From Promethearchaeota archaeon (GTDB taxonomy: Archaea; Asgardarchaeota; Lokiarchaeia; Sigyniarchaeales; SOKP01), in contig JAHPZI010000022.1 of assembly GCA_019058295.1 (NCBI GenBank), positions 133,083 through 197,082 on the forward strand: a DNA stretch of 64,000 nucleotides, read 5' to 3'. The position numbers and the translations under genes were made by a program. Under the pieces are notes generated by a model. That model was not told the DNA's origin, ran no database searches, and saw only the letters and a list, made by a program, of their open reading frames with translations. Below, piece by piece: positions 1 to 64,000 of the stretch (positions are counted from its first letter, which is position 1; the number at the start of each line of letters is the position of its first letter).

Positions 1-1737
1 AGAAACAATGTTATTAGAAGAATCTAGAGTGATTCCAGCCCCTTTTAAGCAAAGATTATCTATTAACTTACCATTGTTAGTATTCGATAAAAGTACTGTA
101 GCTGCTGAAACATTTAAAAGTTTACAGTTTCTGATAATAAAATACTTTTCAGAGTTTTCAATGTAGATACATGGCATCCCCAATTCACGACCATTAACCT
201 CTAACTTCTCTATAATGTAAGGATCATTTGATGTTCCCGAACCACTAACCCACGCTTTTAATTTAGCCGTTTTACTCCAATCCCATGCGTTCACCCCTGA
301 GTCATCAATATAGATTGTCTCACCGAGATGGACTGGGCTACCTACGAGCGGGTAGCCATCCTCGCTGTCTGCTCCTCCAAAAATCCACATATAAGGATCA
401 TCAACGATCCCATCGTTGTCAATGTCGGGTGTTGTATGATTATCCCAATAATTACCAACAATAGAATTATTCCACTGATTATTACTTCCAGAATCACTTG
501 CATGAATTTTGTTCCCGATAAATGAATTATGATAAAATAAGTTATTATCACAACCACTAGATAATTCAATACCAAGTTGGAGGTTATCTTTTATAAGATT
601 TCCTGTAACATTGTTATAATCGCAGTCATCATTTAAATAAATTCCATAATCAGTATTGTTGTATGCGGTGTTGCCTGATATGATGTTATCATGGCATCGA
701 TCATATAAATATAATCCTCGTTGGGAGTTATTATTACAAATGTTTCCCATAATTGTACTATTATCACATTCTTGCCGTAAATATATACCAAATTGTGCAT
801 TATTGTTGGCAGTGTTTTCTGAAAGGATATTATCATCGGAATTGAATCGCAAAATTATTCCTATTTTATTATCGCTAATTTTATTTTCGAAAAGTTTATT
901 ATCGTTACAGCTATAACTTAATCTTATTCCTACATCATTGTTATGAGCAGTATTATCCGTGATGTTATTATTATTGCAGTCGTGTTCAAATTCTATCCCA
1001 AAAGTATTATCGTTTACAGTATTACTCGAAATAATATTTTCCTTACAACGATCAACTATATGTATCCCAATATTAACATTATGATTAGCTGTATTATTCG
1101 AAATCGTGTTATTATTACAAATCTGATCTATATAAATTCCATCATCATCATTGTGATTGACAATATTTTCAGTAAGTTTATTATTATTAGAACCCCCTAT
1201 TAGGTAGATTCCATAATAACTATTATCATTAGCAATATTCTTTGTAATGTTGTTATTTTCACAAGAAATTCGTAAATATATTCCATGTCTGATGTTGGAA
1301 CATGTATTATTTGTTATAAGTCCATTATTAGTATCATATAATTTGATTCCTGCATCATTCGGATTATTACCTGTATTATAAATTGTGCAATTCCTAATGA
1401 TAAAATATTCAACAGAGTTTTGTATTACAATACCGCTACCCGAACCTCCAGCATTTATGGTCACATTTTCGATAATATGCGGATTTTGAGGGGTCCCATC
1501 GTTTACTTGAATCCAATCAAGATCAGTTTCTGTCCAATTATCATTTATAATATAAATATGGTCAATATTCCAATGATCAGACGTTTTTAAGTTTTTAAAG
1601 GTAATATCAGTGTTACCCCCTCTTGGTTTTTTATTTATCTCTACATCAGAACTGAAGTTGTCGTTGGGTATAATCACTAAAGCAAATAGAAACCCTAAAG
1701 TAATCAGAATCGTTAAAGGTTTTGATTTATGCTTCAT
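1..1737 (-). CDS. Right-handed parallel beta-helix (NosD-like) cell-surface protein, runs off the left edge; paralog of 4483..7065
   Basis: Not in the ORF track because there is no stop inside the window. Manual translation from ATG 1737 (AGGTGA SD upstream): MKHKSKPLTILITLGFLFALVII...DWIQVNDGTPQNPHIIENVTINAGGSGSGIVIQNSVEYFIIRNCTIYN, then Asn-rich repeats. A second module (GSGTSNDPYIIEKL...YFIIRNC) starts near 250. Confidence 0.9.
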   Translation of the reverse strand, partial: MKHKSKPLTILITLGFLFALVIIPNDNFSSDVEINKKPRGGNTDITFKNLKTSDHWNIDHIYIINDNWTETDLDWIQVNDGTPQNPHIIENVTINAGGSGSGIVIQNSVEYFIIRNCTIYNTGNNPNDAGIKLYDTNNGLITNNTCSNIRHGIYLRISCENNNITKNIANDNSYYGIYLIGGSNNNKLTENIVNHNDDDGIYIDQICNNNTISNNTANHNVNIGIHIVDRCKENIISSNTVNDNTFGIEFEHDCNNNNITDNTAHNNDVGIRLSYSCNDNKLFENKISDNKIGIILRFNSDDNILSENTANNNAQFGIYLRQECDNSTIMGNICNNNSQRGLYLYDRCHDNIISGNTAYNNTDYGIYLNDDCDYNNVTGNLIKDNLQLGIELSSGCDNNLFYHNSFIGNKIHASDSGSNNQWNNSIVGNYWDNHTTPDIDNDGIVDDPYMWIFGGADSEDGYPLVGSPVHLGETIYIDDSGVNAWDWSKTAKLKAWVSGSGTSNDPYIIEKLEVNGRELGMPCIYIENSEKYFIIRNCKLLNVSAATVLLSNTNNGKLIDNLCLKGAGITLDSSNNIVS

Positions 1738-1843
1738 TTCAATTTCACCTTATAAATATTATGATTTTTAATAGATTTTTATAAAACTTAAATCACATTG
1801 CATTTATAAAGGCATAAGGAAAGTTCTTTTACAATAATAAAAT
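1738..1843 (-). promoter_or_regulatory. Promoter/5' region duplicated upstream of both beta-helix surface-protein genes (copy 1)
   Basis: Aligns over ~105 bp with 7066..7172. On the minus strand it contains an SD (AGGTGA), a TATA-like TTTATA and the shared block ATTGTAAAAGAACYTTCCTTAT. Confidence 0.7.
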
Positions 1844-2034
1844 TGTAAAAATAGAATTCTAATTAGTATAGAAATTATCTTCAGAGACAATGAATAGGAT
1901 TTCGGAATTTGTGAGTAGAACTTAAAATAGTGAGATTTTTATGTTTAAGTTAGTTCCAATCTTTAAAAAATCACTTTTTTATACATTTTTATATAATCAA
2001 TGCAATATTAAATTAGTGAATTATAAATTATCTA

Positions 2035-2790
2035 TTGAATGATGATTATTTGGCGATAAATTTAAGAAATTTTCTATGCTTGGATCATCCAAGTGTCCAG
2101 AGTGTAATAGAAATAGCTCAAGAGATAATTAGCGATAATAGAGTTTTAGATACGGAAACTCTCTACAATATCGCAAAAAATCGCCTCCAAATACCCCATA
2201 AAGGGCTATTAAGTATCATTCAATTTCTTATTAACAAGAAGATTTTGGTTGAGGGGTCGAAATTTACAAAAGATTTAGTCCTAAAGAATGTAAATAGAAA
2301 AAGGATATACAATTTCATTACATCTCATATCGGCGTACACTTTTCAATCATAAAAAAGGTTCTTTTTGATGCAGAAAGCGATAAATCTGGAAGCACGGGG
2401 CAATTACTTTGGCATTTAAAAATGTTAATTAAATTCAATTATATCAAAAAAATCAGATTTAAGAAATATACACTCTTCATCCCAGTCGAAATTGATCATA
2501 AGGTTGGAATAATTTTCTTCTTATTACGTGACAAAATCAATAAAAAAATAGTAAACTTACTCATCAACGAACAAAAAGTTGAAAAATCCGAAATATACAA
2601 ACATATAAATGAACAAAGAGAATTAGTTTATTATCGAATTAATGATTTAACAGATCATGAAATAATTACCCAATCTCGCGAGGAAGATTGCTTAATTAAC
2701 TTAAATCAACATAATAAGGAACTAATTGTTCAAATCTATAATATTATTACAAATTTAAAAACAAAAAATTCTATAATACAAAGGGAGTAA
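2035..2790 (+). CDS. Multi-winged-helix transcriptional regulator
   Basis: LKNVNRKRIYNFITSHIGVHFS...GQLLWHLKML wHTH motif, with additional wHTH-like segments at both ends; TTG start. Confidence 0.75.
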   Translation: MNDDYLAINLRNFLCLDHPSVQSVIEIAQEIISDNRVLDTETLYNIAKNRLQIPHKGLLSIIQFLINKKILVEGSKFTKDLVLKNVNRKRIYNFITSHIGVHFSIIKKVLFDAESDKSGSTGQLLWHLKMLIKFNYIKKIRFKKYTLFIPVEIDHKVGIIFFLLRDKINKKIVNLLINEQKVEKSEIYKHINEQRELVYYRINDLTDHEIITQSREEDCLINLNQHNKELIVQIYNIITNLKTKNSIIQRE

Positions 2791-2828
2791 TGATTAAATA
2801 TTAATTTAAAAGAGGTATTTTTAAGACA

Positions 2829-4145
2829 ATGGCTTTAAACTGGACACCTGAAGTGATAATAGATTTAATATTGTCGATCGTAATTTTTATCTCTGCAATC
2901 TTAACTTATGAAATTCCAAATACAAAAAAAATAAAGTCTTTATTTTATATCAGATTAGGAATTATTTTTATGGCATTATTTTTTCTATTTGAAGGATTAT
3001 CTTTTATATTTATGAGCATTTTTCTTCATCAAATCCATTCCATTTTGATTTTATTTTCTACATTTTTTTTATTAATAGGAATTAATTATACTATGAGAGA
3101 ATCTCCAATTTCATGGAATTTAATTCCACTATTTCTATTTGCTATACCTTTTTTCTACTTGACATTTCAGCCCAGTATGATCATTAATACTTATGAGTTT
3201 GGCTATAAGACAATTGCTTGGACAGGATTACTCATTATCGTAGGAGCTTTTATTAGTATTTTAGCGGCTACAATTCTCTTTTATTGGGGTTTAAAGACAT
3301 ATTTTAACTCACCATTCTTAATCAAAAAGGAGGCAAAATTATTTTTTATTGGCACTACGCTTAACTCTATTATTCCCACATGTATTTATCTGTTAACGCT
3401 ATGGATTCCGATCTTAATTTTATTGTGTGATTTCATTATGATAATAGGAACATTAATTTTTATTATTGCCATTATAAAAGAACCTAAACTTCTCTATATT
3501 TTACCGTTTACTATTTACCGAATAAGTGTAAAAGATAGGAAAGGCTTTCCTTTGTTTGATCATGACTGGTCTAAATCAGATATCAACGAGACTTTATTTA
3601 CAGGATTTATTAACGCAGTTCAAATGATGAGTCAGGAAGTTATGGACATTGGAGGATTAGTCGATATTCATTTAGAGGAGGGAATTCTAATGTTACAAGA
3701 ATCTGAATATATAACTGTTGGATTGGTTGCCTCTAAATCATCCAAATTATTACAAGAAGCGCTTATAAATTTCTCAAAAGATTTTCAAATCATGTTCAAG
3801 AGAGAGTTAAAACAATCATGCAAAGATATGGTCAAATATGAAGCCGCCTATGAGTTAATTGAAAAATATTTCTCAAACTTTCCATATAGAATCATTACCA
3901 GTAAAAAACAGAAGCTTCTTTTATCTGGGAAATTTGTAAAAATACCTCTTGAATTAGACAATCAACTTAAAAGTGTGTTCAAGGATCAGAATGAATATGA
4001 AGCAGTTAAAGCAGAATTGATTAAAACGCCCCTATCCTTTCCATCAGAATTTCTAAACTTTGTTGATGAGTTCAAAAAAGAAATTAAAGAGTTGGATAAC
4101 GATGATTATAAATATTTAGATTGGGAATATGATGAGGAAAATTGA
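2829..4145 (+). CDS. Seven-TM membrane protein with a C-terminal longin-like cytoplasmic domain
   Basis: About 7 hydrophobic helices in aa 1-220, then YRISVKDRKGFPLFDHDW...LFTGFINAVQMMSQEV...LVDIHLEEGILML...ITVGLVAS...LQEALINFSKDF, matching the longin beta-beta-alpha-beta-beta-beta-alpha pattern. Confidence 0.7.
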   Translation: MALNWTPEVIIDLILSIVIFISAILTYEIPNTKKIKSLFYIRLGIIFMALFFLFEGLSFIFMSIFLHQIHSILILFSTFFLLIGINYTMRESPISWNLIPLFLFAIPFFYLTFQPSMIINTYEFGYKTIAWTGLLIIVGAFISILAATILFYWGLKTYFNSPFLIKKEAKLFFIGTTLNSIIPTCIYLLTLWIPILILLCDFIMIIGTLIFIIAIIKEPKLLYILPFTIYRISVKDRKGFPLFDHDWSKSDINETLFTGFINAVQMMSQEVMDIGGLVDIHLEEGILMLQESEYITVGLVASKSSKLLQEALINFSKDFQIMFKRELKQSCKDMVKYEAAYELIEKYFSNFPYRIITSKKQKLLLSGKFVKIPLELDNQLKSVFKDQNEYEAVKAELIKTPLSFPSEFLNFVDEFKKEIKELDNDDYKYLDWEYDEEN

Positions 4146-4379
4146 TTTATAATTTGAGGTTTTGTCGAATTCACAAGTTAAGGAAGCTTTACTTTTTGTA
4201 AAATATCATTCCTCATACCTTTTTATAAGCAAGTTGATTTAAATTCCCTAACAACATCCTTAAAAATGTCAAAGCATGTAAATAGGAAGATAATTCAAAA
4301 GAAGATATATTTTAATACTCTTATAAGGTTATCAATATAATAAAAAAGTTAAAAGAAAAGGATTTTAAAAAAAAATTAT

Positions 4380-4454
4380 TTATGAGAAGGGATGAGGCTT
4401 ATAATTTCACTTTAAAGTTGGAATTTTTAGAAATCTGAGCTCAACCCTTCATAA
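4380..4454. terminator. Long imperfect hairpin between convergent genes
   Basis: TTATGAGAAGGGATGAGGCT ... AGCTCAACCCTTCATAA arms pair; lies between the 3' ends of 2829..4145(+) and 4483..7065(-). Confidence 0.4.
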
Positions 4455-4482
4455 TTTATATTTCCTTATATTTTTATTATCT

Positions 4483-7065
4483 TTATTTAGATATTTTAGA
4501 TTTTTTTATAAATTTCCATCGCTTTCTCGTTAATAATCCCAATGTTAATAAACACATTCCAACTAAAATTAGTATATTGTATCCCAGAATGGCTTCTGCT
4601 TTATCTTCTTTATCGTCATCATCATCCCCATTTGATAAAATTACTGGAGTGGAAGGAGTGGAAGGAATTTCAACTAGATTCACATAAATTGAATCTTCTG
4701 TCTCATTATTACCTACTAAATCAACGGCATAATAATAAATGATATAGTGTGCAGGAATAAGGCCAGATAAGTTAAAAGGTGTACTATATTCAAATTCTTC
4801 AGAATTATTGATTTTGTATTTAATTATAGATACTCCAGAACCAGAAAAATCATGAGCATTCAGAGTAAATAATGTGCTTTCATTTACAAGATTAGGTTTA
4901 ATATGGGGTATATAGGATATTAATGAGCTTGGTGCAATAGTATCAACTGTAAAAGATCTTGATAAAGTTTGAAATTTTGTCCCAATCGAGTTGTTTCCAA
5001 ATATCTGAATTGTGTGCATTCCATCACAAGGTAATGGAATAGTAGTATTACCTAAAATAGTTCTATTAGTTTGAGCGTCTAAAGAATACCCCATCCAATC
5101 AAGATTAGTGGAATTTTTGAAATTTAATAATAAGTCTTCATTCAGATTATCTCCAATTTTATAATTATCATCCCAAGAATATCCCACGGCATCTATACAT
5201 AATTTATAAGATACTGCGGCTGTTCCAGTCCAGAATGAAAGTGTATCAATATAATCTCTATCACCAAATCTAAAACCAATCTCCTGGGAGGTAATATTAT
5301 CAATAATAACCCTATATGTATCAGGTGAAAGTCCTTTATAACCACCATTTCCACATTCGAATTCTATTTTTACATGCATCCAGGTATTAACAACAGGAGC
5401 AGGCATTTGATCAACGCCATTTTCTTGGTAAATATCATACCATATACCCCCGATGCGATAGTGCCATTCACTGATCATAATTCTGAAATCGGGACCGATA
5501 TTGGCTCCTTCTAATACTCTTATCCTTTGAGGGTCATTTTGAATGTATCCAGTTCGTATCCAAAATTCTATAGTTCCATTCGTTTGCTGATTAAAGATAT
5601 TATCCGCCCAACGAATATCTCCACCATTATTATCAATTTCCATTACTTTTTTATGATTTCCCAAAGATTCAATTACACTACATCTGCTTCCAGTCCACCC
5701 AAAAGGCAGTGAACCATCATTATCATTTTCGAAACCGTAAGTGGCATGGTAATATCCAGCCATCGACTTATAAGTTTTATTTTCTGGGGTAACTATTTTA
5801 ATTATTGGTGAAGATATTGGAAAATTATCAACACTACCTGCAGTACCTGGAATAGCATAAGGGATGTCTCCAATTCCATCACCATTTTTATCAATCCCTA
5901 GATAATCACTATAATAATTTCCTAAAATATCGTTATCCCAGTTATTATATGTTCCGTTATCCATCGCATTATTAGAATTTGCAATGAATTCATTCAAATA
6001 AATTGTATTGTTAATACAATCTTCTAAATATATTCCATTTCGATTATTTTCTTTTACGGTATTTCCTAATATAGTGTTATTATGACAATCTCTTAAAAAT
6101 ATTCCATCCCGAGTACTATTAGATATAGTGTTTTCTAATATTGTATTATTTGTACAATCATTACTGATATATATCCCATCTATTGTATTATTAAATATAA
6201 TGTTTCTTGAGATCGTGTTATTCTTACAATTATTAGTCATAAATATCCCGTACCACTGTGAAGTTGTCATGTCAGTGCTCATATTATTTCCTGAGACAAC
6301 ATTATCATTACAATAAATAGTCACATATATACCAGAGCGGTCATTGTCATTTGCTGTGTTATTCGTGATAGTATTATTATTGCAGACAATTAAAAGTATC
6401 CCATCCTGTTTATTTTTATTTGCATTGTTTTCCGAAATAGTGTTATTATCGCTGCTATCTAGATAAATTCCATTGTAATCATTATATTCTAAAGTGTTTC
6501 CAGATATGCTATTATTATCACTCAGATATAGAAAAATCCCATTTCTATTATTGCTTATATTGTTTCTTAACAGAAAATTATTATTACAATTTTCACGTAA
6601 GTGTATACCGTGTCTTTTATTATTAGAGCAATTATTCTCGATTATTTGTCCATTGTCAGTATTTCTTAAAAGTATCGCAGCATCACTACTTACGATACCA
6701 GAATTATACACTGTGCAATTTCTAATGATAAAATAATCGTTTGAATCTTCAATTATTATACCACTACCCATTCCTACAGCATTTATGGTTACGTTTTCTA
6801 TAATATGTGGATTTTGGGGAGTTCCAGCTCCTACTTGAATCCAATCTAATGCCGTAGCTGACCAATTATCATTTAGAATGTGAATATGATTAGTTTTCCA
6901 ATGTCCAGAAGTGTTTGGGTTTTTAAAGTTCCTCTCGGTGATATTTGCACTTTTTCTTTCATTTATCTCTATGTCAGCAAAGAAATTGTTGTTGTTTATA
7001 ATCATTAAACAAAATAAAAATCCTAATGTAATCAGAATAGTTAAATGTGTTGTTTTAAACTTCAT
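4483..7065 (-). CDS. NosD-like beta-helix cell-surface glycoprotein with Ig-like domains and a C-terminal membrane anchor (Loki-CTERM-like)
   Basis: Signal peptide; GIxLxxSxNNTIxxN repeats; GNYYSDY..D.NGDGIGDIPY motif; VDTIAP linker; PST/acidic linker, then ILGYNILILVGMCLLTLGLL-TRKRWK anchor. Confidence 0.88.
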   Translation of the reverse strand: MKFKTTHLTILITLGFLFCLMIINNNNFFADIEINERKSANITERNFKNPNTSGHWKTNHIHILNDNWSATALDWIQVGAGTPQNPHIIENVTINAVGMGSGIIIEDSNDYFIIRNCTVYNSGIVSSDAAILLRNTDNGQIIENNCSNNKRHGIHLRENCNNNFLLRNNISNNRNGIFLYLSDNNSISGNTLEYNDYNGIYLDSSDNNTISENNANKNKQDGILLIVCNNNTITNNTANDNDRSGIYVTIYCNDNVVSGNNMSTDMTTSQWYGIFMTNNCKNNTISRNIIFNNTIDGIYISNDCTNNTILENTISNSTRDGIFLRDCHNNTILGNTVKENNRNGIYLEDCINNTIYLNEFIANSNNAMDNGTYNNWDNDILGNYYSDYLGIDKNGDGIGDIPYAIPGTAGSVDNFPISSPIIKIVTPENKTYKSMAGYYHATYGFENDNDGSLPFGWTGSRCSVIESLGNHKKVMEIDNNGGDIRWADNIFNQQTNGTIEFWIRTGYIQNDPQRIRVLEGANIGPDFRIMISEWHYRIGGIWYDIYQENGVDQMPAPVVNTWMHVKIEFECGNGGYKGLSPDTYRVIIDNITSQEIGFRFGDRDYIDTLSFWTGTAAVSYKLCIDAVGYSWDDNYKIGDNLNEDLLLNFKNSTNLDWMGYSLDAQTNRTILGNTTIPLPCDGMHTIQIFGNNSIGTKFQTLSRSFTVDTIAPSSLISYIPHIKPNLVNESTLFTLNAHDFSGSGVSIIKYKINNSEEFEYSTPFNLSGLIPAHYIIYYYAVDLVGNNETEDSIYVNLVEIPSTPSTPVILSNGDDDDDKEDKAEAILGYNILILVGMCLLTLGLLTRKRWKFIKKSKISK

Positions 7066-7172
7066 TTAAATTTCACCTTGTAAAAAGTATGATTTTTGAT
7101 AGATTTTTATAACACTCGAATCATGTTACCTATATAAAGGAATAAGGAAGGTTCTTTTACAATAGCAAAATT
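7066..7172 (-). promoter_or_regulatory. Duplicated promoter/5' region (copy 2)
   Basis: Aligns with 1738..1843. Confidence 0.7.
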
Positions 7173-7355
7173 TTTAGTGAATTTGGAAAAAATCAAGGAG
7201 TAGTTTATAAATGGATGAACGTCAGATAGGTGATAATTTTAATAAGTCGAAATTAAATGATTTAACAAATTCGTTGAGAAAAAAATATATATAAGAGGAA
7301 GTCTCAAAAATCTATTACTCAAATACTTAAAATCCTTAATAATAATAATAATTTT

Positions 7356-7382
7356 AAAAGTATAAAAAGTATAAAAAGTATA
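7356..7382 (+). repeat. Perfect 3 x 9-nt direct repeat AAAAGTATA upstream of tes
   Basis: AAAAGTATA at 7356, 7365 and 7374. Confidence 0.75.
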
Positions 7383-7455
7383 GACTCTTTTTTTAAAATT
7401 AAATCTATTTTTAATAGAATAAATAACTTTTTTATTATTTTAGGTGTAAAGATTA

Positions 7456-9174
7456 ATGTATCATATTGACGGAACGGACTACTTGAAAACCCCCTACTAT
7501 AGTAAAACACGAAGTCTTTGTCCTGAATGCTTACAAAGGATCGGTGCTGAGATTTACGAAGAGAATGATCAAATTTGGATGAGAAAAACGTGTCCTGATC
7601 ATGGGGATTTCAAAGATATAATCAGTTCATCCGCAAAATATTATAAATGGACTCACTATAAGACTGAAAATTGGAGTTTTGATAAAGATGGCGATGCTAA
7701 TCCTCCAGATTGCGAGATTACTGATAAAAGGGGGTGTCCTTATAATTGTGGTTTATGTCCTGAACATTTGTCTACTTGTTCTTTAGCGCTAATAGATCTT
7801 ACAAATCGATGTAATTTCAACTGTAATTTCTGCTACGCTAATGTTCAGAAAGCTGGATATTTGATTGAGCCAAGTTTAGAAGAGATTGATAGAATAATGG
7901 CGCACTTTAGAAACAAACCAATACCGGCACCTTCCATTATGTTTACGGGAGGCGAGCCTACAGTAAGAAAAGATTTTCCCGAAATCTGCGCTATGGCTAA
8001 AAAACACGGTTTTAAAGAAGTTATTGTTGCAACTAACGGTTATGGATTCCAGAGAAAGAATGGAGGGCTTGAATGGACGAAAAAAGTTTTCGAGGCGGGT
8101 TTAGATACTTTATACTTTCAATTTGATGGCATAAATAATGCTACTTATGAAAAAACTCGTGGAATTAAGAATTTAATGGAATACAAACAGAGAGTTATAG
8201 AAAATTGCCGAAAGGCAGAGCTCACATCAATTGTTTTAGTTGCTACAATTGCTAAGGGTGTTACCGATATAGAAATTGGAAATATTATTCAATATGCAAT
8301 TGATAATATTGACGTGGTTAGAGGAATCACATTCCAGCCTGTAGCTCTATGTGGGAGAATAACTGCTGAAGATATGCAAGAATTGAGAATAACAAATGCT
8401 GATGTAATTCAAGAGATTGATAACCAAACGGGAGGCAAAATTAGTATTGAAAGTGCATGGTATCCTTTAACAACAATTGTTGAATGGGGAAGAATAATTG
8501 CATATTTGGCAGACATAGAACCTGTTGAATTTACTTGCCATCCTGATTGTGGATTTGCCACATACCTCGCAATAGACCCAGAGACTAACGAAATGGTTTC
8601 AATAATGGATTATTTTGATCCTTTGAAGATTATTGATTTTGCTAATAAATTTTGGGATAAAATTAAGAATAAAGAAAAAGAACCAATTAAATTCTTCTCA
8701 AGTTTATTAGGAGATTTTGGTGAAACCTTGGATAAAGGTGTTAATTGGTTAGACAAACAACAATTGAAAGCAAGATTCCTTTTAGCTATGTTGCAACATA
8801 CAAAGAAACCTGGAAAACTTATGGAGATGTTTAGCAGAGTATTGATAGATGGAAAATGGGATAGTATAAGTGCGTTTACACATGGAACGCTTTTAATAAG
8901 TTCGATGCATTTTCAGGATGCATATGATTTCAATATTGAAAGAGTAAAGCGCTGTATAGTTCATTTTGGAGTCGCTATGCCTGATGGGACAGTAAAAGAG
9001 GTCTCATTTTGTACAATGAACACTCTCCACCGACCTGAAATAGAAAAGCAGGTTGCGAAGAAATTAACAGAAAAAGTCAAAAACGAATTCGATACCACAA
9101 TGGGTTATCGAGTAGACGAAATCGATCAAGAAGTTGCCCATAATGGGGGAACAATCAAGGATGAGGAATTTTAA
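7456..9174 (+). CDS. tes: Tetraether lipid synthase (Tes/GDGT-MAS, MJ0619-type radical SAM)
   Basis: N-terminal SLCPEC..KTCPDHG, GCPYNCGLCPEH, radical SAM CNFNCNFC, FTCHPDCG, MHFQDAYDFNIERVKRCIVH and SFCTMN motifs. Confidence 0.88.
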   Translation: MYHIDGTDYLKTPYYSKTRSLCPECLQRIGAEIYEENDQIWMRKTCPDHGDFKDIISSSAKYYKWTHYKTENWSFDKDGDANPPDCEITDKRGCPYNCGLCPEHLSTCSLALIDLTNRCNFNCNFCYANVQKAGYLIEPSLEEIDRIMAHFRNKPIPAPSIMFTGGEPTVRKDFPEICAMAKKHGFKEVIVATNGYGFQRKNGGLEWTKKVFEAGLDTLYFQFDGINNATYEKTRGIKNLMEYKQRVIENCRKAELTSIVLVATIAKGVTDIEIGNIIQYAIDNIDVVRGITFQPVALCGRITAEDMQELRITNADVIQEIDNQTGGKISIESAWYPLTTIVEWGRIIAYLADIEPVEFTCHPDCGFATYLAIDPETNEMVSIMDYFDPLKIIDFANKFWDKIKNKEKEPIKFFSSLLGDFGETLDKGVNWLDKQQLKARFLLAMLQHTKKPGKLMEMFSRVLIDGKWDSISAFTHGTLLISSMHFQDAYDFNIERVKRCIVHFGVAMPDGTVKEVSFCTMNTLHRPEIEKQVAKKLTEKVKNEFDTTMGYRVDEIDQEVAHNGGTIKDEEF

Positions 9175-9188
9175 GAGGTGATTTATAA

Positions 9189-9464
9189 ATGGCTGAAATA
9201 GATCCTGAATCTGGATTGAAATTAAGGAAATTGACTGAATTAAAACCTACAGCTGCTGAAGAATATCAAGAAGCGATGTTGAATAGAGTGGACTATTTTT
9301 CAAAAAAAAGGGATTCCACATTTAATAGTTTCGTTGAAAATACTATAGTAGGCAGTCTTAAGATTTTGTTAGATTTAAAAGTGAAAGTTGAGGAAATGCT
9401 TGGCGACGACAATAAGGAAAAGGTCCATGAGATGATTGATAAATTACTTTTATTTGGTCTTTAA
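9189..9464 (+). CDS. Hypothetical protein, co-oriented with tes
   Basis: GAGGTGA SD, 91-aa ORF directly after tes. Confidence 0.7.
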   Translation: MAEIDPESGLKLRKLTELKPTAAEEYQEAMLNRVDYFSKKRDSTFNSFVENTIVGSLKILLDLKVKVEEMLGDDNKEKVHEMIDKLLLFGL

Positions 9465-9509
9465 TTTATTTTTCACAATATTTTTTTAAATTACATTTTT
9501 TTAATTATA

Positions 9510-10589
9510 ATGGCTTTTAATGTAATTACACTTCCAGTTATAGTGCTATTTATTTTAAATGGATTTTGTCAATTATATTACGCGATTAAACTAAAAAGAA
9601 AGTACCCAGAGGAACATAATATCATAAATAGTTATGTTTCTTTTGTTTTATGGATTATTGCTGGATTGTTATATCCATTCATTTATTTAACGGACAATTC
9701 ACGTATTAGATGGTTTCAAGCATTATCAACATTTTTTATCTGTATTTTTACGCCCGGAATTCTTTTTCTAATACTATATTATCAATATAGAGTTGTTAAA
9801 AAGAATCCTGAATTGAAAAAAAGAAGGTGTTTCTCTTTTTTTATAAAAGAATTTAACCAAAAAAGAAATGAAACCCAGAACATGAAAATTAGTAAATTTA
9901 GAAAAGACATAAATAGAAAAGCTTTACATTTATTTCCGGCAAGTGTAATAATTATATTATGGATATTTGCCGTTTATATATGGGACGGGATGTGGAAGGC
10001 CGACCAAATTTGGGGAATAAGTGGTGTGAATTTTGGAAAGTTTTTAATTATCACTGCGGGATATTCTGGAATTCTAGTTTTTTCTGCATTAGATTACGTG
10101 AGATTGTCGTATATTTTTGAAAATCGTAATATTTTTCATTTATTACCTGATAATGTCTCAAATATATTAAAAAAGGCTTTAAATAGAAATGAGTTGTATG
10201 AATTTACGAGACCTGCTGTTTTTGTTTTAGCACTCGTGCCTATCTTTTTTTTTCCCTTTGGAATCTTTGCTGCCGCAGCATTAATAGGAACAATTGGCGA
10301 CGGTGCCGCCTCCGTTTTCGGTATAAAGTTTGGAAAGCGCAATTTTCCCAAAAACAGTGATAAGACTGTTGTTGGGTACATAGCCGGATTTTTAGCTTCA
10401 TTCGGAATAGTTATTTTTTCTCTATGGATATTTGAAAGTGATTTGGTTCTTGAAAAAATATTAATAATAGCTTTAGGAGGAGCTGTTATATTCTTTATAA
10501 TTGACTTTTTAAACCTTAGAATTGACGATGATATCCTAAATCCATTATGTTGCGCAATAGTTATGATTTTATTGTATTATTTCATTTAA
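9510..10589 (+). CDS. CTP-dependent polyprenol/diacylglycerol kinase family membrane protein (Sec59/DGK1/phytol-kinase-like)
   Basis: RKALHL, IGDGAASVFGIKFG, KTVVGYIAG and IDDDILNP motifs in a multi-TM protein. Confidence 0.8.
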   Translation: MAFNVITLPVIVLFILNGFCQLYYAIKLKRKYPEEHNIINSYVSFVLWIIAGLLYPFIYLTDNSRIRWFQALSTFFICIFTPGILFLILYYQYRVVKKNPELKKRRCFSFFIKEFNQKRNETQNMKISKFRKDINRKALHLFPASVIIILWIFAVYIWDGMWKADQIWGISGVNFGKFLIITAGYSGILVFSALDYVRLSYIFENRNIFHLLPDNVSNILKKALNRNELYEFTRPAVFVLALVPIFFFPFGIFAAAALIGTIGDGAASVFGIKFGKRNFPKNSDKTVVGYIAGFLASFGIVIFSLWIFESDLVLEKILIIALGGAVIFFIIDFLNLRIDDDILNPLCCAIVMILLYYFI

Positions 10590-10647
10590 AATTTTATTAA
10601 GTTATATTAGATTCTTTTCAGCACAAAAACCACACCCTCATACATTT

Positions 10648-10669
10648 ATCAATATTAATTAATATTGAT
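10648..10669. promoter_or_regulatory. Perfect 22-bp palindrome, candidate operator
   Basis: ATCAATATTAATTAATATTGAT is its own reverse complement; ~70 bp upstream of 10738. Confidence 0.45.
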
Positions 10670-10737
10670 TAATTACTATTTTAAAATCAAGAGGAATTCT
10701 TTAACGACAATAATGACTATTTGTGAAAAAATAAATT

Positions 10738-11826
10738 ATGATTGAATCAGAAGATCATAAAGAGAATTTGATAAAATTTACCGAAAAATATCGCAACATC
10801 CCGCAATCGTTCCCCCAAGACAAGAACGGAAAACCAACTGAGAAATATCTGGAGTATCTCAGCTTGATTTACGATGCCGAAGCAATAAAAATTGTCCTTG
10901 AACTGGATGTTCTTCCTGAAATGATCTCTATTTCAAAGCTTTCTAGAAAATTAGGGATAGAAAAAGAAGAACTTTTAAATAAATTGGAACCCCTTATTAA
11001 AAGGGGTTTTGTTTTTAAACTAGGACCTAGACTTGCACGCCCAACGCCATTATACTTATATGATTTGCCATTTGCCTTAGAATCAAATTATTTAAGAGAA
11101 GATGTTAAGGAATTTGCCAGATTAAGCCGTGAGTTCTTCGAAGAAGGATATTATAAAACGTGGGAAAACACTAAAGAAGGAATACCTTTAACGAGAGTTT
11201 TAACCGTAAGCGAAGAGGTTGAAGATCCTAGAGAAATCGTACCCTATGAAGAAGTGTATAAAATTATCGACCAACATTCTGTTTTCGCGGTGGTTGGATG
11301 TCCGTGTCGAAGGAGAAAAGAAATAGAAGGTATTAGAAAGTGTAAAGATAAATATCCTATCCATAACTGCCTACAAATGGGGATTCACGCAGAGTATTTA
11401 TTAAATGAAATAGGGGATCCGGACATTAAACGCATCTCTAAAGAAGAAGCAAAGAAAATTACAAAAGAAGCTGCTGAAATAGGTCTCGTGCATACGACAG
11501 ATAATCGTGTAGGAAACTTTAATATCATCTGCGCGTGCTGCGAATGCTGCTGTGGATTTTTATCAGGTTTGACAAGGTTTGACAATCCAAGAGCCATAGC
11601 GAAAGCCAATTATATATCTCACGTCGATAGCGAGAAGTGCGTGGGGTGTGAGACGTGCTTAACCCGATGTAAATTTGACGCAATTACAGTTGATGATGTT
11701 TCGCATATCAACATTGATAAATGCATGGGCTGTGGACTCTGTGCCGTGACGTGTCCTCAAGAAGCAATCACCATGAAAAGAATGGAACGAGAAACAATAC
11801 AAGAGAAAGAATTTGGATTGCTTTAG
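10738..11826 (+). CDS. 4Fe-4S dicluster (ferredoxin-domain) protein with N-terminal HTH-like region
   Basis: CPCR, ICACCECCC and two CxxCxxCxxxC ferredoxin motifs. Confidence 0.85.
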   Translation: MIESEDHKENLIKFTEKYRNIPQSFPQDKNGKPTEKYLEYLSLIYDAEAIKIVLELDVLPEMISISKLSRKLGIEKEELLNKLEPLIKRGFVFKLGPRLARPTPLYLYDLPFALESNYLREDVKEFARLSREFFEEGYYKTWENTKEGIPLTRVLTVSEEVEDPREIVPYEEVYKIIDQHSVFAVVGCPCRRRKEIEGIRKCKDKYPIHNCLQMGIHAEYLLNEIGDPDIKRISKEEAKKITKEAAEIGLVHTTDNRVGNFNIICACCECCCGFLSGLTRFDNPRAIAKANYISHVDSEKCVGCETCLTRCKFDAITVDDVSHINIDKCMGCGLCAVTCPQEAITMKRMERETIQEKEFGLL

Positions 11827-12012
11827 CAAAATTGAAAGAAATAATGAATTTATAACAATAATAATTAATGTTCGTCCAAGTCCAAGTTCGAAATTTTTTT
11901 CAATTATTTATAATATATGATTTTATGCCTTATATAAAAGATCCTAGAATAAAGCATTAAACCATGAGAAAGGGAATAATCAAATTTAATTTTATTGTTT
12001 CTATGAAATAAA

Positions 12013-12825
12013 TTAAACGTTAGTAATGTTTTTTGGAAGCGGGAAAGCTTTTTTCCAATAATAGTTAAATACATCTGCGATCCATTTCGTCCCTTGTTCA
12101 TGTTTAATTTTCCAGCCCTGCCTAAAGTCTGCTTTTCCTGATTTATTAAAAAAGACACATCCTAAATTAGTTAGCGGAAATAAAGCTATATTAACGGGAA
12201 AGGTTGGTAAATAGCGGAAATCATTTAATGAAATAATATTATCATATTTGCTTATAAACTGCCATGGAGGAATTTTAACAGTTTCCAATCTCTTCAATGA
12301 AATTATAAATTTATAATCAAATTCATATTCCGATGTTTTTACAGTAGAAGCAATTAAAGTCCCAATACTTGCATCAAAGTTTAAGTCGAATGATCCCATT
12401 AACTTTGCGTTGAACATAAGCTCTCTTTGCTGTTCGTCTTGAAAATTTTTAATAATTTCACCTAAAAATGAGGGTACTTCGATAACCTGAGTAGGTTCTA
12501 ATTCTGGTATTCTAAAAATAAATTGAAACGGTAGATCGTGAAGCTCATAATTAGAAATAAAATCAAAAGAATAAGTAATTGCTTTAAGCGGTTCAAGGAG
12601 TTTTTTAATCGTTTTCCAAATAGGTTTAATAGAATAAAATTTTTCTCCCTGGATAAGCTGAGTTTTTAATAACTTATCAAGATGATCTTTAATTGTAGGT
12701 GGTGGAGTATTCAATCTAGAAGCGATAGTTGATAAACGCAATTCTTCTTCATGTTCATCAAGTAATTTAAGGATTTCCTGCCGCCTCTGAGAAGATAGCA
12801 CCTTTAAAAATTCATAAAACTCCAT
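12013..12825 (-). CDS. ArsR-type wHTH transcriptional regulator with C-terminal effector domain
   Basis: LKVLSSQRRQEILKLL...IASRLNTPPPTIKDHLDKL; divergent from the oxidoreductase operon. Confidence 0.8.
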   Translation of the reverse strand: MEFYEFLKVLSSQRRQEILKLLDEHEEELRLSTIASRLNTPPPTIKDHLDKLLKTQLIQGEKFYSIKPIWKTIKKLLEPLKAITYSFDFISNYELHDLPFQFIFRIPELEPTQVIEVPSFLGEIIKNFQDEQQRELMFNAKLMGSFDLNFDASIGTLIASTVKTSEYEFDYKFIISLKRLETVKIPPWQFISKYDNIISLNDFRYLPTFPVNIALFPLTNLGCVFFNKSGKADFRQGWKIKHEQGTKWIADVFNYYWKKAFPLPKNITNV

Positions 12826-12855
12826 ATAGTTAATGTATTTGTATATGTTTATTTA

Positions 12856-12877
12856 TTTTTCGGAAAAACCCGAAAAA
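12856..12877. promoter_or_regulatory. Inverted repeat TTTTTCGG-N6-CCGAAAAA, candidate operator of the ArsR-type regulator
   Basis: Perfect 8-bp arms in the divergent intergenic region, 31 bp from the regulator start. Confidence 0.55.
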
Positions 12878-13060
12878 TTACGTAAAGCATTATTTTGTGC
12901 TAAAAGTCGAGATTTATAATGGATTATAAGAAATAATGAATTTCTTATGATTTTTTAAGTAAAGCTTAAATATTAGATGTGATAATGTAAAAATAGCTAA
13001 AAAGTTTATGATAAAATCAAACTTAAAAAAATAATTAATTAATAATAAAAATCCCTATTA

Positions 13061-14482
13061 GTGAATATAATGAATATAAAAGAATTCAAAGTTGAAATGG
13101 AAAAGATTGTAGGTAAAAACAATGTTATCGAAGATCAAGATCGGACTAAAGATTACTCACAAGACTCTCATTACCCTTTAGTAGAGGGAAGTATATCCCA
13201 AATTGTAATAATTCCTAATAACTTTGAGGAAGTTCAGCAAATAGTTAAAGTCAGTAATGAATATAAAATCCCACTTATTCCTAAAAGCTCTGAAGTAAGT
13301 CTTTATGGTGGAACTATAGCAAATAATGGTGGTGTAATACTTGACTTACGAAAATTAAATCAGATAAGAACCATTAATGAGACAAGTATGTATGCTGTTA
13401 TTGAACCTGGAGTTACATTTAAACAGCTGCAGAAAGAGTTAGATAATTATAAGCTTAGAATCCTCCCTACGATTTTTTCTAGTTCCGACTCTATTATTTC
13501 TTCTTATTTAGCCCGTTATCCAACATATTCCATGGCTAAATTTGAATATACAGAACTAGTTGCAAATCTTGAGATTGTCTTAGGGAATGGAGATCTCTTC
13601 AGAACTGGATCATGGGCTTCAGTCAAAAGTCCACCTGTTTATCCATATGGATCTTCTTTAGATTGGTTTAGAATTTTTCATGGAGCGAGAGGTGGATTGG
13701 GAGTTATTACTAAAGCTTCAATAAGGATTAAACCTAAACCTCTAATTCAAGAGATAGTATCAGTTCCGTTTTCTAATCATAAAGATTTTATTAATTTCGT
13801 GTATAAGGTTGAAAGAAAAGAAATTGGAACTGAATGTATTCTATTAAACAAGGTAAATGCTTTAAATTATCTAGAGATTGAAGATAAAACTAAAGGATTC
13901 CCAAACTGGATATTTCTAATCTGTCTGGAAGGTCTTCAAAGGCTTCCTGAAGAGAAAATTGCTTATGAAAAAGAAGCTTTAAGTCAGTTAATTGTAGAAC
14001 ACAAAATAAAGGTAAAAATGGACGACTTAATTTATAAATTGGAACAAACTATATTAAAAGAATTTAATGAGCCTCGAGTTATAAAGAAAAAAGCTTATGA
14101 TCTACCTGTATATCTAACTTTAAATAAATTTCCAGATGTTTATTCAATAATTCAGAACGAATTAAGTCGATTTAACGGTAATAAAATCGAATTGGGAGTC
14201 TCTATTATCCCAGTTGAGCGAAATAGAACGGCTTATGTCGAATTTGATCTTTATACCGGACTTAACACTGAACAAGAAATAACTGAATTTAAAAAATTAT
14301 TTAGTAATTTAGGGGAATTAGCTGTAAAAGCTGGAGCGATCATTGATATTCCTTATGGTCCTTTAAAGCAAGTAATTTATTCTAAACTTGGGAATTATTT
14401 AGCTTTAATTAATGAGGTCAAGGATATTTTTGATCCAAATAATATAATGAATCCAGGAAAAATAGAAAAGGAGGTAATCTAA
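13061..14482 (+). CDS. FAD-binding oxidoreductase (GlcD/VAO family)
   Basis: VIIPNNFEEVQQIV, AVIEPGVT, GARGGLGVITK, FDPNNIMNPGK; likely start ATG 13070. Confidence 0.88.
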   Translation: MNIMNIKEFKVEMEKIVGKNNVIEDQDRTKDYSQDSHYPLVEGSISQIVIIPNNFEEVQQIVKVSNEYKIPLIPKSSEVSLYGGTIANNGGVILDLRKLNQIRTINETSMYAVIEPGVTFKQLQKELDNYKLRILPTIFSSSDSIISSYLARYPTYSMAKFEYTELVANLEIVLGNGDLFRTGSWASVKSPPVYPYGSSLDWFRIFHGARGGLGVITKASIRIKPKPLIQEIVSVPFSNHKDFINFVYKVERKEIGTECILLNKVNALNYLEIEDKTKGFPNWIFLICLEGLQRLPEEKIAYEKEALSQLIVEHKIKVKMDDLIYKLEQTILKEFNEPRVIKKKAYDLPVYLTLNKFPDVYSIIQNELSRFNGNKIELGVSIIPVERNRTAYVEFDLYTGLNTEQEITEFKKLFSNLGELAVKAGAIIDIPYGPLKQVIYSKLGNYLALINEVKDIFDPNNIMNPGKIEKEVI

Positions 14483-14483
14483 A

Positions 14484-15656
14484 ATGACTATTGACTTAGA
14501 CGAGTATTATAAAATCATTCGTAACTGCAGTAAATGTGCGATGTGTCGAAATATGTCGCCGTGGGATATGGGGAGCTTGGAATTTAAAGATATATGTCCA
14601 AGCGGGACAAGATTTCTCTTTGAAGCATACTTTGCTCCCGGAAAAATGGAAATAACCCGAGCATTATTAGACAATGATATTCAGTATTCGGAACGTTTAG
14701 AACATATAATTTTTGCGTGTCCCTTATGTGGAGGCTGTCAAGCACAATGCGATGAGGTAAATATAATTAAGCCCCTTGATGTATTACAAGAGTTAAGAAT
14801 AAAATATGTTAAAGCAAAGGGTCCTTTAGAGGCTCATGCTAAATTCGCTGAAAGTTTAAAAGAGTTGCATAATCCTTATAATGAACCTCATGAAAATCGA
14901 TTAAATTGGCTTCCTAAGAATATAACCTTCAATGAAGATGCTAAAATTGCTTATTTTGTTGGATGTACCTCATCCTATAGAAGGGAAGAAATCGCAAAAG
15001 CTATGGTAAATGTTTTAGACTCATTAAAGGTTGAGTTCAATATCCTTCATCCTAGTGAGTGGTGTTGCGGAAGTCCATTATTTATGACAGGTCAAATTGA
15101 TGCCGGAATTGAATTGATGAAACATAATTTAGAAGCGATAAAAGAAAAGGGGATTGAAACGCTAGTGTTTTCTTGTGCTGGATGTTATAAAACTTTTAAA
15201 GAGACGTATCCAAAGTATGTTGGAGATTTAAAATTTAATGTCTATCATTTTACTGAGTTTATAGCAGATTATTTCAAAAAAAATGATATAAAACTTAAAT
15301 CTTTCCCTAAAAGCATTACCTATCATGATCCTTGTCATTTAGGACGGCATTCTAAAGTTTATGAAGCACCTCGAGAAGTTTTAAAACAAATACCGGGAAT
15401 AAAATTTATCGAAATGGAAAGAATTAAGGAAAATGCGTGGTGCTGCGGGGCAGGAGCCGGAGTTTCATCGGCATATAAAGATTTTGCGTATTGGACCGCT
15501 ACACAGAGACTAAAAGAAGCAGAATCTACTGGAGCAGATATTTTAACGACATCATGTCCTTTTTGTATTACAAATTTTCTTGAAACTTCTAAAATAAGTA
15601 AGAGTTCATTAGAGATTATTCCCCTAATTAAAATCTTAGAGGAGGTAATTAAATAA
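14484..15656 (+). CDS. (Fe-S)-binding CCG-domain oxidoreductase (GlcF/GlpC/HdrD-like)
   Basis: CSKCAMC, CPLCGGCQAQC, WCCG, YHDPCHLGR, CCGAG, SCPFC. Confidence 0.9.
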   Translation: MTIDLDEYYKIIRNCSKCAMCRNMSPWDMGSLEFKDICPSGTRFLFEAYFAPGKMEITRALLDNDIQYSERLEHIIFACPLCGGCQAQCDEVNIIKPLDVLQELRIKYVKAKGPLEAHAKFAESLKELHNPYNEPHENRLNWLPKNITFNEDAKIAYFVGCTSSYRREEIAKAMVNVLDSLKVEFNILHPSEWCCGSPLFMTGQIDAGIELMKHNLEAIKEKGIETLVFSCAGCYKTFKETYPKYVGDLKFNVYHFTEFIADYFKKNDIKLKSFPKSITYHDPCHLGRHSKVYEAPREVLKQIPGIKFIEMERIKENAWCCGAGAGVSSAYKDFAYWTATQRLKEAESTGADILTTSCPFCITNFLETSKISKSSLEIIPLIKILEEVIK

Positions 15657-17215
15657 TGATTGACTTGAGTTTATCTGATAAACATCTAGAAGTGTATTCT
15701 AAATTGGAACAAATCGTTGGAAAAGAATACATCTCTGACGATCCATCAATTCGTATAGTTCATTCACGTGATCAATCTCCTTTTGCTAATCTAAAACCTA
15801 TACCTCCTGAATACGTAGTATTGCCTGAAAACACAGAACAAATTCAAGAAATTATGAAGATCTCAAATGAATATAAAATTCCGGTGGTAATTCAAAATAC
15901 AGGAGTGAATGCTAGTGGGGCTTGCGTCCCTGAAGAAACTGGATCAATCTTAATGCATCTCCGTCGCTTAAACCAAATTATTGAAATTGATGATCTTAAT
16001 ATGTCGGCAACAATTCAACCCTATGTTAGCTACGCTGATTTGCAAGTAGAAACCATGAAAAAAGGACTTTGGCTCCCATCTCCAGCGGCCCCATCCACTG
16101 TTGGAGTAATTTCAAATATGCTCTTTTGTGGAATGACATGGTGTATGGTTAAATACGGATATGAAAGGAGATCCATTATTTGCATGACATGGGTAACTCC
16201 TAAAGGTGAAATTATAAAAACTGGTTCATCTGCAGTAGGAAATGTCGGTAAATTCTGGTGGAATGGTCCAGGACCAGATCTTAAAGGAATTTTAACAGGA
16301 GCAATTGGTGAATTAGGGATTTGCACTGAAATGACGGTTAAACTGTATCCATGGGTTGGAGGTTCGCAATTAAAACCAGGGGAATTGGCAGAGAATACAA
16401 AAATCCTAACAATTTCATTTAGGAAAGGAGAAAGAATGATAAAGGCGCTACAGGAATTAAGCCGAGCAAACATTGCAGTTGCTTTAACAAAAATGCCCTT
16501 AGTTTGGTCAATTATGGGCATTCCTAAATATCTTGAAACATCAAAAAAAATGTGGGAAAAAAAGGAGCAAATTGAACCTATTATGAACTATTTTGTCTTT
16601 GTTTGCATTCAAGGAATAACTTCTGAAAAACAAATTGAATATTGTGAAAAAATAGTTAGACAAATTGCCAAAGAAACTAGAGGGATGGTTATTGATCCTG
16701 AAACTATGTCTCTACCTCTTGATCAATTTGATCCTGATTTTAAACCTGAGGAAAACCTATCAGAGTTTTTTAGAGCCAAGATTTCTCCCAGAATAATGAG
16801 ATTTAAAGGAGGATTCATGCCCGCTTTCTTTCCTCAAGAACCTATCGAGAACGCACTTAAGAGTGCTGAATTAATGGAGAACACTTTAAAAGATTCTCCA
16901 ATCTACCCCCAAGATCTTTTTAGTAGCTGTGTTGTACCGGTGGATATGGGACATTTTGGTTTGCATGAATTAGATATTTTTTATGATCAAAATTCCCCGG
17001 AAGAATTAAAGGCATGCCTTGATTTTGCTGTTAAAGTACAACGCCTTTCTCAATCAGAACAAGATACGTGGCCACCTCATAGCGAATGGAGATCGTACCA
17101 TTGGGATGTTGTTAAGGATATTCCTGAATTTGCTATTCTAAAGTCAAAATCAGAAAAGATTAAAAATCTATTTGATCCCAATCGTATAATGAATCCGGGA
17201 AAATGGTTAAAGTAA
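15656..17215 (+). CDS. FAD-binding oxidoreductase (GlcD/VAO family), second subunit
   Basis: VVLPENTEQIQ, GPGPDLKGILTGAIGELGICT, FDPNRIMNPGK; TAATG translational coupling. Confidence 0.88.
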   Translation: MIDLSLSDKHLEVYSKLEQIVGKEYISDDPSIRIVHSRDQSPFANLKPIPPEYVVLPENTEQIQEIMKISNEYKIPVVIQNTGVNASGACVPEETGSILMHLRRLNQIIEIDDLNMSATIQPYVSYADLQVETMKKGLWLPSPAAPSTVGVISNMLFCGMTWCMVKYGYERRSIICMTWVTPKGEIIKTGSSAVGNVGKFWWNGPGPDLKGILTGAIGELGICTEMTVKLYPWVGGSQLKPGELAENTKILTISFRKGERMIKALQELSRANIAVALTKMPLVWSIMGIPKYLETSKKMWEKKEQIEPIMNYFVFVCIQGITSEKQIEYCEKIVRQIAKETRGMVIDPETMSLPLDQFDPDFKPEENLSEFFRAKISPRIMRFKGGFMPAFFPQEPIENALKSAELMENTLKDSPIYPQDLFSSCVVPVDMGHFGLHELDIFYDQNSPEELKACLDFAVKVQRLSQSEQDTWPPHSEWRSYHWDVVKDIPEFAILKSKSEKIKNLFDPNRIMNPGKWLK

Positions 17216-17246
17216 ATCCATTATATTGCGCAATAAAAACTAATTA

Positions 17247-20102
17247 TTAAAAAAACGCATCCATCTTTTTTATTCCTTTAATTTCTTCAAATGTAATACC
17301 TAACGCATCTAATACTTGTTCCAAAGCAGATTGTAATAGCTCACGATATTTTTTAGTATCTATATCTTGAAGTTTTGCTAATTCAAGTGCTTTAGCTCCG
17401 ATAGTACCTTTGCTTTTTATAAAGGAAATTACTTCGCCTTTTTGATATTCTTTACCAGTCGCTTCTTTTAATTCTAGTGCTGCGCGGACATGTTGCGGCA
17501 CTACTTTTGTATAGCCTGAAAGTTTTTTCTGTATTGCGATGTTTATCGCATAATCCTCTAAGGTGAAAGTATCTGGTTTCCCAATTTTCTTTAAATTATC
17601 TCTAACTATTTCAATAATTTCATTTTTAGCCTTGGAAAACTCATTATCATTTGTAATATTCTTTAAGATCTCAATCATTTGGCCAAATATGGTTTTAATA
17701 AAATCAGGAGTATTTCTTTTTTTAGCGAGTAATCCCTTGATATCTACATATTTAGTATCCTTATAGATACCTACATAATTTTTCTTTCTTTTAGAAAGCG
17801 CTAAAAATTGGTAGGTTTTTTCTTCCTCTAAATCAAGATCAAGTTCTTTTTTACTCCAATCTGATATTTCCTTCATCTGATTCTTAGAAGGATTCAATAA
17901 GAAGACGCTATCAGTGTCCCCGTACAGGACTTTTACGCCGAGTTCTTCTGATTTTTTAATTGTCTGCTTTATTGAGTATTGTCCTATACCAGTTGTGCTT
18001 TCTGCTACGGGTAGGCAAAATAATGGGAAATTTTGTGAACCAAAAACTCCATACGAACCATTAATAAACACTTTTAAAGCTTGCTGAATTGTAGTGAAGT
18101 AGCTACGTCTTTCATCAGATAAACTTTTCTCAACCGATTTTGGCTTGAAAAATTTCACCCGAATATCTCGGAAAAATCCAACAACATATGCAAATATACC
18201 CATTTTATGAGTACAAACATGATAGGGAATTCCTTTGATTAAATTTTCCGTACAATCAGTATGAGGGCATTGGACTGTTTCATAAGAAAGATTATATTCT
18301 TTTATAATTGAAGGGTAGAGTGATGCGAAATCCATAACTACAACATCATAATGAATACCTGGAACAGGAGGTATAACATAAGCTCCTGCATACGCTTTTC
18401 CCTCAATTGTGGCTTTAGAATAACCGCCTTTTTTTATTTCAGATATTTCTGAACGACGAGGGATTAAATAATTGTTTTGTCGATGTTCAAAATAGAAAAT
18501 ATTTTGTATCCATGCAGAGATTTGGTGCCTAATCATATCATGAATGGGCATTTTTGTCATTCTACATAGCAAAATTATAAGATTCCAGACAAGGGAATTA
18601 TTAAATTTTGTTAATTCGAGCGTTAATATAGAATCTTTTAAATTGTACCATGCTAAAATGCCATATCTCATATCATGAATTTCTTCTTCGTGTTTATATT
18701 TACCTTCTCCGAGTAATGCCGTGCTGATTGCTTCTAATGAACTACTCTCATATGCTCCTCCAAAGGCATAACCTGATATACTTCTATTGAAAAATAAGTT
18801 GAATACATCAATATGAATTCCTTTTCTTAAATCACATTCTGCTCTTGAGAGAAATCCATATCCTCTTTTAAAAACAATAGGATTCAGATCTCTGTCTATT
18901 TTTAATTTATTTGCTCGATGAAATAAGTAATTTAAGTCAAAATTATCTCCATTAAAAGTAATGATAATAGGATATTCCCACATTAATCTAAATACTTCAG
19001 TTAATAATTCCTTCTCGCTTTTAAAAAATGTTATTTTAGCTTCTTTAGGAAATTTTTCATGAAGTTCTATGTAAGTAAATCCCGCTCGTTCCAATACATA
19101 AACTTGATGTAATCCATCAGTAGCGACAAAAGAAACACTGATAACTTCTTGCTTCGCCATAACTGGATCAGGTATTTTATAATCCTTTGGACCTATACTT
19201 ACCTCAATATCAAGAGCCATCCGCTTAATATCAGGGATAGGAGTTAGAAAGATATTCAAATATTTTTTTGCAAATTTTTGCATTTCCGGTTCTTCTTCTT
19301 TAAACAAATTTATTAACTCATTAGCAATCCTCTCTGATTCAGTTTTATCTTCTCTAAATTCTACTTTTTCAATTTTTCCATTTTTGATACTATAAATTAA
19401 TCCCGGAATTAAACCAGTATCATAAATATAATTTAAATGATATCTAATATCTGCTTCCCATGCTCCTCCTAGAATTCCTCGAATATTCTTTCCAGATCCT
19501 CCAATGTCGAGAGGAGTCTTTCCGTATATCTTGGTCATTGGAATTTCTTTGTCAGTTAATAATTCAAACTTTTTAACGTCTTCAATTCTTACGAATCCAT
19601 CATAATTAGTTAATTCGATATTTGATTCTAAACTGGTTTTCGACTCCTTACTTAAGCAATAAGGCTCATGATTAGTAGTATCAATCCAAATTTTAATATC
19701 GTCAGTTTCTAAATCGTAAAATTTACAGTATGCTTTATTTTGTCCACCATCATAATCAACATCTAATAAAAGACCTTTTTCTAGATCCTGAACAATTTCA
19801 CCTTTTTCTATTAAATATCTGAGATATCGTTGAGCATAAGATTCTCCCTTCATCTGTTTTATTTCAAAATTATCTTCCTTTAAACCAAAGGGAATATCAT
19901 TACGTTTAAAATATAATTCATCAGGAATTTCTCCAGGAGCTTTAGGAGCTGTTTTAGGTTTTTCAGGCTTTTCTGCTTTTTTCTTAGTGGGTTTTTTTTT
20001 CGCAGGTTTCTTTTTTGCCACTGATTTCTTAGATCTTGACGTATCCATGAAAGAAGTGAGAGACTTCTGCTGTTTATCTTCTACTCTTTTCTTTTTTGCC
20101 AA
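17247..20102 (-). CDS. polB1: Family B DNA polymerase, PolB1 type
   Basis: LLDVDYDG/HEPYCL N-terminal domain as in crenarchaeal PolB1; exonuclease DIEV and TFNGDNFD; polymerase DFASLYPS, KVFINGSYG, YGDTDS; TTG start. Confidence 0.92.
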   Translation of the reverse strand: MAKKKRVEDKQQKSLTSFMDTSRSKKSVAKKKPAKKKPTKKKAEKPEKPKTAPKAPGEIPDELYFKRNDIPFGLKEDNFEIKQMKGESYAQRYLRYLIEKGEIVQDLEKGLLLDVDYDGGQNKAYCKFYDLETDDIKIWIDTTNHEPYCLSKESKTSLESNIELTNYDGFVRIEDVKKFELLTDKEIPMTKIYGKTPLDIGGSGKNIRGILGGAWEADIRYHLNYIYDTGLIPGLIYSIKNGKIEKVEFREDKTESERIANELINLFKEEEPEMQKFAKKYLNIFLTPIPDIKRMALDIEVSIGPKDYKIPDPVMAKQEVISVSFVATDGLHQVYVLERAGFTYIELHEKFPKEAKITFFKSEKELLTEVFRLMWEYPIIITFNGDNFDLNYLFHRANKLKIDRDLNPIVFKRGYGFLSRAECDLRKGIHIDVFNLFFNRSISGYAFGGAYESSSLEAISTALLGEGKYKHEEEIHDMRYGILAWYNLKDSILTLELTKFNNSLVWNLIILLCRMTKMPIHDMIRHQISAWIQNIFYFEHRQNNYLIPRRSEISEIKKGGYSKATIEGKAYAGAYVIPPVPGIHYDVVVMDFASLYPSIIKEYNLSYETVQCPHTDCTENLIKGIPYHVCTHKMGIFAYVVGFFRDIRVKFFKPKSVEKSLSDERRSYFTTIQQALKVFINGSYGVFGSQNFPLFCLPVAESTTGIGQYSIKQTIKKSEELGVKVLYGDTDSVFLLNPSKNQMKEISDWSKKELDLDLEEEKTYQFLALSKRKKNYVGIYKDTKYVDIKGLLAKKRNTPDFIKTIFGQMIEILKNITNDNEFSKAKNEIIEIVRDNLKKIGKPDTFTLEDYAINIAIQKKLSGYTKVVPQHVRAALELKEATGKEYQKGEVISFIKSKGTIGAKALELAKLQDIDTKKYRELLQSALEQVLDALGITFEEIKGIKKMDAFF

Positions 20103-20291
20103 ATAAACACCAATATCAGATGACTTTTTTATTTCTATATATAATTATTATAGTATTTATTAAAATTTCAACTATTTCTACCTTAATATTGAAATATCTA
20201 GTACATTTTTTTTTGTTTTTAACAGATATTAAATCAAAACGAGAATATAAAAAAAAAATATTATTTTTTTTGGTTTCGAGAACTAATTGTA

Positions 20292-20615
20292 CTACCAAAC
20301 AGCTGAAAATCCCCATGCCATAGCACCTAAAAGAAATAACAAACATATGGCACTAAAAACGGTTCCTAAAATTCCAAATGTTTTATTATCTTCAGCAGTA
20401 GCAATTCCAACAATTCCTAGAATTAGAGCTATGAAACAAAAGACAAGTAAAACAATTCCAAAAGTCGCTGCTTGGGCAACTTGAGCAGTAGCTACAGTCC
20501 CAGCAAATGCAGCAGATGCTATAGCTCGCCATATCATTACTGGTAAAATTATAAAAGTTAAGACACAAAGAACAAGTGATAAAACGAAAGAAGCAATTCC
20601 AACTCCATTTCCCAT
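20292..20615 (-). CDS. Small 3-TM membrane protein
   Basis: GIASFVLSLV...ALILGIVG hydrophobic helices. Confidence 0.7.
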   Translation of the reverse strand: MGNGVGIASFVLSLVLCVLTFIILPVMIWRAIASAAFAGTVATAQVAQAATFGIVLLVFCFIALILGIVGIATAEDNKTFGILGTVFSAICLLFLLGAMAWGFSAVW

Positions 20616-20696
20616 ATAATTTCACTCTCTTTTTTGTTTAATTTTTTTATTGGATGTAATTTTTATTTACACAAAATTGTATTTAAACTTTTTTAC

Positions 20697-22076
20697 TCAT
20701 TTAGTTCCAGTCGTCATCCTTATTCCCTCAATAAGCATAAAAGGAGCAAATACGGGATTTGAAGTCGGACTTAGCCATGTAGAGACTTGTTTTAATTTTT
20801 TTCCTAAACCTATTGTATGTTCAAGCATGTGATAATGGTTGGAGTTAATACGTAGTTCTCTGACGGGTTCAAGAATTTTTCCTCTATTTTTTACTAAAAA
20901 CATGCCATCTTTAGGAATAGAAGATAATACTCCAGGAGGGGCATAACTCTGATAACGAGTGTACCACGTTGATGAAATTAATAAAGTAGGTTTCTCAGAA
21001 ATTTCCATTAATTCTTCTAAGGTGTGATCACCAGCTGCAAATACCGTATTGGAAGGTCTTGGCATTGTAATTCCGGCATTACCAGTTGATTCTTTATTTT
21101 TTCTTGTGAGAGATGTATTCGTAAAATATTGATGTATAATTCCTTTATTAATTAATAATGTCTTTTTGGTGGGGACACATTCATCGTCAAAAGGAGAGCT
21201 TTCTAAACCATATTCAATGGTTCCATCGTCCCATGCTGAGATATTTTCGCTGGCAATTTTATCACCTAATCTTTTTCCTATTAACCATGATAAACCCATC
21301 TTTCTGATGTATTCATTCATAGCTATTGATAATGTAGGAGCTTGTAATTCAGTAGATACTTTTGGATATATGATTATATTATATATGCCTGGTTCCGCTT
21401 TTTTACCACCGACAGCCATTTTACAAATTTTTCCTGCCTCTTCTCCAGCCCATATTGCATCAAAATCTTTATTTAAGTGAGTTGAACAAGATAAAGATTC
21501 TCCTGTCGCGTACATATCTTCCGCAAATGCTCTTATTCGAAAATTAAGATGTGTTCTTTTAAAGTTTTGTTCAATACCGGTACTAGTTTCTAAAAAAAAA
21601 TTAGTATCTCCAAAAAAGAAAGACCCAGCCACTCTCTTAGCTCCTTGGGTTATTGAAACATCTGTAGCTCTTTCAACAAGACCAATAGCTTTTTCACCCA
21701 AATTAGCGACTTTATCGTCAAAAATCTTACCTTGAATGCTCATATCATATTTAAGCGTTCCTTCTGGCAGTCTTTTGTAATATCTATTAATTTTTGCGAC
21801 ATTTAATAACTTTTCGCAATAATTTATGGTATTTTCGATTACATTAGGACTTAAATTGCTGATTGAAATTTCAGTTGTTCTTCTTTTTTTAGATAAAAAC
21901 AATACTAACTTGATATCATCCCAATTCTTATTAATGTCTATATTATTCTCAGAAAATCTGATTTGATTCTCTGATTTTATTATTCCTTTAATTACCCATG
22001 AATCACAAAATTGTTTTAGATGCTTTTTAGCAAGCTCCATTTTATCTGTTAAAATTTCAAACTTTTTTTGATTCAA
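20697..22076 (-). CDS. pmbA: TldE/PmbA family protein
   Basis: PFDDECVPT, STGNAG; lacks HExxxH; follows tldD; GGTGA SD + TTG. Confidence 0.85.
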   Translation of the reverse strand: MNQKKFEILTDKMELAKKHLKQFCDSWVIKGIIKSENQIRFSENNIDINKNWDDIKLVLFLSKKRRTTEISISNLSPNVIENTINYCEKLLNVAKINRYYKRLPEGTLKYDMSIQGKIFDDKVANLGEKAIGLVERATDVSITQGAKRVAGSFFFGDTNFFLETSTGIEQNFKRTHLNFRIRAFAEDMYATGESLSCSTHLNKDFDAIWAGEEAGKICKMAVGGKKAEPGIYNIIIYPKVSTELQAPTLSIAMNEYIRKMGLSWLIGKRLGDKIASENISAWDDGTIEYGLESSPFDDECVPTKKTLLINKGIIHQYFTNTSLTRKNKESTGNAGITMPRPSNTVFAAGDHTLEELMEISEKPTLLISSTWYTRYQSYAPPGVLSSIPKDGMFLVKNRGKILEPVRELRINSNHYHMLEHTIGLGKKLKQVSTWLSPTSNPVFAPFMLIEGIRMTTGTK

Positions 22077-22085
22077 ATAATCACC

Positions 22086-23552
22086 TTATGCTAATTTAAC
22101 ATTTCTTAATCTAACATTGGGACCACCAGTCCAAACAGGACACCCTTGGCCTGGTTCTGATTTACCACAAAAGGCTCCTTCCCATTCCATCGTTTCTTCC
22201 TTTCCTTGAGCGTCAATACTACCAAATAATCCAGGTGATGAGATTTCGAGACCTGGTTTTAAAACTAGATTTTTAATTTCACCATTTTCTATTAAATATG
22301 ATTCTTGCCCTACATACTTAGATTGTAACCGCTTATCGTCAATATTCCATTCTGTGAAACTTTTCATGAAAATACCCAATTTTACATCCTCAATCATTTC
22401 TTCAAATGAATAATCTCCAGGTGCGAAATAAGTATTCGCCATCCTTATAATAGGTTCACGATCATAAGCCACAGCTCTAGCGGCAGCATTGCTATGAGTA
22501 TTAAAAACACTAGCAGTCTCTCGATTTAACAACATTTCATTAAAGATTCCATTTTTAATTAGCTCTCTTCTGTGAGCCTTTACACCCTCATCATCATATA
22601 AATAAAAACCATAGGAACCTGCAATAGTTGGATCTTCATATATATTAACACATTCATTACCAATTCTAAAGCCAATTTCATGTTCTCTTAAATATGATTC
22701 CCCTGCCTGCGCTCCTTCACGACCTAGAATCCGATCCGACTCATGCGGATGGCCACAATTTTCGTGAGATATTATTCCTGCAACTTTTGGTCCTAAAATT
22801 ATATCTATCTCACCTTCAGGAGGCTTTTTGGCTTCTATTATAATTTTCCCGAGTATATTAACTTTTTCTCTTACTTTTTCAATTAAATTCCAAGAAATTA
22901 ATTCGTTCCACCCTGCTGTTGTAGCAAAAGTACTCATAGATTGTTCATTCTTACCACCAGGTTGTATTCCTATAATGATGGGTATAAAAGCAACTCGTGG
23001 AACTGAACTAGAGATTTTTGCTGAATCAGAATTAATGTAATATGTATCTCTCTGCTCTGTAATTAAAACAAAAATATGAATAAAATCTACAGGATATTTC
23101 TTTTCAGAGAAAATTTTAATAAAATCTTGAATATATTCGATCTTTTCTTCTAAAGAGACTTCTATTGGATTAATATCATATTTGCTTTGCCATTTCGCTT
23201 CGTAAAATTTTTCTTCACTCATTTGAATGGGAGTTTTTCTCTGTTTGGCACTTCTTTTAGCCGTTTTATATGCATGATCTACAGCATTATAAATAGATTC
23301 TCTATTCAAATTATTTGTTGTCGCCATTCCCATTCCACCATTTACTAAGAGTCTAACATTGATTCCTATTTTTCTACTAAACGCATCTTTAGTGAGGTCA
23401 ATTGGTAAATTTCCAAGGTGCATTTTACCATTAAAAAAAGAGACAGTATCACTAATATTCGATTCTAATCTTACTTCTGCATAATCGCAATACTTTCCGT
23501 TAGATTGAGCATAATCCAATGCAGATTCCGCTAAATCTTTAAAGTTTTCCAT
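22086..23552 (-). CDS. tldD: TldD metalloprotease
   Basis: HENCGHPHE, YDDEGV, RMANTY, CGKSEPGQ, GGP motifs. Confidence 0.92.
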   Translation of the reverse strand: MENFKDLAESALDYAQSNGKYCDYAEVRLESNISDTVSFFNGKMHLGNLPIDLTKDAFSRKIGINVRLLVNGGMGMATTNNLNRESIYNAVDHAYKTAKRSAKQRKTPIQMSEEKFYEAKWQSKYDINPIEVSLEEKIEYIQDFIKIFSEKKYPVDFIHIFVLITEQRDTYYINSDSAKISSSVPRVAFIPIIIGIQPGGKNEQSMSTFATTAGWNELISWNLIEKVREKVNILGKIIIEAKKPPEGEIDIILGPKVAGIISHENCGHPHESDRILGREGAQAGESYLREHEIGFRIGNECVNIYEDPTIAGSYGFYLYDDEGVKAHRRELIKNGIFNEMLLNRETASVFNTHSNAAARAVAYDREPIIRMANTYFAPGDYSFEEMIEDVKLGIFMKSFTEWNIDDKRLQSKYVGQESYLIENGEIKNLVLKPGLEISSPGLFGSIDAQGKEETMEWEGAFCGKSEPGQGCPVWTGGPNVRLRNVKLA

Positions 23553-23693
23553 TTTTAGTCTTAATTTAAAATATTATTCTTAATATATTACAATAAAACA
23601 GAAAAGAATTAAAGCTTTTTATGGTTGTTTATTGCCTTTTTGAATGAAGAATTTAAGAACTATTAAAAAAAAAAGAATATTATACTTAGACCA

Positions 23694-24032
23694 TTAGTTT
23701 TTATTAATCAAACTCTCGATTTCTTTCAATAATAAAGTTTTTTCCGCAATAAACCAGTGCAGTTTTGATTTTTCTGGATGCTCATGGTAAATAATTTCTG
23801 ATAATTTCTTTACTTCTTCCTCAGTAGGCTTAAGAATTTCTCCATTAACATTTTCTCTTATTAATAAAACTAGGTTGTCAGTTTCAAGAGGCTGGATGTC
23901 GTATCCATTTTTTATATTTTTATTGATTGTAACACATAATTCCGCCAAATACCATACCGAGTCATCATATGATTCATTCGATTTATATCGGCGATAGGCT
24001 AGGTTAGTAACGTCTTCTTTTGTAAATGGCAT
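23694..24032 (-). CDS. Hypothetical protein with two internal DUF2934-like helical repeats
   Basis: EDVTNLAYRRY..SVWYLAE and EEVKKLSEIIY..LHWFIAE. Confidence 0.65.
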   Translation of the reverse strand: MPFTKEDVTNLAYRRYKSNESYDDSVWYLAELCVTINKNIKNGYDIQPLETDNLVLLIRENVNGEILKPTEEEVKKLSEIIYHEHPEKSKLHWFIAEKTLLLKEIESLINKN

Positions 24033-24192
24033 TTAAATACAACAAAATATATATAAAATTTTGAAACAGTGTATGTTTAACAAAAAAGATAGTTTTGTTT
24101 TTAATTATTTGTGTTAATTTTTAAAAGCTAAATAAACCACAAAATTAATTATTTATTCAGTTTTACTTAAAATATTATCAATATTTATAAAT

Positions 24193-24293
24193 GCCTCTGT
24201 GGCTTAGCGGTATAGCAGCAGACTTGTAATCTGCAGATCAATGCATAATCCTTGCGTGAGCAGAAGTCGGGGGTTCAAATCCCTCCAGAGGCT
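24193..24293 (+). tRNA. tRNA-Thr(UGU) with a 29-nt intron in the variable loop (24237..24265)
   Basis: Acceptor stem GCCTCTG/CAGAGGC, U discriminator, anticodon arm GCAGA-CTTGTAA-TCTGC, T arm GGGGG-TTCAAAT-CCCTC. Removing the intron restores the AGGTC variable loop. Confidence 0.92.
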
Positions 24294-24336
24294 TATTTTA
24301 TATTACCATCTTTATAATTATAAAATAGGTTTTATT

Positions 24337-25680
24337 ATGGAGACTGAAAGCTTATACAAAAATCATTATAAATTTATTTTCGCCTTTTTTTACCTGATAG
24401 AAGGGTTTGTTCAGGGAATTCCTTTCTTAGTTTTTCCAGTATATTTGGCAACACTCTTAGGTAATAAATATGATATCGCGAAATTGTTAATTATTACCTC
24501 AATAGGGTATATTCCTTGGTCAATCAAGATTATAGTTGGTTTTTGCAACGATAAGTGGGGTTCAAAAAAATATGGTAGAAGATTTCCTTGGATTGCATGT
24601 TTTGGTGTATACGGTGGAATTTGGTGGATTATTTTGGCAATTTATTTGCCTGTGGATGAATCTATTTATTTGACACTAGGAATTTATGCTTTCATGATAG
24701 CCCTTGGCATGGCATTTTCCGATACAGCCCTTGATGGGCTCATTTTAGATACAGTCCCAAAAGAAAAATTAGGACAAGTTCAAGGTTACACATGGACGTG
24801 TTTATTATTGGGAATGGGGGCAGGTGGTATGTTATTAGGTTTAATCTTTCTTGCTTTAGGTATAATGCCTATTTTATTTGCTTTAACTGGTGTGCTGGTT
24901 ATTATTGCTTGTCTCTTAACTCGATTAATTAAAGAACCACCTTTAAAAAAAGTAGAAATAAAGGAGATGGGGAAAAATATCAAATCTCTTATTACCAAGA
25001 AGAAGAACTGGAAAGTTTATGGTAATTCATTTTTCGGAGCCATGGCAAATGTTATGATTCTTAGTTTTTTCGGATATCTTATATTAATTAATATAGGTAT
25101 AATTGAGGTAAATCAAACGATTTTGTCAATTAGAGAGGGTGAACCTGTTGAACTTTTAGGCTGGATCTCTGTATTTTATTTCTTTAGTGGAGTTGGAACT
25201 GTAATTGGTTCGATTATTGCTGGAAAACTTGTTGATAAAGGCAGAAAGAGAACTCTTACAATTGTTTATTTTATATATATACCTTTTTGCATTATTAGTG
25301 TAGTACCGTTTTTAATATCTGGAGAACTTATATTGGCGTTGATTTATGGTATAATTGCTATATTAATATTTGGGGCAGTTCAAGGAGCGCTAAATATAAC
25401 AACCCAAACTATAAACGGAGATATTTCAAGAAAAGAATATCCCGATTTAAAAAGCAGTTTTTATGCGTTGTTAATATCATGGTGGAATGGTGGACAAGCT
25501 CTCGGTTCATTCTTTGGGGCATTGATTTTTATATATTTCGCTTTTTATATAACAGATTTCAATATATTATACTTTTTAATATCTGTTTTTGGAGCTATCA
25601 CACTATTTATAAGCTATTTATCTTTTAGAGCAATTGATCCAAAAGATTATGAATTTTCCCATCATTTAGAAAAAGATTAA
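24337..25680 (+). CDS. MFS transporter (AmpG/BT1-like)
   Basis: YLIEGFVQG, PWSIK, GRRFPW, DTALDG; ~12 TM. Start moved to ATG 24337 because the track start overlaps the tRNA. Confidence 0.85.
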   Translation: METESLYKNHYKFIFAFFYLIEGFVQGIPFLVFPVYLATLLGNKYDIAKLLIITSIGYIPWSIKIIVGFCNDKWGSKKYGRRFPWIACFGVYGGIWWIILAIYLPVDESIYLTLGIYAFMIALGMAFSDTALDGLILDTVPKEKLGQVQGYTWTCLLLGMGAGGMLLGLIFLALGIMPILFALTGVLVIIACLLTRLIKEPPLKKVEIKEMGKNIKSLITKKKNWKVYGNSFFGAMANVMILSFFGYLILINIGIIEVNQTILSIREGEPVELLGWISVFYFFSGVGTVIGSIIAGKLVDKGRKRTLTIVYFIYIPFCIISVVPFLISGELILALIYGIIAILIFGAVQGALNITTQTINGDISRKEYPDLKSSFYALLISWWNGGQALGSFFGALIFIYFAFYITDFNILYFLISVFGAITLFISYLSFRAIDPKDYEFSHHLEKD

Positions 25681-25697
25681 CGATTTGGTGAAATGTT

Positions 25698-27266
25698 ATT
25701 AATAAGATCAACAGGTTAATTTTTTGCATAATAGATAATGTTAGAGCTGAGCATTTCTTTAATTTCATAAATAGAGGTTTACTCCCTAATTTTAAAAAAT
25801 TAATGGAGGAGGGGATTTTTTCTAAAAATTGCATAACAGATTTCCCAACAATCACGTATCCAACACAGCAATCTTTGATTACAGGAACATATACTGGAGA
25901 TTATCGAAAGGAATTATGTCATGGCGTACCTTTGTCTGATTGGATGGGCCGTGATATTGCACCTCCAAAACTAAGATGCTATGCTTCCAAAAATTTACAA
26001 ATCTATAAAATGAATGAAGATTTGGGGCGTAATTGCCAGACAATTCTTGAAATGATTGACGAGGGAAATACGTCAAGTATAGTTCAGTTTATAAATAGAG
26101 GGGCTGACTTTTTTTTTCCAGAAAATAAAATCAAATTAGCAGTTTATTACTTACTATTGACACAAAAACGGTTTTTTTTAAAATTAATCGCTCTAGCTAA
26201 TACTATTATAGTTCAAAAATTATTAGAAAACTTTAAAAAACCAAAAAAATATTTTGGAAATAATGAGCCTCCTATTTGTTCAAATCTCTTATTTTTTACG
26301 TCAGATATACTATGTCATGCTTTTGGATATGACAATAAATATTATAAATTGAATTTAATCCATATAGATAAGCAAATAGGAATCTTAATAAGTGAATTAG
26401 ATAAAATGGGATATTTAGATGATACTGCGATTGCAATAACTAGCGATCATGGAAATTATAGAGCAGGGAAGACTGGAAGCTTAACAAATTTTTTTGAGAG
26501 TTTTGGATTAACACATTATCACCCTCGTAAAAATATAAAAGGTAATTTTAATTTATGCGGATTTGGTGGAGTGGGATTTCTTAATTTTAAAGGTGCTAGC
26601 TCACATAAATATGGTTGGAGTCATCCTACTATTAACGAACTTAAAAAATATGGTTCAAAACGAATCAATTTATTGGATAGTCTGTTTAAAATAGAAGAGA
26701 GTCATTTAATGTATTATAGAGATACAAATAACACTTACGATAAAGGAATTATTCATTTAAAGCGTAAAGATAGAACCACAGGAAATATTATGTCAGGGAC
26801 AATTGAATATAGAGGTACTGGAAATAATTATAAAACTAAATATATAGCCGAAGATGATAACAATGATATATTTGGATATAGCAACGATGATATAGCAAAT
26901 AAATTGATTGACAATCGCTTCCACTCTATAAATGAATGGATTGAAGGGACTTATCACCTTGATTTTCCAATGTATCCAGATTTAATTCCACGACATTTTA
27001 AAAATCCTCGAAGTTCTGACATTATTGTTAGCACTGGTGGAAAAGTTGTTTTTAAACATGAGAATGAAAAAAACAAAAATGAGCCTTTATATACTCACGA
27101 TATTGGTCTCAGAAAATGTGCTATTGTACCATTAATAATTGGAGGATCTAAAGAAATTCCATATAAAGAAATAACTTATTGTAAAACAACAGATATTGTT
27201 CCGACTTTATTAAAATTCTTAGGGAAAAGGGCCCATAAAAGTGTAATTGGGAAATGTCTAATTTAA
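25698..27266 (+). CDS. Alkaline-phosphatase-superfamily enzyme (nucleotide pyrophosphatase/phosphodiesterase-like), probable ATT start
   Basis: FPTITYP nucleophile motif, DILCH, TSDHG, HDIG. The metal-binding IIDNVRAE..LPNFKKLMEEG segment lies upstream of the first ATG (25803); GGTGA at 25687-25691. Confidence 0.82.
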   Translation: MNKINRLIFCIIDNVRAEHFFNFINRGLLPNFKKLMEEGIFSKNCITDFPTITYPTQQSLITGTYTGDYRKELCHGVPLSDWMGRDIAPPKLRCYASKNLQIYKMNEDLGRNCQTILEMIDEGNTSSIVQFINRGADFFFPENKIKLAVYYLLLTQKRFFLKLIALANTIIVQKLLENFKKPKKYFGNNEPPICSNLLFFTSDILCHAFGYDNKYYKLNLIHIDKQIGILISELDKMGYLDDTAIAITSDHGNYRAGKTGSLTNFFESFGLTHYHPRKNIKGNFNLCGFGGVGFLNFKGASSHKYGWSHPTINELKKYGSKRINLLDSLFKIEESHLMYYRDTNNTYDKGIIHLKRKDRTTGNIMSGTIEYRGTGNNYKTKYIAEDDNNDIFGYSNDDIANKLIDNRFHSINEWIEGTYHLDFPMYPDLIPRHFKNPRSSDIIVSTGGKVVFKHENEKNKNEPLYTHDIGLRKCAIVPLIIGGSKEIPYKEITYCKTTDIVPTLLKFLGKRAHKSVIGKCLI

Positions 27267-27311
27267 TTAATAGAAAGTTATTATTAAAATTAGAATAAGA
27301 ATTTAAAAATA

Positions 27312-27992
27312 TTAAACCGTGTCACTCCTCAGTAATTGCATTATATAATCAGCTACTGTTTCAATTGAATCTGAAATCGCTTCCATTATATCAAAAGTGT
27401 TTCCAGCAGTAAATATTGTAAAGTTATTCACGTCGTAATTTGTTTCTTGAAGACTTTTTCTTAATTTTATATTAGAAATATCTATTTTGTGTTCAAGTAA
27501 ATTAATTTGTTTGCTAAATTCTTTGACTTTTTTCCTTTCTTGAAGCAAATCTATAACTATTTTATCTAAATACTCTACGCATTCCACGGTTGTATTCATA
27601 ATTTCTTTTACAAGGTTGACAGTTTCCTCACTACTTTGGTTCCAAAATTTTATGGGGATTGTATTTATACGCCTTGCTACTCCAGTGGCACAATTTGCCA
27701 CATCATCTTGACGTTTGATCAAATGAGATAAATCCGTTCGTACGCTAGGATTTAATTCACCCTTTGATATATCTTGTAAAATTTCCCTTCTTAATTTATC
27801 TGCTTCACCTTCCAGAAGATCTACATTATGAAAATTAGCATACGCTTTTTCAAGATTTTTATCTGTCAATAAAATATCTATTCCAGTTTTCAATTCTCTG
27901 ACAGATTCTTGAACTTTTTGAGCGTGTTTGATAGATTTTTCTAAAACTGATGTAGCAGTTCTTTTTTTAAAATATTCAATAAGAGTACCCAT
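27312..27992 (-). CDS. DUF47/PhoU-div phosphate transport regulator
   Basis: LEGEADKLRR, QDDVAN, LEHKID, ISDSIETVAD. Confidence 0.88.
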   Translation of the reverse strand: MGTLIEYFKKRTATSVLEKSIKHAQKVQESVRELKTGIDILLTDKNLEKAYANFHNVDLLEGEADKLRREILQDISKGELNPSVRTDLSHLIKRQDDVANCATGVARRINTIPIKFWNQSSEETVNLVKEIMNTTVECVEYLDKIVIDLLQERKKVKEFSKQINLLEHKIDISNIKLRKSLQETNYDVNNFTIFTAGNTFDIMEAISDSIETVADYIMQLLRSDTV

Positions 27993-28067
27993 TTTATTAA
28001 CACACTCTAATTCTTTTCTTAATTAACAATATATATAATTCATATTGTTTAAATAATTTAATATATA

Positions 28068-29105
28068 TTATATCATCCCAAAACTTATAAATCCAAAATA
28101 AATTAATCCTGCTAAAATAGCTGCCACCGGAAACGTTAAAATCCAAAATATAAACATCTTTCCTAATTTGCCATAGTCTACTTCTTTTTTTTTAGCTAAA
28201 TTCATGCCAATAATACAAAATACAATCACATGGCTGTGACTTATTGGAACACTAAAAACAACCGTACAAAACATTAATATTATGGCTGAAGCAAGCTGAA
28301 TGATAAAACCATCGGAGGGACGAGCATCTGTTAACTGACTTGCTAAATTTCTGATAACATAACGACCTGCAATAAATAGCCCCAAGAAAGCTATCAGGGC
28401 ACAAATTACAACAAAAAAATAATATCCAACAATAGTTAAATAGCCATTACTATATAATGCATATAAAATCCCTAAAGCTTCTGCCGAATTTGCACCTACC
28501 CATATTTCCGCAAAAATAATTGCAAATAACAACGCCCAAGCAAAATTTTTCTCTGATCTTTCAATTTCATTTAGTCCTTTCTTTTTTGATAAATATAACT
28601 TATCAATTATTTTATAAAGAAGGTAAGTACCAAGTAAGCCAAATAAAGGACTTAAAAACCATGAAAGTATAACTCCGCCCAATTTTTCCCAATTAAACGC
28701 CATTCCAAGATTAACGCCCCCAGAAAAGATAGCATATACAATAACAACTCCAAAAATACTTCCTATTAGGCTGTGAGTACTAGAGAGCGGTATTCCTGCA
28801 AAAGACCCAATGATTAGCCATATTATTGCGCTTATTAATACTGCTAAAAGCATAAATACAGTATATCTTATTCCTGATCCCAATATTTTTTGACCAACTA
28901 AACTTGCAACTCCTTCTGAAAGAAATATTGTTCCAAAAGCGATAGCAGCCCCTCCTATAATAAGTACAAATTTAAATTTTAAAGTTCCTGCTGCTGCTAA
29001 AGGTGCACATGTTTCATCATTTGCACCTATCGAAAAAGCTAATCCTATTGCTAAGACAATTAAAACGACAACCAAAATGGCCGCTAATTCATATTCAAAA
29101 GCCAT
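28068..29105 (-). CDS. pit: PiT-family inorganic phosphate transporter
   Basis: IGANDE, GIPLSSTHS, VGANS, PISHSH signatures. Confidence 0.92.
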   Translation of the reverse strand: MAFEYELAAILVVVLIVLAIGLAFSIGANDETCAPLAAAGTLKFKFVLIIGGAAIAFGTIFLSEGVASLVGQKILGSGIRYTVFMLLAVLISAIIWLIIGSFAGIPLSSTHSLIGSIFGVVIVYAIFSGGVNLGMAFNWEKLGGVILSWFLSPLFGLLGTYLLYKIIDKLYLSKKKGLNEIERSEKNFAWALLFAIIFAEIWVGANSAEALGILYALYSNGYLTIVGYYFFVVICALIAFLGLFIAGRYVIRNLASQLTDARPSDGFIIQLASAIILMFCTVVFSVPISHSHVIVFCIIGMNLAKKKEVDYGKLGKMFIFWILTFPVAAILAGLIYFGFISFGMI

Positions 29106-29126
29106 ATATCAGACCCTAAATTCGGC

Positions 29127-29798
29127 TCATTTGAAATAGAAGTATTTGGTAGCTAAAAATTGAATGTATTCCGCGAATTTCTTAATATGATTAGCAAGCA
29201 TCTTTATTCCTTCAATTAATTCTTTTAAATAAAGAAAAGTCCTTGAAAGGTAATCCATATCGTAATTCCATAGACGTTCTAGTAAATCCCATTCCTCAAT
29301 CCTCATCTTTCTTCTTTCCTCTTTTATGTATTCGCAAATCTCATGTGCTCGTTCTAAATCAGTTCCAATTGTTTTAACTGCTTCAACTAAATTCATTGTA
29401 ATTTGTCTAAGAGATTTCAATATTAATTCCAATTTAAGCTTAAATTCCTCGTCAGGAAACACTACTTTATATAGTAACATTTTATGTGCTAAAAATTCAC
29501 CAATATCCTTAATATCGTTGATTTTATCAAAGACTTTTAACCGATCAGCTTTAGAGAACATTAATTTGGATTTAAATATTTTAGCTTCGAATGTCTTTTT
29601 TATATCTAGTTCAGTTTTCGTTTCAATTACATGATTCAAATTTTTAGTAAAATTTTCAAAATCTTCTTTTGTTAAATATTCAATTCCATCTATTAATTTC
29701 TGTGTCTGCTCATTTATTGTATCCATAAATAAATGAGTTAAATCATCAATTCTTAATTTTTTAAGTTCCTTTTTAGTTAAATCTGTAATTTCAACCAT
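29127..29798 (-). CDS. Divergent DUF47-like helical-bundle protein
   Basis: Same length and helical pattern as the neighbouring DUF47 proteins (FSKADRL, IKEERRKMR); in operon with pit. Confidence 0.65.
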   Translation of the reverse strand: MVEITDLTKKELKKLRIDDLTHLFMDTINEQTQKLIDGIEYLTKEDFENFTKNLNHVIETKTELDIKKTFEAKIFKSKLMFSKADRLKVFDKINDIKDIGEFLAHKMLLYKVVFPDEEFKLKLELILKSLRQITMNLVEAVKTIGTDLERAHEICEYIKEERRKMRIEEWDLLERLWNYDMDYLSRTFLYLKELIEGIKMLANHIKKFAEYIQFLATKYFYFK

Positions 29799-30100
29799 AT
29801 TATTGATCCCGTTCTTTTTTTTAAAAATTCAAAACCATTATTTCAAGAAAATTAATCTTTTAGGTATGTTCTATTAATCCAATTTAATTTTATTAATTTT
29901 CTATCAATTAATAAATTTATAATAATAGGTTAATTATTTTTTAAAATTGACTAATTATTTAATCCATGCTATAGTTCATTTTGTCTTTTTCTTATTATAA
30001 AGTCGAGAAATTTTTGGCTTGTATCGAAAAAGGTTTAATAAAATCACTTAAAAAAGTAGAGTGAATATCATTATGGTTTAAAAATTATTAGATAACTTTG

Positions 30101-30196
30101 ATAACTTATTATAAGACTACGGATATTGTGGCAACTTTGTTAAAAATAATAGGACAAAAACCACATAAAAGTGTTTTAGTAGAAAGCTTAATTTAA
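30101..30196 (+). pseudogene. Orphan copy of the 3' end of the AlkP-family gene (27171..27266)
   Basis: Translates ITYYKTTDIVATLLKIIGQKPHKSVLVESLI* versus ITYCKTTDIVPTLLKFLGKRAHKSVIGKCLI*; 70/96 nt identical by hand count. Confidence 0.85.
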
Positions 30197-30264
30197 AAAA
30201 TAATTATTTAAGTCAAAATTAATCATAATAAATTTGATTTATGTTTGGAAGGATGGAATTGGAT

Positions 30265-30504
30265 TTAGTCTTTAAAAAAATATTCTGTTCCATTTGAAAT
30301 TGATTTCTTAATTTGTTCTTTCTCCACTAATTCTTGTAAAAAACTGTATAAATACATTTTACCTCCTATTTTTAATCTTAAATTAAATTCTATTTCCTCT
30401 AATTTAAGACCATATCCTTTATTTTCTTCGAATATTTGATATAGCTTTTCTATTATTTCCTTTTTATTTTCTCCTTTTGTTATATCTTCTATTGGTGTTG
30501 GTAT
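30265..30504 (-). CDS. Small winged-helix-like protein (79 aa), probable ATA start; missing from the ORF track
   Basis: GGTGA-N7-ATA, then (M)PTPIEDITKGENKKEIIEKLYQIFEENKGYGLKLEEIEFNLRLKIGGKMYLYSFLQELVEKEQIKKSISNGTEYFFKD*. Confidence 0.65.
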   Translation of the reverse strand: MPTPIEDITKGENKKEIIEKLYQIFEENKGYGLKLEEIEFNLRLKIGGKMYLYSFLQELVEKEQIKKSISNGTEYFFKD

Positions 30505-30557
30505 TTCATTCTCACCTATTCTTTTTTATTTTAAAAATTAATTTTTTATAGACATAG

Positions 30558-30974
30558 TCAAGATTTAATTAAATTCTCAGTAATCCATTTTTTTATTTGG
30601 TTTCTTACAGATCTAAAAAACTCTATTATGTGGTCATCTGCCCCTTTAAATGCAACAGGATCATCAAATGGAGCATGAATCATTTCTTTTGCTTTCGGAA
30701 AAAAAGGACAAACTTTTTTAGCATTATCGCAAACAGTTATTACAATATCAAATTCAACATTATTGAATTCAGAAATATTTTTTGACATTTGTTTTGATAT
30801 ATCAATACCTATTTCTTCCATAACTTTAATTGCGTAAGGATTTATTCTTGAGGGGTTTGTCCCTGCGCTAAATGCTTCGAATTTATCGCTATAAAAATAA
30901 TTAATTAATCCTTCCGCTATCTGAGAGCGCGCTGAATTTCCAGTACAAATGAATAAAACCTTTTTCTTCTTCAT
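30558..30974 (-). CDS. arsC: Thioredoxin-type arsenate reductase (LMW-PTP family)
   Basis: CTGNSARSQ, SAGT, VCDNAKKVCP, DDP. Confidence 0.9.
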   Translation of the reverse strand: MKKKKVLFICTGNSARSQIAEGLINYFYSDKFEAFSAGTNPSRINPYAIKVMEEIGIDISKQMSKNISEFNNVEFDIVITVCDNAKKVCPFFPKAKEMIHAPFDDPVAFKGADDHIIEFFRSVRNQIKKWITENLIKS

Positions 30975-31019
30975 AAAAATTTACCAAAAATCTAAATAAG
31001 AAATATCTTATGGTTTTAA

Positions 31020-31703
31020 TTATGTTCTTTTCGCAACTGTTAGCATTATAATATAATCAGCAGTATCTTCTGCATTATCACTAATGGCTTCAAGAATTGA
31101 AATAAAATTATGGATTTCAATTGCACAGAAAGGATTAATATTAGGATGGTTTGAAAGAAGAGTATGATTTATTATAAAACGTAGCTCATCACATTCATGT
31201 TCAAGAATATTAATTTCTTCACCTATTTTTTGTATTTCTGCCTTTTCTAACGTTATTAAACTTTTAACCATATGGTTTAACATTTTAACTGCCTTTACAG
31301 AGATTCTAGCCATTTCTATAATTGTCTCATGAACTTTTTTATCAAGGTTTAAGAAATCAGTAGGGTTAATATAACCTAGAATTCTTGCTCCAGCATTAGT
31401 AGCATTAGCGACTTCATCAATTCTACGTACGAGATGAATTAAATTTTCACGTATTATAGACGTGAGTTCGGCTTTGGAAAGCATTCCAAGTATATCTCTT
31501 CTTATTATGTCAGCTTCATGCTCTAATTTATCAACACGAGAAAAAACTTTATGAGCAAGGTCAATTTTTCTCTCTTCAATGAAAAATGTTAGCCCTTTCT
31601 CAAATTCTACAACGCATTCGAGAACCTTTTGCATATGAACTAAAGTTTTATTAATTGCGGTCTCTTCATTACGAGATTTAAACCATTCAAACAAGGAACT
31701 CAT
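31020..31703 (-). CDS. DUF47/PhoU-div phosphate transport regulator
   Basis: LEHEADIIRR, IDEVAN, LEHECD, ISDNAEDTAD. Confidence 0.88.
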   Translation of the reverse strand: MSSLFEWFKSRNEETAINKTLVHMQKVLECVVEFEKGLTFFIEERKIDLAHKVFSRVDKLEHEADIIRRDILGMLSKAELTSIIRENLIHLVRRIDEVANATNAGARILGYINPTDFLNLDKKVHETIIEMARISVKAVKMLNHMVKSLITLEKAEIQKIGEEINILEHECDELRFIINHTLLSNHPNINPFCAIEIHNFISILEAISDNAEDTADYIIMLTVAKRT

Positions 31704-31737
31704 TATTCTAACCTCCAGATCTTATTTTTTTTTTATT

Positions 31738-32961
31738 TTATTCTAATTTTAATACTTCTTTTATTACATTATCACCGGGATGTTTAAAAACAATTCCCAG
31801 TTCTTTTGGAAAATAAACTGTCACTTCCAAATTTTCTAAAAATGTATTATATATTTCAGCAGTTGCTGGATTTGTCACAATTATTATTTTTTCTTTACCA
31901 TTTATATTAACTAGAACTTCGAATCTATAAAAAACACCCATAAACTTACGTCTAAAAATTTTTCCATGGAGAGCATTATGTTTTTCTTTTGTTCTATCCC
32001 CTAATCGAATTTTCATATGATTAGCTCTAGTTACTAATAGTACTTTATCTCCATTTTGAATTTTTTCATAAACTGATTTTTGTACATAAGACGCAAAAAC
32101 TTCGGATAATCCTATATCAATAGGTATAGGAATTAAATTCTTTTTGATTTTTGAGAAAAATTTGTCTCCATGCTTTCCATTTGTATTAATATCCCATGAA
32201 GCTTTATTATTTTTTACAAAAATACCTTCAAAATAATTAATTTCACTCATGAAGTTTGCCACAAAAAGATTTTTAGGTTTATAATAGATTTCATAAGGAG
32301 TACCTACTTGTTCAAGTTTACCGTTATTAATTACAGCGATTCGATCAGCAACCATCATAGCTTCTTGTTCCTCATTTGTTACATGTATTACTGTTAATTC
32401 TAATAATTTAGATTTTGCCATTAATAACAATTCTCTCCTTAAATTCATTCTAAGTCCTGCATCAAGTGCCTTCAACGGCTCGTCTAATATTAATAATTTA
32501 GTTTGCTCCAAATTCATGAGAGCACGACAAAGTGCGACTCTTTGTTTCATACCGCCACTCATTTCTTCAGGTAAAGCTTCATTTCTGCCTGTGAGAAGTG
32601 TCATCATTAAAATTTCTTCGACAATTATTTGTGTTTGTACAGGACTACGTGAATGAACACGAGCACTATAGGCAATATTATCATATATTGACATATGAGG
32701 AAAAAGAGCATAATTTTCAAACATAAATCCTAAATTTCGTTTACCAGGGGATCGTTTTGTAACATCTTTATCATCAAAAAAAATTCTTCCAGAATCTGGT
32801 TTAATTAAACCAGCAATTATTTTTAATAATGTAGTTTTTCCTGCTCCTGTTGGTCCAAGAATTATGAAATATTCTCCATCTTTAATCTTTAATGATATAT
32901 CATCCAAAGCTTTAAATTTTTTGAAAGATTTTGATATATTTTTTAATTCTATATCTACGAT
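31738..32961 (-). CDS. ABC importer ATP-binding subunit (PotA/MalK-like), probable ATC start
   Basis: GPTGAGKT, MSGGMKQR, ILDEP, VTN. In-frame N-terminal extension IVDIELKNISKSF lies upstream of the TTG at 32907; GAGGTGA SD 6 nt before ATC 32961. Confidence 0.88.
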   Translation of the reverse strand: MVDIELKNISKSFKKFKALDDISLKIKDGEYFIILGPTGAGKTTLLKIIAGLIKPDSGRIFFDDKDVTKRSPGKRNLGFMFENYALFPHMSIYDNIAYSARVHSRSPVQTQIIVEEILMMTLLTGRNEALPEEMSGGMKQRVALCRALMNLEQTKLLILDEPLKALDAGLRMNLRRELLLMAKSKLLELTVIHVTNEEQEAMMVADRIAVINNGKLEQVGTPYEIYYKPKNLFVANFMSEINYFEGIFVKNNKASWDINTNGKHGDKFFSKIKKNLIPIPIDIGLSEVFASYVQKSVYEKIQNGDKVLLVTRANHMKIRLGDRTKEKHNALHGKIFRRKFMGVFYRFEVLVNINGKEKIIIVTNPATAEIYNTFLENLEVTVYFPKELGIVFKHPGDNVIKEVLKLE

Positions 32962-32976
32962 AAGATTTCACCTCGG

Positions 32977-34122
32977 TCACATTAAAGATAATTCATGTAA
33001 TAAGTCTTTAGGAGCTGTAAATACATGAATATCGTCTATATGAATTCCTACTATCAATATATCTCCTGGATTAAAATTTTCTTCAAATATTCCTGGTTTT
33101 ACTGACAAAAAATTATCTCCATTATCTAGTGATAGATAAAACCTTTTTGTAGCACCAATAAATCTTGTATTTTCCAACTTTGCTTCAAAAAATTGCATCT
33201 TAGACCAATCATAAGGGCTTTTGCCAAAATCATAATCTTTTGGAAATAGATAAACATCTTCAAACCGGAAGCCAATAACAATACTATCATCCAAATTAAA
33301 TTTACTTCCAAAATTATTGCACATAATTTTTGGACCTCCTAAACGTGTCCATACTTTAATTTTTTCGTTTTCTAAGAGCTTCAGAACAAATCCTTGAAGA
33401 AAATTCGTTTCTCCCAAGAAATTTGCGATAAATATGCTTTTTGGGTTCTCATATAATTCATATGGCGTTCCCATCTGAAGAATTTGTCCCGCTCTCATAA
33501 TAATAATCTTATCTGCAATAGCCATAGCTTCTTCTTGATTATGTGTGACATGAATTGCAGTGAGACCTAAATCCTTAATTAAATTTCTTAGTTCATGGCG
33601 AAAAACTTTTGAAACTTTTGGATCTAATGAACCCAACGGTTCATCCATAATTAAAATTTTTGCTCCTGTTGCGATAGCTCGAGCAATTCCTAATTTTTGT
33701 AAACCAGGATTTCCAAACATAGAGGGATAATCATCAGCATTTTCCAATAACTCAACCATTTTTAACGCCCATTCAGCCTTTTCAATAATATATTCCTCAT
33801 TATATCCTCTCATTTCTAAACCAAAAGTTACATTTTCCCATACTGTCATATGATCAAAAATTTCAAAATGTTGGAAAATGAAACCCATATCTCTATCTTC
33901 CGGAGGAATACCGTCTACATTTTTTCCATCTATAAGTACTTTACCATTAGTAGGATTCTCAAGACCTGCTATCATACGTAAAGTTGTTGTTTTACCGCAT
34001 CCACTAGGACCTATCAGAAATATATATTCTCCATCATTAAATTTAAGAGAAATATTGTCAACAGCAAGGACTTTTCCTTCGTCAAAAGTTTTTGTTATAT
34101 TAATTAACTCGATAGATGGCAT
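32977..34122 (-). CDS. ABC importer ATP-binding subunit with degenerate signature motif
   Basis: GPSGCGKT, IMDEP and VTHN present; the LSGGQ position reads MFGNPG. Confidence 0.9.
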   Translation of the reverse strand: MPSIELINITKTFDEGKVLAVDNISLKFNDGEYIFLIGPSGCGKTTTLRMIAGLENPTNGKVLIDGKNVDGIPPEDRDMGFIFQHFEIFDHMTVWENVTFGLEMRGYNEEYIIEKAEWALKMVELLENADDYPSMFGNPGLQKLGIARAIATGAKILIMDEPLGSLDPKVSKVFRHELRNLIKDLGLTAIHVTHNQEEAMAIADKIIIMRAGQILQMGTPYELYENPKSIFIANFLGETNFLQGFVLKLLENEKIKVWTRLGGPKIMCNNFGSKFNLDDSIVIGFRFEDVYLFPKDYDFGKSPYDWSKMQFFEAKLENTRFIGATKRFYLSLDNGDNFLSVKPGIFEENFNPGDILIVGIHIDDIHVFTAPKDLLHELSLM

Positions 34123-34123
34123 C

Positions 34124-35791
34124 TCATTTACCTCCCTGGGTTCTTACAGCTCTTAACGCTAGAATTAAGAAAGCACTGAAAATAATTACTACCGTACTTG
34201 CAAAAATTGCACTCGCAAAAGCATTTGCTTCCACCCAATCTACGATTAAAACAGGAACAGTTCTAATATTTCCCATAACAACAATAGTTGCCCCTGTTTC
34301 TCCAAGGGAACGTGTAAAAACCATAATACATCCTGCTAAAATCCCTTGTTTGATACTTGGGAAAGTTATTTTCCTAAATACCGTCATGTTAGATGCTCCC
34401 AAAGTACGAGCTGCTTCTTCAACTCCTACATTAGTCGATTCTAAAACACCGATAATTGGACGAACCATATATGGAAAAGTAAAAGTGATATGAACAAATA
34501 AAATCATATAGAAACCGGGTTGAAATAACCCAATGCCCGCTGGGCCCCAAAACATAAATATTGCAAAACCTAATGCCGCAGAAGGTATAGCTATTGGAAT
34601 ATCGAGTATTGTATCTAAAATAGTTATAATCCTTCCCCAACTTCTTTTAACAATTATAAATGCAAATGGTATCCCAACTAGGAGATTAATAAAAACAGCC
34701 AATATTGCTATATAGATTGAATTCATAAATGCCACATATAAATAAGCCCATTTATAATCCTTACCTAAAAATAACTCATCTATTATATCAGCACCTATTA
34801 CTCTAGTTATAATATAAAATGATGGAATAAGGATAAGAAGAAGAAGTACTGTCCCTGTTAGCGCGTCTCTAATGACACGTAAACTTTTATGACTTAAATG
34901 TTTCTCAAATCCAGGCCAAACGCTCTTAATTGGTAACCCAACTTTTCTCGTAAAAAATTTTATAGAAAATAATAATATTATCGAGATTGCTATTAAAATT
35001 CCAGCGATAAGTGATGCAGCAGGTAATTCCAATTGCCTTCTAAATCCAACTATCACAATAGGAGCAGTCTCAACTAATCCCGAAAGGATAATTGTTGCTC
35101 CTGTTTCACCTAAACTCCTTGTAAAGGCAAGAATTGCTCCCGCAATAATTCCTTCTTTCATCATTGGAAGTGTTATGGTTCTAAATACAGTAAATCCAGG
35201 AGCACCGAGTGTTCTTGCAGCATCCTCATATAGAGTATCGGTCTTTTCTAAGACTATTTTCATATTACGGACTATATACGGAAATGTAAAAATAACATGT
35301 CCTAATAATATTAATAGAAATCCTGGATTAACTCCAAATATTCCCCAATATAACAATACTGAAAAACCCAAAGCACTAGTTGGTACTGCCATTGGTAAAT
35401 CAACCATAGCGTCTAAAATCTTTTTTCCTCTGAAGTTATAACGAGTTAATATAATTGCTGTTGGAAATGCGATTATGATATCTATAAGTACTGCAATTGC
35501 AGCTATTGAAAAAGATACTGCTAAAGCTTCTAAAATAATACGCCACTTCAAATCACCCAATATTTCGTCGTTAAATACATCTCTATAAATTGTAGGAAGA
35601 TTTAGGAATATAGTTAAATATATGTAAATTATTGGTCCTATAATAACAAGAATAAAAAAAAGAATTACTACTGAATCAAGACTTTTCCGATATATAGGTT
35701 TTGAAAAATGGCGATCGAATTTTAAATTTAGGGGTAATTTTAAATCTTCATTCTTTGAGTTTTCTTTTAATTTCTTATTAATTTTGCTCAT
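34124..35791 (-). CDS. ABC permease with two fused inner-membrane domains (CysT/W-ModB/FbpB-like)
   Basis: Duplicated DLPMAVPTSALG/DIPIAIPSAALG, EDAARTLGA/EEAARTLGA and FTRSLGETGAT. Confidence 0.9.
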   Translation of the reverse strand: MSKINKKLKENSKNEDLKLPLNLKFDRHFSKPIYRKSLDSVVILFFILVIIGPIIYIYLTIFLNLPTIYRDVFNDEILGDLKWRIILEALAVSFSIAAIAVLIDIIIAFPTAIILTRYNFRGKKILDAMVDLPMAVPTSALGFSVLLYWGIFGVNPGFLLILLGHVIFTFPYIVRNMKIVLEKTDTLYEDAARTLGAPGFTVFRTITLPMMKEGIIAGAILAFTRSLGETGATIILSGLVETAPIVIVGFRRQLELPAASLIAGILIAISIILLFSIKFFTRKVGLPIKSVWPGFEKHLSHKSLRVIRDALTGTVLLLLILIPSFYIITRVIGADIIDELFLGKDYKWAYLYVAFMNSIYIAILAVFINLLVGIPFAFIIVKRSWGRIITILDTILDIPIAIPSAALGFAIFMFWGPAGIGLFQPGFYMILFVHITFTFPYMVRPIIGVLESTNVGVEEAARTLGASNMTVFRKITFPSIKQGILAGCIMVFTRSLGETGATIVVMGNIRTVPVLIVDWVEANAFASAIFASTVVIIFSAFLILALRAVRTQGGK

Positions 35792-35816
35792 AATTATTCC
35801 AATCTTTTAATTGGTT

Positions 35817-36953
35817 TTAAAATTCTCTGTTTTTACAGAGCAACCACATGTCTGGGATTCTTAATAATGCATCTTCATCTTTAGGAACAGATAACTCAGT
35901 CACATTGAGATTATAGGTAATCCCATTTTTATCATAATTAAAAACATCCTTATCCAAAGGGATTGATGTATCAATCGGTCGAAATCCATATTCCACAGCT
36001 GATTCAACTGTTTCTCTCTCATTAAGAAACTTTAGAAATTTTCCTGCAATACGTTCTTGTTTTGGAGTAATCCAGTCCGCATTTAATATACAGAAAGGAT
36101 GATCGCTATAGAGAGTTCCTTCTTCTGGATAAATTGCGATTATTTTTCCTTCAGTCGATTCACTCGAAATATCCACTATTAAATTTTCATATAGAAAAGC
36201 TAAATTTAAGCCATTGGGTCCTTGGGTTTGCATATATCTGCTCAAGAAACCAGTTGATTTCCCATACAAAACAGCAGTAGATTCAAAAACAGTAAGCCAC
36301 TTTTGATTATATTCATCTTTTAAATCTTCCATTGTTATATCTTCGGAAGGTTTTCCAGTAGCAGCAGATAATGCCATTATTACTGTCATAAAACCTGAAT
36401 TTGAAAGCCGTGGATCTGTATGAGCCATTTTAAATTCAACATCTAATTCTGCAATTAAATCAAATACATCATTAAATCCATTTATTTTATTCGTCTTATT
36501 AAATTCTTCCCATGTTGCGATTACAATAGGAGAATAAATTATTTTCACAGCTTCATCGACATCTACAATGTCTTTTTCACTGCCGGTGTAATCTTTCCAT
36601 TTTGTATTAAGATAGGGCATCCAAATGGAACTTGCTGGGCTCCATATAGTTGGAAAGATTTCACCATTCAAAATGCTAATTATGGAGTCAGCGGATCCAT
36701 AAGGATACATATGTATCATAATATTCTCATCAGGATGGTTCTTTTCCCAATCTTCCATAAAATCTGAATAAGCCTGAGTCATCCAACTTGCTTTTTCAGA
36801 ACTATATATAATATAAATGTGAGTGACGTCTTCTTGACCTAACGAAAATATTAAATTAGTGGAGAGATACCCCCCAAAAAATCCCGAAATAAAAATTATA
36901 AAAATTAATACTTTAGTATTCTTTTTAACTCTATGTATTTTAGCCTTAGTCAT
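35817..36953 (-). CDS. Membrane-anchored substrate-binding protein (SBP_bac_11-like, of the kind usually fused to vWA domains)
   Basis: N-terminal TM; SSEK, PTIWSPASSIW, SPIVIA, TDPRLSNSG, YENL, YPEEGTLYSDHP. Confidence 0.8.
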   Translation of the reverse strand: MTKAKIHRVKKNTKVLIFIIFISGFFGGYLSTNLIFSLGQEDVTHIYIIYSSEKASWMTQAYSDFMEDWEKNHPDENIMIHMYPYGSADSIISILNGEIFPTIWSPASSIWMPYLNTKWKDYTGSEKDIVDVDEAVKIIYSPIVIATWEEFNKTNKINGFNDVFDLIAELDVEFKMAHTDPRLSNSGFMTVIMALSAATGKPSEDITMEDLKDEYNQKWLTVFESTAVLYGKSTGFLSRYMQTQGPNGLNLAFLYENLIVDISSESTEGKIIAIYPEEGTLYSDHPFCILNADWITPKQERIAGKFLKFLNERETVESAVEYGFRPIDTSIPLDKDVFNYDKNGITYNLNVTELSVPKDEDALLRIPDMWLLCKNREF

Positions 36954-36980
36954 GATAATGAGAGATATGTGTCAATTGTC

Positions 36981-37079
36981 TTAAATAAATGATCTAATGT
37001 AATTATCTATAATAGCGAATATTATACCACCTAATATTCCTAATAAAAAAATAGAAAAATATATATAAAGCCGTTTCAT
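36981..37079 (-). CDS. 32-aa single-TM small protein heading the ABC operon (below ORF-track cutoff)
   Basis: ATG 37079: MKRLYIYFSIFLLGILGGIIFAIIDNYIRSFI*, ending 27 nt before the SBP start. Confidence 0.55.
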   Translation of the reverse strand: MKRLYIYFSIFLLGILGGIIFAIIDNYIRSFI

Positions 37080-37367
37080 AAGTTTTCTCTAATCTATCAT
37101 TTATTTATCTTTTTGATATTTGATTTTAAATTATCCATAAATATATTAAAGATGTTTCGACATAGAATATGGTGGATTATTTAGAATCTATAAAACTATA
37201 GACTTTATATAGAGGATAATTATTCTCATAAAATAGTTAATAGAAAATTAATAATTAGGGTGGATAAATTTAAATTTCAAAATTAATGGAAATATATATA
37301 TCTATATAGAATAACTAAAATATATAGAAAACGTTTTATAATATTGCAGAAATATACATAAAATAAG

Positions 37368-38393
37368 ATGGTGTTATATATCGAAAATAGAAAAATTCAG
37401 AAGACTGGCGGAAGTAGTTATATTGTATCTCTACCAATTGATTGGGTCAAATCACATAAAATTGATAAAAATTATAAAGGTTATTCATTAGGGATAATAA
37501 CACAACCTGATGGAAATTTATTAATTACTCCAAATCCAAATAAGGAAGAAATTCAGCGAGTAAAAGAAATTGATTTAGATGATATAAAAGATTATAATTT
37601 TTTGTTTAGAATTTTAATTGGAGCTTATATAATGGGTTTTTCAATGATTTCATTAAAATCAAGCAAAAAATTTGAACCTTTCGTAAGAGAATGTGTTGCC
37701 AATTTTACTCAGATCGCTATTGGTCCCGAAATTATCGAAGAATCAAACCAGTATATTTTAATTAAGGATTTACTCAATCCAAAGGAAATGCCATTTGAAA
37801 AAACAATAAGAAGAATGTATGTTCTTGTAGAAAGTATGCATGAAGATGCCATAACTGCTTTAAAAACAAGAGATAAAGAATTGGCTGAAGAAGTTATTAA
37901 AAGAGATAATGATATTGATAGATTGCATTGGTTAATTGGGAGACAATCTAATATGGTATTGAAAGATATTATTTTATGCCAAAAAATGGGTGTAACTCTT
38001 GAAGAAGCGAATCAATATCAATCATTTAGCAGATATTTAGAACGTATAGGAGATCACGCAGTTAAAATAGCTGAAAATATAATAAAAATAATTGATCAAA
38101 AAGTTGATAAGCAGTTAATTGAGAAGATCTCGGAGGCAAGTGATATGGCATTGAAAAAAATACTTACGATGAGTTTAGATGCTTGGCTCCAAAAAGATAT
38201 TAATTTAGCCAATGATAATATTGAAATAATAAAGGACTTAATAGTATTATGTGAAGATATCACAGTTGAACCGAATCAGAATAATGTGAAATTATCAATT
38301 GCGATTAGTTATATAGTTGAAAGTATAAGGAGGACAGGAATATACGGCGGAGATATTTCCGAAATAATAATAAATAATCTAATTAATGTTTAA
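37368..38393 (+). CDS. phoU: Archaeal phosphate uptake regulator (AbrB DNA-binding domain + PhoU repeats)
   Basis: RKIQKTGGSSYIVSLPIDWV, RDNDIDRL, LERIGDHA. Confidence 0.92.
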   Translation: MVLYIENRKIQKTGGSSYIVSLPIDWVKSHKIDKNYKGYSLGIITQPDGNLLITPNPNKEEIQRVKEIDLDDIKDYNFLFRILIGAYIMGFSMISLKSSKKFEPFVRECVANFTQIAIGPEIIEESNQYILIKDLLNPKEMPFEKTIRRMYVLVESMHEDAITALKTRDKELAEEVIKRDNDIDRLHWLIGRQSNMVLKDIILCQKMGVTLEEANQYQSFSRYLERIGDHAVKIAENIIKIIDQKVDKQLIEKISEASDMALKKILTMSLDAWLQKDINLANDNIEIIKDLIVLCEDITVEPNQNNVKLSIAISYIVESIRRTGIYGGDISEIIINNLINV

Positions 38394-38556
38394 TAAGTAA
38401 ATTATTTTAAACTCTTTAAATATTGAAAGATTAATTCCGCGGGTTTTGATTATGCGTAAAATTTCTTTTTTATTCAAAATTTATTGACACTTTTTTGTTT
38501 ATATTAAGTTAAAATTTTTAGCTATATAGTATATTAATATATAATACCAGATATTA

Positions 38557-38991
38557 ATGATGAATATGGAAGAGGGAATTAAAAAAAGAATTCTTAGTGT
38601 AAAAGACACAGTTAAAATTAAAGTTAGGGTTGATGATACGGATCTAATGTCAGTTGTACACTTTAAGAACTACTTATCATTTTTCGATATGGGATTTGTA
38701 GAATTCATGAGTGCTATAGAAAATCCAGTTGAAAGCGCTGTTCAGAGTGGCATCGTGTTTCCTGTTAAAAAACTTGAGATAACATACGAAGAATCGGCCA
38801 AATTTGGTGACCATATTATAGTAGAAACGAAGATAAAAGATATCGGAGAAAAATCAATGACTTTCCTTCATAAAATATTTAGAGAATCCGATAATGCTTT
38901 ATTAGCAGATATTGAATGCGTTCGTTTAGTTATGGAATTAAAAACTAAAAAATTACTTAATGTTGCACAATTTTTAACTAAATATGTTTGA
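38557..38991 (+). CDS. Acyl-CoA thioesterase (YbgC/4HBT hotdog fold)
   Basis: VRVDDTDLMSVVHFKNYLSFFD. Confidence 0.85.
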   Translation: MMNMEEGIKKRILSVKDTVKIKVRVDDTDLMSVVHFKNYLSFFDMGFVEFMSAIENPVESAVQSGIVFPVKKLEITYEESAKFGDHIIVETKIKDIGEKSMTFLHKIFRESDNALLADIECVRLVMELKTKKLLNVAQFLTKYV

Positions 38992-39031
38992 TTTCATTTA
39001 ACTTTAGAGTAAAAAAAATTTGGTCAAATTT

Positions 39032-40435
39032 ATGAGTAAATCAGAAACTTTAGAAATTAGACATTCAAAATTAAACATGGCATCATATGGTTTCGCAAAA
39101 TTTCTTAATGAATTCATTGATATGGCATTTGCTTCATTTGGATTTTATTATTATGAGAGTGAAATTGGCTTAAACGTCTGGCTCGTAGGATTGGGCTATA
39201 TAATATTCGCAATATATAATGCCATCAATGATCCTTTAGTAGGATACACAACTAATCGCCCTTTTAAATTCACCAAAAAATGGGGAAGGCGATTTCCATG
39301 GATCCTTTTCGGGGGTTTTTTTTGGATTCTTAGTTATTACCTTATATTTTCGCCACCTACTGTCAGTACGGAGACAGTATCAGGGTCTTTAATTATTTTT
39401 GCATGGTTAATATTTGCCACTTGTCTTTTTGATACATTTGCATCGATTTTTTTTGTGAATTTTGCCTCGCTTTTTCCAGACAAATTCAGATCTGTTGAAG
39501 AAAGAAGGACTGCTACTGGAATAGGAACATTTATAGGGATTTTTGGAGTTGCTCTTGGTGCGATTGTTCCACCTTTTTTCATAACATTTGGTGTATTAAA
39601 TTCATACATTATCCAAGCAGGAGCTATGATTCTAATAGGATTAGTAGTTTTAGCCCTCTCAATTCCAGGCTGCCGTGAAGACCAAATATTAATTGACCGC
39701 TATCTGACCACATATGACGATAAAACAAAGAGAGAGTCCTTTTTCGGGACATTAAAAGTTGCCATGAAACAAAAAACATTTGTGGTATTTATTATTACTT
39801 ACACTCTCTATCGTGGTTTAGTGATTTTAATTCAAGCGTCTATTCCATACTTAGTTCGATTTGTCTTAGAGAAGAAAGCCAGCGCTACAATATTACTTTC
39901 AGGAGGATTTTTAATAGGTGCTTTAATATCAATACCTTTTTGGATTTTTTTAGCCAAGAAAACAAATAATAACCGAAAAGTAATGATAATTGCTGGTTTT
40001 GCTATTACAATCAGTACAATACCTTTAATATTCATCACACATTATGAAACTCTTATTATCGCTATGATTTTATGGGGAGTTTGCCTTGGAGGATTTTGGG
40101 TTATGATAGCACCAGTGCTTGCTGATGTCATAGATGAATCAGTTGTGAAAACAGGTAAACGTGAAGAAGGGATATATAATGGATTTCAGCAATTTTTTGG
40201 TCGCTTTGCAATTATGATACAAGCGATAAGTTTTGTTTTAGTACATACATTTACAGGATTCGTGGAAGGTGCGTCAGCCCAGTCTCCGCAAGCAGTTTGG
40301 GGGATTCAAATACACTTTGCTTTAATTCCGATGATTTTAATATTATTAGGAACTATTATATTTTGGAAATGGTACGATTTAACACCTGATAGAGTAAAAA
40401 TTAATCAAGAAAAAGTCAAGGAAATGGGGCTTTAG
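39032..40435 (+). CDS. GPH-family (MelB-like) MFS sugar/glycoside transporter
   Basis: NAINDPLVG, KWGRRFPW, ADVIDE..TGKREEGIY; ATG 39032 preferred over TTG 39020. Confidence 0.9.
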   Translation: MSKSETLEIRHSKLNMASYGFAKFLNEFIDMAFASFGFYYYESEIGLNVWLVGLGYIIFAIYNAINDPLVGYTTNRPFKFTKKWGRRFPWILFGGFFWILSYYLIFSPPTVSTETVSGSLIIFAWLIFATCLFDTFASIFFVNFASLFPDKFRSVEERRTATGIGTFIGIFGVALGAIVPPFFITFGVLNSYIIQAGAMILIGLVVLALSIPGCREDQILIDRYLTTYDDKTKRESFFGTLKVAMKQKTFVVFIITYTLYRGLVILIQASIPYLVRFVLEKKASATILLSGGFLIGALISIPFWIFLAKKTNNNRKVMIIAGFAITISTIPLIFITHYETLIIAMILWGVCLGGFWVMIAPVLADVIDESVVKTGKREEGIYNGFQQFFGRFAIMIQAISFVLVHTFTGFVEGASAQSPQAVWGIQIHFALIPMILILLGTIIFWKWYDLTPDRVKINQEKVKEMGL

Positions 40436-40567
40436 ATATTACTTCGCGATATTTAAAGGCTCCTTATTATTATTTATAATAATTTTTATCCGAAAGATTT
40501 TTAAAATTTTATTAATGATTAAATTCACGTTTTCCTAACCTTTTTTAAAATAATAAGGGAATATCAA

Positions 40568-41746
40568 ATGAAAATAGAATATGCTGAAAGAATTGGTAGA
40601 TTGCCTACATATATTTTTACTGAGATTGAAGAACTCATTATTCAGAAGACTAAAAAAGGTGTTGATTTAATAAAATTAGGTATAGGAGACCCTGATCTTC
40701 CTACTCCAAAAATCATTATCGATGATATGATTGCAGAATCTAAAGTACCAGATAATCAAAACTATCCTACAAGCATGGGAGAGGATTTTTATAGAGAAGG
40801 GGTTGCTCGCTGGAATAAAGTAAGATATGGAATAGATTTAGATCCTGCAATTGAAGTATCACATGTAATGGGGGGCAAAGAAGGTGTTGCAAACATTGCA
40901 AGGGCATTTATAAATCCTGGTGATATTGTTCTATGTCCAAACCCGGGGTATCCTGTCTATGAAAATGGAGCTACTAAATTATGTGATGGAGATCCCTATT
41001 TACTGCCATTAAAAAGAGAAAATGATTTCCTCCCTGATCTTGAAGCAGTTGAAACTGATATTCTCAAAAAAGCGAAAATGATGTATTTAAATTATCCTAA
41101 TAATCCGACAGGCGCAATTGCTCCCATGGATTATTTAAAAAAAGCCGTTGATTATGCAGAGGATTATAATTTCTTTATTGTGTATGATAACCCATATTCT
41201 GAATTTACATATGAAGATTATGTCGCTCCTACAATTCTACAGATTAATAATGATCATGTAGAAATAAATAGTGCCTCCAAAATGTTCAATATGACAGGGT
41301 TTAGATGTGGATGGGCAGCTGGAAATGCAGATATTATAGCTGGTTTACGAAAAGTAAAATCTCAAATTGATTCAGGAGGGTCTATTTTTATCCAAAAAGC
41401 TGTAATAAAAGGTTTAAATGAATATACGAATGAAAAAAAGCCAAAAATCGTCGCAAAAAGTATGAAAATATATGAGAAGCGTCGAGATGTGTTGGTTAAT
41501 GGATTAAACGATATTGGATGGCCTACTAATAAACCAAAAGCCACCTTTTATATATGGACTGCTGTTCCTGAAAAATACTGTGATATTACTTGTATGGATT
41601 TTATTAAAAAATTAATTAATGTAGGGGTTGTTGTCACACCAGGAATTGGATTTGGTCAATATGGAGAAGGTTTTGTTCGATTTGCTTTAACTCAAAATAT
41701 AGAAAGAATTCAGGAAGCCTTAGAAAGAATAAAAAATCTACTATAG
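40568..41746 (+). CDS. Class I/II PLP aminotransferase, LL-diaminopimelate aminotransferase-like
   Basis: LGIGDPD, GGKEG, NYPNNPTG, DNPY, SASKMFNMTGFRCG. Confidence 0.85.
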   Translation: MKIEYAERIGRLPTYIFTEIEELIIQKTKKGVDLIKLGIGDPDLPTPKIIIDDMIAESKVPDNQNYPTSMGEDFYREGVARWNKVRYGIDLDPAIEVSHVMGGKEGVANIARAFINPGDIVLCPNPGYPVYENGATKLCDGDPYLLPLKRENDFLPDLEAVETDILKKAKMMYLNYPNNPTGAIAPMDYLKKAVDYAEDYNFFIVYDNPYSEFTYEDYVAPTILQINNDHVEINSASKMFNMTGFRCGWAAGNADIIAGLRKVKSQIDSGGSIFIQKAVIKGLNEYTNEKKPKIVAKSMKIYEKRRDVLVNGLNDIGWPTNKPKATFYIWTAVPEKYCDITCMDFIKKLINVGVVVTPGIGFGQYGEGFVRFALTQNIERIQEALERIKNLL

Positions 41747-41932
41747 CTATTTTTTTACATATTTTTCCCAAAGATAACCCATTTTTATCTCGTCTTCAAG
41801 TTCAAGTTCACCAGGTTTAATCTCAGAAATATCCATTATTAGAGAAAAGGGTGATTTTTCTTTAGATGTCTGATTTTCGTAAAAATCAACACTCATATAT
41901 CCTTCAATAGTTTCTTCAGATTTTCTTTCCAT
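41747..41932 (-). CDS. Small acidic protein (61 aa; in-frame ATG at 41932)
   Basis: Present in ORF track; C-terminal PGELELEDEIKMGY resembles the neighbouring peptide. Confidence 0.5.
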   Translation of the reverse strand: MERKSEETIEGYMSVDFYENQTSKEKSPFSLIMDISEIKPGELELEDEIKMGYLWEKYVKK

Positions 41933-42178
41933 ATCTCGGATTTAATTTATATCAAATAATTAAATAAAAATCTATTTTTGGAATACAACTAAAGAAAATA
42001 TAATGAATAGAATATTTAAAGGTTCTGATCATTAATCTGATTAATCAAGATTGATAAAGATTAAGTGTTCTAAGAGATATTAAAAATAGCACTAATAATA
42101 TTAATGTATAACATAAAGTGGATTTATATGAATAAATCTACAATATTATAGTTATAATTTATAAAATCTTTTACCTTA

Positions 42179-42316
42179 CTACCAACCTATTTTTTCTTGG
42201 GATATAGATATTTCTGCCGGAATAAAGAAATTTTCACAATCATAAAACTCTGTGCAATTAAAGGATTCCTCAGAGATCTCTATCGTCATAATTTTTTTCT
42301 CGCTAATGACAACCAC
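42179..42316 (-). CDS. Small acidic peptide (45 aa)
   Basis: GGAGG SD 8 nt before GTG 42316: MVVISEKKIMTIEISEESFNCTEFYDCENFFIPAEISISQEKIGW*. Confidence 0.55.
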   Translation of the reverse strand: MVVISEKKIMTIEISEESFNCTEFYDCENFFIPAEISISQEKIGW

Positions 42317-42364
42317 ACCTTTTACCTCCTTTTTTTTTAATTTTATCATATTCAAAATCTCCAA

Positions 42365-42531
42365 GCAGAAACAAACTCCTATGATCTCTTCTATTAAAAT
42401 TTCACACACCCAGCGAACAAATCCGTGAAAAGTTTAAAAGAAAGAGATTATAAGGATTTGTTTCGCTATAGTAATAAAACTACTACTAATAAACCTGATA
42501 ATTGTACCAATTTGTTTGAAGTAGTAGTTTT
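42365..42531. ncRNA. Candidate structured RNA: two adjacent long hairpins, one with an alternative pairing
   Basis: Imperfect ~41-bp inverted repeat 42365-42405/42425-42466, and a 12-bp perfect stem 42476-42487/42520-42531. Confidence 0.4.
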
Positions 42532-42600
42532 TGAAATCATTATTATTTAATTATATCTTCTTACAAATATAAATCTTATTTTATTCAAAAATTAGAAAAT

Positions 42601-43938
42601 ATGATGTTTATGGATAAAAAAATAGTGTTAGTTGGGGCTGGCTCAACGATGTTTGGCCCTGCAATGTTAATGGATATTTTTCTAAGCGATATTTTAAAAG
42701 GGTCGACAATTATGCTCCATGATATAGATAAAGAGAAATTGGAATTAATGTACGAATTAATAGTTGCTGAAGCTGAGACAAGAAAGAAAAAATTTGTCAT
42801 AGAACATTCGATTGATAGAGCAATAGCTTTTAAAGATGCTGATTTTATAGTTAATTCTATAGAGGTTGGAGAGAGATTTAAATTATGGTGTCAAGATTAT
42901 GAAATTCCAAGGAAACACGGCTCAACTCAAATAATCGGGGAGTGCGGAGGTCCAGGAGGTTCTTTCCACGCTTGGAGAATTATACCGCCTATTATTGAAA
43001 TAGCTAAAGATGCTGATCGGATATGTCCTAATGCTTTTTTTATTAATTTTTCCAATCCGATGTCGAGAGTTTGCCTTGCAATTAAAAGAGCTGTTCCCAA
43101 CCTTAAATCTATTGGACTTTGTCATCAGATTGCTGTTTTTAATAAAGATCTTCCACTGATGCTGAATAAAAAATTAAGTAATTTAAAAATGACTGTAGTT
43201 GGACTAAATCATTTTGGATTTCTTGTTGATTTAGAAGATTTAAAGACAGGAAAAAATCTAATGTCAGAATTTAATTCGAAAGCTCTGAATTATTTCACAA
43301 AAAAAGAGGATAGATTTGAATTTTCAAAATTAACATTTGAAGTTTACAAGAAGTTTGGCTATTTTCCTCATTCAGGAGATAACCATTTAGGGGAATATTT
43401 ACAATTCGCGGAGGAATTTACTGAAACTCAAGATATGATAGATTGGATCGATTTAAATGTTAGGCTGGGGAGATTAATATATAGAAAAGTTTTAAGAATG
43501 CAAAAGCGATTGAAAAAAGGAAATTTCCCTAAAGAAGGAATGCTACCTAAAGTTTCTTCCAGAGAACGTGCTGTACCGATAATTGAAGCTATTTCAACAA
43601 ATAAAAACTCTTATGAAAGCTCAGTGAATGTTCCTAACGATGGCCTTGTCGATAATTTACCTCAAGATCTAATAATTGAAGGTCCAGTAATAGTTAATAA
43701 AGATGGTGTTAAAGGTGTAAGAATAGGAAGTTTACCTAAACAGATCGCAGCACTGTTACGCATAGAAGCTTCAGTCCAGGATGTTTGCGTAGAAGCAATC
43801 TTAAAGAAGTCTAAAGAACTTGCGATCACTGCCTTAGCAATTGATCCAAATGTAGGAAGCTTTGAAATGGCAGATAAAATATTTGATGAAATGATGTCAA
43901 TCAAAGAACAAAGAGAATTTTTAGATTATTTAAAATAG
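42601..43938 (+). CDS. Glycoside hydrolase family 4 (NAD+/Mn2+-dependent alpha-galactosidase/glucosidase)
   Basis: KIVLVGAGS, GPGG, NFSNP, GLCH, GLNH. Confidence 0.9.
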   Translation: MMFMDKKIVLVGAGSTMFGPAMLMDIFLSDILKGSTIMLHDIDKEKLELMYELIVAEAETRKKKFVIEHSIDRAIAFKDADFIVNSIEVGERFKLWCQDYEIPRKHGSTQIIGECGGPGGSFHAWRIIPPIIEIAKDADRICPNAFFINFSNPMSRVCLAIKRAVPNLKSIGLCHQIAVFNKDLPLMLNKKLSNLKMTVVGLNHFGFLVDLEDLKTGKNLMSEFNSKALNYFTKKEDRFEFSKLTFEVYKKFGYFPHSGDNHLGEYLQFAEEFTETQDMIDWIDLNVRLGRLIYRKVLRMQKRLKKGNFPKEGMLPKVSSRERAVPIIEAISTNKNSYESSVNVPNDGLVDNLPQDLIIEGPVIVNKDGVKGVRIGSLPKQIAALLRIEASVQDVCVEAILKKSKELAITALAIDPNVGSFEMADKIFDEMMSIKEQREFLDYLK

Positions 43939-43950
43939 ACAAGATAAAAA

Positions 43951-45339
43951 ATGACAGTTGATAAAAAAATCGCTTTTTTTGGTGCAGGTAGCGCCGCTTT
44001 TGGACCAGTAACTCTTAATGACATCTATCAAAGTAAAACTTTGGAAGGTTCTACCATCACCCTCATTGATATTGATGATGAGAAATTAAACAGAGTTTAT
44101 GATATTGTCTGTAAGGAGAATGAAATTAAATGTGAAAAATTTATAGTAGAAAAAACACAAAATCAAAGAGCTGCGTTAAAGGATGCAGATGTGGTGATTT
44201 GTTCAATAGAGCATGGGGATAGATTTTTCCACCGCTGGCTAGATCATAGAATTCCTCACAAACATGGTTCTACTGAGATGATGGCTGAGAATGGTGGACC
44301 AGGAGGATTTTTTCACTCCGCTCGACAGATACCCATTATTGTAGATATTGCAAAGGAAGCCTATGCAGCGAATCCTGAGGTCCTCTTTATAAATTATTCA
44401 AATCCTATGTCTCGAATATGCCTCGCTATACATCGAGCAGTTCCCGAGTTAAATTTTGTTGGGTTATGTCATCAAATAAATTTACTCTATAGAGACTTAC
44501 CATATATCGTTGATGATTCATTCCGAGAGAAAATAAAAAAAGAACCATCACTAATGAAATTGGATCTTCATAAAAAAAGCATAGAAAATACTAAAGTTAC
44601 CGTAGGAGGATTTAATCACTTTGCGTTTGTTTTTAGATTAGAAGATCTGAGAACTGGAGAAGATTTAATGCCTAAGTTTAATGGGAGATTAATGGAATAT
44701 TATACTAAAGATAAATGGGATAAGTTTCATTTTGCAGAACTTACCTTTGAAATTTATAAGCGTATGGGTTGGTTTCCTTATGTGGGTGATAACCATTTTG
44801 CTGAATATGTACAAATTGCAAAGGATCATACTAAATATGAGGACTTTGATGAATGGATAAAAATGATGGAAGACGGTAACATAGGTGTCAATAATAGGTT
44901 GAAGAGATTTCATAAAAGACTTCAAAAAGGTATATATCCAAAAAAGGGAGTATTTAAAAAAGCTGTTTCTGGAGAAAGAGCTGTTGCAATCCTAGAGGCA
45001 ATGATAGAGGATAAAAATACCTATGAGATTGTTAACATACCAAATGACGGGATTATAGATAATTTATCTTCTAATTTAGTATTAGAATGCACAGGTAAAG
45101 TCAATAAAGAGGGGATTCACGGAATAAAATTAGGTAATATTCCAAAGAGTATAGCTGCATTATTGAGAATAGAGGCGTCAATTCAAGATGTATGTGTTGA
45201 AGCAATATTTAAAGAATCGAAAGATCTAGCAATTGCTTGCATTGCTATGGATGTAAATTGCGGAAGCTTTGAGATGGCAGAAAATATATTTAATGAGATG
45301 ATAGACATTCAAAAAGAATATTTACCGAATTTTAAATGA
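43951..45339 (+). CDS. Glycoside hydrolase family 4, tandem paralog
   Basis: KIAFFGAGS, GPGG, NYSNP, GLCH, GFNH. Confidence 0.9.
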   Translation: MTVDKKIAFFGAGSAAFGPVTLNDIYQSKTLEGSTITLIDIDDEKLNRVYDIVCKENEIKCEKFIVEKTQNQRAALKDADVVICSIEHGDRFFHRWLDHRIPHKHGSTEMMAENGGPGGFFHSARQIPIIVDIAKEAYAANPEVLFINYSNPMSRICLAIHRAVPELNFVGLCHQINLLYRDLPYIVDDSFREKIKKEPSLMKLDLHKKSIENTKVTVGGFNHFAFVFRLEDLRTGEDLMPKFNGRLMEYYTKDKWDKFHFAELTFEIYKRMGWFPYVGDNHFAEYVQIAKDHTKYEDFDEWIKMMEDGNIGVNNRLKRFHKRLQKGIYPKKGVFKKAVSGERAVAILEAMIEDKNTYEIVNIPNDGIIDNLSSNLVLECTGKVNKEGIHGIKLGNIPKSIAALLRIEASIQDVCVEAIFKESKDLAIACIAMDVNCGSFEMAENIFNEMIDIQKEYLPNFK

Positions 45340-45366
45340 TGTAGTGTAAAATTAGTTTTCAATTCG

Positions 45367-46221
45367 CTATTTATGCTTAATAAACGTGCCTTTTTGATAT
45401 TCCTCAAAAGCAATTCTCAATTCTTCTTGAGTATTCATGACGATTGGTCCATACCACGCAACTGGTTCCCCTATTGGTTTACCAGAAATTAATAGAAAAC
45501 GTAAACCTTCATCAACAGATTGTATATTTATCTCCTCTCCATCGTCATAAAGTATAAGTTGTTCAGCATTTTTTAATAGATCACGATTTTCATCAAAATA
45601 ACCAGTACCTTTAAAAATGTAGGCAAATACAGTATAACCTCTTTTAATTTTATGTGAAAAAGTTGAATTTGGTGGAATTGAAACGTCCAGATATTCAGGA
45701 TTTGTTATAATATCCCTCACAGGTCCTTTAATTCCATTTATTTCTCCAGCAACAATTTTAACTTTAACACCATCCTTGATTTGAACTTCAGGAATTTCTT
45801 CCTCAAGGACATCTCTATATCTAGGATCCATCATTTTATGAGAGGCTGGAAGGTTTGCCCATAATTGAAAACCCATCATTAAACCGTCAATGGGTTTTGG
45901 CATCTCTTGATGTATTATGCCTGATCCAGCTGTCATCCATTGAATATCACCAGAATTTATAATTCCCTTATTTCCTAGTGAATCTTTATGTTCTACTTTT
46001 CCTCGAATCATATAAGTAATGGTTTCAATACCACGATGAGGATGCCATGGAAATCCTGCAAGATAATCATCAGGATTATCAGAACCAAAATGATCCAATA
46101 GCAAAAACGGATCAAATAAATTTGTTTCGTTATTTCCAAAAACTCGCTTAAGTCGAACTCCAGCACCTTCCAGTGTTGGTTTACTATTTAGAGTCAATTT
46201 AATTTTCCTTTTAACACTCAT
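45367..46221 (-). CDS. Pirin family protein
   Basis: EGAGV, DPFLLLDH, HPHRGIETITY, WMTAGSGIIHQE, GPIVMNT; start adjusted to ATG 46221. Confidence 0.93.
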   Translation of the reverse strand: MSVKRKIKLTLNSKPTLEGAGVRLKRVFGNNETNLFDPFLLLDHFGSDNPDDYLAGFPWHPHRGIETITYMIRGKVEHKDSLGNKGIINSGDIQWMTAGSGIIHQEMPKPIDGLMMGFQLWANLPASHKMMDPRYRDVLEEEIPEVQIKDGVKVKIVAGEINGIKGPVRDIITNPEYLDVSIPPNSTFSHKIKRGYTVFAYIFKGTGYFDENRDLLKNAEQLILYDDGEEINIQSVDEGLRFLLISGKPIGEPVAWYGPIVMNTQEELRIAFEEYQKGTFIKHK

Positions 46222-46469
46222 ATTCCTATCAAAAAAATTAATAAAAAAAATCTTAATCACTATTTTTTGAAAAGAAAACTCAAACTTACATTAACAAATA
46301 TAAAAGATTTATCTCAATCATAACTGTTTAATAAATGATCTTTTTTTTTATCGGTATTAAGTTATTTTAAGTTAAACCATAGATTGAGAGAGCCCCCTCG
46401 AGAGCCAGAAAATTTTATAGAAACCGCAATCCAATTCCTGCTACAATAGAATATGTATAATAAAAATAA

Positions 46470-46682
46470 TTAAGAAAAATTTTTCTCTTTCCATTTCTTC
46501 ATAAAATCTTTAAAACTCTTATCAGATATTCCAAGGGAATTTTTATTCTCTTTTTTCAATTTTGAATTATAATTAGAATTAGTATTTTGCTTAAAATTTG
46601 AGGTTTTTTTAAATTTTAATTCCCAATCGAAATATGAAGATACTTTTGTTAATGCTTTTGACATCTTATTTTTAATACTCAT
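46470..46682 (-). CDS. Small Lys/Asn-rich basic protein
   Basis: 70-aa ORF alone in a 700-bp gap; no recognisable motif. Confidence 0.5.
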   Translation of the reverse strand: MSIKNKMSKALTKVSSYFDWELKFKKTSNFKQNTNSNYNSKLKKENKNSLGISDKSFKDFMKKWKEKNFS

Positions 46683-46920
46683 TTTGTAAATAATAAATTA
46701 AGACACCGTGTAAATTTTCTAATTCATAAAGTTAGTAAAAATTCAAATATTAATATTTAGGGTCTTTAAATTATAATCCGTTGCGAAAGAACGGAATAAG
46801 ACAATTATGTACAAGCTTTTAAGAGAGAAGAAAAGAAAATAGAAGGCGGGGGTGTGCCGACAAAAATCAGAGAGGTTTTTAAAAATTCTTTTTAGGTACC
46901 ATTAAATATTTATTATTGAG

Positions 46921-48987
46921 ATGTTTAAAAAAGCCCGATCTTTAGTGATTCCTATCATTCTTATTATACTTGTTCAACAAATTTCCCTTATATCTGCTGA
47001 AGAGATTAATGTAAAATGGGAATACACGATGCGTACTACTTTTATTCGAAATTTTGATATGTTTGATTATTTTAATGCCACGGTTGGATATAGAACTCGA
47101 CAGGATATATATTTAAATGACAGTGTAAATTATGAGGATTTTTATGCACAATCTTCAAGAATTTATTTAAATATGGCAGTAAATGATAGTACGATTATCG
47201 ATGCACTTGGACCAATTAAAAAATATGAAGATTGTATGGATTTTAGAATGAATTCCTTAATTAGGATGCTCTATTTAGATATAAATAAATCAATTTTGTC
47301 TACAGCTACAAGGGATAAAATATGTGATGCTTTAGGGAAAGCAAAATATTGGCACGATGAACCTAGCAGTGATTCAGCAATCTTTACAACAGAAAATCAT
47401 CAAATCCTCTATCATACATCGGAACTACTTGTTGGACAATTATTTCCCAGTGATATTTTCAAAAATTCAGATATGTCTGGAGATGAGAAAGTCTTACATG
47501 CAACTCCTTACGTTAAACAATGGTTAAATTGGCGCGGTCAATTTGGTTTTTCTGAATGGCACTCAAATACTTATTATGTTGAAGATATTGCTGCTTTGGT
47601 AAATCTGGTAGATTTTGCTTTAGATGAGGAAATTGCACGTAAAGCAGCCATGGTGCTAGATCTGATGGCTTTTGGTTTTGCTATTAATTATTATAAAAAC
47701 AGGTATGCTACTTCAATGGGACGTACTTATGACAATTCTCATGTCGGCACACCTAAACACGATAGTGTCTCAGAGGCGGTATGGATTATGTTGGGAATAG
47801 GAAAGCATTATGCTTCCAATGGTAACAATATGGCAGCAGTTGCTTTAGCAACAAGTGAACATTATGCTCCTCCCCCCATATTCGAGCTAATTGCGCAAAA
47901 CGCAACCCTTAATTGTGAAAGCAAGGAGAGACATAATCTATATTTAAGTGAAGGAGAAAAATATGGAGTAGATTATGAAGATGATTTAATGTATTGGTTA
48001 GGATTACAAGCTCATTTAGCACCTCATATAATTGAACCAACATTTGATCATGTAGAAGAAAATAATAGAGATCCTATGACTTTATTTGGACCTCAATTCC
48101 TCATGGATTTTATAAAATTCATGGCCTTCATGAAAGGACTTTCTCTTAGCGAATATTCTCAAACAATCAGAGGGATCACCCAGGGAATTATGCTTGAGGC
48201 CGCAAATATCTATACATATCGGACACCAAATTATCAACTTTCAGGTGTACAAGATCACATGAAAGGAATGAACGGAGCACAAGAAATGATTTGGCAGGCG
48301 ACTTTGGATGATGATGCGTATGTTTTTACAAATTCTCCTGGTGGATATACTCATGGTTTAGACCAATTTTTTATGGGCGGGTGGAAACCTCGAGCGACCT
48401 TATATAAGAATATTGGTGTCATCCAATACGATAGAGAGGTTATGCCATTTGAAGCAGAGTTAACAATCTTCTTAATGAATCTCTTTACAGGCTTTAAATT
48501 TTATAACCATGCTTATTTTCCTCAATATGCTTTTGACGATGTTTATTTGACCGATAAATGGTCAATGGGTGCTAAAGATGACGGTTATGTGGCACTTTAC
48601 ACTTATGAACCTTCAAAATGGGTTTCAGATTACGAGCTTCAAACCCAAGGTTCTAAGAATTTATATGTTGTAGAATTAGGTGATAAGGATACTTATGGAT
48701 CTTTTGAGAATTTTCAGGACGCTATCTTGGATATCACCATGGATGTTACTCCATTATCCTTAGGTTATGATATTAGTTATACTTCCCCTTCTCAAGGCGA
48801 TGTAACTGTGAGCTGGGATGACCCCATGTATGTAGATGGTAATAAAGTTGATTTAGGAGATTATAAACGATTCGATAATCAATATTGCCGGCAAGATTTT
48901 TATACAACTAGAACAATCATAGAACATGAAGGTCACTACTTAGAACTTAATTTTAGTAATAGTTCAAGATATTATAAGGCACCATAA
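46921..48987 (+). CDS. Secreted protein, probably alginate-lyase/heparinase-like fold
   Basis: Signal peptide; TENHQIL and GFSEWHSNTYY motifs; helical N-terminal half and beta-rich C-terminal half. Confidence 0.6.
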   Translation: MFKKARSLVIPIILIILVQQISLISAEEINVKWEYTMRTTFIRNFDMFDYFNATVGYRTRQDIYLNDSVNYEDFYAQSSRIYLNMAVNDSTIIDALGPIKKYEDCMDFRMNSLIRMLYLDINKSILSTATRDKICDALGKAKYWHDEPSSDSAIFTTENHQILYHTSELLVGQLFPSDIFKNSDMSGDEKVLHATPYVKQWLNWRGQFGFSEWHSNTYYVEDIAALVNLVDFALDEEIARKAAMVLDLMAFGFAINYYKNRYATSMGRTYDNSHVGTPKHDSVSEAVWIMLGIGKHYASNGNNMAAVALATSEHYAPPPIFELIAQNATLNCESKERHNLYLSEGEKYGVDYEDDLMYWLGLQAHLAPHIIEPTFDHVEENNRDPMTLFGPQFLMDFIKFMAFMKGLSLSEYSQTIRGITQGIMLEAANIYTYRTPNYQLSGVQDHMKGMNGAQEMIWQATLDDDAYVFTNSPGGYTHGLDQFFMGGWKPRATLYKNIGVIQYDREVMPFEAELTIFLMNLFTGFKFYNHAYFPQYAFDDVYLTDKWSMGAKDDGYVALYTYEPSKWVSDYELQTQGSKNLYVVELGDKDTYGSFENFQDAILDITMDVTPLSLGYDISYTSPSQGDVTVSWDDPMYVDGNKVDLGDYKRFDNQYCRQDFYTTRTIIEHEGHYLELNFSNSSRYYKAP

Positions 48988-49001
48988 AAGATGATAAAAA
49001 A

Positions 49002-49970
49002 TTGAATAAGAAAAAGAATGGAAATGCATTAAGAGATTTCTGGGAAACTTGTATTAAAGGGATGATTATCGTAGTTTTCGGACTATATCTTACTAGATTT
49101 AACGTAGGAATGGGTAGATATGAAACAAATATATTACTTGGGATAACAGCATATTTATTTCTAGCACTTTCGGGCTTACTGATGGTTAAATACCTTCAAA
49201 ATTCTGATGAAAAAATATCATTACATGCATTTATTATGAGTATCATTATGTATGCCATTGGATTTACCGTGACTTTAATAAATATGGCAGTCTTTAATCT
49301 TGATATTCTTATATTAATTCCACTTATAGTAATTGGAGGTCTCTGGATAGGACTCAGTCTCTTTGCATTAAAAAAAGATAAAAGTGAGATTGTTATAAAA
49401 ATTTTAATGTGTCTCTCATTTTCTCTTGGTTTAATCTATGGAGCTAGTCTAAATCTTGTAATCTTTCCAATATATGTCTTATTCTTCTTTTTTACTTTCT
49501 TTTTTCTTCAATTATCAAGAGAATATATAAAAAACGTAAGAGATTTAGAAGAAATAGTAAGAGAAAAGAAGCACAGGATCAAGAACCTGCGTAAAAGAAT
49601 CAGTTCAAAAAAGTATCAAGCACCAACAAAGGACAAAATAAAAAAAAATCTAAAAAAAAGATCAGTCAATATTCGATTAACTAACCCTCAGAGTAAGGAA
49701 TTATTGAAAAAGTCCATGTTTTCTCAAATTATTGCAATTGCTCTAGCAGTGGGTATACATTTATCTCTAGTCTTTACCGTCCTATTTAAGGGTATTGCTT
49801 ATCCTAGGGCGTTTTTATTTATTATGATAATCATATATATTCCATTACTTGGCTCGTCTTGTTTATTAACCCGACGTAGCATCTCAAATAATAAAATTCC
49901 AAAGAAAGCAGGCTTATTAGTTTCTTTCGGTATGTTAGCAATGTTAATGGCAATCTTAATCTCAGTATAA
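49002..49970 (+). CDS. Degenerate UbiA/DGGGP-synthase-like membrane protein
   Basis: ~8 TM; LSREYIKNVRDLEE matches the REIxKDxxD motif of DGGGP synthases, but the first NDxxD motif is absent. Confidence 0.55.
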   Translation: MNKKKNGNALRDFWETCIKGMIIVVFGLYLTRFNVGMGRYETNILLGITAYLFLALSGLLMVKYLQNSDEKISLHAFIMSIIMYAIGFTVTLINMAVFNLDILILIPLIVIGGLWIGLSLFALKKDKSEIVIKILMCLSFSLGLIYGASLNLVIFPIYVLFFFFTFFFLQLSREYIKNVRDLEEIVREKKHRIKNLRKRISSKKYQAPTKDKIKKNLKKRSVNIRLTNPQSKELLKKSMFSQIIAIALAVGIHLSLVFTVLFKGIAYPRAFLFIMIIIYIPLLGSSCLLTRRSISNNKIPKKAGLLVSFGMLAMLMAILISV

Positions 49971-50020
49971 AGGTTTGATTAACTTTAACACTCAATTTTA
50001 ATAATTGTTCGCGAACTCAC

Positions 50021-52423
50021 TTAATCCACAAAACATGATAAATCCTTTTGAACTGAACTATTTTTATAATCTTTGGTCAATAAGATGTCAAGCTCGGGGA
50101 ATTCAAAAGGAAAGATGTTTTCAAACGCTCTTTTTAACAATTCGATGTATTTTTTTTTGTCGTATTGATGTTTCCTTGGGTCGTAAAAGTCTGAAAGGAT
50201 TACCTTTTTTTCTGGAAAGTTAGGATCGGCTTCTGCGTTGAGAATAATGTATCGTACATTTTTTCCTGCCGAGGCTACAACCCCAGATCGTTCTAGTTGC
50301 CTTGCTGCGACAGCTTGATATGAATTTACTTTGTAAGCCGAAGGTTTACGAGAGATCCTTTGCTTTATTGTCAGTTCTTCTCTCGATATCTTGCCTGAGA
50401 GTATTCGATCCACATATTCAAAGAGTTTTTTTCTTGCGTTGGGAATTCGATCCATGAATTCTTCAACAGAAGTCGCACCTTTGAACACATCAATAAGTGT
50501 ATATTGGGCGTCTTTTACGATTTTTGGGATGTCGCGTCGCCTGACTTCAATGCCTCTTACCTTAAGTTCTCCGTCGCTTTTGATGCCCCAGTAATGACTG
50601 AGTGCAGGTATATCAGGTTCTGCCCGGGATGGAAGGAATACTATTACATTATATCTTCCTTCCCAATTCATGGGAATCCTTGTCTCTTTTGAAATATCTT
50701 CGACAATTTTCTTGGTTATCATATCGAATTCTTCAGGAGGCCTTCCCTTTGTGTCTTTCAGCCATAGAGAGTCCACAATGCCGTGAATAATTCTGCACCC
50801 ATATCTCTCGGCAATCTCTGCAGCACGCATAAGAAATTCACGAGCAAAAGCACAGACCGTCTGATGGGCCTCTATCTTCCCAAAGCGGGCGTTTTTAAAC
50901 CCTAAATACCCAAAACTTACAACAAGCACCCATTTCAGAGCAATGTCAGTGAATTTGTATCGAATTTCATCGTGAGTTTTATTATAGTCTTTGTACTGCA
51001 ACCTTTTTCCCAAAGGTAAGCTGATAGACTCTGCAATGATACCTCGTCGTTTGGTACAAATGTGAAAATCCAATCCAGGTACTTTAATGCCGGTTCCATC
51101 ATCCTTACAGCACTTACAGTTTATTGTTTCTGAAGAGACATTATATTCCGACATTAAAGAAGGATACATTGAAGAATAATCAAGCTCAACCACTTGATCA
51201 AACACACCAATTAAAGGCTGGAAGATGTGTCCTCCCCGGTCTCCATATATCAAATCCATTCCAGACCGAAATCCCTCAGGACTTTTCTTAAACGGAGGGA
51301 TTAAATGATCGAGCTTATATGCATTGTAGAATTGAATTGATTGCAATGCTCCGCCGATTGTAATTCGTGCTAATCGTTGGAGAGGGACCCGCGAGATGCG
51401 TGCTACTTCAATAACGCCAGGAATGTTTCCTTCAGTGAAGTGAAGGCTGGCATAAGTGGTCGTGTCCAAATGAAACCTTCCCATAAAATAAACTTGAGTC
51501 TTTGAACGACGTCGAATAATTCCATAGGACATATAATGGTCAGAACCCCCTGAAAGGTCAAAAAGACAGTTTTTAAGGGGAGTCTTGTCTCGAGATAAGT
51601 AAAGATCCTTTGATACGCGATTTTTTGACGCACGTGCTACCAAATATGGAAATATGAACTCATCTCCGTTCTGCGTGAGAATTATATCGGGATCGATTTT
51701 CTCAATCACTTTACTTATCATTAGCAGATTTTCTGCCTCGTCAGCCAAATCGATCAGAATTTTGCGCTTTTTGTAGCTATCGGCTCTTGGAACATTGTTT
51801 TCATCATTTTCCACAATACTTACTATAGCGTAAGCAAGAGGGTCGTTGTAGTATGCTCTAATTCCGCGCTTCTGGACTTTAATATCTAACCACACTGCCC
51901 TTAACGGAGGCAATTCATAAAATAGTTCTTCATTATCGTCCTTCAACTCTAAGGAGGTCAAACGCATAACTTTTTCCTTTTTTCTTTTGTCCCACTCAAT
52001 TTTCACCGTAAATTTACAGCGAGACATCGGGAATATATCGTTTACGTAGAAATACATCTGCGAGATTGGTAGATCCGTATTATAGAGAGTAAAAAGCCCT
52101 ATTTCGTCGATTTCGCTAATCACTTTTTTGAATACTGAAGGCTTTGACACGGAAACGCCAAAAATTTTCGTTTTCCGATGATCCTCTAACTTCACATATT
52201 TTTCACAGATGCGAACACATTTTACTTTTGGATGAGACTTTAGAATGTTTTTTAATCTTTTTAAATCGTTGCCAGCGCTTTCATTGGGCACGGCAAAAAA
52301 TTCAGGGGAAAACTCTTGAAATATCTTCACATTTTTCCCTTCTTTTTTAACCCAGAGAATTACCCCTTCACTAAAAGTTGAAACATCTAAAAGCCAGCCG
52401 TCAAATTGCTCTTGAGAAGCCAA
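50021..52423 (-). CDS. polB2: Family B DNA polymerase, PolB2 (Dpo2-like) type
   Basis: DYSSMYPS, KWVLVVSFGYLG, HGIVDS (altered motif C), ExoI DIK instead of DxE, C-terminal QKDLSCF. Confidence 0.88.
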   Translation of the reverse strand: MASQEQFDGWLLDVSTFSEGVILWVKKEGKNVKIFQEFSPEFFAVPNESAGNDLKRLKNILKSHPKVKCVRICEKYVKLEDHRKTKIFGVSVSKPSVFKKVISEIDEIGLFTLYNTDLPISQMYFYVNDIFPMSRCKFTVKIEWDKRKKEKVMRLTSLELKDDNEELFYELPPLRAVWLDIKVQKRGIRAYYNDPLAYAIVSIVENDENNVPRADSYKKRKILIDLADEAENLLMISKVIEKIDPDIILTQNGDEFIFPYLVARASKNRVSKDLYLSRDKTPLKNCLFDLSGGSDHYMSYGIIRRRSKTQVYFMGRFHLDTTTYASLHFTEGNIPGVIEVARISRVPLQRLARITIGGALQSIQFYNAYKLDHLIPPFKKSPEGFRSGMDLIYGDRGGHIFQPLIGVFDQVVELDYSSMYPSLMSEYNVSSETINCKCCKDDGTGIKVPGLDFHICTKRRGIIAESISLPLGKRLQYKDYNKTHDEIRYKFTDIALKWVLVVSFGYLGFKNARFGKIEAHQTVCAFAREFLMRAAEIAERYGCRIIHGIVDSLWLKDTKGRPPEEFDMITKKIVEDISKETRIPMNWEGRYNVIVFLPSRAEPDIPALSHYWGIKSDGELKVRGIEVRRRDIPKIVKDAQYTLIDVFKGATSVEEFMDRIPNARKKLFEYVDRILSGKISREELTIKQRISRKPSAYKVNSYQAVAARQLERSGVVASAGKNVRYIILNAEADPNFPEKKVILSDFYDPRKHQYDKKKYIELLKRAFENIFPFEFPELDILLTKDYKNSSVQKDLSCFVD

Positions 52424-52424
52424 A

Positions 52425-52694
52425 TTACTTATCCTTTAATTTTTCTTCCAATTTTTTAATTTTTTTCTCTAAAAACTCGATTTTTTTTTCTTGTTCGACT
52501 GCGAAAGACATGAATAATATTTCTGAAAGCATTGGCCGGGCGCTCAAACTCCCCGCATCGGCGTGAATTCGAGCAAAATTCATTAATTTGTGAAAGAGTT
52601 CCTGATCTTCGGGGCGAAGCGCTCTTTTAAAATCCTTCCAGCTTTCTATTTCATGTTCTAACGCAGGCCTAAAAGAAGGCACAGTTCTTCCCAT
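52425..52694 (-). CDS. Small helical PolB2-associated protein (arCOG07300-like)
   Basis: MGRTVPSFR..E...W..FKRALR.EDQELF..L...AR.HA.A; abuts polB2. Confidence 0.8.
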   Translation of the reverse strand: MGRTVPSFRPALEHEIESWKDFKRALRPEDQELFHKLMNFARIHADAGSLSARPMLSEILFMSFAVEQEKKIEFLEKKIKKLEEKLKDK

Positions 52695-52744
52695 AATAAT
52701 TACCAAAAGAAGTAATTTGTCATGAAATTTAAAAAAAAATACGT

Positions 52745-52762
52745 CGAAAATTTTCTGATTTC
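52745..52762 (-). promoter_or_regulatory. Motif shared by the polB2-operon and inactive-radA promoters (copy 1)
   Basis: CGAAAATTTTCTGATTTC; 15/18 identical to 55946..55963; just upstream of a TTTAAA box. Confidence 0.55.
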
Positions 52763-52848
52763 ATGACTATTTTAATAGAATTAAAAGAGGATTTAAATTA
52801 TAGAGCTTAATTTAGAGCTCACTTTAGTTTAATAAAGAGAATTTGTGA

Positions 52849-53379
52849 TTAGGAAACATTCTTGTTGCTTAGTATTTTTCTTATTAACAGCTCAAAAGAT
52901 TCGTTTACGTTTTCTCCTGTTAAAGAAGATGTTTTTAAATAATCAAAATAATTGTCATTTATTTCCAAGACACTTAATACTAGATCGTCAATATCATTTG
53001 TGTCCCCGTCGATCATATCATGCTTAGATCCAATAATCAATATAGGGATTTCCCCTTGTTGATCTAACAATTCCAACCAAAAATATATATTATCTAAACT
53101 GTTAAAGCGCGTTAAATCAAATAAAACTAGGGCACCTAAAGTGCCTTCGATCCATTTAGACTTAGGGAAAAGCTTTTTGAATTGTTGCTGGCCTCCTAAA
53201 TCCCATATAACAAGTTCATAATTCTTATTTTCAATTTCAATTTCCTTATAAAAAAATTCAAGACCCCTAGTCATTTGAGTTTCCAAATCAAATTCATCAT
53301 TAACATACTTATTTAATAGCGTACTTTTCCCAACACCGCCATCTCCTGCGATAACTAGTTTGATTACACGATTCGACAT
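52849..53379 (-). CDS. Small Rab/Ras-like GTPase
   Basis: GDGGVGKS, WDLGGQ, SKHD, TSS. Confidence 0.9.
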   Translation of the reverse strand: MSNRVIKLVIAGDGGVGKSTLLNKYVNDEFDLETQMTRGLEFFYKEIEIENKNYELVIWDLGGQQQFKKLFPKSKWIEGTLGALVLFDLTRFNSLDNIYFWLELLDQQGEIPILIIGSKHDMIDGDTNDIDDLVLSVLEINDNYFDYLKTSSLTGENVNESFELLIRKILSNKNVS

Positions 53380-53600
53380 AAATTAAACCGTCTCTATAAA
53401 TCTTATACTTTTAAGTAGAAATGATGTAATAAATACTTGAATAATATTTTCATTGTTCGTGTCATGGTAATGACAACTAAAAAATTGGATTGATCCTCCT
53501 TTTATCTTTTTTGAAATGATGATTTATTTTCCGTTTTAGATAACTTATTTATAATGAGTAAAAACAATATTTACTATACAATATTTAATAAGATGATTTT

Positions 53601-54014
53601 ATGAGTGATGAACTAAAAAAATGGCACGCTCCTTGTGGGATCTATTGTAAAAAATGTCCGGGAATAAAGTTCTATAATTGTAAAGGATGCATAGAACAAA
53701 AAGGTCAAGTAAAAGATTTTCCAGTATGCAAGACTTATGAATGTGTTACTAGTAAAGGGTATGAGTTTTGTTATGAATGTGCAGATTTTCCGTGTGAAAT
53801 GCTTCAACCTATAGTAAATTTCGAGATTTTTGCCCCTCATAATTCAAAAGTATACAATCTAATTATGATTCAAAAGCATGGATTAGAAAAATGGAATGAA
53901 ATTTGCGAAGAAAAGTCAAAATTATATTATGAAGGAAAGAAAGTTAAGTTCGGTGGCGACCCTTTAACACTTGAAAAAAAAGATCCACGCATATATAAAA
54001 AGAAAACAAAATAA
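53601..54014 (+). CDS. Cys-rich DUF3795-like protein
   Basis: APCGIYCKKC, CKGC, FCYECADFPC. Confidence 0.8.
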   Translation: MSDELKKWHAPCGIYCKKCPGIKFYNCKGCIEQKGQVKDFPVCKTYECVTSKGYEFCYECADFPCEMLQPIVNFEIFAPHNSKVYNLIMIQKHGLEKWNEICEEKSKLYYEGKKVKFGGDPLTLEKKDPRIYKKKTK

Positions 54015-54035
54015 ATCCGGCAAGGGATAAGCATA

Positions 54036-55139
54036 GTGTCAATTAGCGGAAAACGTGGCTTACCTCGAAATGTTGTTCTCCATTTAACGGAGAATTGCAA
54101 TCTCAGATGTAAAATGTGTTATTTTTGGGGAGAAACTGGGGCTTATTCTAGCTCTAAACTTGGAAGAAAACCAATATCATTAGAACTTGAGTTAGTGAAG
54201 CAGATTGTACACGATTTAACTCCATCTAAGCCATTTTACAGCCTTTTTGGAGGAGAACCTCTCATATACCCCTTTATAGAAGAAGTTATTTGTGCAATTA
54301 AAGAAGCAGGATCCATCATAGACACTCCTACTAACGGTACATTATTAGCAGAACACGCTAAAATGCTGGTTCGAACGGGTTTCGATTTTGTGAGGGTATC
54401 AATTGACGGCCCTCGCGAAATAACAGATGAACTGCGTGGTAAAGGGAGCCACGATAAAGCTTTTAATGGTATCGAAACTCTTCATGAAGAAAAATTAATA
54501 GCTAAGAAAAAAAGACCGTATATCGGTATCCTTTATACAGTAACTCCCAAAAATTATCTTTCTATTGAGCAATTTTTTCTTGAAGATCTCAACCTATCAA
54601 CCATTAGCAATGTATCAATCCAGATGCAAAACTTCCTGACAGACGAGATGGGTAGTAAATACGCAGAAATGATTAGATCTAACTTCGGGATTACTAGCGA
54701 TAGTTATTGGAAGGGATTTATCAGATCCACTCAAGATTTTAATGATGTGGATACCATAGAGTTGGCCCACCAAGTCAATAAAGTAGTTAAACACTTAAAA
54801 AAAATCGGAAAAATTGTTATACTCGAACCTCCTACTTTCTCTCCAGAAAATCTTAAAGCCTATATCGAAGCAAGATGGAATGATATGTCGGACACTTATG
54901 GTGGATGTTTAGTGCCTTGGATTGCTGTCGATATTACTGCCGCTGGAGATGTAGCTCCTTGCCATGCATTTTACGACCTTATATTAGGAAATCTTTACGA
55001 GAATAATATTGAAGAGATATGGAATGGCGAAAACTATCAAAAATTCCGGACATATATGCGAAAAAATAAATTAATGTCTATTTGTCCTGGATGTTGCATC
55101 CTTTATTTAGCGGGAAAGAAAAAAAGGAAAAAAGAATAG
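54036..55139 (+). CDS. Radical SAM protein with SPASM/Twitch domain
   Basis: CNLRCKMC, GGEP, TNG, SIDG, CLVPW..GDVAPC, LGN. Confidence 0.9.
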   Translation: MSISGKRGLPRNVVLHLTENCNLRCKMCYFWGETGAYSSSKLGRKPISLELELVKQIVHDLTPSKPFYSLFGGEPLIYPFIEEVICAIKEAGSIIDTPTNGTLLAEHAKMLVRTGFDFVRVSIDGPREITDELRGKGSHDKAFNGIETLHEEKLIAKKKRPYIGILYTVTPKNYLSIEQFFLEDLNLSTISNVSIQMQNFLTDEMGSKYAEMIRSNFGITSDSYWKGFIRSTQDFNDVDTIELAHQVNKVVKHLKKIGKIVILEPPTFSPENLKAYIEARWNDMSDTYGGCLVPWIAVDITAAGDVAPCHAFYDLILGNLYENNIEEIWNGENYQKFRTYMRKNKLMSICPGCCILYLAGKKKRKKE

Positions 55140-55151
55140 GAATTTTTTAAC

Positions 55152-55904
55152 CTAGAACCAACAATCCAAGGTCGTATTTTTCGTAGGATTTGACAGCTTC
55201 CTTTTAGAGGTTCGGGGTTTCCATTTTAAAAGCTGTTTTTCCTGTTTAAATGGATGTTGAACGAGTATGTATTCCACATAACGCTCGTCGTCGTTTATCA
55301 ATACCAGCACGCTCCCAAAATGAGAAATGATCTTTCCACCTTTAGGCCTAAAGAGAGAAAATTCGTTCAAAGGGGCAGTCAAAACAATTAAAGGCTTGGT
55401 CTTTGAAAGGATGTCTTTGATTCCTCCTATTGCTTTTAACAAGTCTTCGAAAGTTTGTTTTTCGTAGCTTTGAAACAAGGTCGTGATTCCTGAAACTAAC
55501 ACTACCTTGACATGTTCAAGCGTAGAAAGTCTATTTTCCAGAAGTTCGATCATCTGATCCCAAGTAAACGCTCGGGCAATAACGATGTTTTCTAGGACTT
55601 TTCGAGGCGATAAATGTTGAGAAACAGCAAATTTACTCACATTATACGGATTGAAGCGATTGTTTCCATCAATAAAAGCAACTTTAATCCCATCTCCAAG
55701 CCCTCCATTGGCAAAAGCCTTTTGCGCGATAACTGCAGTTGTCAACAAAATATCTGTCGTCTTTTTTTTGTCACCGTAGAGCAAATAGACTAAATCTTTT
55801 TGAAAACCACCAGACAACAACTCATCTAGCGTGGAATCTCCACTTGAAACGACGGGAATTCTGTTATTTTTTTTGTATACCCTGAATCCTGAATCAAACG
55901 GCAT
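55152..55904 (-). CDS. Inactivated RadA/RecA-fold protein (iRadA, ImuA-like)
   Basis: SSGDSTLDELLSGG, FIDGNNRFNP, IARAFT; Walker A degenerate (YGDKKKT); C-terminal TTLDCWF. Confidence 0.82.
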   Translation of the reverse strand: MPFDSGFRVYKKNNRIPVVSSGDSTLDELLSGGFQKDLVYLLYGDKKKTTDILLTTAVIAQKAFANGGLGDGIKVAFIDGNNRFNPYNVSKFAVSQHLSPRKVLENIVIARAFTWDQMIELLENRLSTLEHVKVVLVSGITTLFQSYEKQTFEDLLKAIGGIKDILSKTKPLIVLTAPLNEFSLFRPKGGKIISHFGSVLVLINDDERYVEYILVQHPFKQEKQLLKWKPRTSKRKLSNPTKNTTLDCWF

Positions 55905-55945
55905 TACATAAAATAATGTGACTTTTAAAAAAAAAAAGAAGCCAC

Positions 55946-55963
55946 CGACAATTTTCTAAATTC
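55946..55963 (-). promoter_or_regulatory. Motif shared by the polB2-operon and inactive-radA promoters (copy 2)
   Basis: CGACAATTTTCTAAATTC upstream of TTTAAA. Confidence 0.55.
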
Positions 55964-56235
55964 TGCCTTTTTAAAAAATGAACATGAGAATTGATTTCTT
56001 TGTGAGAAAAGGTTTTTCTCTTAAAAGAAACTTAGTTTCATAGGGATAGAGTGAGGAGAGTAAAAGTAAAAGTAAATCCAATTGTAAAATTTTATTAGTT
56101 GTAAGTTCCGACATTAATAAAAATAGAACTTCTAATTAAAAAAGATCAACTTTATAAATTTTAAGTGAATTATAATTTTAATTTTAATTTTAATAAAACA
56201 AAAGAATAAATATATTTTAATAGGAGTTGTAAAAA

Positions 56236-56634
56236 ATGTTATTACAAGCAGGTGCAGCCCTTATAGTATTGTATATCTTACTTTTCATATTCTTTCTGAT
56301 ATTTATAACATTATTTCTTAAAATCGGCTTAAGTTTTACATCCGCAGAAAATATTGGATTTGGTTCAGTTTTACCAACGGCTTTTCTTTGTACATTAGCA
56401 ATGTGGGCTTTGATAGTTCTTTTTAATTGGTTTTTACCTGGATTAATATGGTTTATTATTGCTGTACTTATTGGATTGATTATATGTTGGGCTATTATTG
56501 CGGCGCGACATGATATAGGTTATGGCGCCGCAATTGCTGTCACAATTATCGCTGTTATTGCTGCAGTAGTGATAATAATCATTTTGATTATTGTTATTGG
56601 ATTCCTTATAGGATTTGTTCTATGGGTATTTTAA
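56236..56634 (+). CDS. Highly hydrophobic 4-TM membrane protein
   Basis: AGGAG SD; almost entirely hydrophobic. Confidence 0.75.
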   Translation: MLLQAGAALIVLYILLFIFFLIFITLFLKIGLSFTSAENIGFGSVLPTAFLCTLAMWALIVLFNWFLPGLIWFIIAVLIGLIICWAIIAARHDIGYGAAIAVTIIAVIAAVVIIIILIIVIGFLIGFVLWVF

Positions 56635-56695
56635 ACCTAATTATTTTTTTTTTCTTATTTCTCTTATTTCTCCTAAAAAAGGGACTTTAAATGAT

Positions 56696-57166
56696 TTAAG
56701 AATTAATCACTTCAACAAAATCCTTGATTTTATCAATGTAAATTTCCTTCTTTATCTCTTTTTTATTAATTTCAAGCGTTGCCATAGGTTTTTTGTCACA
56801 TAATTTCTCCATATTTTTAAAGCATTTCACACCTCCCTTACTACCTTCAGTGCAAAAGAATGCTAGGTTCTTAAATTTATCTTTGTGTTCAGAAATGTAT
56901 GTTCTTATTGGAGTTGACATATTACTGGCCCAAATAGGGGTTCCAATGATAATTAAATCATATAAATCCGGATTTTTATCTATTTCTTTTAGAATAGTAA
57001 GCTTTTTCCTCATAGCATCTTTACCTGCCTTGATAAATCCTAATATTCCAGATCTTTTTTTTGTGTCAAATATTTCTTCCATATCACAAGATAATTTTTC
57101 TGAGATTAAATTGCCAATTTTCTTGGTTTTTCCTGTTCTCGAATAATATACTACTAAACTATTCAT
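56696..57166 (-). CDS. Flavodoxin-like protein
   Basis: VVYYSRTGKT, IGTPIW, FFCT. Confidence 0.88.
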   Translation of the reverse strand: MNSLVVYYSRTGKTKKIGNLISEKLSCDMEEIFDTKKRSGILGFIKAGKDAMRKKLTILKEIDKNPDLYDLIIIGTPIWASNMSTPIRTYISEHKDKFKNLAFFCTEGSKGGVKCFKNMEKLCDKKPMATLEINKKEIKKEIYIDKIKDFVEVINS

Positions 57167-57295
57167 AATAAATCAAATTAGACTATAAAATTATTAAAAG
57201 TTATTGGATTTAATTTATAACTTAAGATCATCCTCGTTTTTATTAAAAATCTTAAGATTTAATTAAATTTTTTGATAATATTATTCTATTTTTTC

Positions 57296-57874
57296 CTAAG
57301 TATTAAAAGTAAAGTTTATGTTATGTTTTTCGAAACATTCATTAATTTTCTTAAAACCAGGACAGTTATTCCAATCCATCGAATACTCACACTTTTTACA
57401 TATTTTAAGAAAGCCATAACCATGGTAAACATTTAACAATATTATTAATAATCCAAAGACCAAAATGAAATAAAAAAAATTAAGAAAAAACGAATTTTGC
57501 AAAGTCCAAATATACCAAAAAAGAAATGCCGAGCCTAGACCAATTAAAAATTTTTGAATTATCTTAATAGCTTTTATTTTAGTTAAGTTCAATGGACTAA
57601 GAATAAAAGTTGAAATTAAAACCAAGGCTGTAATTAAAAAACAGAATGAATTAAAAATCTCTACTATATTTAAAAGAGGAATAAAAATAATTCCGATTAA
57701 AGCAGAAGGGTATCCTACAAAACAACCAATACAAAATCGATATTTTCCTATATTAATTGTGTGGTTTTTTTCAAATTTTTCACACTCAGGGTGATGACTC
57801 AGAAGGATTGGTTTTATGCATTTAAGATATATCGTAAATGACTTTAATTTCTCTCTATTCACGCAGCTTATCAA
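57296..57874 (-). CDS. Cys/His-containing membrane protein
   Basis: LSHHPEC, FCIGC, 4 TM, C-terminal CKKC..CPG; GTG at 57862 is an alternative start. Confidence 0.7.
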   Translation of the reverse strand: MISCVNREKLKSFTIYLKCIKPILLSHHPECEKFEKNHTINIGKYRFCIGCFVGYPSALIGIIFIPLLNIVEIFNSFCFLITALVLISTFILSPLNLTKIKAIKIIQKFLIGLGSAFLFWYIWTLQNSFFLNFFYFILVFGLLIILLNVYHGYGFLKICKKCEYSMDWNNCPGFKKINECFEKHNINFTFNT

Positions 57875-57887
57875 CTTTTAATATTGA

Positions 57888-58646
57888 TTAGATTTCTTTT
57901 TCAACGATTTCGACGATTTGTGGCAGAATGGTACCGATTTTTTCGTGAAAAACAACTTCTGAATAAGGATCAAAATCAGTTTCTTGAATATTGATAATGC
58001 ATATTTTTGCTCCTATTTCAAGAACCTTGTGTGGATAAAAGGCAACTGGATAGACAAGCAAGCTACTTCCAAGTATAATTAATAAATCACAATCAGCAAG
58101 CATTTTATTGGCGGCGTCCAAAACTTTCGATTCCAATGGCTCTCCAAAGAATATTGCATTCGGTTTTAATATACCATTACATTCTAAACAGTATGGAGTT
58201 GTTCTTTCTTTTACAAACTGATTTATCATAGTTGTTATTGGATAAATTTTTTTGCAATTCATACAAATGGCCTCGTTAACTGTTCCATGTAATTCCACCA
58301 CATTTTTTGTACGGGCTTTTTGATGGAGACCATCTATATTTTGAGTTAAGACGCCCTTTAGCTTTCCAAGCTTTTGCAATTTAGTTAAAGCTTTATGTCC
58401 TTTGTTCGGTTTTGCCCTAAATATTGTTATTCCCAACTCAAACATAAAATTTAAATTCTTGCTGGTGTTCGAAATATAAGAATTAATTGAAGCAAATTCG
58501 GAAGGATCAACTTTTGTCCATAAACCTGTGCCTGGACTACGGAAATCTGGAATACCCGATTCGGTACTCATGCCAGCACCAGTTAAAGCCACAATATTAT
58601 GAGATTTGATTATGAGATTTGCAAAATCGGAAATTTTTCTCTCCAT
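57888..58646 (-). CDS. cobB: Sir2-family NAD-dependent deacylase
   Basis: GAGMSTESGIPDFRS, TQNIDGLH, CMNC/CLEC zinc site, GSSLLVYP. Confidence 0.93.
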   Translation of the reverse strand: MERKISDFANLIIKSHNIVALTGAGMSTESGIPDFRSPGTGLWTKVDPSEFASINSYISNTSKNLNFMFELGITIFRAKPNKGHKALTKLQKLGKLKGVLTQNIDGLHQKARTKNVVELHGTVNEAICMNCKKIYPITTMINQFVKERTTPYCLECNGILKPNAIFFGEPLESKVLDAANKMLADCDLLIILGSSLLVYPVAFYPHKVLEIGAKICIINIQETDFDPYSEVVFHEKIGTILPQIVEIVEKEI

Positions 58647-58870
58647 AAAAATAACACTTATATTATGAATTAAACCAAAAGAATTAATTACTATATTTTT
58701 ATTTATTGCTATGTAACTATTGATATAATGAAACTTTTATTTATTGAATATAATTATAATATTATAAAAATTTAAATTATAAGAGAAGTTTAGATAGGTG
58801 CTTTAGATAACAATACCTTATACAACCAAATTGGAAATTATAAAAAAACTCTTAATTGGTGAATCAGTAA

Positions 58871-59419
58871 ATTAATTCAAAACAATCTTATATTTTTAAA
58901 ATATGTGTAGTTGGGGATGGTGGAGTAGGAAAAACTTCTATGGTTCTTCGCTACACCGAAGATACTTTTAAAGAGAATTATCTTATGACAATCGGTTCTA
59001 ATTTCTCAGCGAAATCTGAGAAGTTTCCAGAATATCCACATTTAAACATTAAACTTCAGATTTGGGATCTTGCTGGACAAAAGCACTTTAGTTTTGTTCG
59101 TCCGCCTTTTTATCGAGGTGCTTCGGGTATTATTTATGTATTTGATTTAACAAGAAGAAGTTCTTTTGCTAATTTACCCAACTGGAAAGAGGAAGTAGAA
59201 AAAGTAGTTGGTGAAAAACCAAGCATTTTGGTTGGTAATAAATTAGATTTAGCAAACCAAGGAAATAGAGAAATAGCATTACATGATGGAGAATCCTTAA
59301 AAAATGAGTTAAATACCTTGTCCTATTACGAAACTAGTGCAAAAGAAGGTACTAATATTAATGATGTTTTTAAAGACACAGTAATAAGGATTTTAAAAGC
59401 ATGCGGAAAAATAGAATAA
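58871..59419 (+). CDS. Rab-like small GTPase, probable ATT start
   Basis: FKICVVGDGGVGKTS lies upstream of ATG 58940; TIG, WDLAGQ, FYRGA, NKLD, ETSAK; GGTGA at 58858-58862. Confidence 0.9.
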   Translation: MNSKQSYIFKICVVGDGGVGKTSMVLRYTEDTFKENYLMTIGSNFSAKSEKFPEYPHLNIKLQIWDLAGQKHFSFVRPPFYRGASGIIYVFDLTRRSSFANLPNWKEEVEKVVGEKPSILVGNKLDLANQGNREIALHDGESLKNELNTLSYYETSAKEGTNINDVFKDTVIRILKACGKIE

Positions 59420-59520
59420 GATCTAATTTTTTAAAAACAATAAATTAAAATTCCATTATATATTTGAAAAATTAAAATAATTATAGTAAAAAATAAAATA
59501 TCATATTTAAGGGAGTATTT

Positions 59521-60243
59521 ATGTTTGGTGGTGGACAGATTAAATATGATCGGGCTTTGACTGTATTTAGTCCAGAAGGGCGTTTATATCAAGTAGAATA
59601 TGCTTTAGAAGCCGTGAGACGTGGTACATTAGCAGTTGCAATAAAATCTAATGAAGATGTGTGTTTAGCTGCTCAAATTAAAATCCCATCAATACTTATG
59701 AATGCTGATTCAATTGATAAGATATTTCAAATCGATGACCATATTGGTGTTGCAATCTCTGGCCTCCATGCAGACTCAAGGATACTAATCAACTACTCTA
59801 GAGTACAAGCTCAATCATTTAGATTAACTTATGATGAACCCGTAAGGCTTAATATGCTTGTTAAAACTATCGCGGATTTAAAGCAGATCTATACTCAATA
59901 TGGTGGGATTAGACCATTCGGGTGTTCTTTATTCTTTATAGCGATAGACAGCTCAGGCCCTCAAATTTACACGACATCTCCAAGCGGGATTTATCGATCC
60001 TATAAAGCATTTGCGCTAGGGAGTGGAGAAGCTAAAGCGCGAGAATATATTGAAAAAAATTTAAAAGAGAATGCGAGCTTCGAAGATATCATAAAATTGG
60101 CTTTAAATGCCATAAAAGAGTCAATTGATGAAGATATAACTAAGGAAAATATCCGCCTCGCATATATTAGAACATCTGAAGATAATAAATTTAAAACTTG
60201 CTCAAAAGAGGAAGTAAATAAGTTTTTAACAGAATTGATATAG
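59521..60243 (+). CDS. psmA: Proteasome alpha subunit
   Basis: YDRALTVFSPEGRLYQVEYA, KIFQIDDH, YTQYGGIRPFG. Confidence 0.95.
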   Translation: MFGGGQIKYDRALTVFSPEGRLYQVEYALEAVRRGTLAVAIKSNEDVCLAAQIKIPSILMNADSIDKIFQIDDHIGVAISGLHADSRILINYSRVQAQSFRLTYDEPVRLNMLVKTIADLKQIYTQYGGIRPFGCSLFFIAIDSSGPQIYTTSPSGIYRSYKAFALGSGEAKAREYIEKNLKENASFEDIIKLALNAIKESIDEDITKENIRLAYIRTSEDNKFKTCSKEEVNKFLTELI

Positions 60244-60362
60244 TAGTTATTTTTTAAATTTTAATAAATAAAATTTAAATAAATTTAGATAACACTATGA
60301 AGTTTAATTTTTTCAAATAATAAAATAAATCTTAAATTTAAAATAACTTAATAAATAAGAAA

Positions 60363-60758
60363 ATGGGGAAAAAAAAAAAAATCCGAGAAGATTTTGACAT
60401 TATTTTTCAAAATGGTGATGAAAAAGCAATCAAGGAGTATTTGGAAAAATATCCATGGCTGTTGGATGAAGTATCAAGTTCAATGGATGATACTATGTCA
60501 GAACAGCACCAAATCATAGCAGCAATAGGTGTTATGGAGGATGAACTTAATGAACCTGTTCCCTTTAATGAAATAAATCATTGTCTTAAAGAAGACTTTA
60601 GTATTAGTAAAACAGGTGAGGAAATCCAGAAGATTCTATATGATATTGAAAATTTGCAATTGGTAGAAAAACAGGCTAATGGCTGGATCCTGACTAACGA
60701 AGGCGAAAAAATCTGTGATGTGTATCTAAATAAAAATCTTAATGATTTAGAACTGTGA
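60363..60758 (+). CDS. Hypothetical protein with C-terminal winged-helix-like region
   Basis: ILYDIENLQLVEKQANGWILTNEG wing motif. Confidence 0.65.
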   Translation: MGKKKKIREDFDIIFQNGDEKAIKEYLEKYPWLLDEVSSSMDDTMSEQHQIIAAIGVMEDELNEPVPFNEINHCLKEDFSISKTGEEIQKILYDIENLQLVEKQANGWILTNEGEKICDVYLNKNLNDLEL

Positions 60759-60910
60759 TTTTATTTCGTTAATCTTTTCAATATAATTATTTTTATTTTA
60801 TTACATATGAGTTTTTAAATCGTAAAAAATTGTAAGAGTTAAATTAATCGAATTCTATTAAATATTTATTTAGTTTAAATTATTTTTTTTTTTATCAATA
60901 GAGGAGTTCT

Positions 60911-62959
60911 ATGACAGGGAATAATAAAAAAAAAGAAGATAGTGACAAGGATTTTAAAGAATATGAACAAGAATTAGTAAGGATGGAAGAGGATATAATT
61001 AATGAAGCTCTCGAAATAGTCGAGCGCGCACTATCTTTGGTTGATTCAAAGCAATATGAGGAGGGTATTAAATTTTTAAGACAAGCAATCGGTTTATATA
61101 GCCAAATTGGTCGGAAAAATGAACTAAAGGCTCTTAGAAGTAAAATTGCAGAGATCTATCTCTTAAAAGAACAATCTATTGAAGAAATTCAAGAAGCACC
61201 TGAAGAAATTCAAGAAGCACCTGAAGAGATTGAGGAAAAAGATAAAAAATTAGAGGAAGCAAAAAAAGATCAGGTACAAAAGGAATCTTTTGAAGATTTA
61301 ATTACATCAGCAGAAAAATTGATGGGGGACGCAGAAAAATGTATGGAAGTAAACGAATTTGAAGAAGCACTTGAATTTTACGATGAAGCAATTAAATTAT
61401 ATCGAGAAGCGAATAATGAGTCTGAAATTGAAAAAGTATATGAATTAATCGAAAAATGCTATGATGAAAAAATTAAATTTCTAACGGGGCCTAAAAAAGC
61501 AGTGCCTAAAGCTGGAATTGAATCAGAAGCAATAGACTTAAAAGAAGAAACAACAAGCGTAGAGACAGAAAGAAAAGAAAAAGTGAAATTATATGAAGAG
61601 AAAAAAGAAAAAGAAAAAGAAATTTCTGATCAAGGTTATGAAATAATGCAAAAAGCTGCAGAATTAATGAAAGTCCTCGATTTTGATGAGGCTTCTAAAT
61701 TATATAATGAAGCACTAGACTTATTTAAAAGTATTAATTGGCAGCGAGAAATTCAAGAAATTAACAGTACTTTAGAGTATTTAAAAAAAGAAAAGGAAAG
61801 GATTTTAAAAGAATTAGAAATAAAAAAAGAGAAAGAGAAAAAGGAAATAGAATTAGAACAGGAAAAGGCAAGAGAAATTGATGAGACGGCTAAACATAGA
61901 ACAGAATTTATGAAAGAAGAAAAATTTAAAAGATTGGCTGAAAGAGAAAAGAAAAAACAAGAGGAACAGGAATTTATTAAAAAGATTGATGAACTAGTTG
62001 ACGAAGCTGAAAGTTTGAATTTCAATTACGAACAAAAAAAAAAGAAAGCTGTAAAAGAGAAAAGATTCATTGAATTAGAATCCCCATATTTAAAAATAAT
62101 CGAAATCTACAAAGAAATTAAAAGTATGCTTCTAGAGAGACAATGGAAAGATCAAGCTGGAATTTATAATGAACAAATAAAACAATATGAAGAAAAATTA
62201 AAGAAAGATACAAAATTACGACAAATCGAAGCTCAAAAAAGAGAACGAGATAAAGCTTATTTAGATTCGCTAAAAATTAAAAAGGATGATACAGCTGAAG
62301 CAGAAAAATTAAAAGAACTTGAAGATAAAAAAAGAGAAGAAGAGACATTTCAAAAAGAAATTACTGAATTAGTTAATGAAGCCGAAAAGATATCGAGAGA
62401 TTACGAGGTAGAAAAAAAGAAAGCTATAAAGCAAGGTCAATTAGATATTGAAGCTCCTTATCCTAAAATAATTGAGATTTACCAAAACGTTAATAAGAGA
62501 CTCTTAGAGAGGGGATGGAACGATCAAGCGGAGATATATAAAAATCAGATTCAAATATATAAAGATAAATTAGATATGGATGAAAAATTACGAGAACTTG
62601 AAGCTAAAAAAGTTCAGGAACAAAAGGAATATGAAGAATTTATCAAAGTTAAAAAAGAAGAAGTTCCATTAACTGTTAGTACAGATAATTTAGAGGAAGT
62701 TGAAGAGAAGGTTGAAGAAGAGGATTTTGAAACTAGGATTTCCAATTTGGTAGATAAAGCTATGAGAATGGCAAGAGAATACGAATCTGGCATCCGAAGA
62801 GGTTTAAAATCCGAAGACCCGAGCATTTATAGGGAGGTTATAGAGATTTTTAAAGAAGTTAGAAAAATGTTTTTAGATAAAGATGAAAAAGAACAAGCTG
62901 AGATATATACGAAACAAATTCAACTATATGAAAAAAAACTAAACTCTATTATACCTTGA
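60911..62959 (+). CDS. TPR/MIT-like and coiled-coil repeat protein
   Basis: Three AxxLxxxA...FEEALxxYxxAIxLY-type units plus three longer ELVxEA...PYxKIIEIY...WxDQAxIY units. Confidence 0.8.
   Translation: MTGNNKKKEDSDKDFKEYEQELVRMEEDIINEALEIVERALSLVDSKQYEEGIKFLRQAIGLYSQIGRKNELKALRSKIAEIYLLKEQSIEEIQEAPEEIQEAPEEIEEKDKKLEEAKKDQVQKESFEDLITSAEKLMGDAEKCMEVNEFEEALEFYDEAIKLYREANNESEIEKVYELIEKCYDEKIKFLTGPKKAVPKAGIESEAIDLKEETTSVETERKEKVKLYEEKKEKEKEISDQGYEIMQKAAELMKVLDFDEASKLYNEALDLFKSINWQREIQEINSTLEYLKKEKERILKELEIKKEKEKKEIELEQEKAREIDETAKHRTEFMKEEKFKRLAEREKKKQEEQEFIKKIDELVDEAESLNFNYEQKKKKAVKEKRFIELESPYLKIIEIYKEIKSMLLERQWKDQAGIYNEQIKQYEEKLKKDTKLRQIEAQKRERDKAYLDSLKIKKDDTAEAEKLKELEDKKREEETFQKEITELVNEAEKISRDYEVEKKKAIKQGQLDIEAPYPKIIEIYQNVNKRLLERGWNDQAEIYKNQIQIYKDKLDMDEKLRELEAKKVQEQKEYEEFIKVKKEEVPLTVSTDNLEEVEEKVEEEDFETRISNLVDKAMRMAREYESGIRRGLKSEDPSIYREVIEIFKEVRKMFLDKDEKEQAEIYTKQIQLYEKKLNSIIP
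61181..61231 (+). repeat. In-frame 21-nt tandem repeat (EEIQEAP)
   Basis: GAAGAAATTCAAGAAGCACCT twice exactly (61181, 61202) plus a partial third copy. Confidence 0.9.
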
Positions 62960-63148
62960 AAAATTATATAAAAATTTCTAAGTTTAAAGTTCTAAGGTAT
63001 CTTTTAATTTCTTAAAAATTAATTATTTATATTCAATTGATTTTGAATTGGATTTTTAAATCATTGCTTAATTATATTACTTAATTTAGAGTGAAATTAT
63101 TATTTAATTAGTTTATTTTTGCTTTTTTTTTAGAAATGGTTGAGTACA

Positions 63149-64000
63149 ATGGGCAATAATAGTGAAAAAAAAGAAAATAATGACGAAAAATACGGCGATG
63201 ATGATTTAGAATCTCTAGAATCTTTAATCGCCGATTTAAGTGTAAGGGAAGATGAAATCATTGCTGAGGCGATAGAATTAGTTGAACATGCGTTATCTTT
63301 GCTTGATTCCCAATATTTTGATGATGCGATTGAAATTTTACGTCAGGCTATTGGTTTATATAGCAGTCTTGGCAGAATGGTTGAAATTGATGCCATCAAT
63401 CAAAAAATCTCAGAAATATATATATTAAAAGAGCAGGCATTTAAAGAAGTTGAATTTAAACCGACAGAAATTCCAGAAGAATTAGAAGCGCAAGATATTG
63501 ACCAAGAACAAATAATAGAAGAGTCTGTAGAGGATTTGTTCTATACTCCAGAAGAACTAATAGAGGAGGCACACAAATTAGTAGAAATAGATGAGTTTGA
63601 CGAAGCGATTGATAAATATGATGAAGCAATTAAATTATTTAGAGAGGATAAAAAAGATTCTGAAATTGAAAGAGTTTATGAATTAATCGATGAATGTTAC
63701 GATGCAAAAGCTGAATTCCTTAAAAGACCAAAGGAAGGAGTAGAAGCTGAACGAGAAGAGCCCGTCTTAGTCGAAGAAAGTGCAAAACTAAAGAAAGAAA
63801 AAGAAGAGAAAGAAAAATTACAGAAAGTTGCTGAAATAGAAAAGAAAAAAGTACAGGAGGAAGATTTTCAAAAGAGGATTGATGAGATGGTAACAAAAGT
63901 TGACAATTCAATTAGAGAATACGAACGAGAAATAAGAGAAGGATTTTTTGATTTAGAACCACCTTTTGAGGAGGCTATAAAGACGTATGAAGAAGTACGG
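63149..64000 (+). CDS. Paralog of 60911..62959, runs off the right edge
   Basis: ATG 63149: MGNNSEKKEN...IIAEAIELVEHALSLLDSQYFDDAIEILRQAIGLYSSLG matches the neighbour's N-terminus. Confidence 0.88.
   Translation, partial: MGNNSEKKENNDEKYGDDDLESLESLIADLSVREDEIIAEAIELVEHALSLLDSQYFDDAIEILRQAIGLYSSLGRMVEIDAINQKISEIYILKEQAFKEVEFKPTEIPEELEAQDIDQEQIIEESVEDLFYTPEELIEEAHKLVEIDEFDEAIDKYDEAIKLFREDKKDSEIERVYELIDECYDAKAEFLKRPKEGVEAEREEPVLVEESAKLKKEKEEKEKLQKVAEIEKKKVQEEDFQKRIDEMVTKVDNSIREYEREIREGFFDLEPPFEEAIKTYEEVR

Follow-up and report, generated by a model that had tools for sequence, protein, structure and literature searches.

Near-cognate initiation at AUU, AUC or AUA (AUH; ATH in DNA) behind a Shine-Dalgarno (SD) sequence is known from Escherichia coli, where two genes, infC and pcnB, are confirmed to use it, and ATT, ATC, ATA and CTG are listed as initiators in NCBI translation table 11. 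These codons are weak in E. coli, with AUU, AUA and AUC yielding about 0.02-3% of the expression from AUG (bioRxiv 10.1101/063800). In archaea, reviews give only AUG, GUG and UUG as start codons (PMC7531240), and SD-led initiation has been described as pre-positioning by the SD followed by local scanning (PMC6237735), for example on the Pyrococcus abyssi aEF1A leader (GGAGGUGA-N5-AUG). The archaeal initiation factor aIF1 of Sulfolobus rejects AUU in vitro, and its eukaryotic homolog eIF1 is autoregulated through a poor start context (PMC4705826). Mitochondria, which are also AT-rich, use all AUN codons as starts, but on leaderless mRNAs and with AUA read as Met. Mitochondrial initiation at AUA, AUU and AUC involves a modified tRNA-Met. 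Non-AUG starts in these organelles have been treated elsewhere (PMC11775629). In the literature searched, frequent use of ATH starts was not found to be described for any archaea, Asgard or other.

The genome studied here is a 79% complete metagenome assembly of a low-GC (31% GC) Asgard archaeon of the Lokiarchaeia type. In the window, the whole 64,000-nucleotide stretch of DNA that was analysed, four genes most likely initiate at an ATT, ATA or ATC codon just 3' of a strong ribosome-binding site (Table 1), accounting for four of the 13 SD-led starts present. These codons are likely to be true initiation codons and part of a lineage-wide habit, although no protein, ribosome-profiling or RNA data are available; no RNA run was listed as containing 25600-33100. 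Their spacing of 6-8 nt from the SD is also the mode for ATG starts.

Table 1. Positions of the ATH-started genes, their SD sequences and the comparators within the window
Feature	Position	Strand	Remarks
Comparator, GAGGTGA-N7-ATG	9175..9191	+	canonical start, ATG 9189; same SD geometry
SD core GGTGA (site 2)	25687..25691	+	N6 to ATT 25698; contains the upstream in-frame stop (TGA)
Type I phosphodiesterase / nucleotide pyrophosphatase (AlkP superfamily) gene	25698..27266	+	likely ATT start 25698, 522 aa
Small genus-specific gene	30265..30504	-	likely ATA start 30504, 79 aa; no Pfam family; winged-helix reading untested
SD core GGTGA (site 4)	30512..30516	-	N7 to ATA 30504-30502; conserved in G007
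ABC transporter ATP-binding protein gene	31738..32961	-	likely ATC start 32961, 407 aa
SD GAGGTGA (site 3)	32968..32974	-	N6 to ATC 32961-32959; its TGA is the in-frame stop
Paralogous ABC ATPase gene	32977..34122	-	canonical ATG behind GGAGG
SD core GGTGA (site 1)	58858..58862	+	N8 to ATT 58871; complementary to UCACC of relatives' 16S 3' end
Rab/Ras-family small GTPase gene	58871..59419	+	likely ATT start 58871, 182 aa

In the Rab-like GTPase gene, an in-frame TAA (58868-58870) directly adjoins the ATT, and the first canonical codon, ATG 58940, lies downstream of the P-loop. Position 1 of the Pfam Ras profile aligns at residue 10, upstream of any ATG, GTG or TTG. At the codon aligned with the ATT, orthologs carry ATG (G001, G003 and G004) or TTG (G006), and in G007 both the ATT and the SD are retained, with site 1 being identical. 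The neighbouring upstream gene is divergently oriented. The phosphodiesterase gene has its first ATG only at 25803, and position 2 of the Pfam PF01663 profile aligns at residue 8, again ahead of the first canonical codon. Here the homologous codon is ATT in four genomes, ATC in one, ATA in one, TTG in one and ATG in at least four, and four species of the genus retain the ATT together with GGTGA-N6, with protein identities falling as low as 78%. Two GenBank orthologs, of 522 and 523 amino acids, begin with MNKINR, which means that the ATT is their annotated start; the NCBI pipeline thus already annotates ATT starts in two orthologs.

The first canonical codon of the ABC ATPase gene is TTG 32907, and a start there would remove the first beta strand. 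Pfam ABC_tran covers residues 19-163, and the extension starting at the ATC is matched by the N-terminus of the adjacent paralog, MPSIELINITKTF. In the nearest ortholog, from G002 with 88% identity, ATG stands precisely where the ATC does and is followed by the same codons; the other orthologs have TTG or ATG at the homologous position. For the small gene, an in-frame TAA is present at 30528-30526 and the first ATG is at 30357. No family was matched in the Pfam scan, and orthologs are restricted to the genus, where the homologous codon is ATA (G007), TTG behind GGTGA-N6 (G002), ATG (G009) or CTG (G001). Its start position is therefore fixed by orthologs without Pfam support.

All four genes are truncated in the public gene calls for the contig, the GTPase to 159 amino acids, the ABC ATPase to 389 and the small gene to a 30-amino-acid fragment. 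If, as is most likely, translation begins at the ATT, ATA and ATC codons, ordinary gene finders trim the front ends of these genes. An earlier note, made without database searches, had described the four sites, and its sequence strings, coordinates, in-frame stops and SD spacings all held. This was also the case for its placement of the P-loop and the metal-ligand Asp motif upstream of the first canonical starts, where the Pfam domains do begin, for the resemblance of the ABC extension to the paralog, and for the comparator at 9189. Its claim that gene callers truncate such proteins held for this contig, with the two NCBI-annotated ortholog starts as a qualification. The exchange of ATH with ATG, TTG or CTG at exactly the same codon, which it had proposed to look for, was found in all four genes. 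The absence of canonical starts, the coverage by domains and this codon exchange are shown.

Genome-wide, ATH makes up 40 of the 87 in-frame codons found 5-9 nt behind GGTGA, counted only ahead of the first canonical start, against a background of 15% (binomial p=2e-11). At the 5' edge of long open reading frames (ORFs), an SD 5-mer precedes 100 of 3485 ATH codons versus 205 of 19088 other codons (OR 2.7, p=4e-14). The enrichment is shown to be specific to the reading frame, with ATH being depleted in the +1 and +2 frames, and to spacing, with maxima at 6 nt (26 cases) and 7 nt (11 cases) for ATH and a spread over 4-10 nt for ATG. Behind GGTGA-N6, ATH occurs 26 times, ATG 9 times, TTG and GTG twice each and other codons twice. 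ATC alone is not enriched genome-wide (5/384 preceded by an SD). TTG occurs commonly, and the enrichment behind an SD extends to CTG and ACG.

Domain evidence was obtained from a Pfam scan of 33 candidates, of which 17 have a domain beginning before the first canonical codon, two are marginal and none is contradicting. The distance from the ATH or CTG to the beginning of the profile is 1-12 amino acids for uS10, the zinc ribbon of TFB, HisA, flavodoxin, MBL, a RagA-like GTPase, the HMA domain of CopA, AOR and rubrerythrin, and five further supported cases came from an unselected set of 20 candidates. The ATH-start set includes the essential genes for uS10, TFB and HisA, and in relatives the uS10 gene has a canonical start at the homologous position. 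Codon-usage coding potential identified about 65 ORFs with at least 15 coding codons before the first canonical start; this measure separates coding from non-coding leaders poorly and gives only a rough estimate. Judged from sequence, ATH starts are likely in at least 2.4%, and roughly 5%, of the genes of at least 100 codons, corresponding to an estimated minimum of about 60 genes in the genome, with about 130 being probable. In sampled genomes of the same order, the pooled data also show the pattern (SD-preceded ATH 22/1033 versus 54/6524, p=5e-4). In the same-genus sample G001 the enrichment was not significant on its own, and one distant Asgard genome (40% GC) lacked it.

The inference in the earlier note that the lineage may routinely initiate at AUH codons is thus supported by orthologs, the genome-wide scan and Pfam, the scan with domain support that it suggested being favourable, frame-specific and sharply peaked at GGTGA-N6/7. 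It needs qualifying in two respects: ATC alone lacks genome-wide enrichment, and 'relaxed third-position discrimination' is too narrow a description, with TTG in common use and CTG and ACG enriched.

The initiation machinery was read from relatives, because no 16S rRNA, initiator tRNA or aIF1 of its own was found in the 79% complete assembly. The 3' end of the relatives' 16S rRNA is GGAUCACCUCCU, of which UCACC is complementary to GGTGA. Their initiator tRNA is canonical, with A1:U72, the GGG/CCC stem and a CAU anticodon, and the exact initiator anticodon arm is found in two genomes of the genus. The presence of this canonical tRNA in the genus is shown; that it reads ATH codons, that Met is the first residue and that aIF1 proofreading is permissive are all inferred. 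Internal ATA codons, such as that in the IID motif, align with ATT or ATC in orthologs, and ATA is therefore still Ile in elongation. A changed genetic code of the mitochondrial type (AUA as Met) does not fit, and a tRNA-Ile(UAU) gene is present.

In 14 of the 16 genomes of the family that were read, ATT or ATC is the sole possible start of the aIF1 gene itself, preceded by a weak, distant SD-like motif. The start is ATA in two genomes of another family, and ATG, TTG or GTG elsewhere. A missing aIF1 as a possible cause was rejected, as the gene is present in all nine genus relatives. Loop 1 of aIF1, compared at the equivalents of R31/Y32/K34 in PMC6237735, was also considered; it reads KRKWGR, unchanged from other Asgard archaea, so that this aIF1 part of the fidelity-residue comparison gave no lead to a sequence basis for relaxed proofreading. 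No simple correlation between the aIF1 start codon and ATH use was seen in three samples; G026 has a TTG-started aIF1, yet ATH enrichment is present.

In the proposed mechanism, GGUGA in the mRNA, often as AGGUGA or GAGGUGA, would pair with UCACC near the 16S rRNA 3' end and set the P site 6-7 nt downstream. The ordinary initiator Met-tRNA (CAU) would then be accepted on AUU, AUA and, more rarely, AUC, by pairing with the first two bases of the codon while a mismatch with the third is tolerated. AT-biased mutation (31% GC) may keep turning ATG into ATA or ATT, which selection would tolerate given a strong SD at optimal spacing. An aIF1 gene started at AUU or AUC would make the level of aIF1 self-limiting, like bacterial infC. 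A bolder reading, which remains no more than possible, is that the lineage runs initiation at a low-stringency set-point, held by this aIF1 gene whose excess stops its own synthesis, and that hence any AUN codon (also UUG, CUG or ACG) can serve as a start when it follows GGUGA by 6-7 nt, in ribosomal protein genes too. As AUH codons are so weak in E. coli, high expression of uS10 and TFB from ATA or ATT needs machinery more permissive than any measured.

Compared with E. coli, the codons, the SD and, by inference, the normal initiator tRNA and initial Met are alike; the scale differs, with an estimated 60 or more and probably about 130 genes, including uS10 and TFB, in place of two, and with ATH outnumbering ATG at GGTGA-N6. 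In both cases the gene for a fidelity factor itself bears a weak codon, but the factor here is of the aIF1/eIF1 type, not IF3. A near-cognate own start conserved in relatives, as in infC-type autoregulation, is found for aIF1; the feedback is inferred. With eIF1, the likeness is a homologous factor behind a weak signal with predicted negative feedback, although for aIF1 that signal is a weak codon and a weak SD-like motif rather than a Kozak context, and the feedback is untested. The archaeal SD-led system shares the anti-SD, the SD core and nearly the same spacing, but here AUU and AUA appear routine. Unlike in mitochondria, initiation here is SD-dependent and internal ATA is Ile.

Eukaryogenesis studies mostly use Asgard proteomes called with ATG, GTG and TTG alone. 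Such calling removes the P-loop of the Rab-like GTPase and the catalytic N-terminus of the phosphodiesterase here, and would leave uS10 a stub, TFB without its zinc ribbon and probably a shortened ESCRT-III/Snf7 protein, with errors propagating to domain inventories, phylogenies and structure predictions. If the reading is true, a free-living archaeon with several percent of its genes started at AUU or AUA, essential ones included, lies far outside the measured SD-using systems. With the aIF1 gene itself started at an AUH codon, cultured Lokiarchaeia would allow direct tests of how start-codon stringency (IF3, aIF1, eIF1) evolved.

Several alternative explanations can be considered. The first is that ATH codons are used mainly through termination-reinitiation (translational coupling), which is known to be undemanding about the start codon, and not through de novo SD-led initiation. 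Counted from the end of its stop codon, a same-strand upstream frame finishes 18 nt ahead of site 2 and 9 nt ahead of site 3, and 34% of the SD-led ATH starts are within 40 nt of the end of an upstream same-strand ORF, versus 20% of genes without an SD. However, two thirds of these starts are not near an upstream gene, operon position does not differ from that of SD-led ATG genes (34% versus 40%, p=0.35), and the gene preceding site 1 points the other way, which makes coupling an unlikely main route.

A special tRNA feature could replace relaxed proofreading as the cause, either an initiator with C34 modified, like the mitochondrial tRNA-Met by which AUA is read, or a second tRNA dedicated to initiation. 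In its favour are the mitochondrial precedent, the dominance of ATA and ATT, and an unusual 27-gene tRNA array in the genome that includes a tRNA-Met with A1:U72 lacking the GGG/CCC stem, as well as the tRNA-Ile(UAU). Against it, the genus has a fully canonical tRNAi(CAU), internal ATA remains Ile, and a third-position trick does not account for the TTG, CTG and ACG starts, which are enriched as well. Modifications are unreadable from DNA, and this explanation is also considered improbable.

Translation from the first downstream ATG or TTG, with the conserved upstream sequence untranslated, is favoured by the choice of the gene callers and by the Pfam ABC_tran model beginning exactly at the TTG of the ABC ATPase. 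It would leave the GTPase without a P-loop, the phosphodiesterase without its metal-ligand Asp motif, uS10 with only 36 amino acids and TFB without a zinc ribbon; moreover, orthologs having ATG there conserve the protein sequence of the upstream segments, and the downstream codons lack an SD. This alternative is very unlikely. Sequencing or assembly errors, or recent inactivating mutations (true ATG codons or pseudogenes), are suggested by the incomplete metagenome assembly and a comparison made with contigs, not raw reads, and at the level of single bases only for positions ahead of sites 3 and 4, and are largely refuted by an independent assembly of the source run that is identical without indels at the sites, the same ATT and SD in four independently assembled species (site 1 identical in G007), intact frames with proteins conserved at 78-94% identity in the genus, the shared pattern in uS10 and TFB, and the frame- and spacing-specific enrichment. 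SD-led initiation at the ATH codons thus remains the preferred reading. A frameshift from an out-of-frame ATG was also considered and rejected; such an ATG precedes the ATH by 5 nt at sites 2 and 4, but orthologs do not conserve it and sites 1 and 3 lack it.

Translation of four genes in the window very likely begins at ATH codons (ATT, ATC or ATA) placed behind a Shine-Dalgarno (SD) motif with the core GGTGA, and these starts belong to a lineage habit; direct protein or ribosome evidence is not available. The earlier note had described the SD, spacing, ATH codon and upstream stop of each site, and had proposed that the lineage may routinely initiate at AUU, AUC or AUA behind GGTGA, in which case gene callers would truncate proteins. 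The description, made from sequence, held exactly; the observation is confirmed, and its interpretation as ATH initiation behind an SD is supported. ATH codons make up 4 of the 13 SD-led starts identifiable within the window. The Ras and Phosphodiest profiles of Pfam begin at residues 10 and 8 of the ATT-started GTPase and phosphodiesterase, respectively. The Pfam model of the ABC ATPase starts exactly at the TTG, and therefore the coding case for its upstream segment rests on the paralog and the orthologs. No Pfam family was matched by the small gene. The public protein collection holds, for this contig, exactly the truncated products (159, 487, 389 and 30 aa for sites 1, 2, 3 and 4). GenBank orthologs of the phosphodiesterase with 522 and 523 aa begin with MNKINR, indicating that the NCBI pipeline already annotates ATT starts for this gene in two related MAGs.

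Features of the window, with positions, motifs and spacing
Feature	Position and motif	Strand	Remarks
Site 1, Rab-like GTPase	GGTGA 58858-58862, N8, ATT 58871	+	TAA directly before ATT; first ATG 58940, past the P-loop
Site 2, phosphodiesterase (AlkP superfamily)	GGTGA 25687-25691, N6, ATT 25698	+	In-frame stop is the SD's own TGA; first ATG +35 codons
Site 3, ABC ATPase	GAGGTGA 32974-32968, N6, ATC 32961	-	First canonical codon is TTG at codon 19
Site 4, small gene	GGTGA 30516-30512, N7, ATA 30504	-	First ATG is codon 50
Comparator start	9189, GAGGTGA-N7-ATG		
Paralogous ABC ATPase	34122		ATG start; N-terminus reads MPSIELINITKTF
Out-of-frame ATG, site 2	25693-25695		5 nt before ATH
Out-of-frame ATG, site 4	30509-30507	-	5 nt before ATH
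tRNA-Thr(UGU) gene	24193-24293		Intron-bearing; upstream of the phosphodiesterase gene
Long frame	24208-25680		

The out-of-frame ATGs at sites 2 and 4 lie 1-2 nt past GGTGA and open frames of 8 and 6 codons. As the orthologs do not keep them, they are probably due to chance, and competition for initiation remains a possibility. The long frame overlaps the tRNA-Thr gene, so its true start must be further in. A tRNA-like stretch is also found upstream of the phosphodiesterase ortholog in the related genome G016.

The checks proposed in the earlier note included a genome-wide scan, a search for ATG and ATH exchange at one codon among orthologs, and a search for HMM-supported N-terminal extensions, and each of these gave a positive result. 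In the genome of the window (3.2 Mb, 30.7% GC, 79% complete), 2633 stop-to-stop ORFs that do not overlap and span 100 or more codons were used, and only in-frame codons from the upstream stop to the first canonical start (ATG, GTG or TTG) were tested. With an exact GGTGA 5-9 nt upstream, ATH made up 40 of 87 codons (18 ATA, 19 ATT and 3 ATC) vs a background of 15% (p=2e-11). When any 5-mer of AGGAGGTGATC at an aligned spacing of 4-8 was accepted, 100 of 3485 ATH codons and 205 of 19088 other codons were preceded by an SD (odds ratio 2.7, p=4e-14). The enrichment is specific for spacing, as ATH clusters at 6 (26 cases) and 7 (11 cases) while ATG is spread across 4-10; at GGTGA-N6, 26 ATH, 9 ATG, 2 TTG, 2 GTG and 2 other codons were counted. 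CTG (6/82) and ACG (5/96) are also SD-preceded at ORF 5' edges far above background, for example at G000:C10:3767 and G000:C25:35280 of the same assembly. The ATH excess above background amounts to ~63 genes, or 2.4% of the ORFs. The coding potential of long leaders, treated as a mixture, gave a rough figure of ~65 ORFs with at least 15 coding codons ahead of any canonical start, which after correction for chance canonical codons could correspond to ~5% of the ORFs.

Ten recognisable candidates elsewhere in the genome were compared with Pfam; the profile begins 1-12 residues past the ATH or CTG codon, the amidohydrolase being uninformative. These include uS10 (ATA, with no canonical codon before position 65 of 101), HisA, the CopA HMA domain and AOR (all ATA), the TFB zinc ribbon, flavodoxin, a RagA-like GTPase and the rubredoxin-like domain of rubrerythrin (all ATT), and an MBL-fold protein (CTG), in which profile position 1 falls at residue 2. 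Among 20 more candidates drawn regardless of recognisability, the same support was found in five (YdjM, Snf7, POR, DUF6512 and DUF5518); another two were marginal, an N-terminal domain was lacking in 13, and no candidate spoke against the extension. In the ESCRT-III/Snf7 gene (G000:C14:97503-98132, minus strand), the Pfam domain already begins at residue 27, ahead of the first canonical start codon (codon 35). This is likely another eukaryote-signature protein cut short by standard callers, with its exact start not fixed.

Each of the four genes was also searched in 30 relatives, of which the close ones are labelled Lokiarchaeota/Promethearchaeota MAGs in GenBank, and the DNA was read at the aligned first codon. 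For the phosphodiesterase, ATT behind GGTGA-N6 is kept in four species of the genus, at protein identities down to 78%, and the aligned codon elsewhere is ATC, ATA or TTG (one each) or ATG (at least four other genera). The GTPase has ATT in the window genome and G007, TTG in G006, and ATG in G001, G003 and G004. For the ABC ATPase, the ATC of the window genome is replaced by ATG followed by the same codons in the closest ortholog (88% identity), and by TTG or ATG in other orthologs. The small gene has ATA in two cases and TTG (behind GGTGA-N6), ATG and CTG in one each. ATG and ATH thus exchange at one codon in all four genes.

Several other explanations can be considered. Translational coupling to an upstream gene could favor weak starts, but 34% of the SD+ATH genes vs 40% of the SD+ATG genes have an upstream gene no more than 40 nt away, indicating that the ATH habit is not confined to coupling. 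Origin of the four codons by sequencing or assembly error, or in pseudogenes, is all but excluded by the exchange among orthologs. In the independent Logan assembly of the probable source run, positions 25600-33100 were covered with zero differences, and no indels were reported from the ATH codons to the first canonical codons. A composition effect does not account for the SD signal, since ATH is depleted when the tested regions are read in frames +1 and +2. A changed genetic code is ruled out because internal ATA codons align with ATT or ATC in orthologs.

The same SD+ATH statistic was applied to 400-kb samples of relatives, and the three same-order samples (G026, G006 and G001) pooled gave p=5e-4.

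SD-preceded codons in 400-kb samples of related genomes
Genome	Relation	SD+ATH	SD+other codons	Result
G026	same order, other family	9/326	18/2105	p 0.006
G006	same genus	6/364	10/2181	p 0.019
G001	same genus	7/343	26/2238	not significant
G067	distant Asgard, 40% GC	4/321	36/3141	no enrichment
G042	distant Asgard, 49% GC	7/202	58/3214	p 0.1

Within the family, uS10 begins with ATA in two genera and with GTG in one; the sampled genomes of other Asgard families have ATG. One genus of this family (locus L148, G016:C7) has TCG at the aligned codon, behind GGTGA-N7; no ATG, GTG, TTG or ATH occurs from the upstream stop to the conserved QKARIRL, and how this gene starts is unexplained. Where the first canonical start is SD-led, TTG vs ATG numbered 36 vs 37 in the distant sample G067 and 31 vs 33 in the distant sample G042 (loci L174-L213), a TTG share far above that of the window's genome (47 TTG vs 218 ATG).

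Initiation at AUH is an event of known kind. The possible initiators of table 11 include ATT, ATC, ATA and CTG, and in E. coli there are two confirmed AUU genes, with AUH efficiency at ~0.02-3% of AUG (bioRxiv 10.1101/063800). Reviews of archaeal initiation list AUG, GUG and UUG only (PMC7531240), and in the full-text literature searched, no account of frequent ATH starts was found for Asgard or any other archaea.

The 16S rRNA of relatives ends in GGAUCACCUCCU, so that GGUGA pairs with UCACC. Their initiator tRNA is of the standard archaeal type (A1:U72, GGG/CCC anticodon stem, CAU anticodon), and its exact anticodon arm was found in two genomes of the genus. The start-codon fidelity factor aIF1 (SUI1) was not found in the window genome's assembly, which is 79% complete; it is present in 9/9 relatives of the genus. 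The aIF1 genes were read in relatives (L128-L133, L124-L127 and L239-L252, none in the window). Its fidelity residues had been suggested for inspection, and loop 1 (KRKWGR) is the same as in other Asgard archaea. In 14 of 16 family genomes, the sole possible start of aIF1 is a conserved ATT or ATC, ~6 codons before the zinc knuckle, with an in-frame stop 1-3 codons ahead and a conserved AAGGTTGTGA-N9 upstream. Two genomes of a neighbouring family have ATA instead, and other Asgard lineages have ATG, TTG or GTG. The ATT/ATC start of aIF1 has a bacterial parallel in infC, whose AUU start makes IF3 self-limiting. Because AUU is rejected in vitro by the aIF1 of Sulfolobus (PMC4705826), aIF1 would be expected, by analogy with infC/IF3, to limit its own synthesis through its AUH start; this link is inferred and has not been shown. 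No simple correlation exists between the aIF1 start codon and ATH use, as aIF1 starts with TTG in G026, yet ATH enrichment is seen there. Relaxed proofreading and tRNA modification are each possible causes of ATH use and were not distinguished.

At G000:C22:30303-33335, ~100 kb before the window start, 27 tRNA genes without introns form an array of two divergent blocks that covers all 20 amino acids. In the three members read, a 3' CCA is encoded or the gene ends in C. The array includes a tRNA-Ile(UAU) and a tRNA-Met(CAU) that has A1:U72 but lacks the GGG/CCC stem. Outside the array, introns are present in 11 of 17 tRNA predictions.
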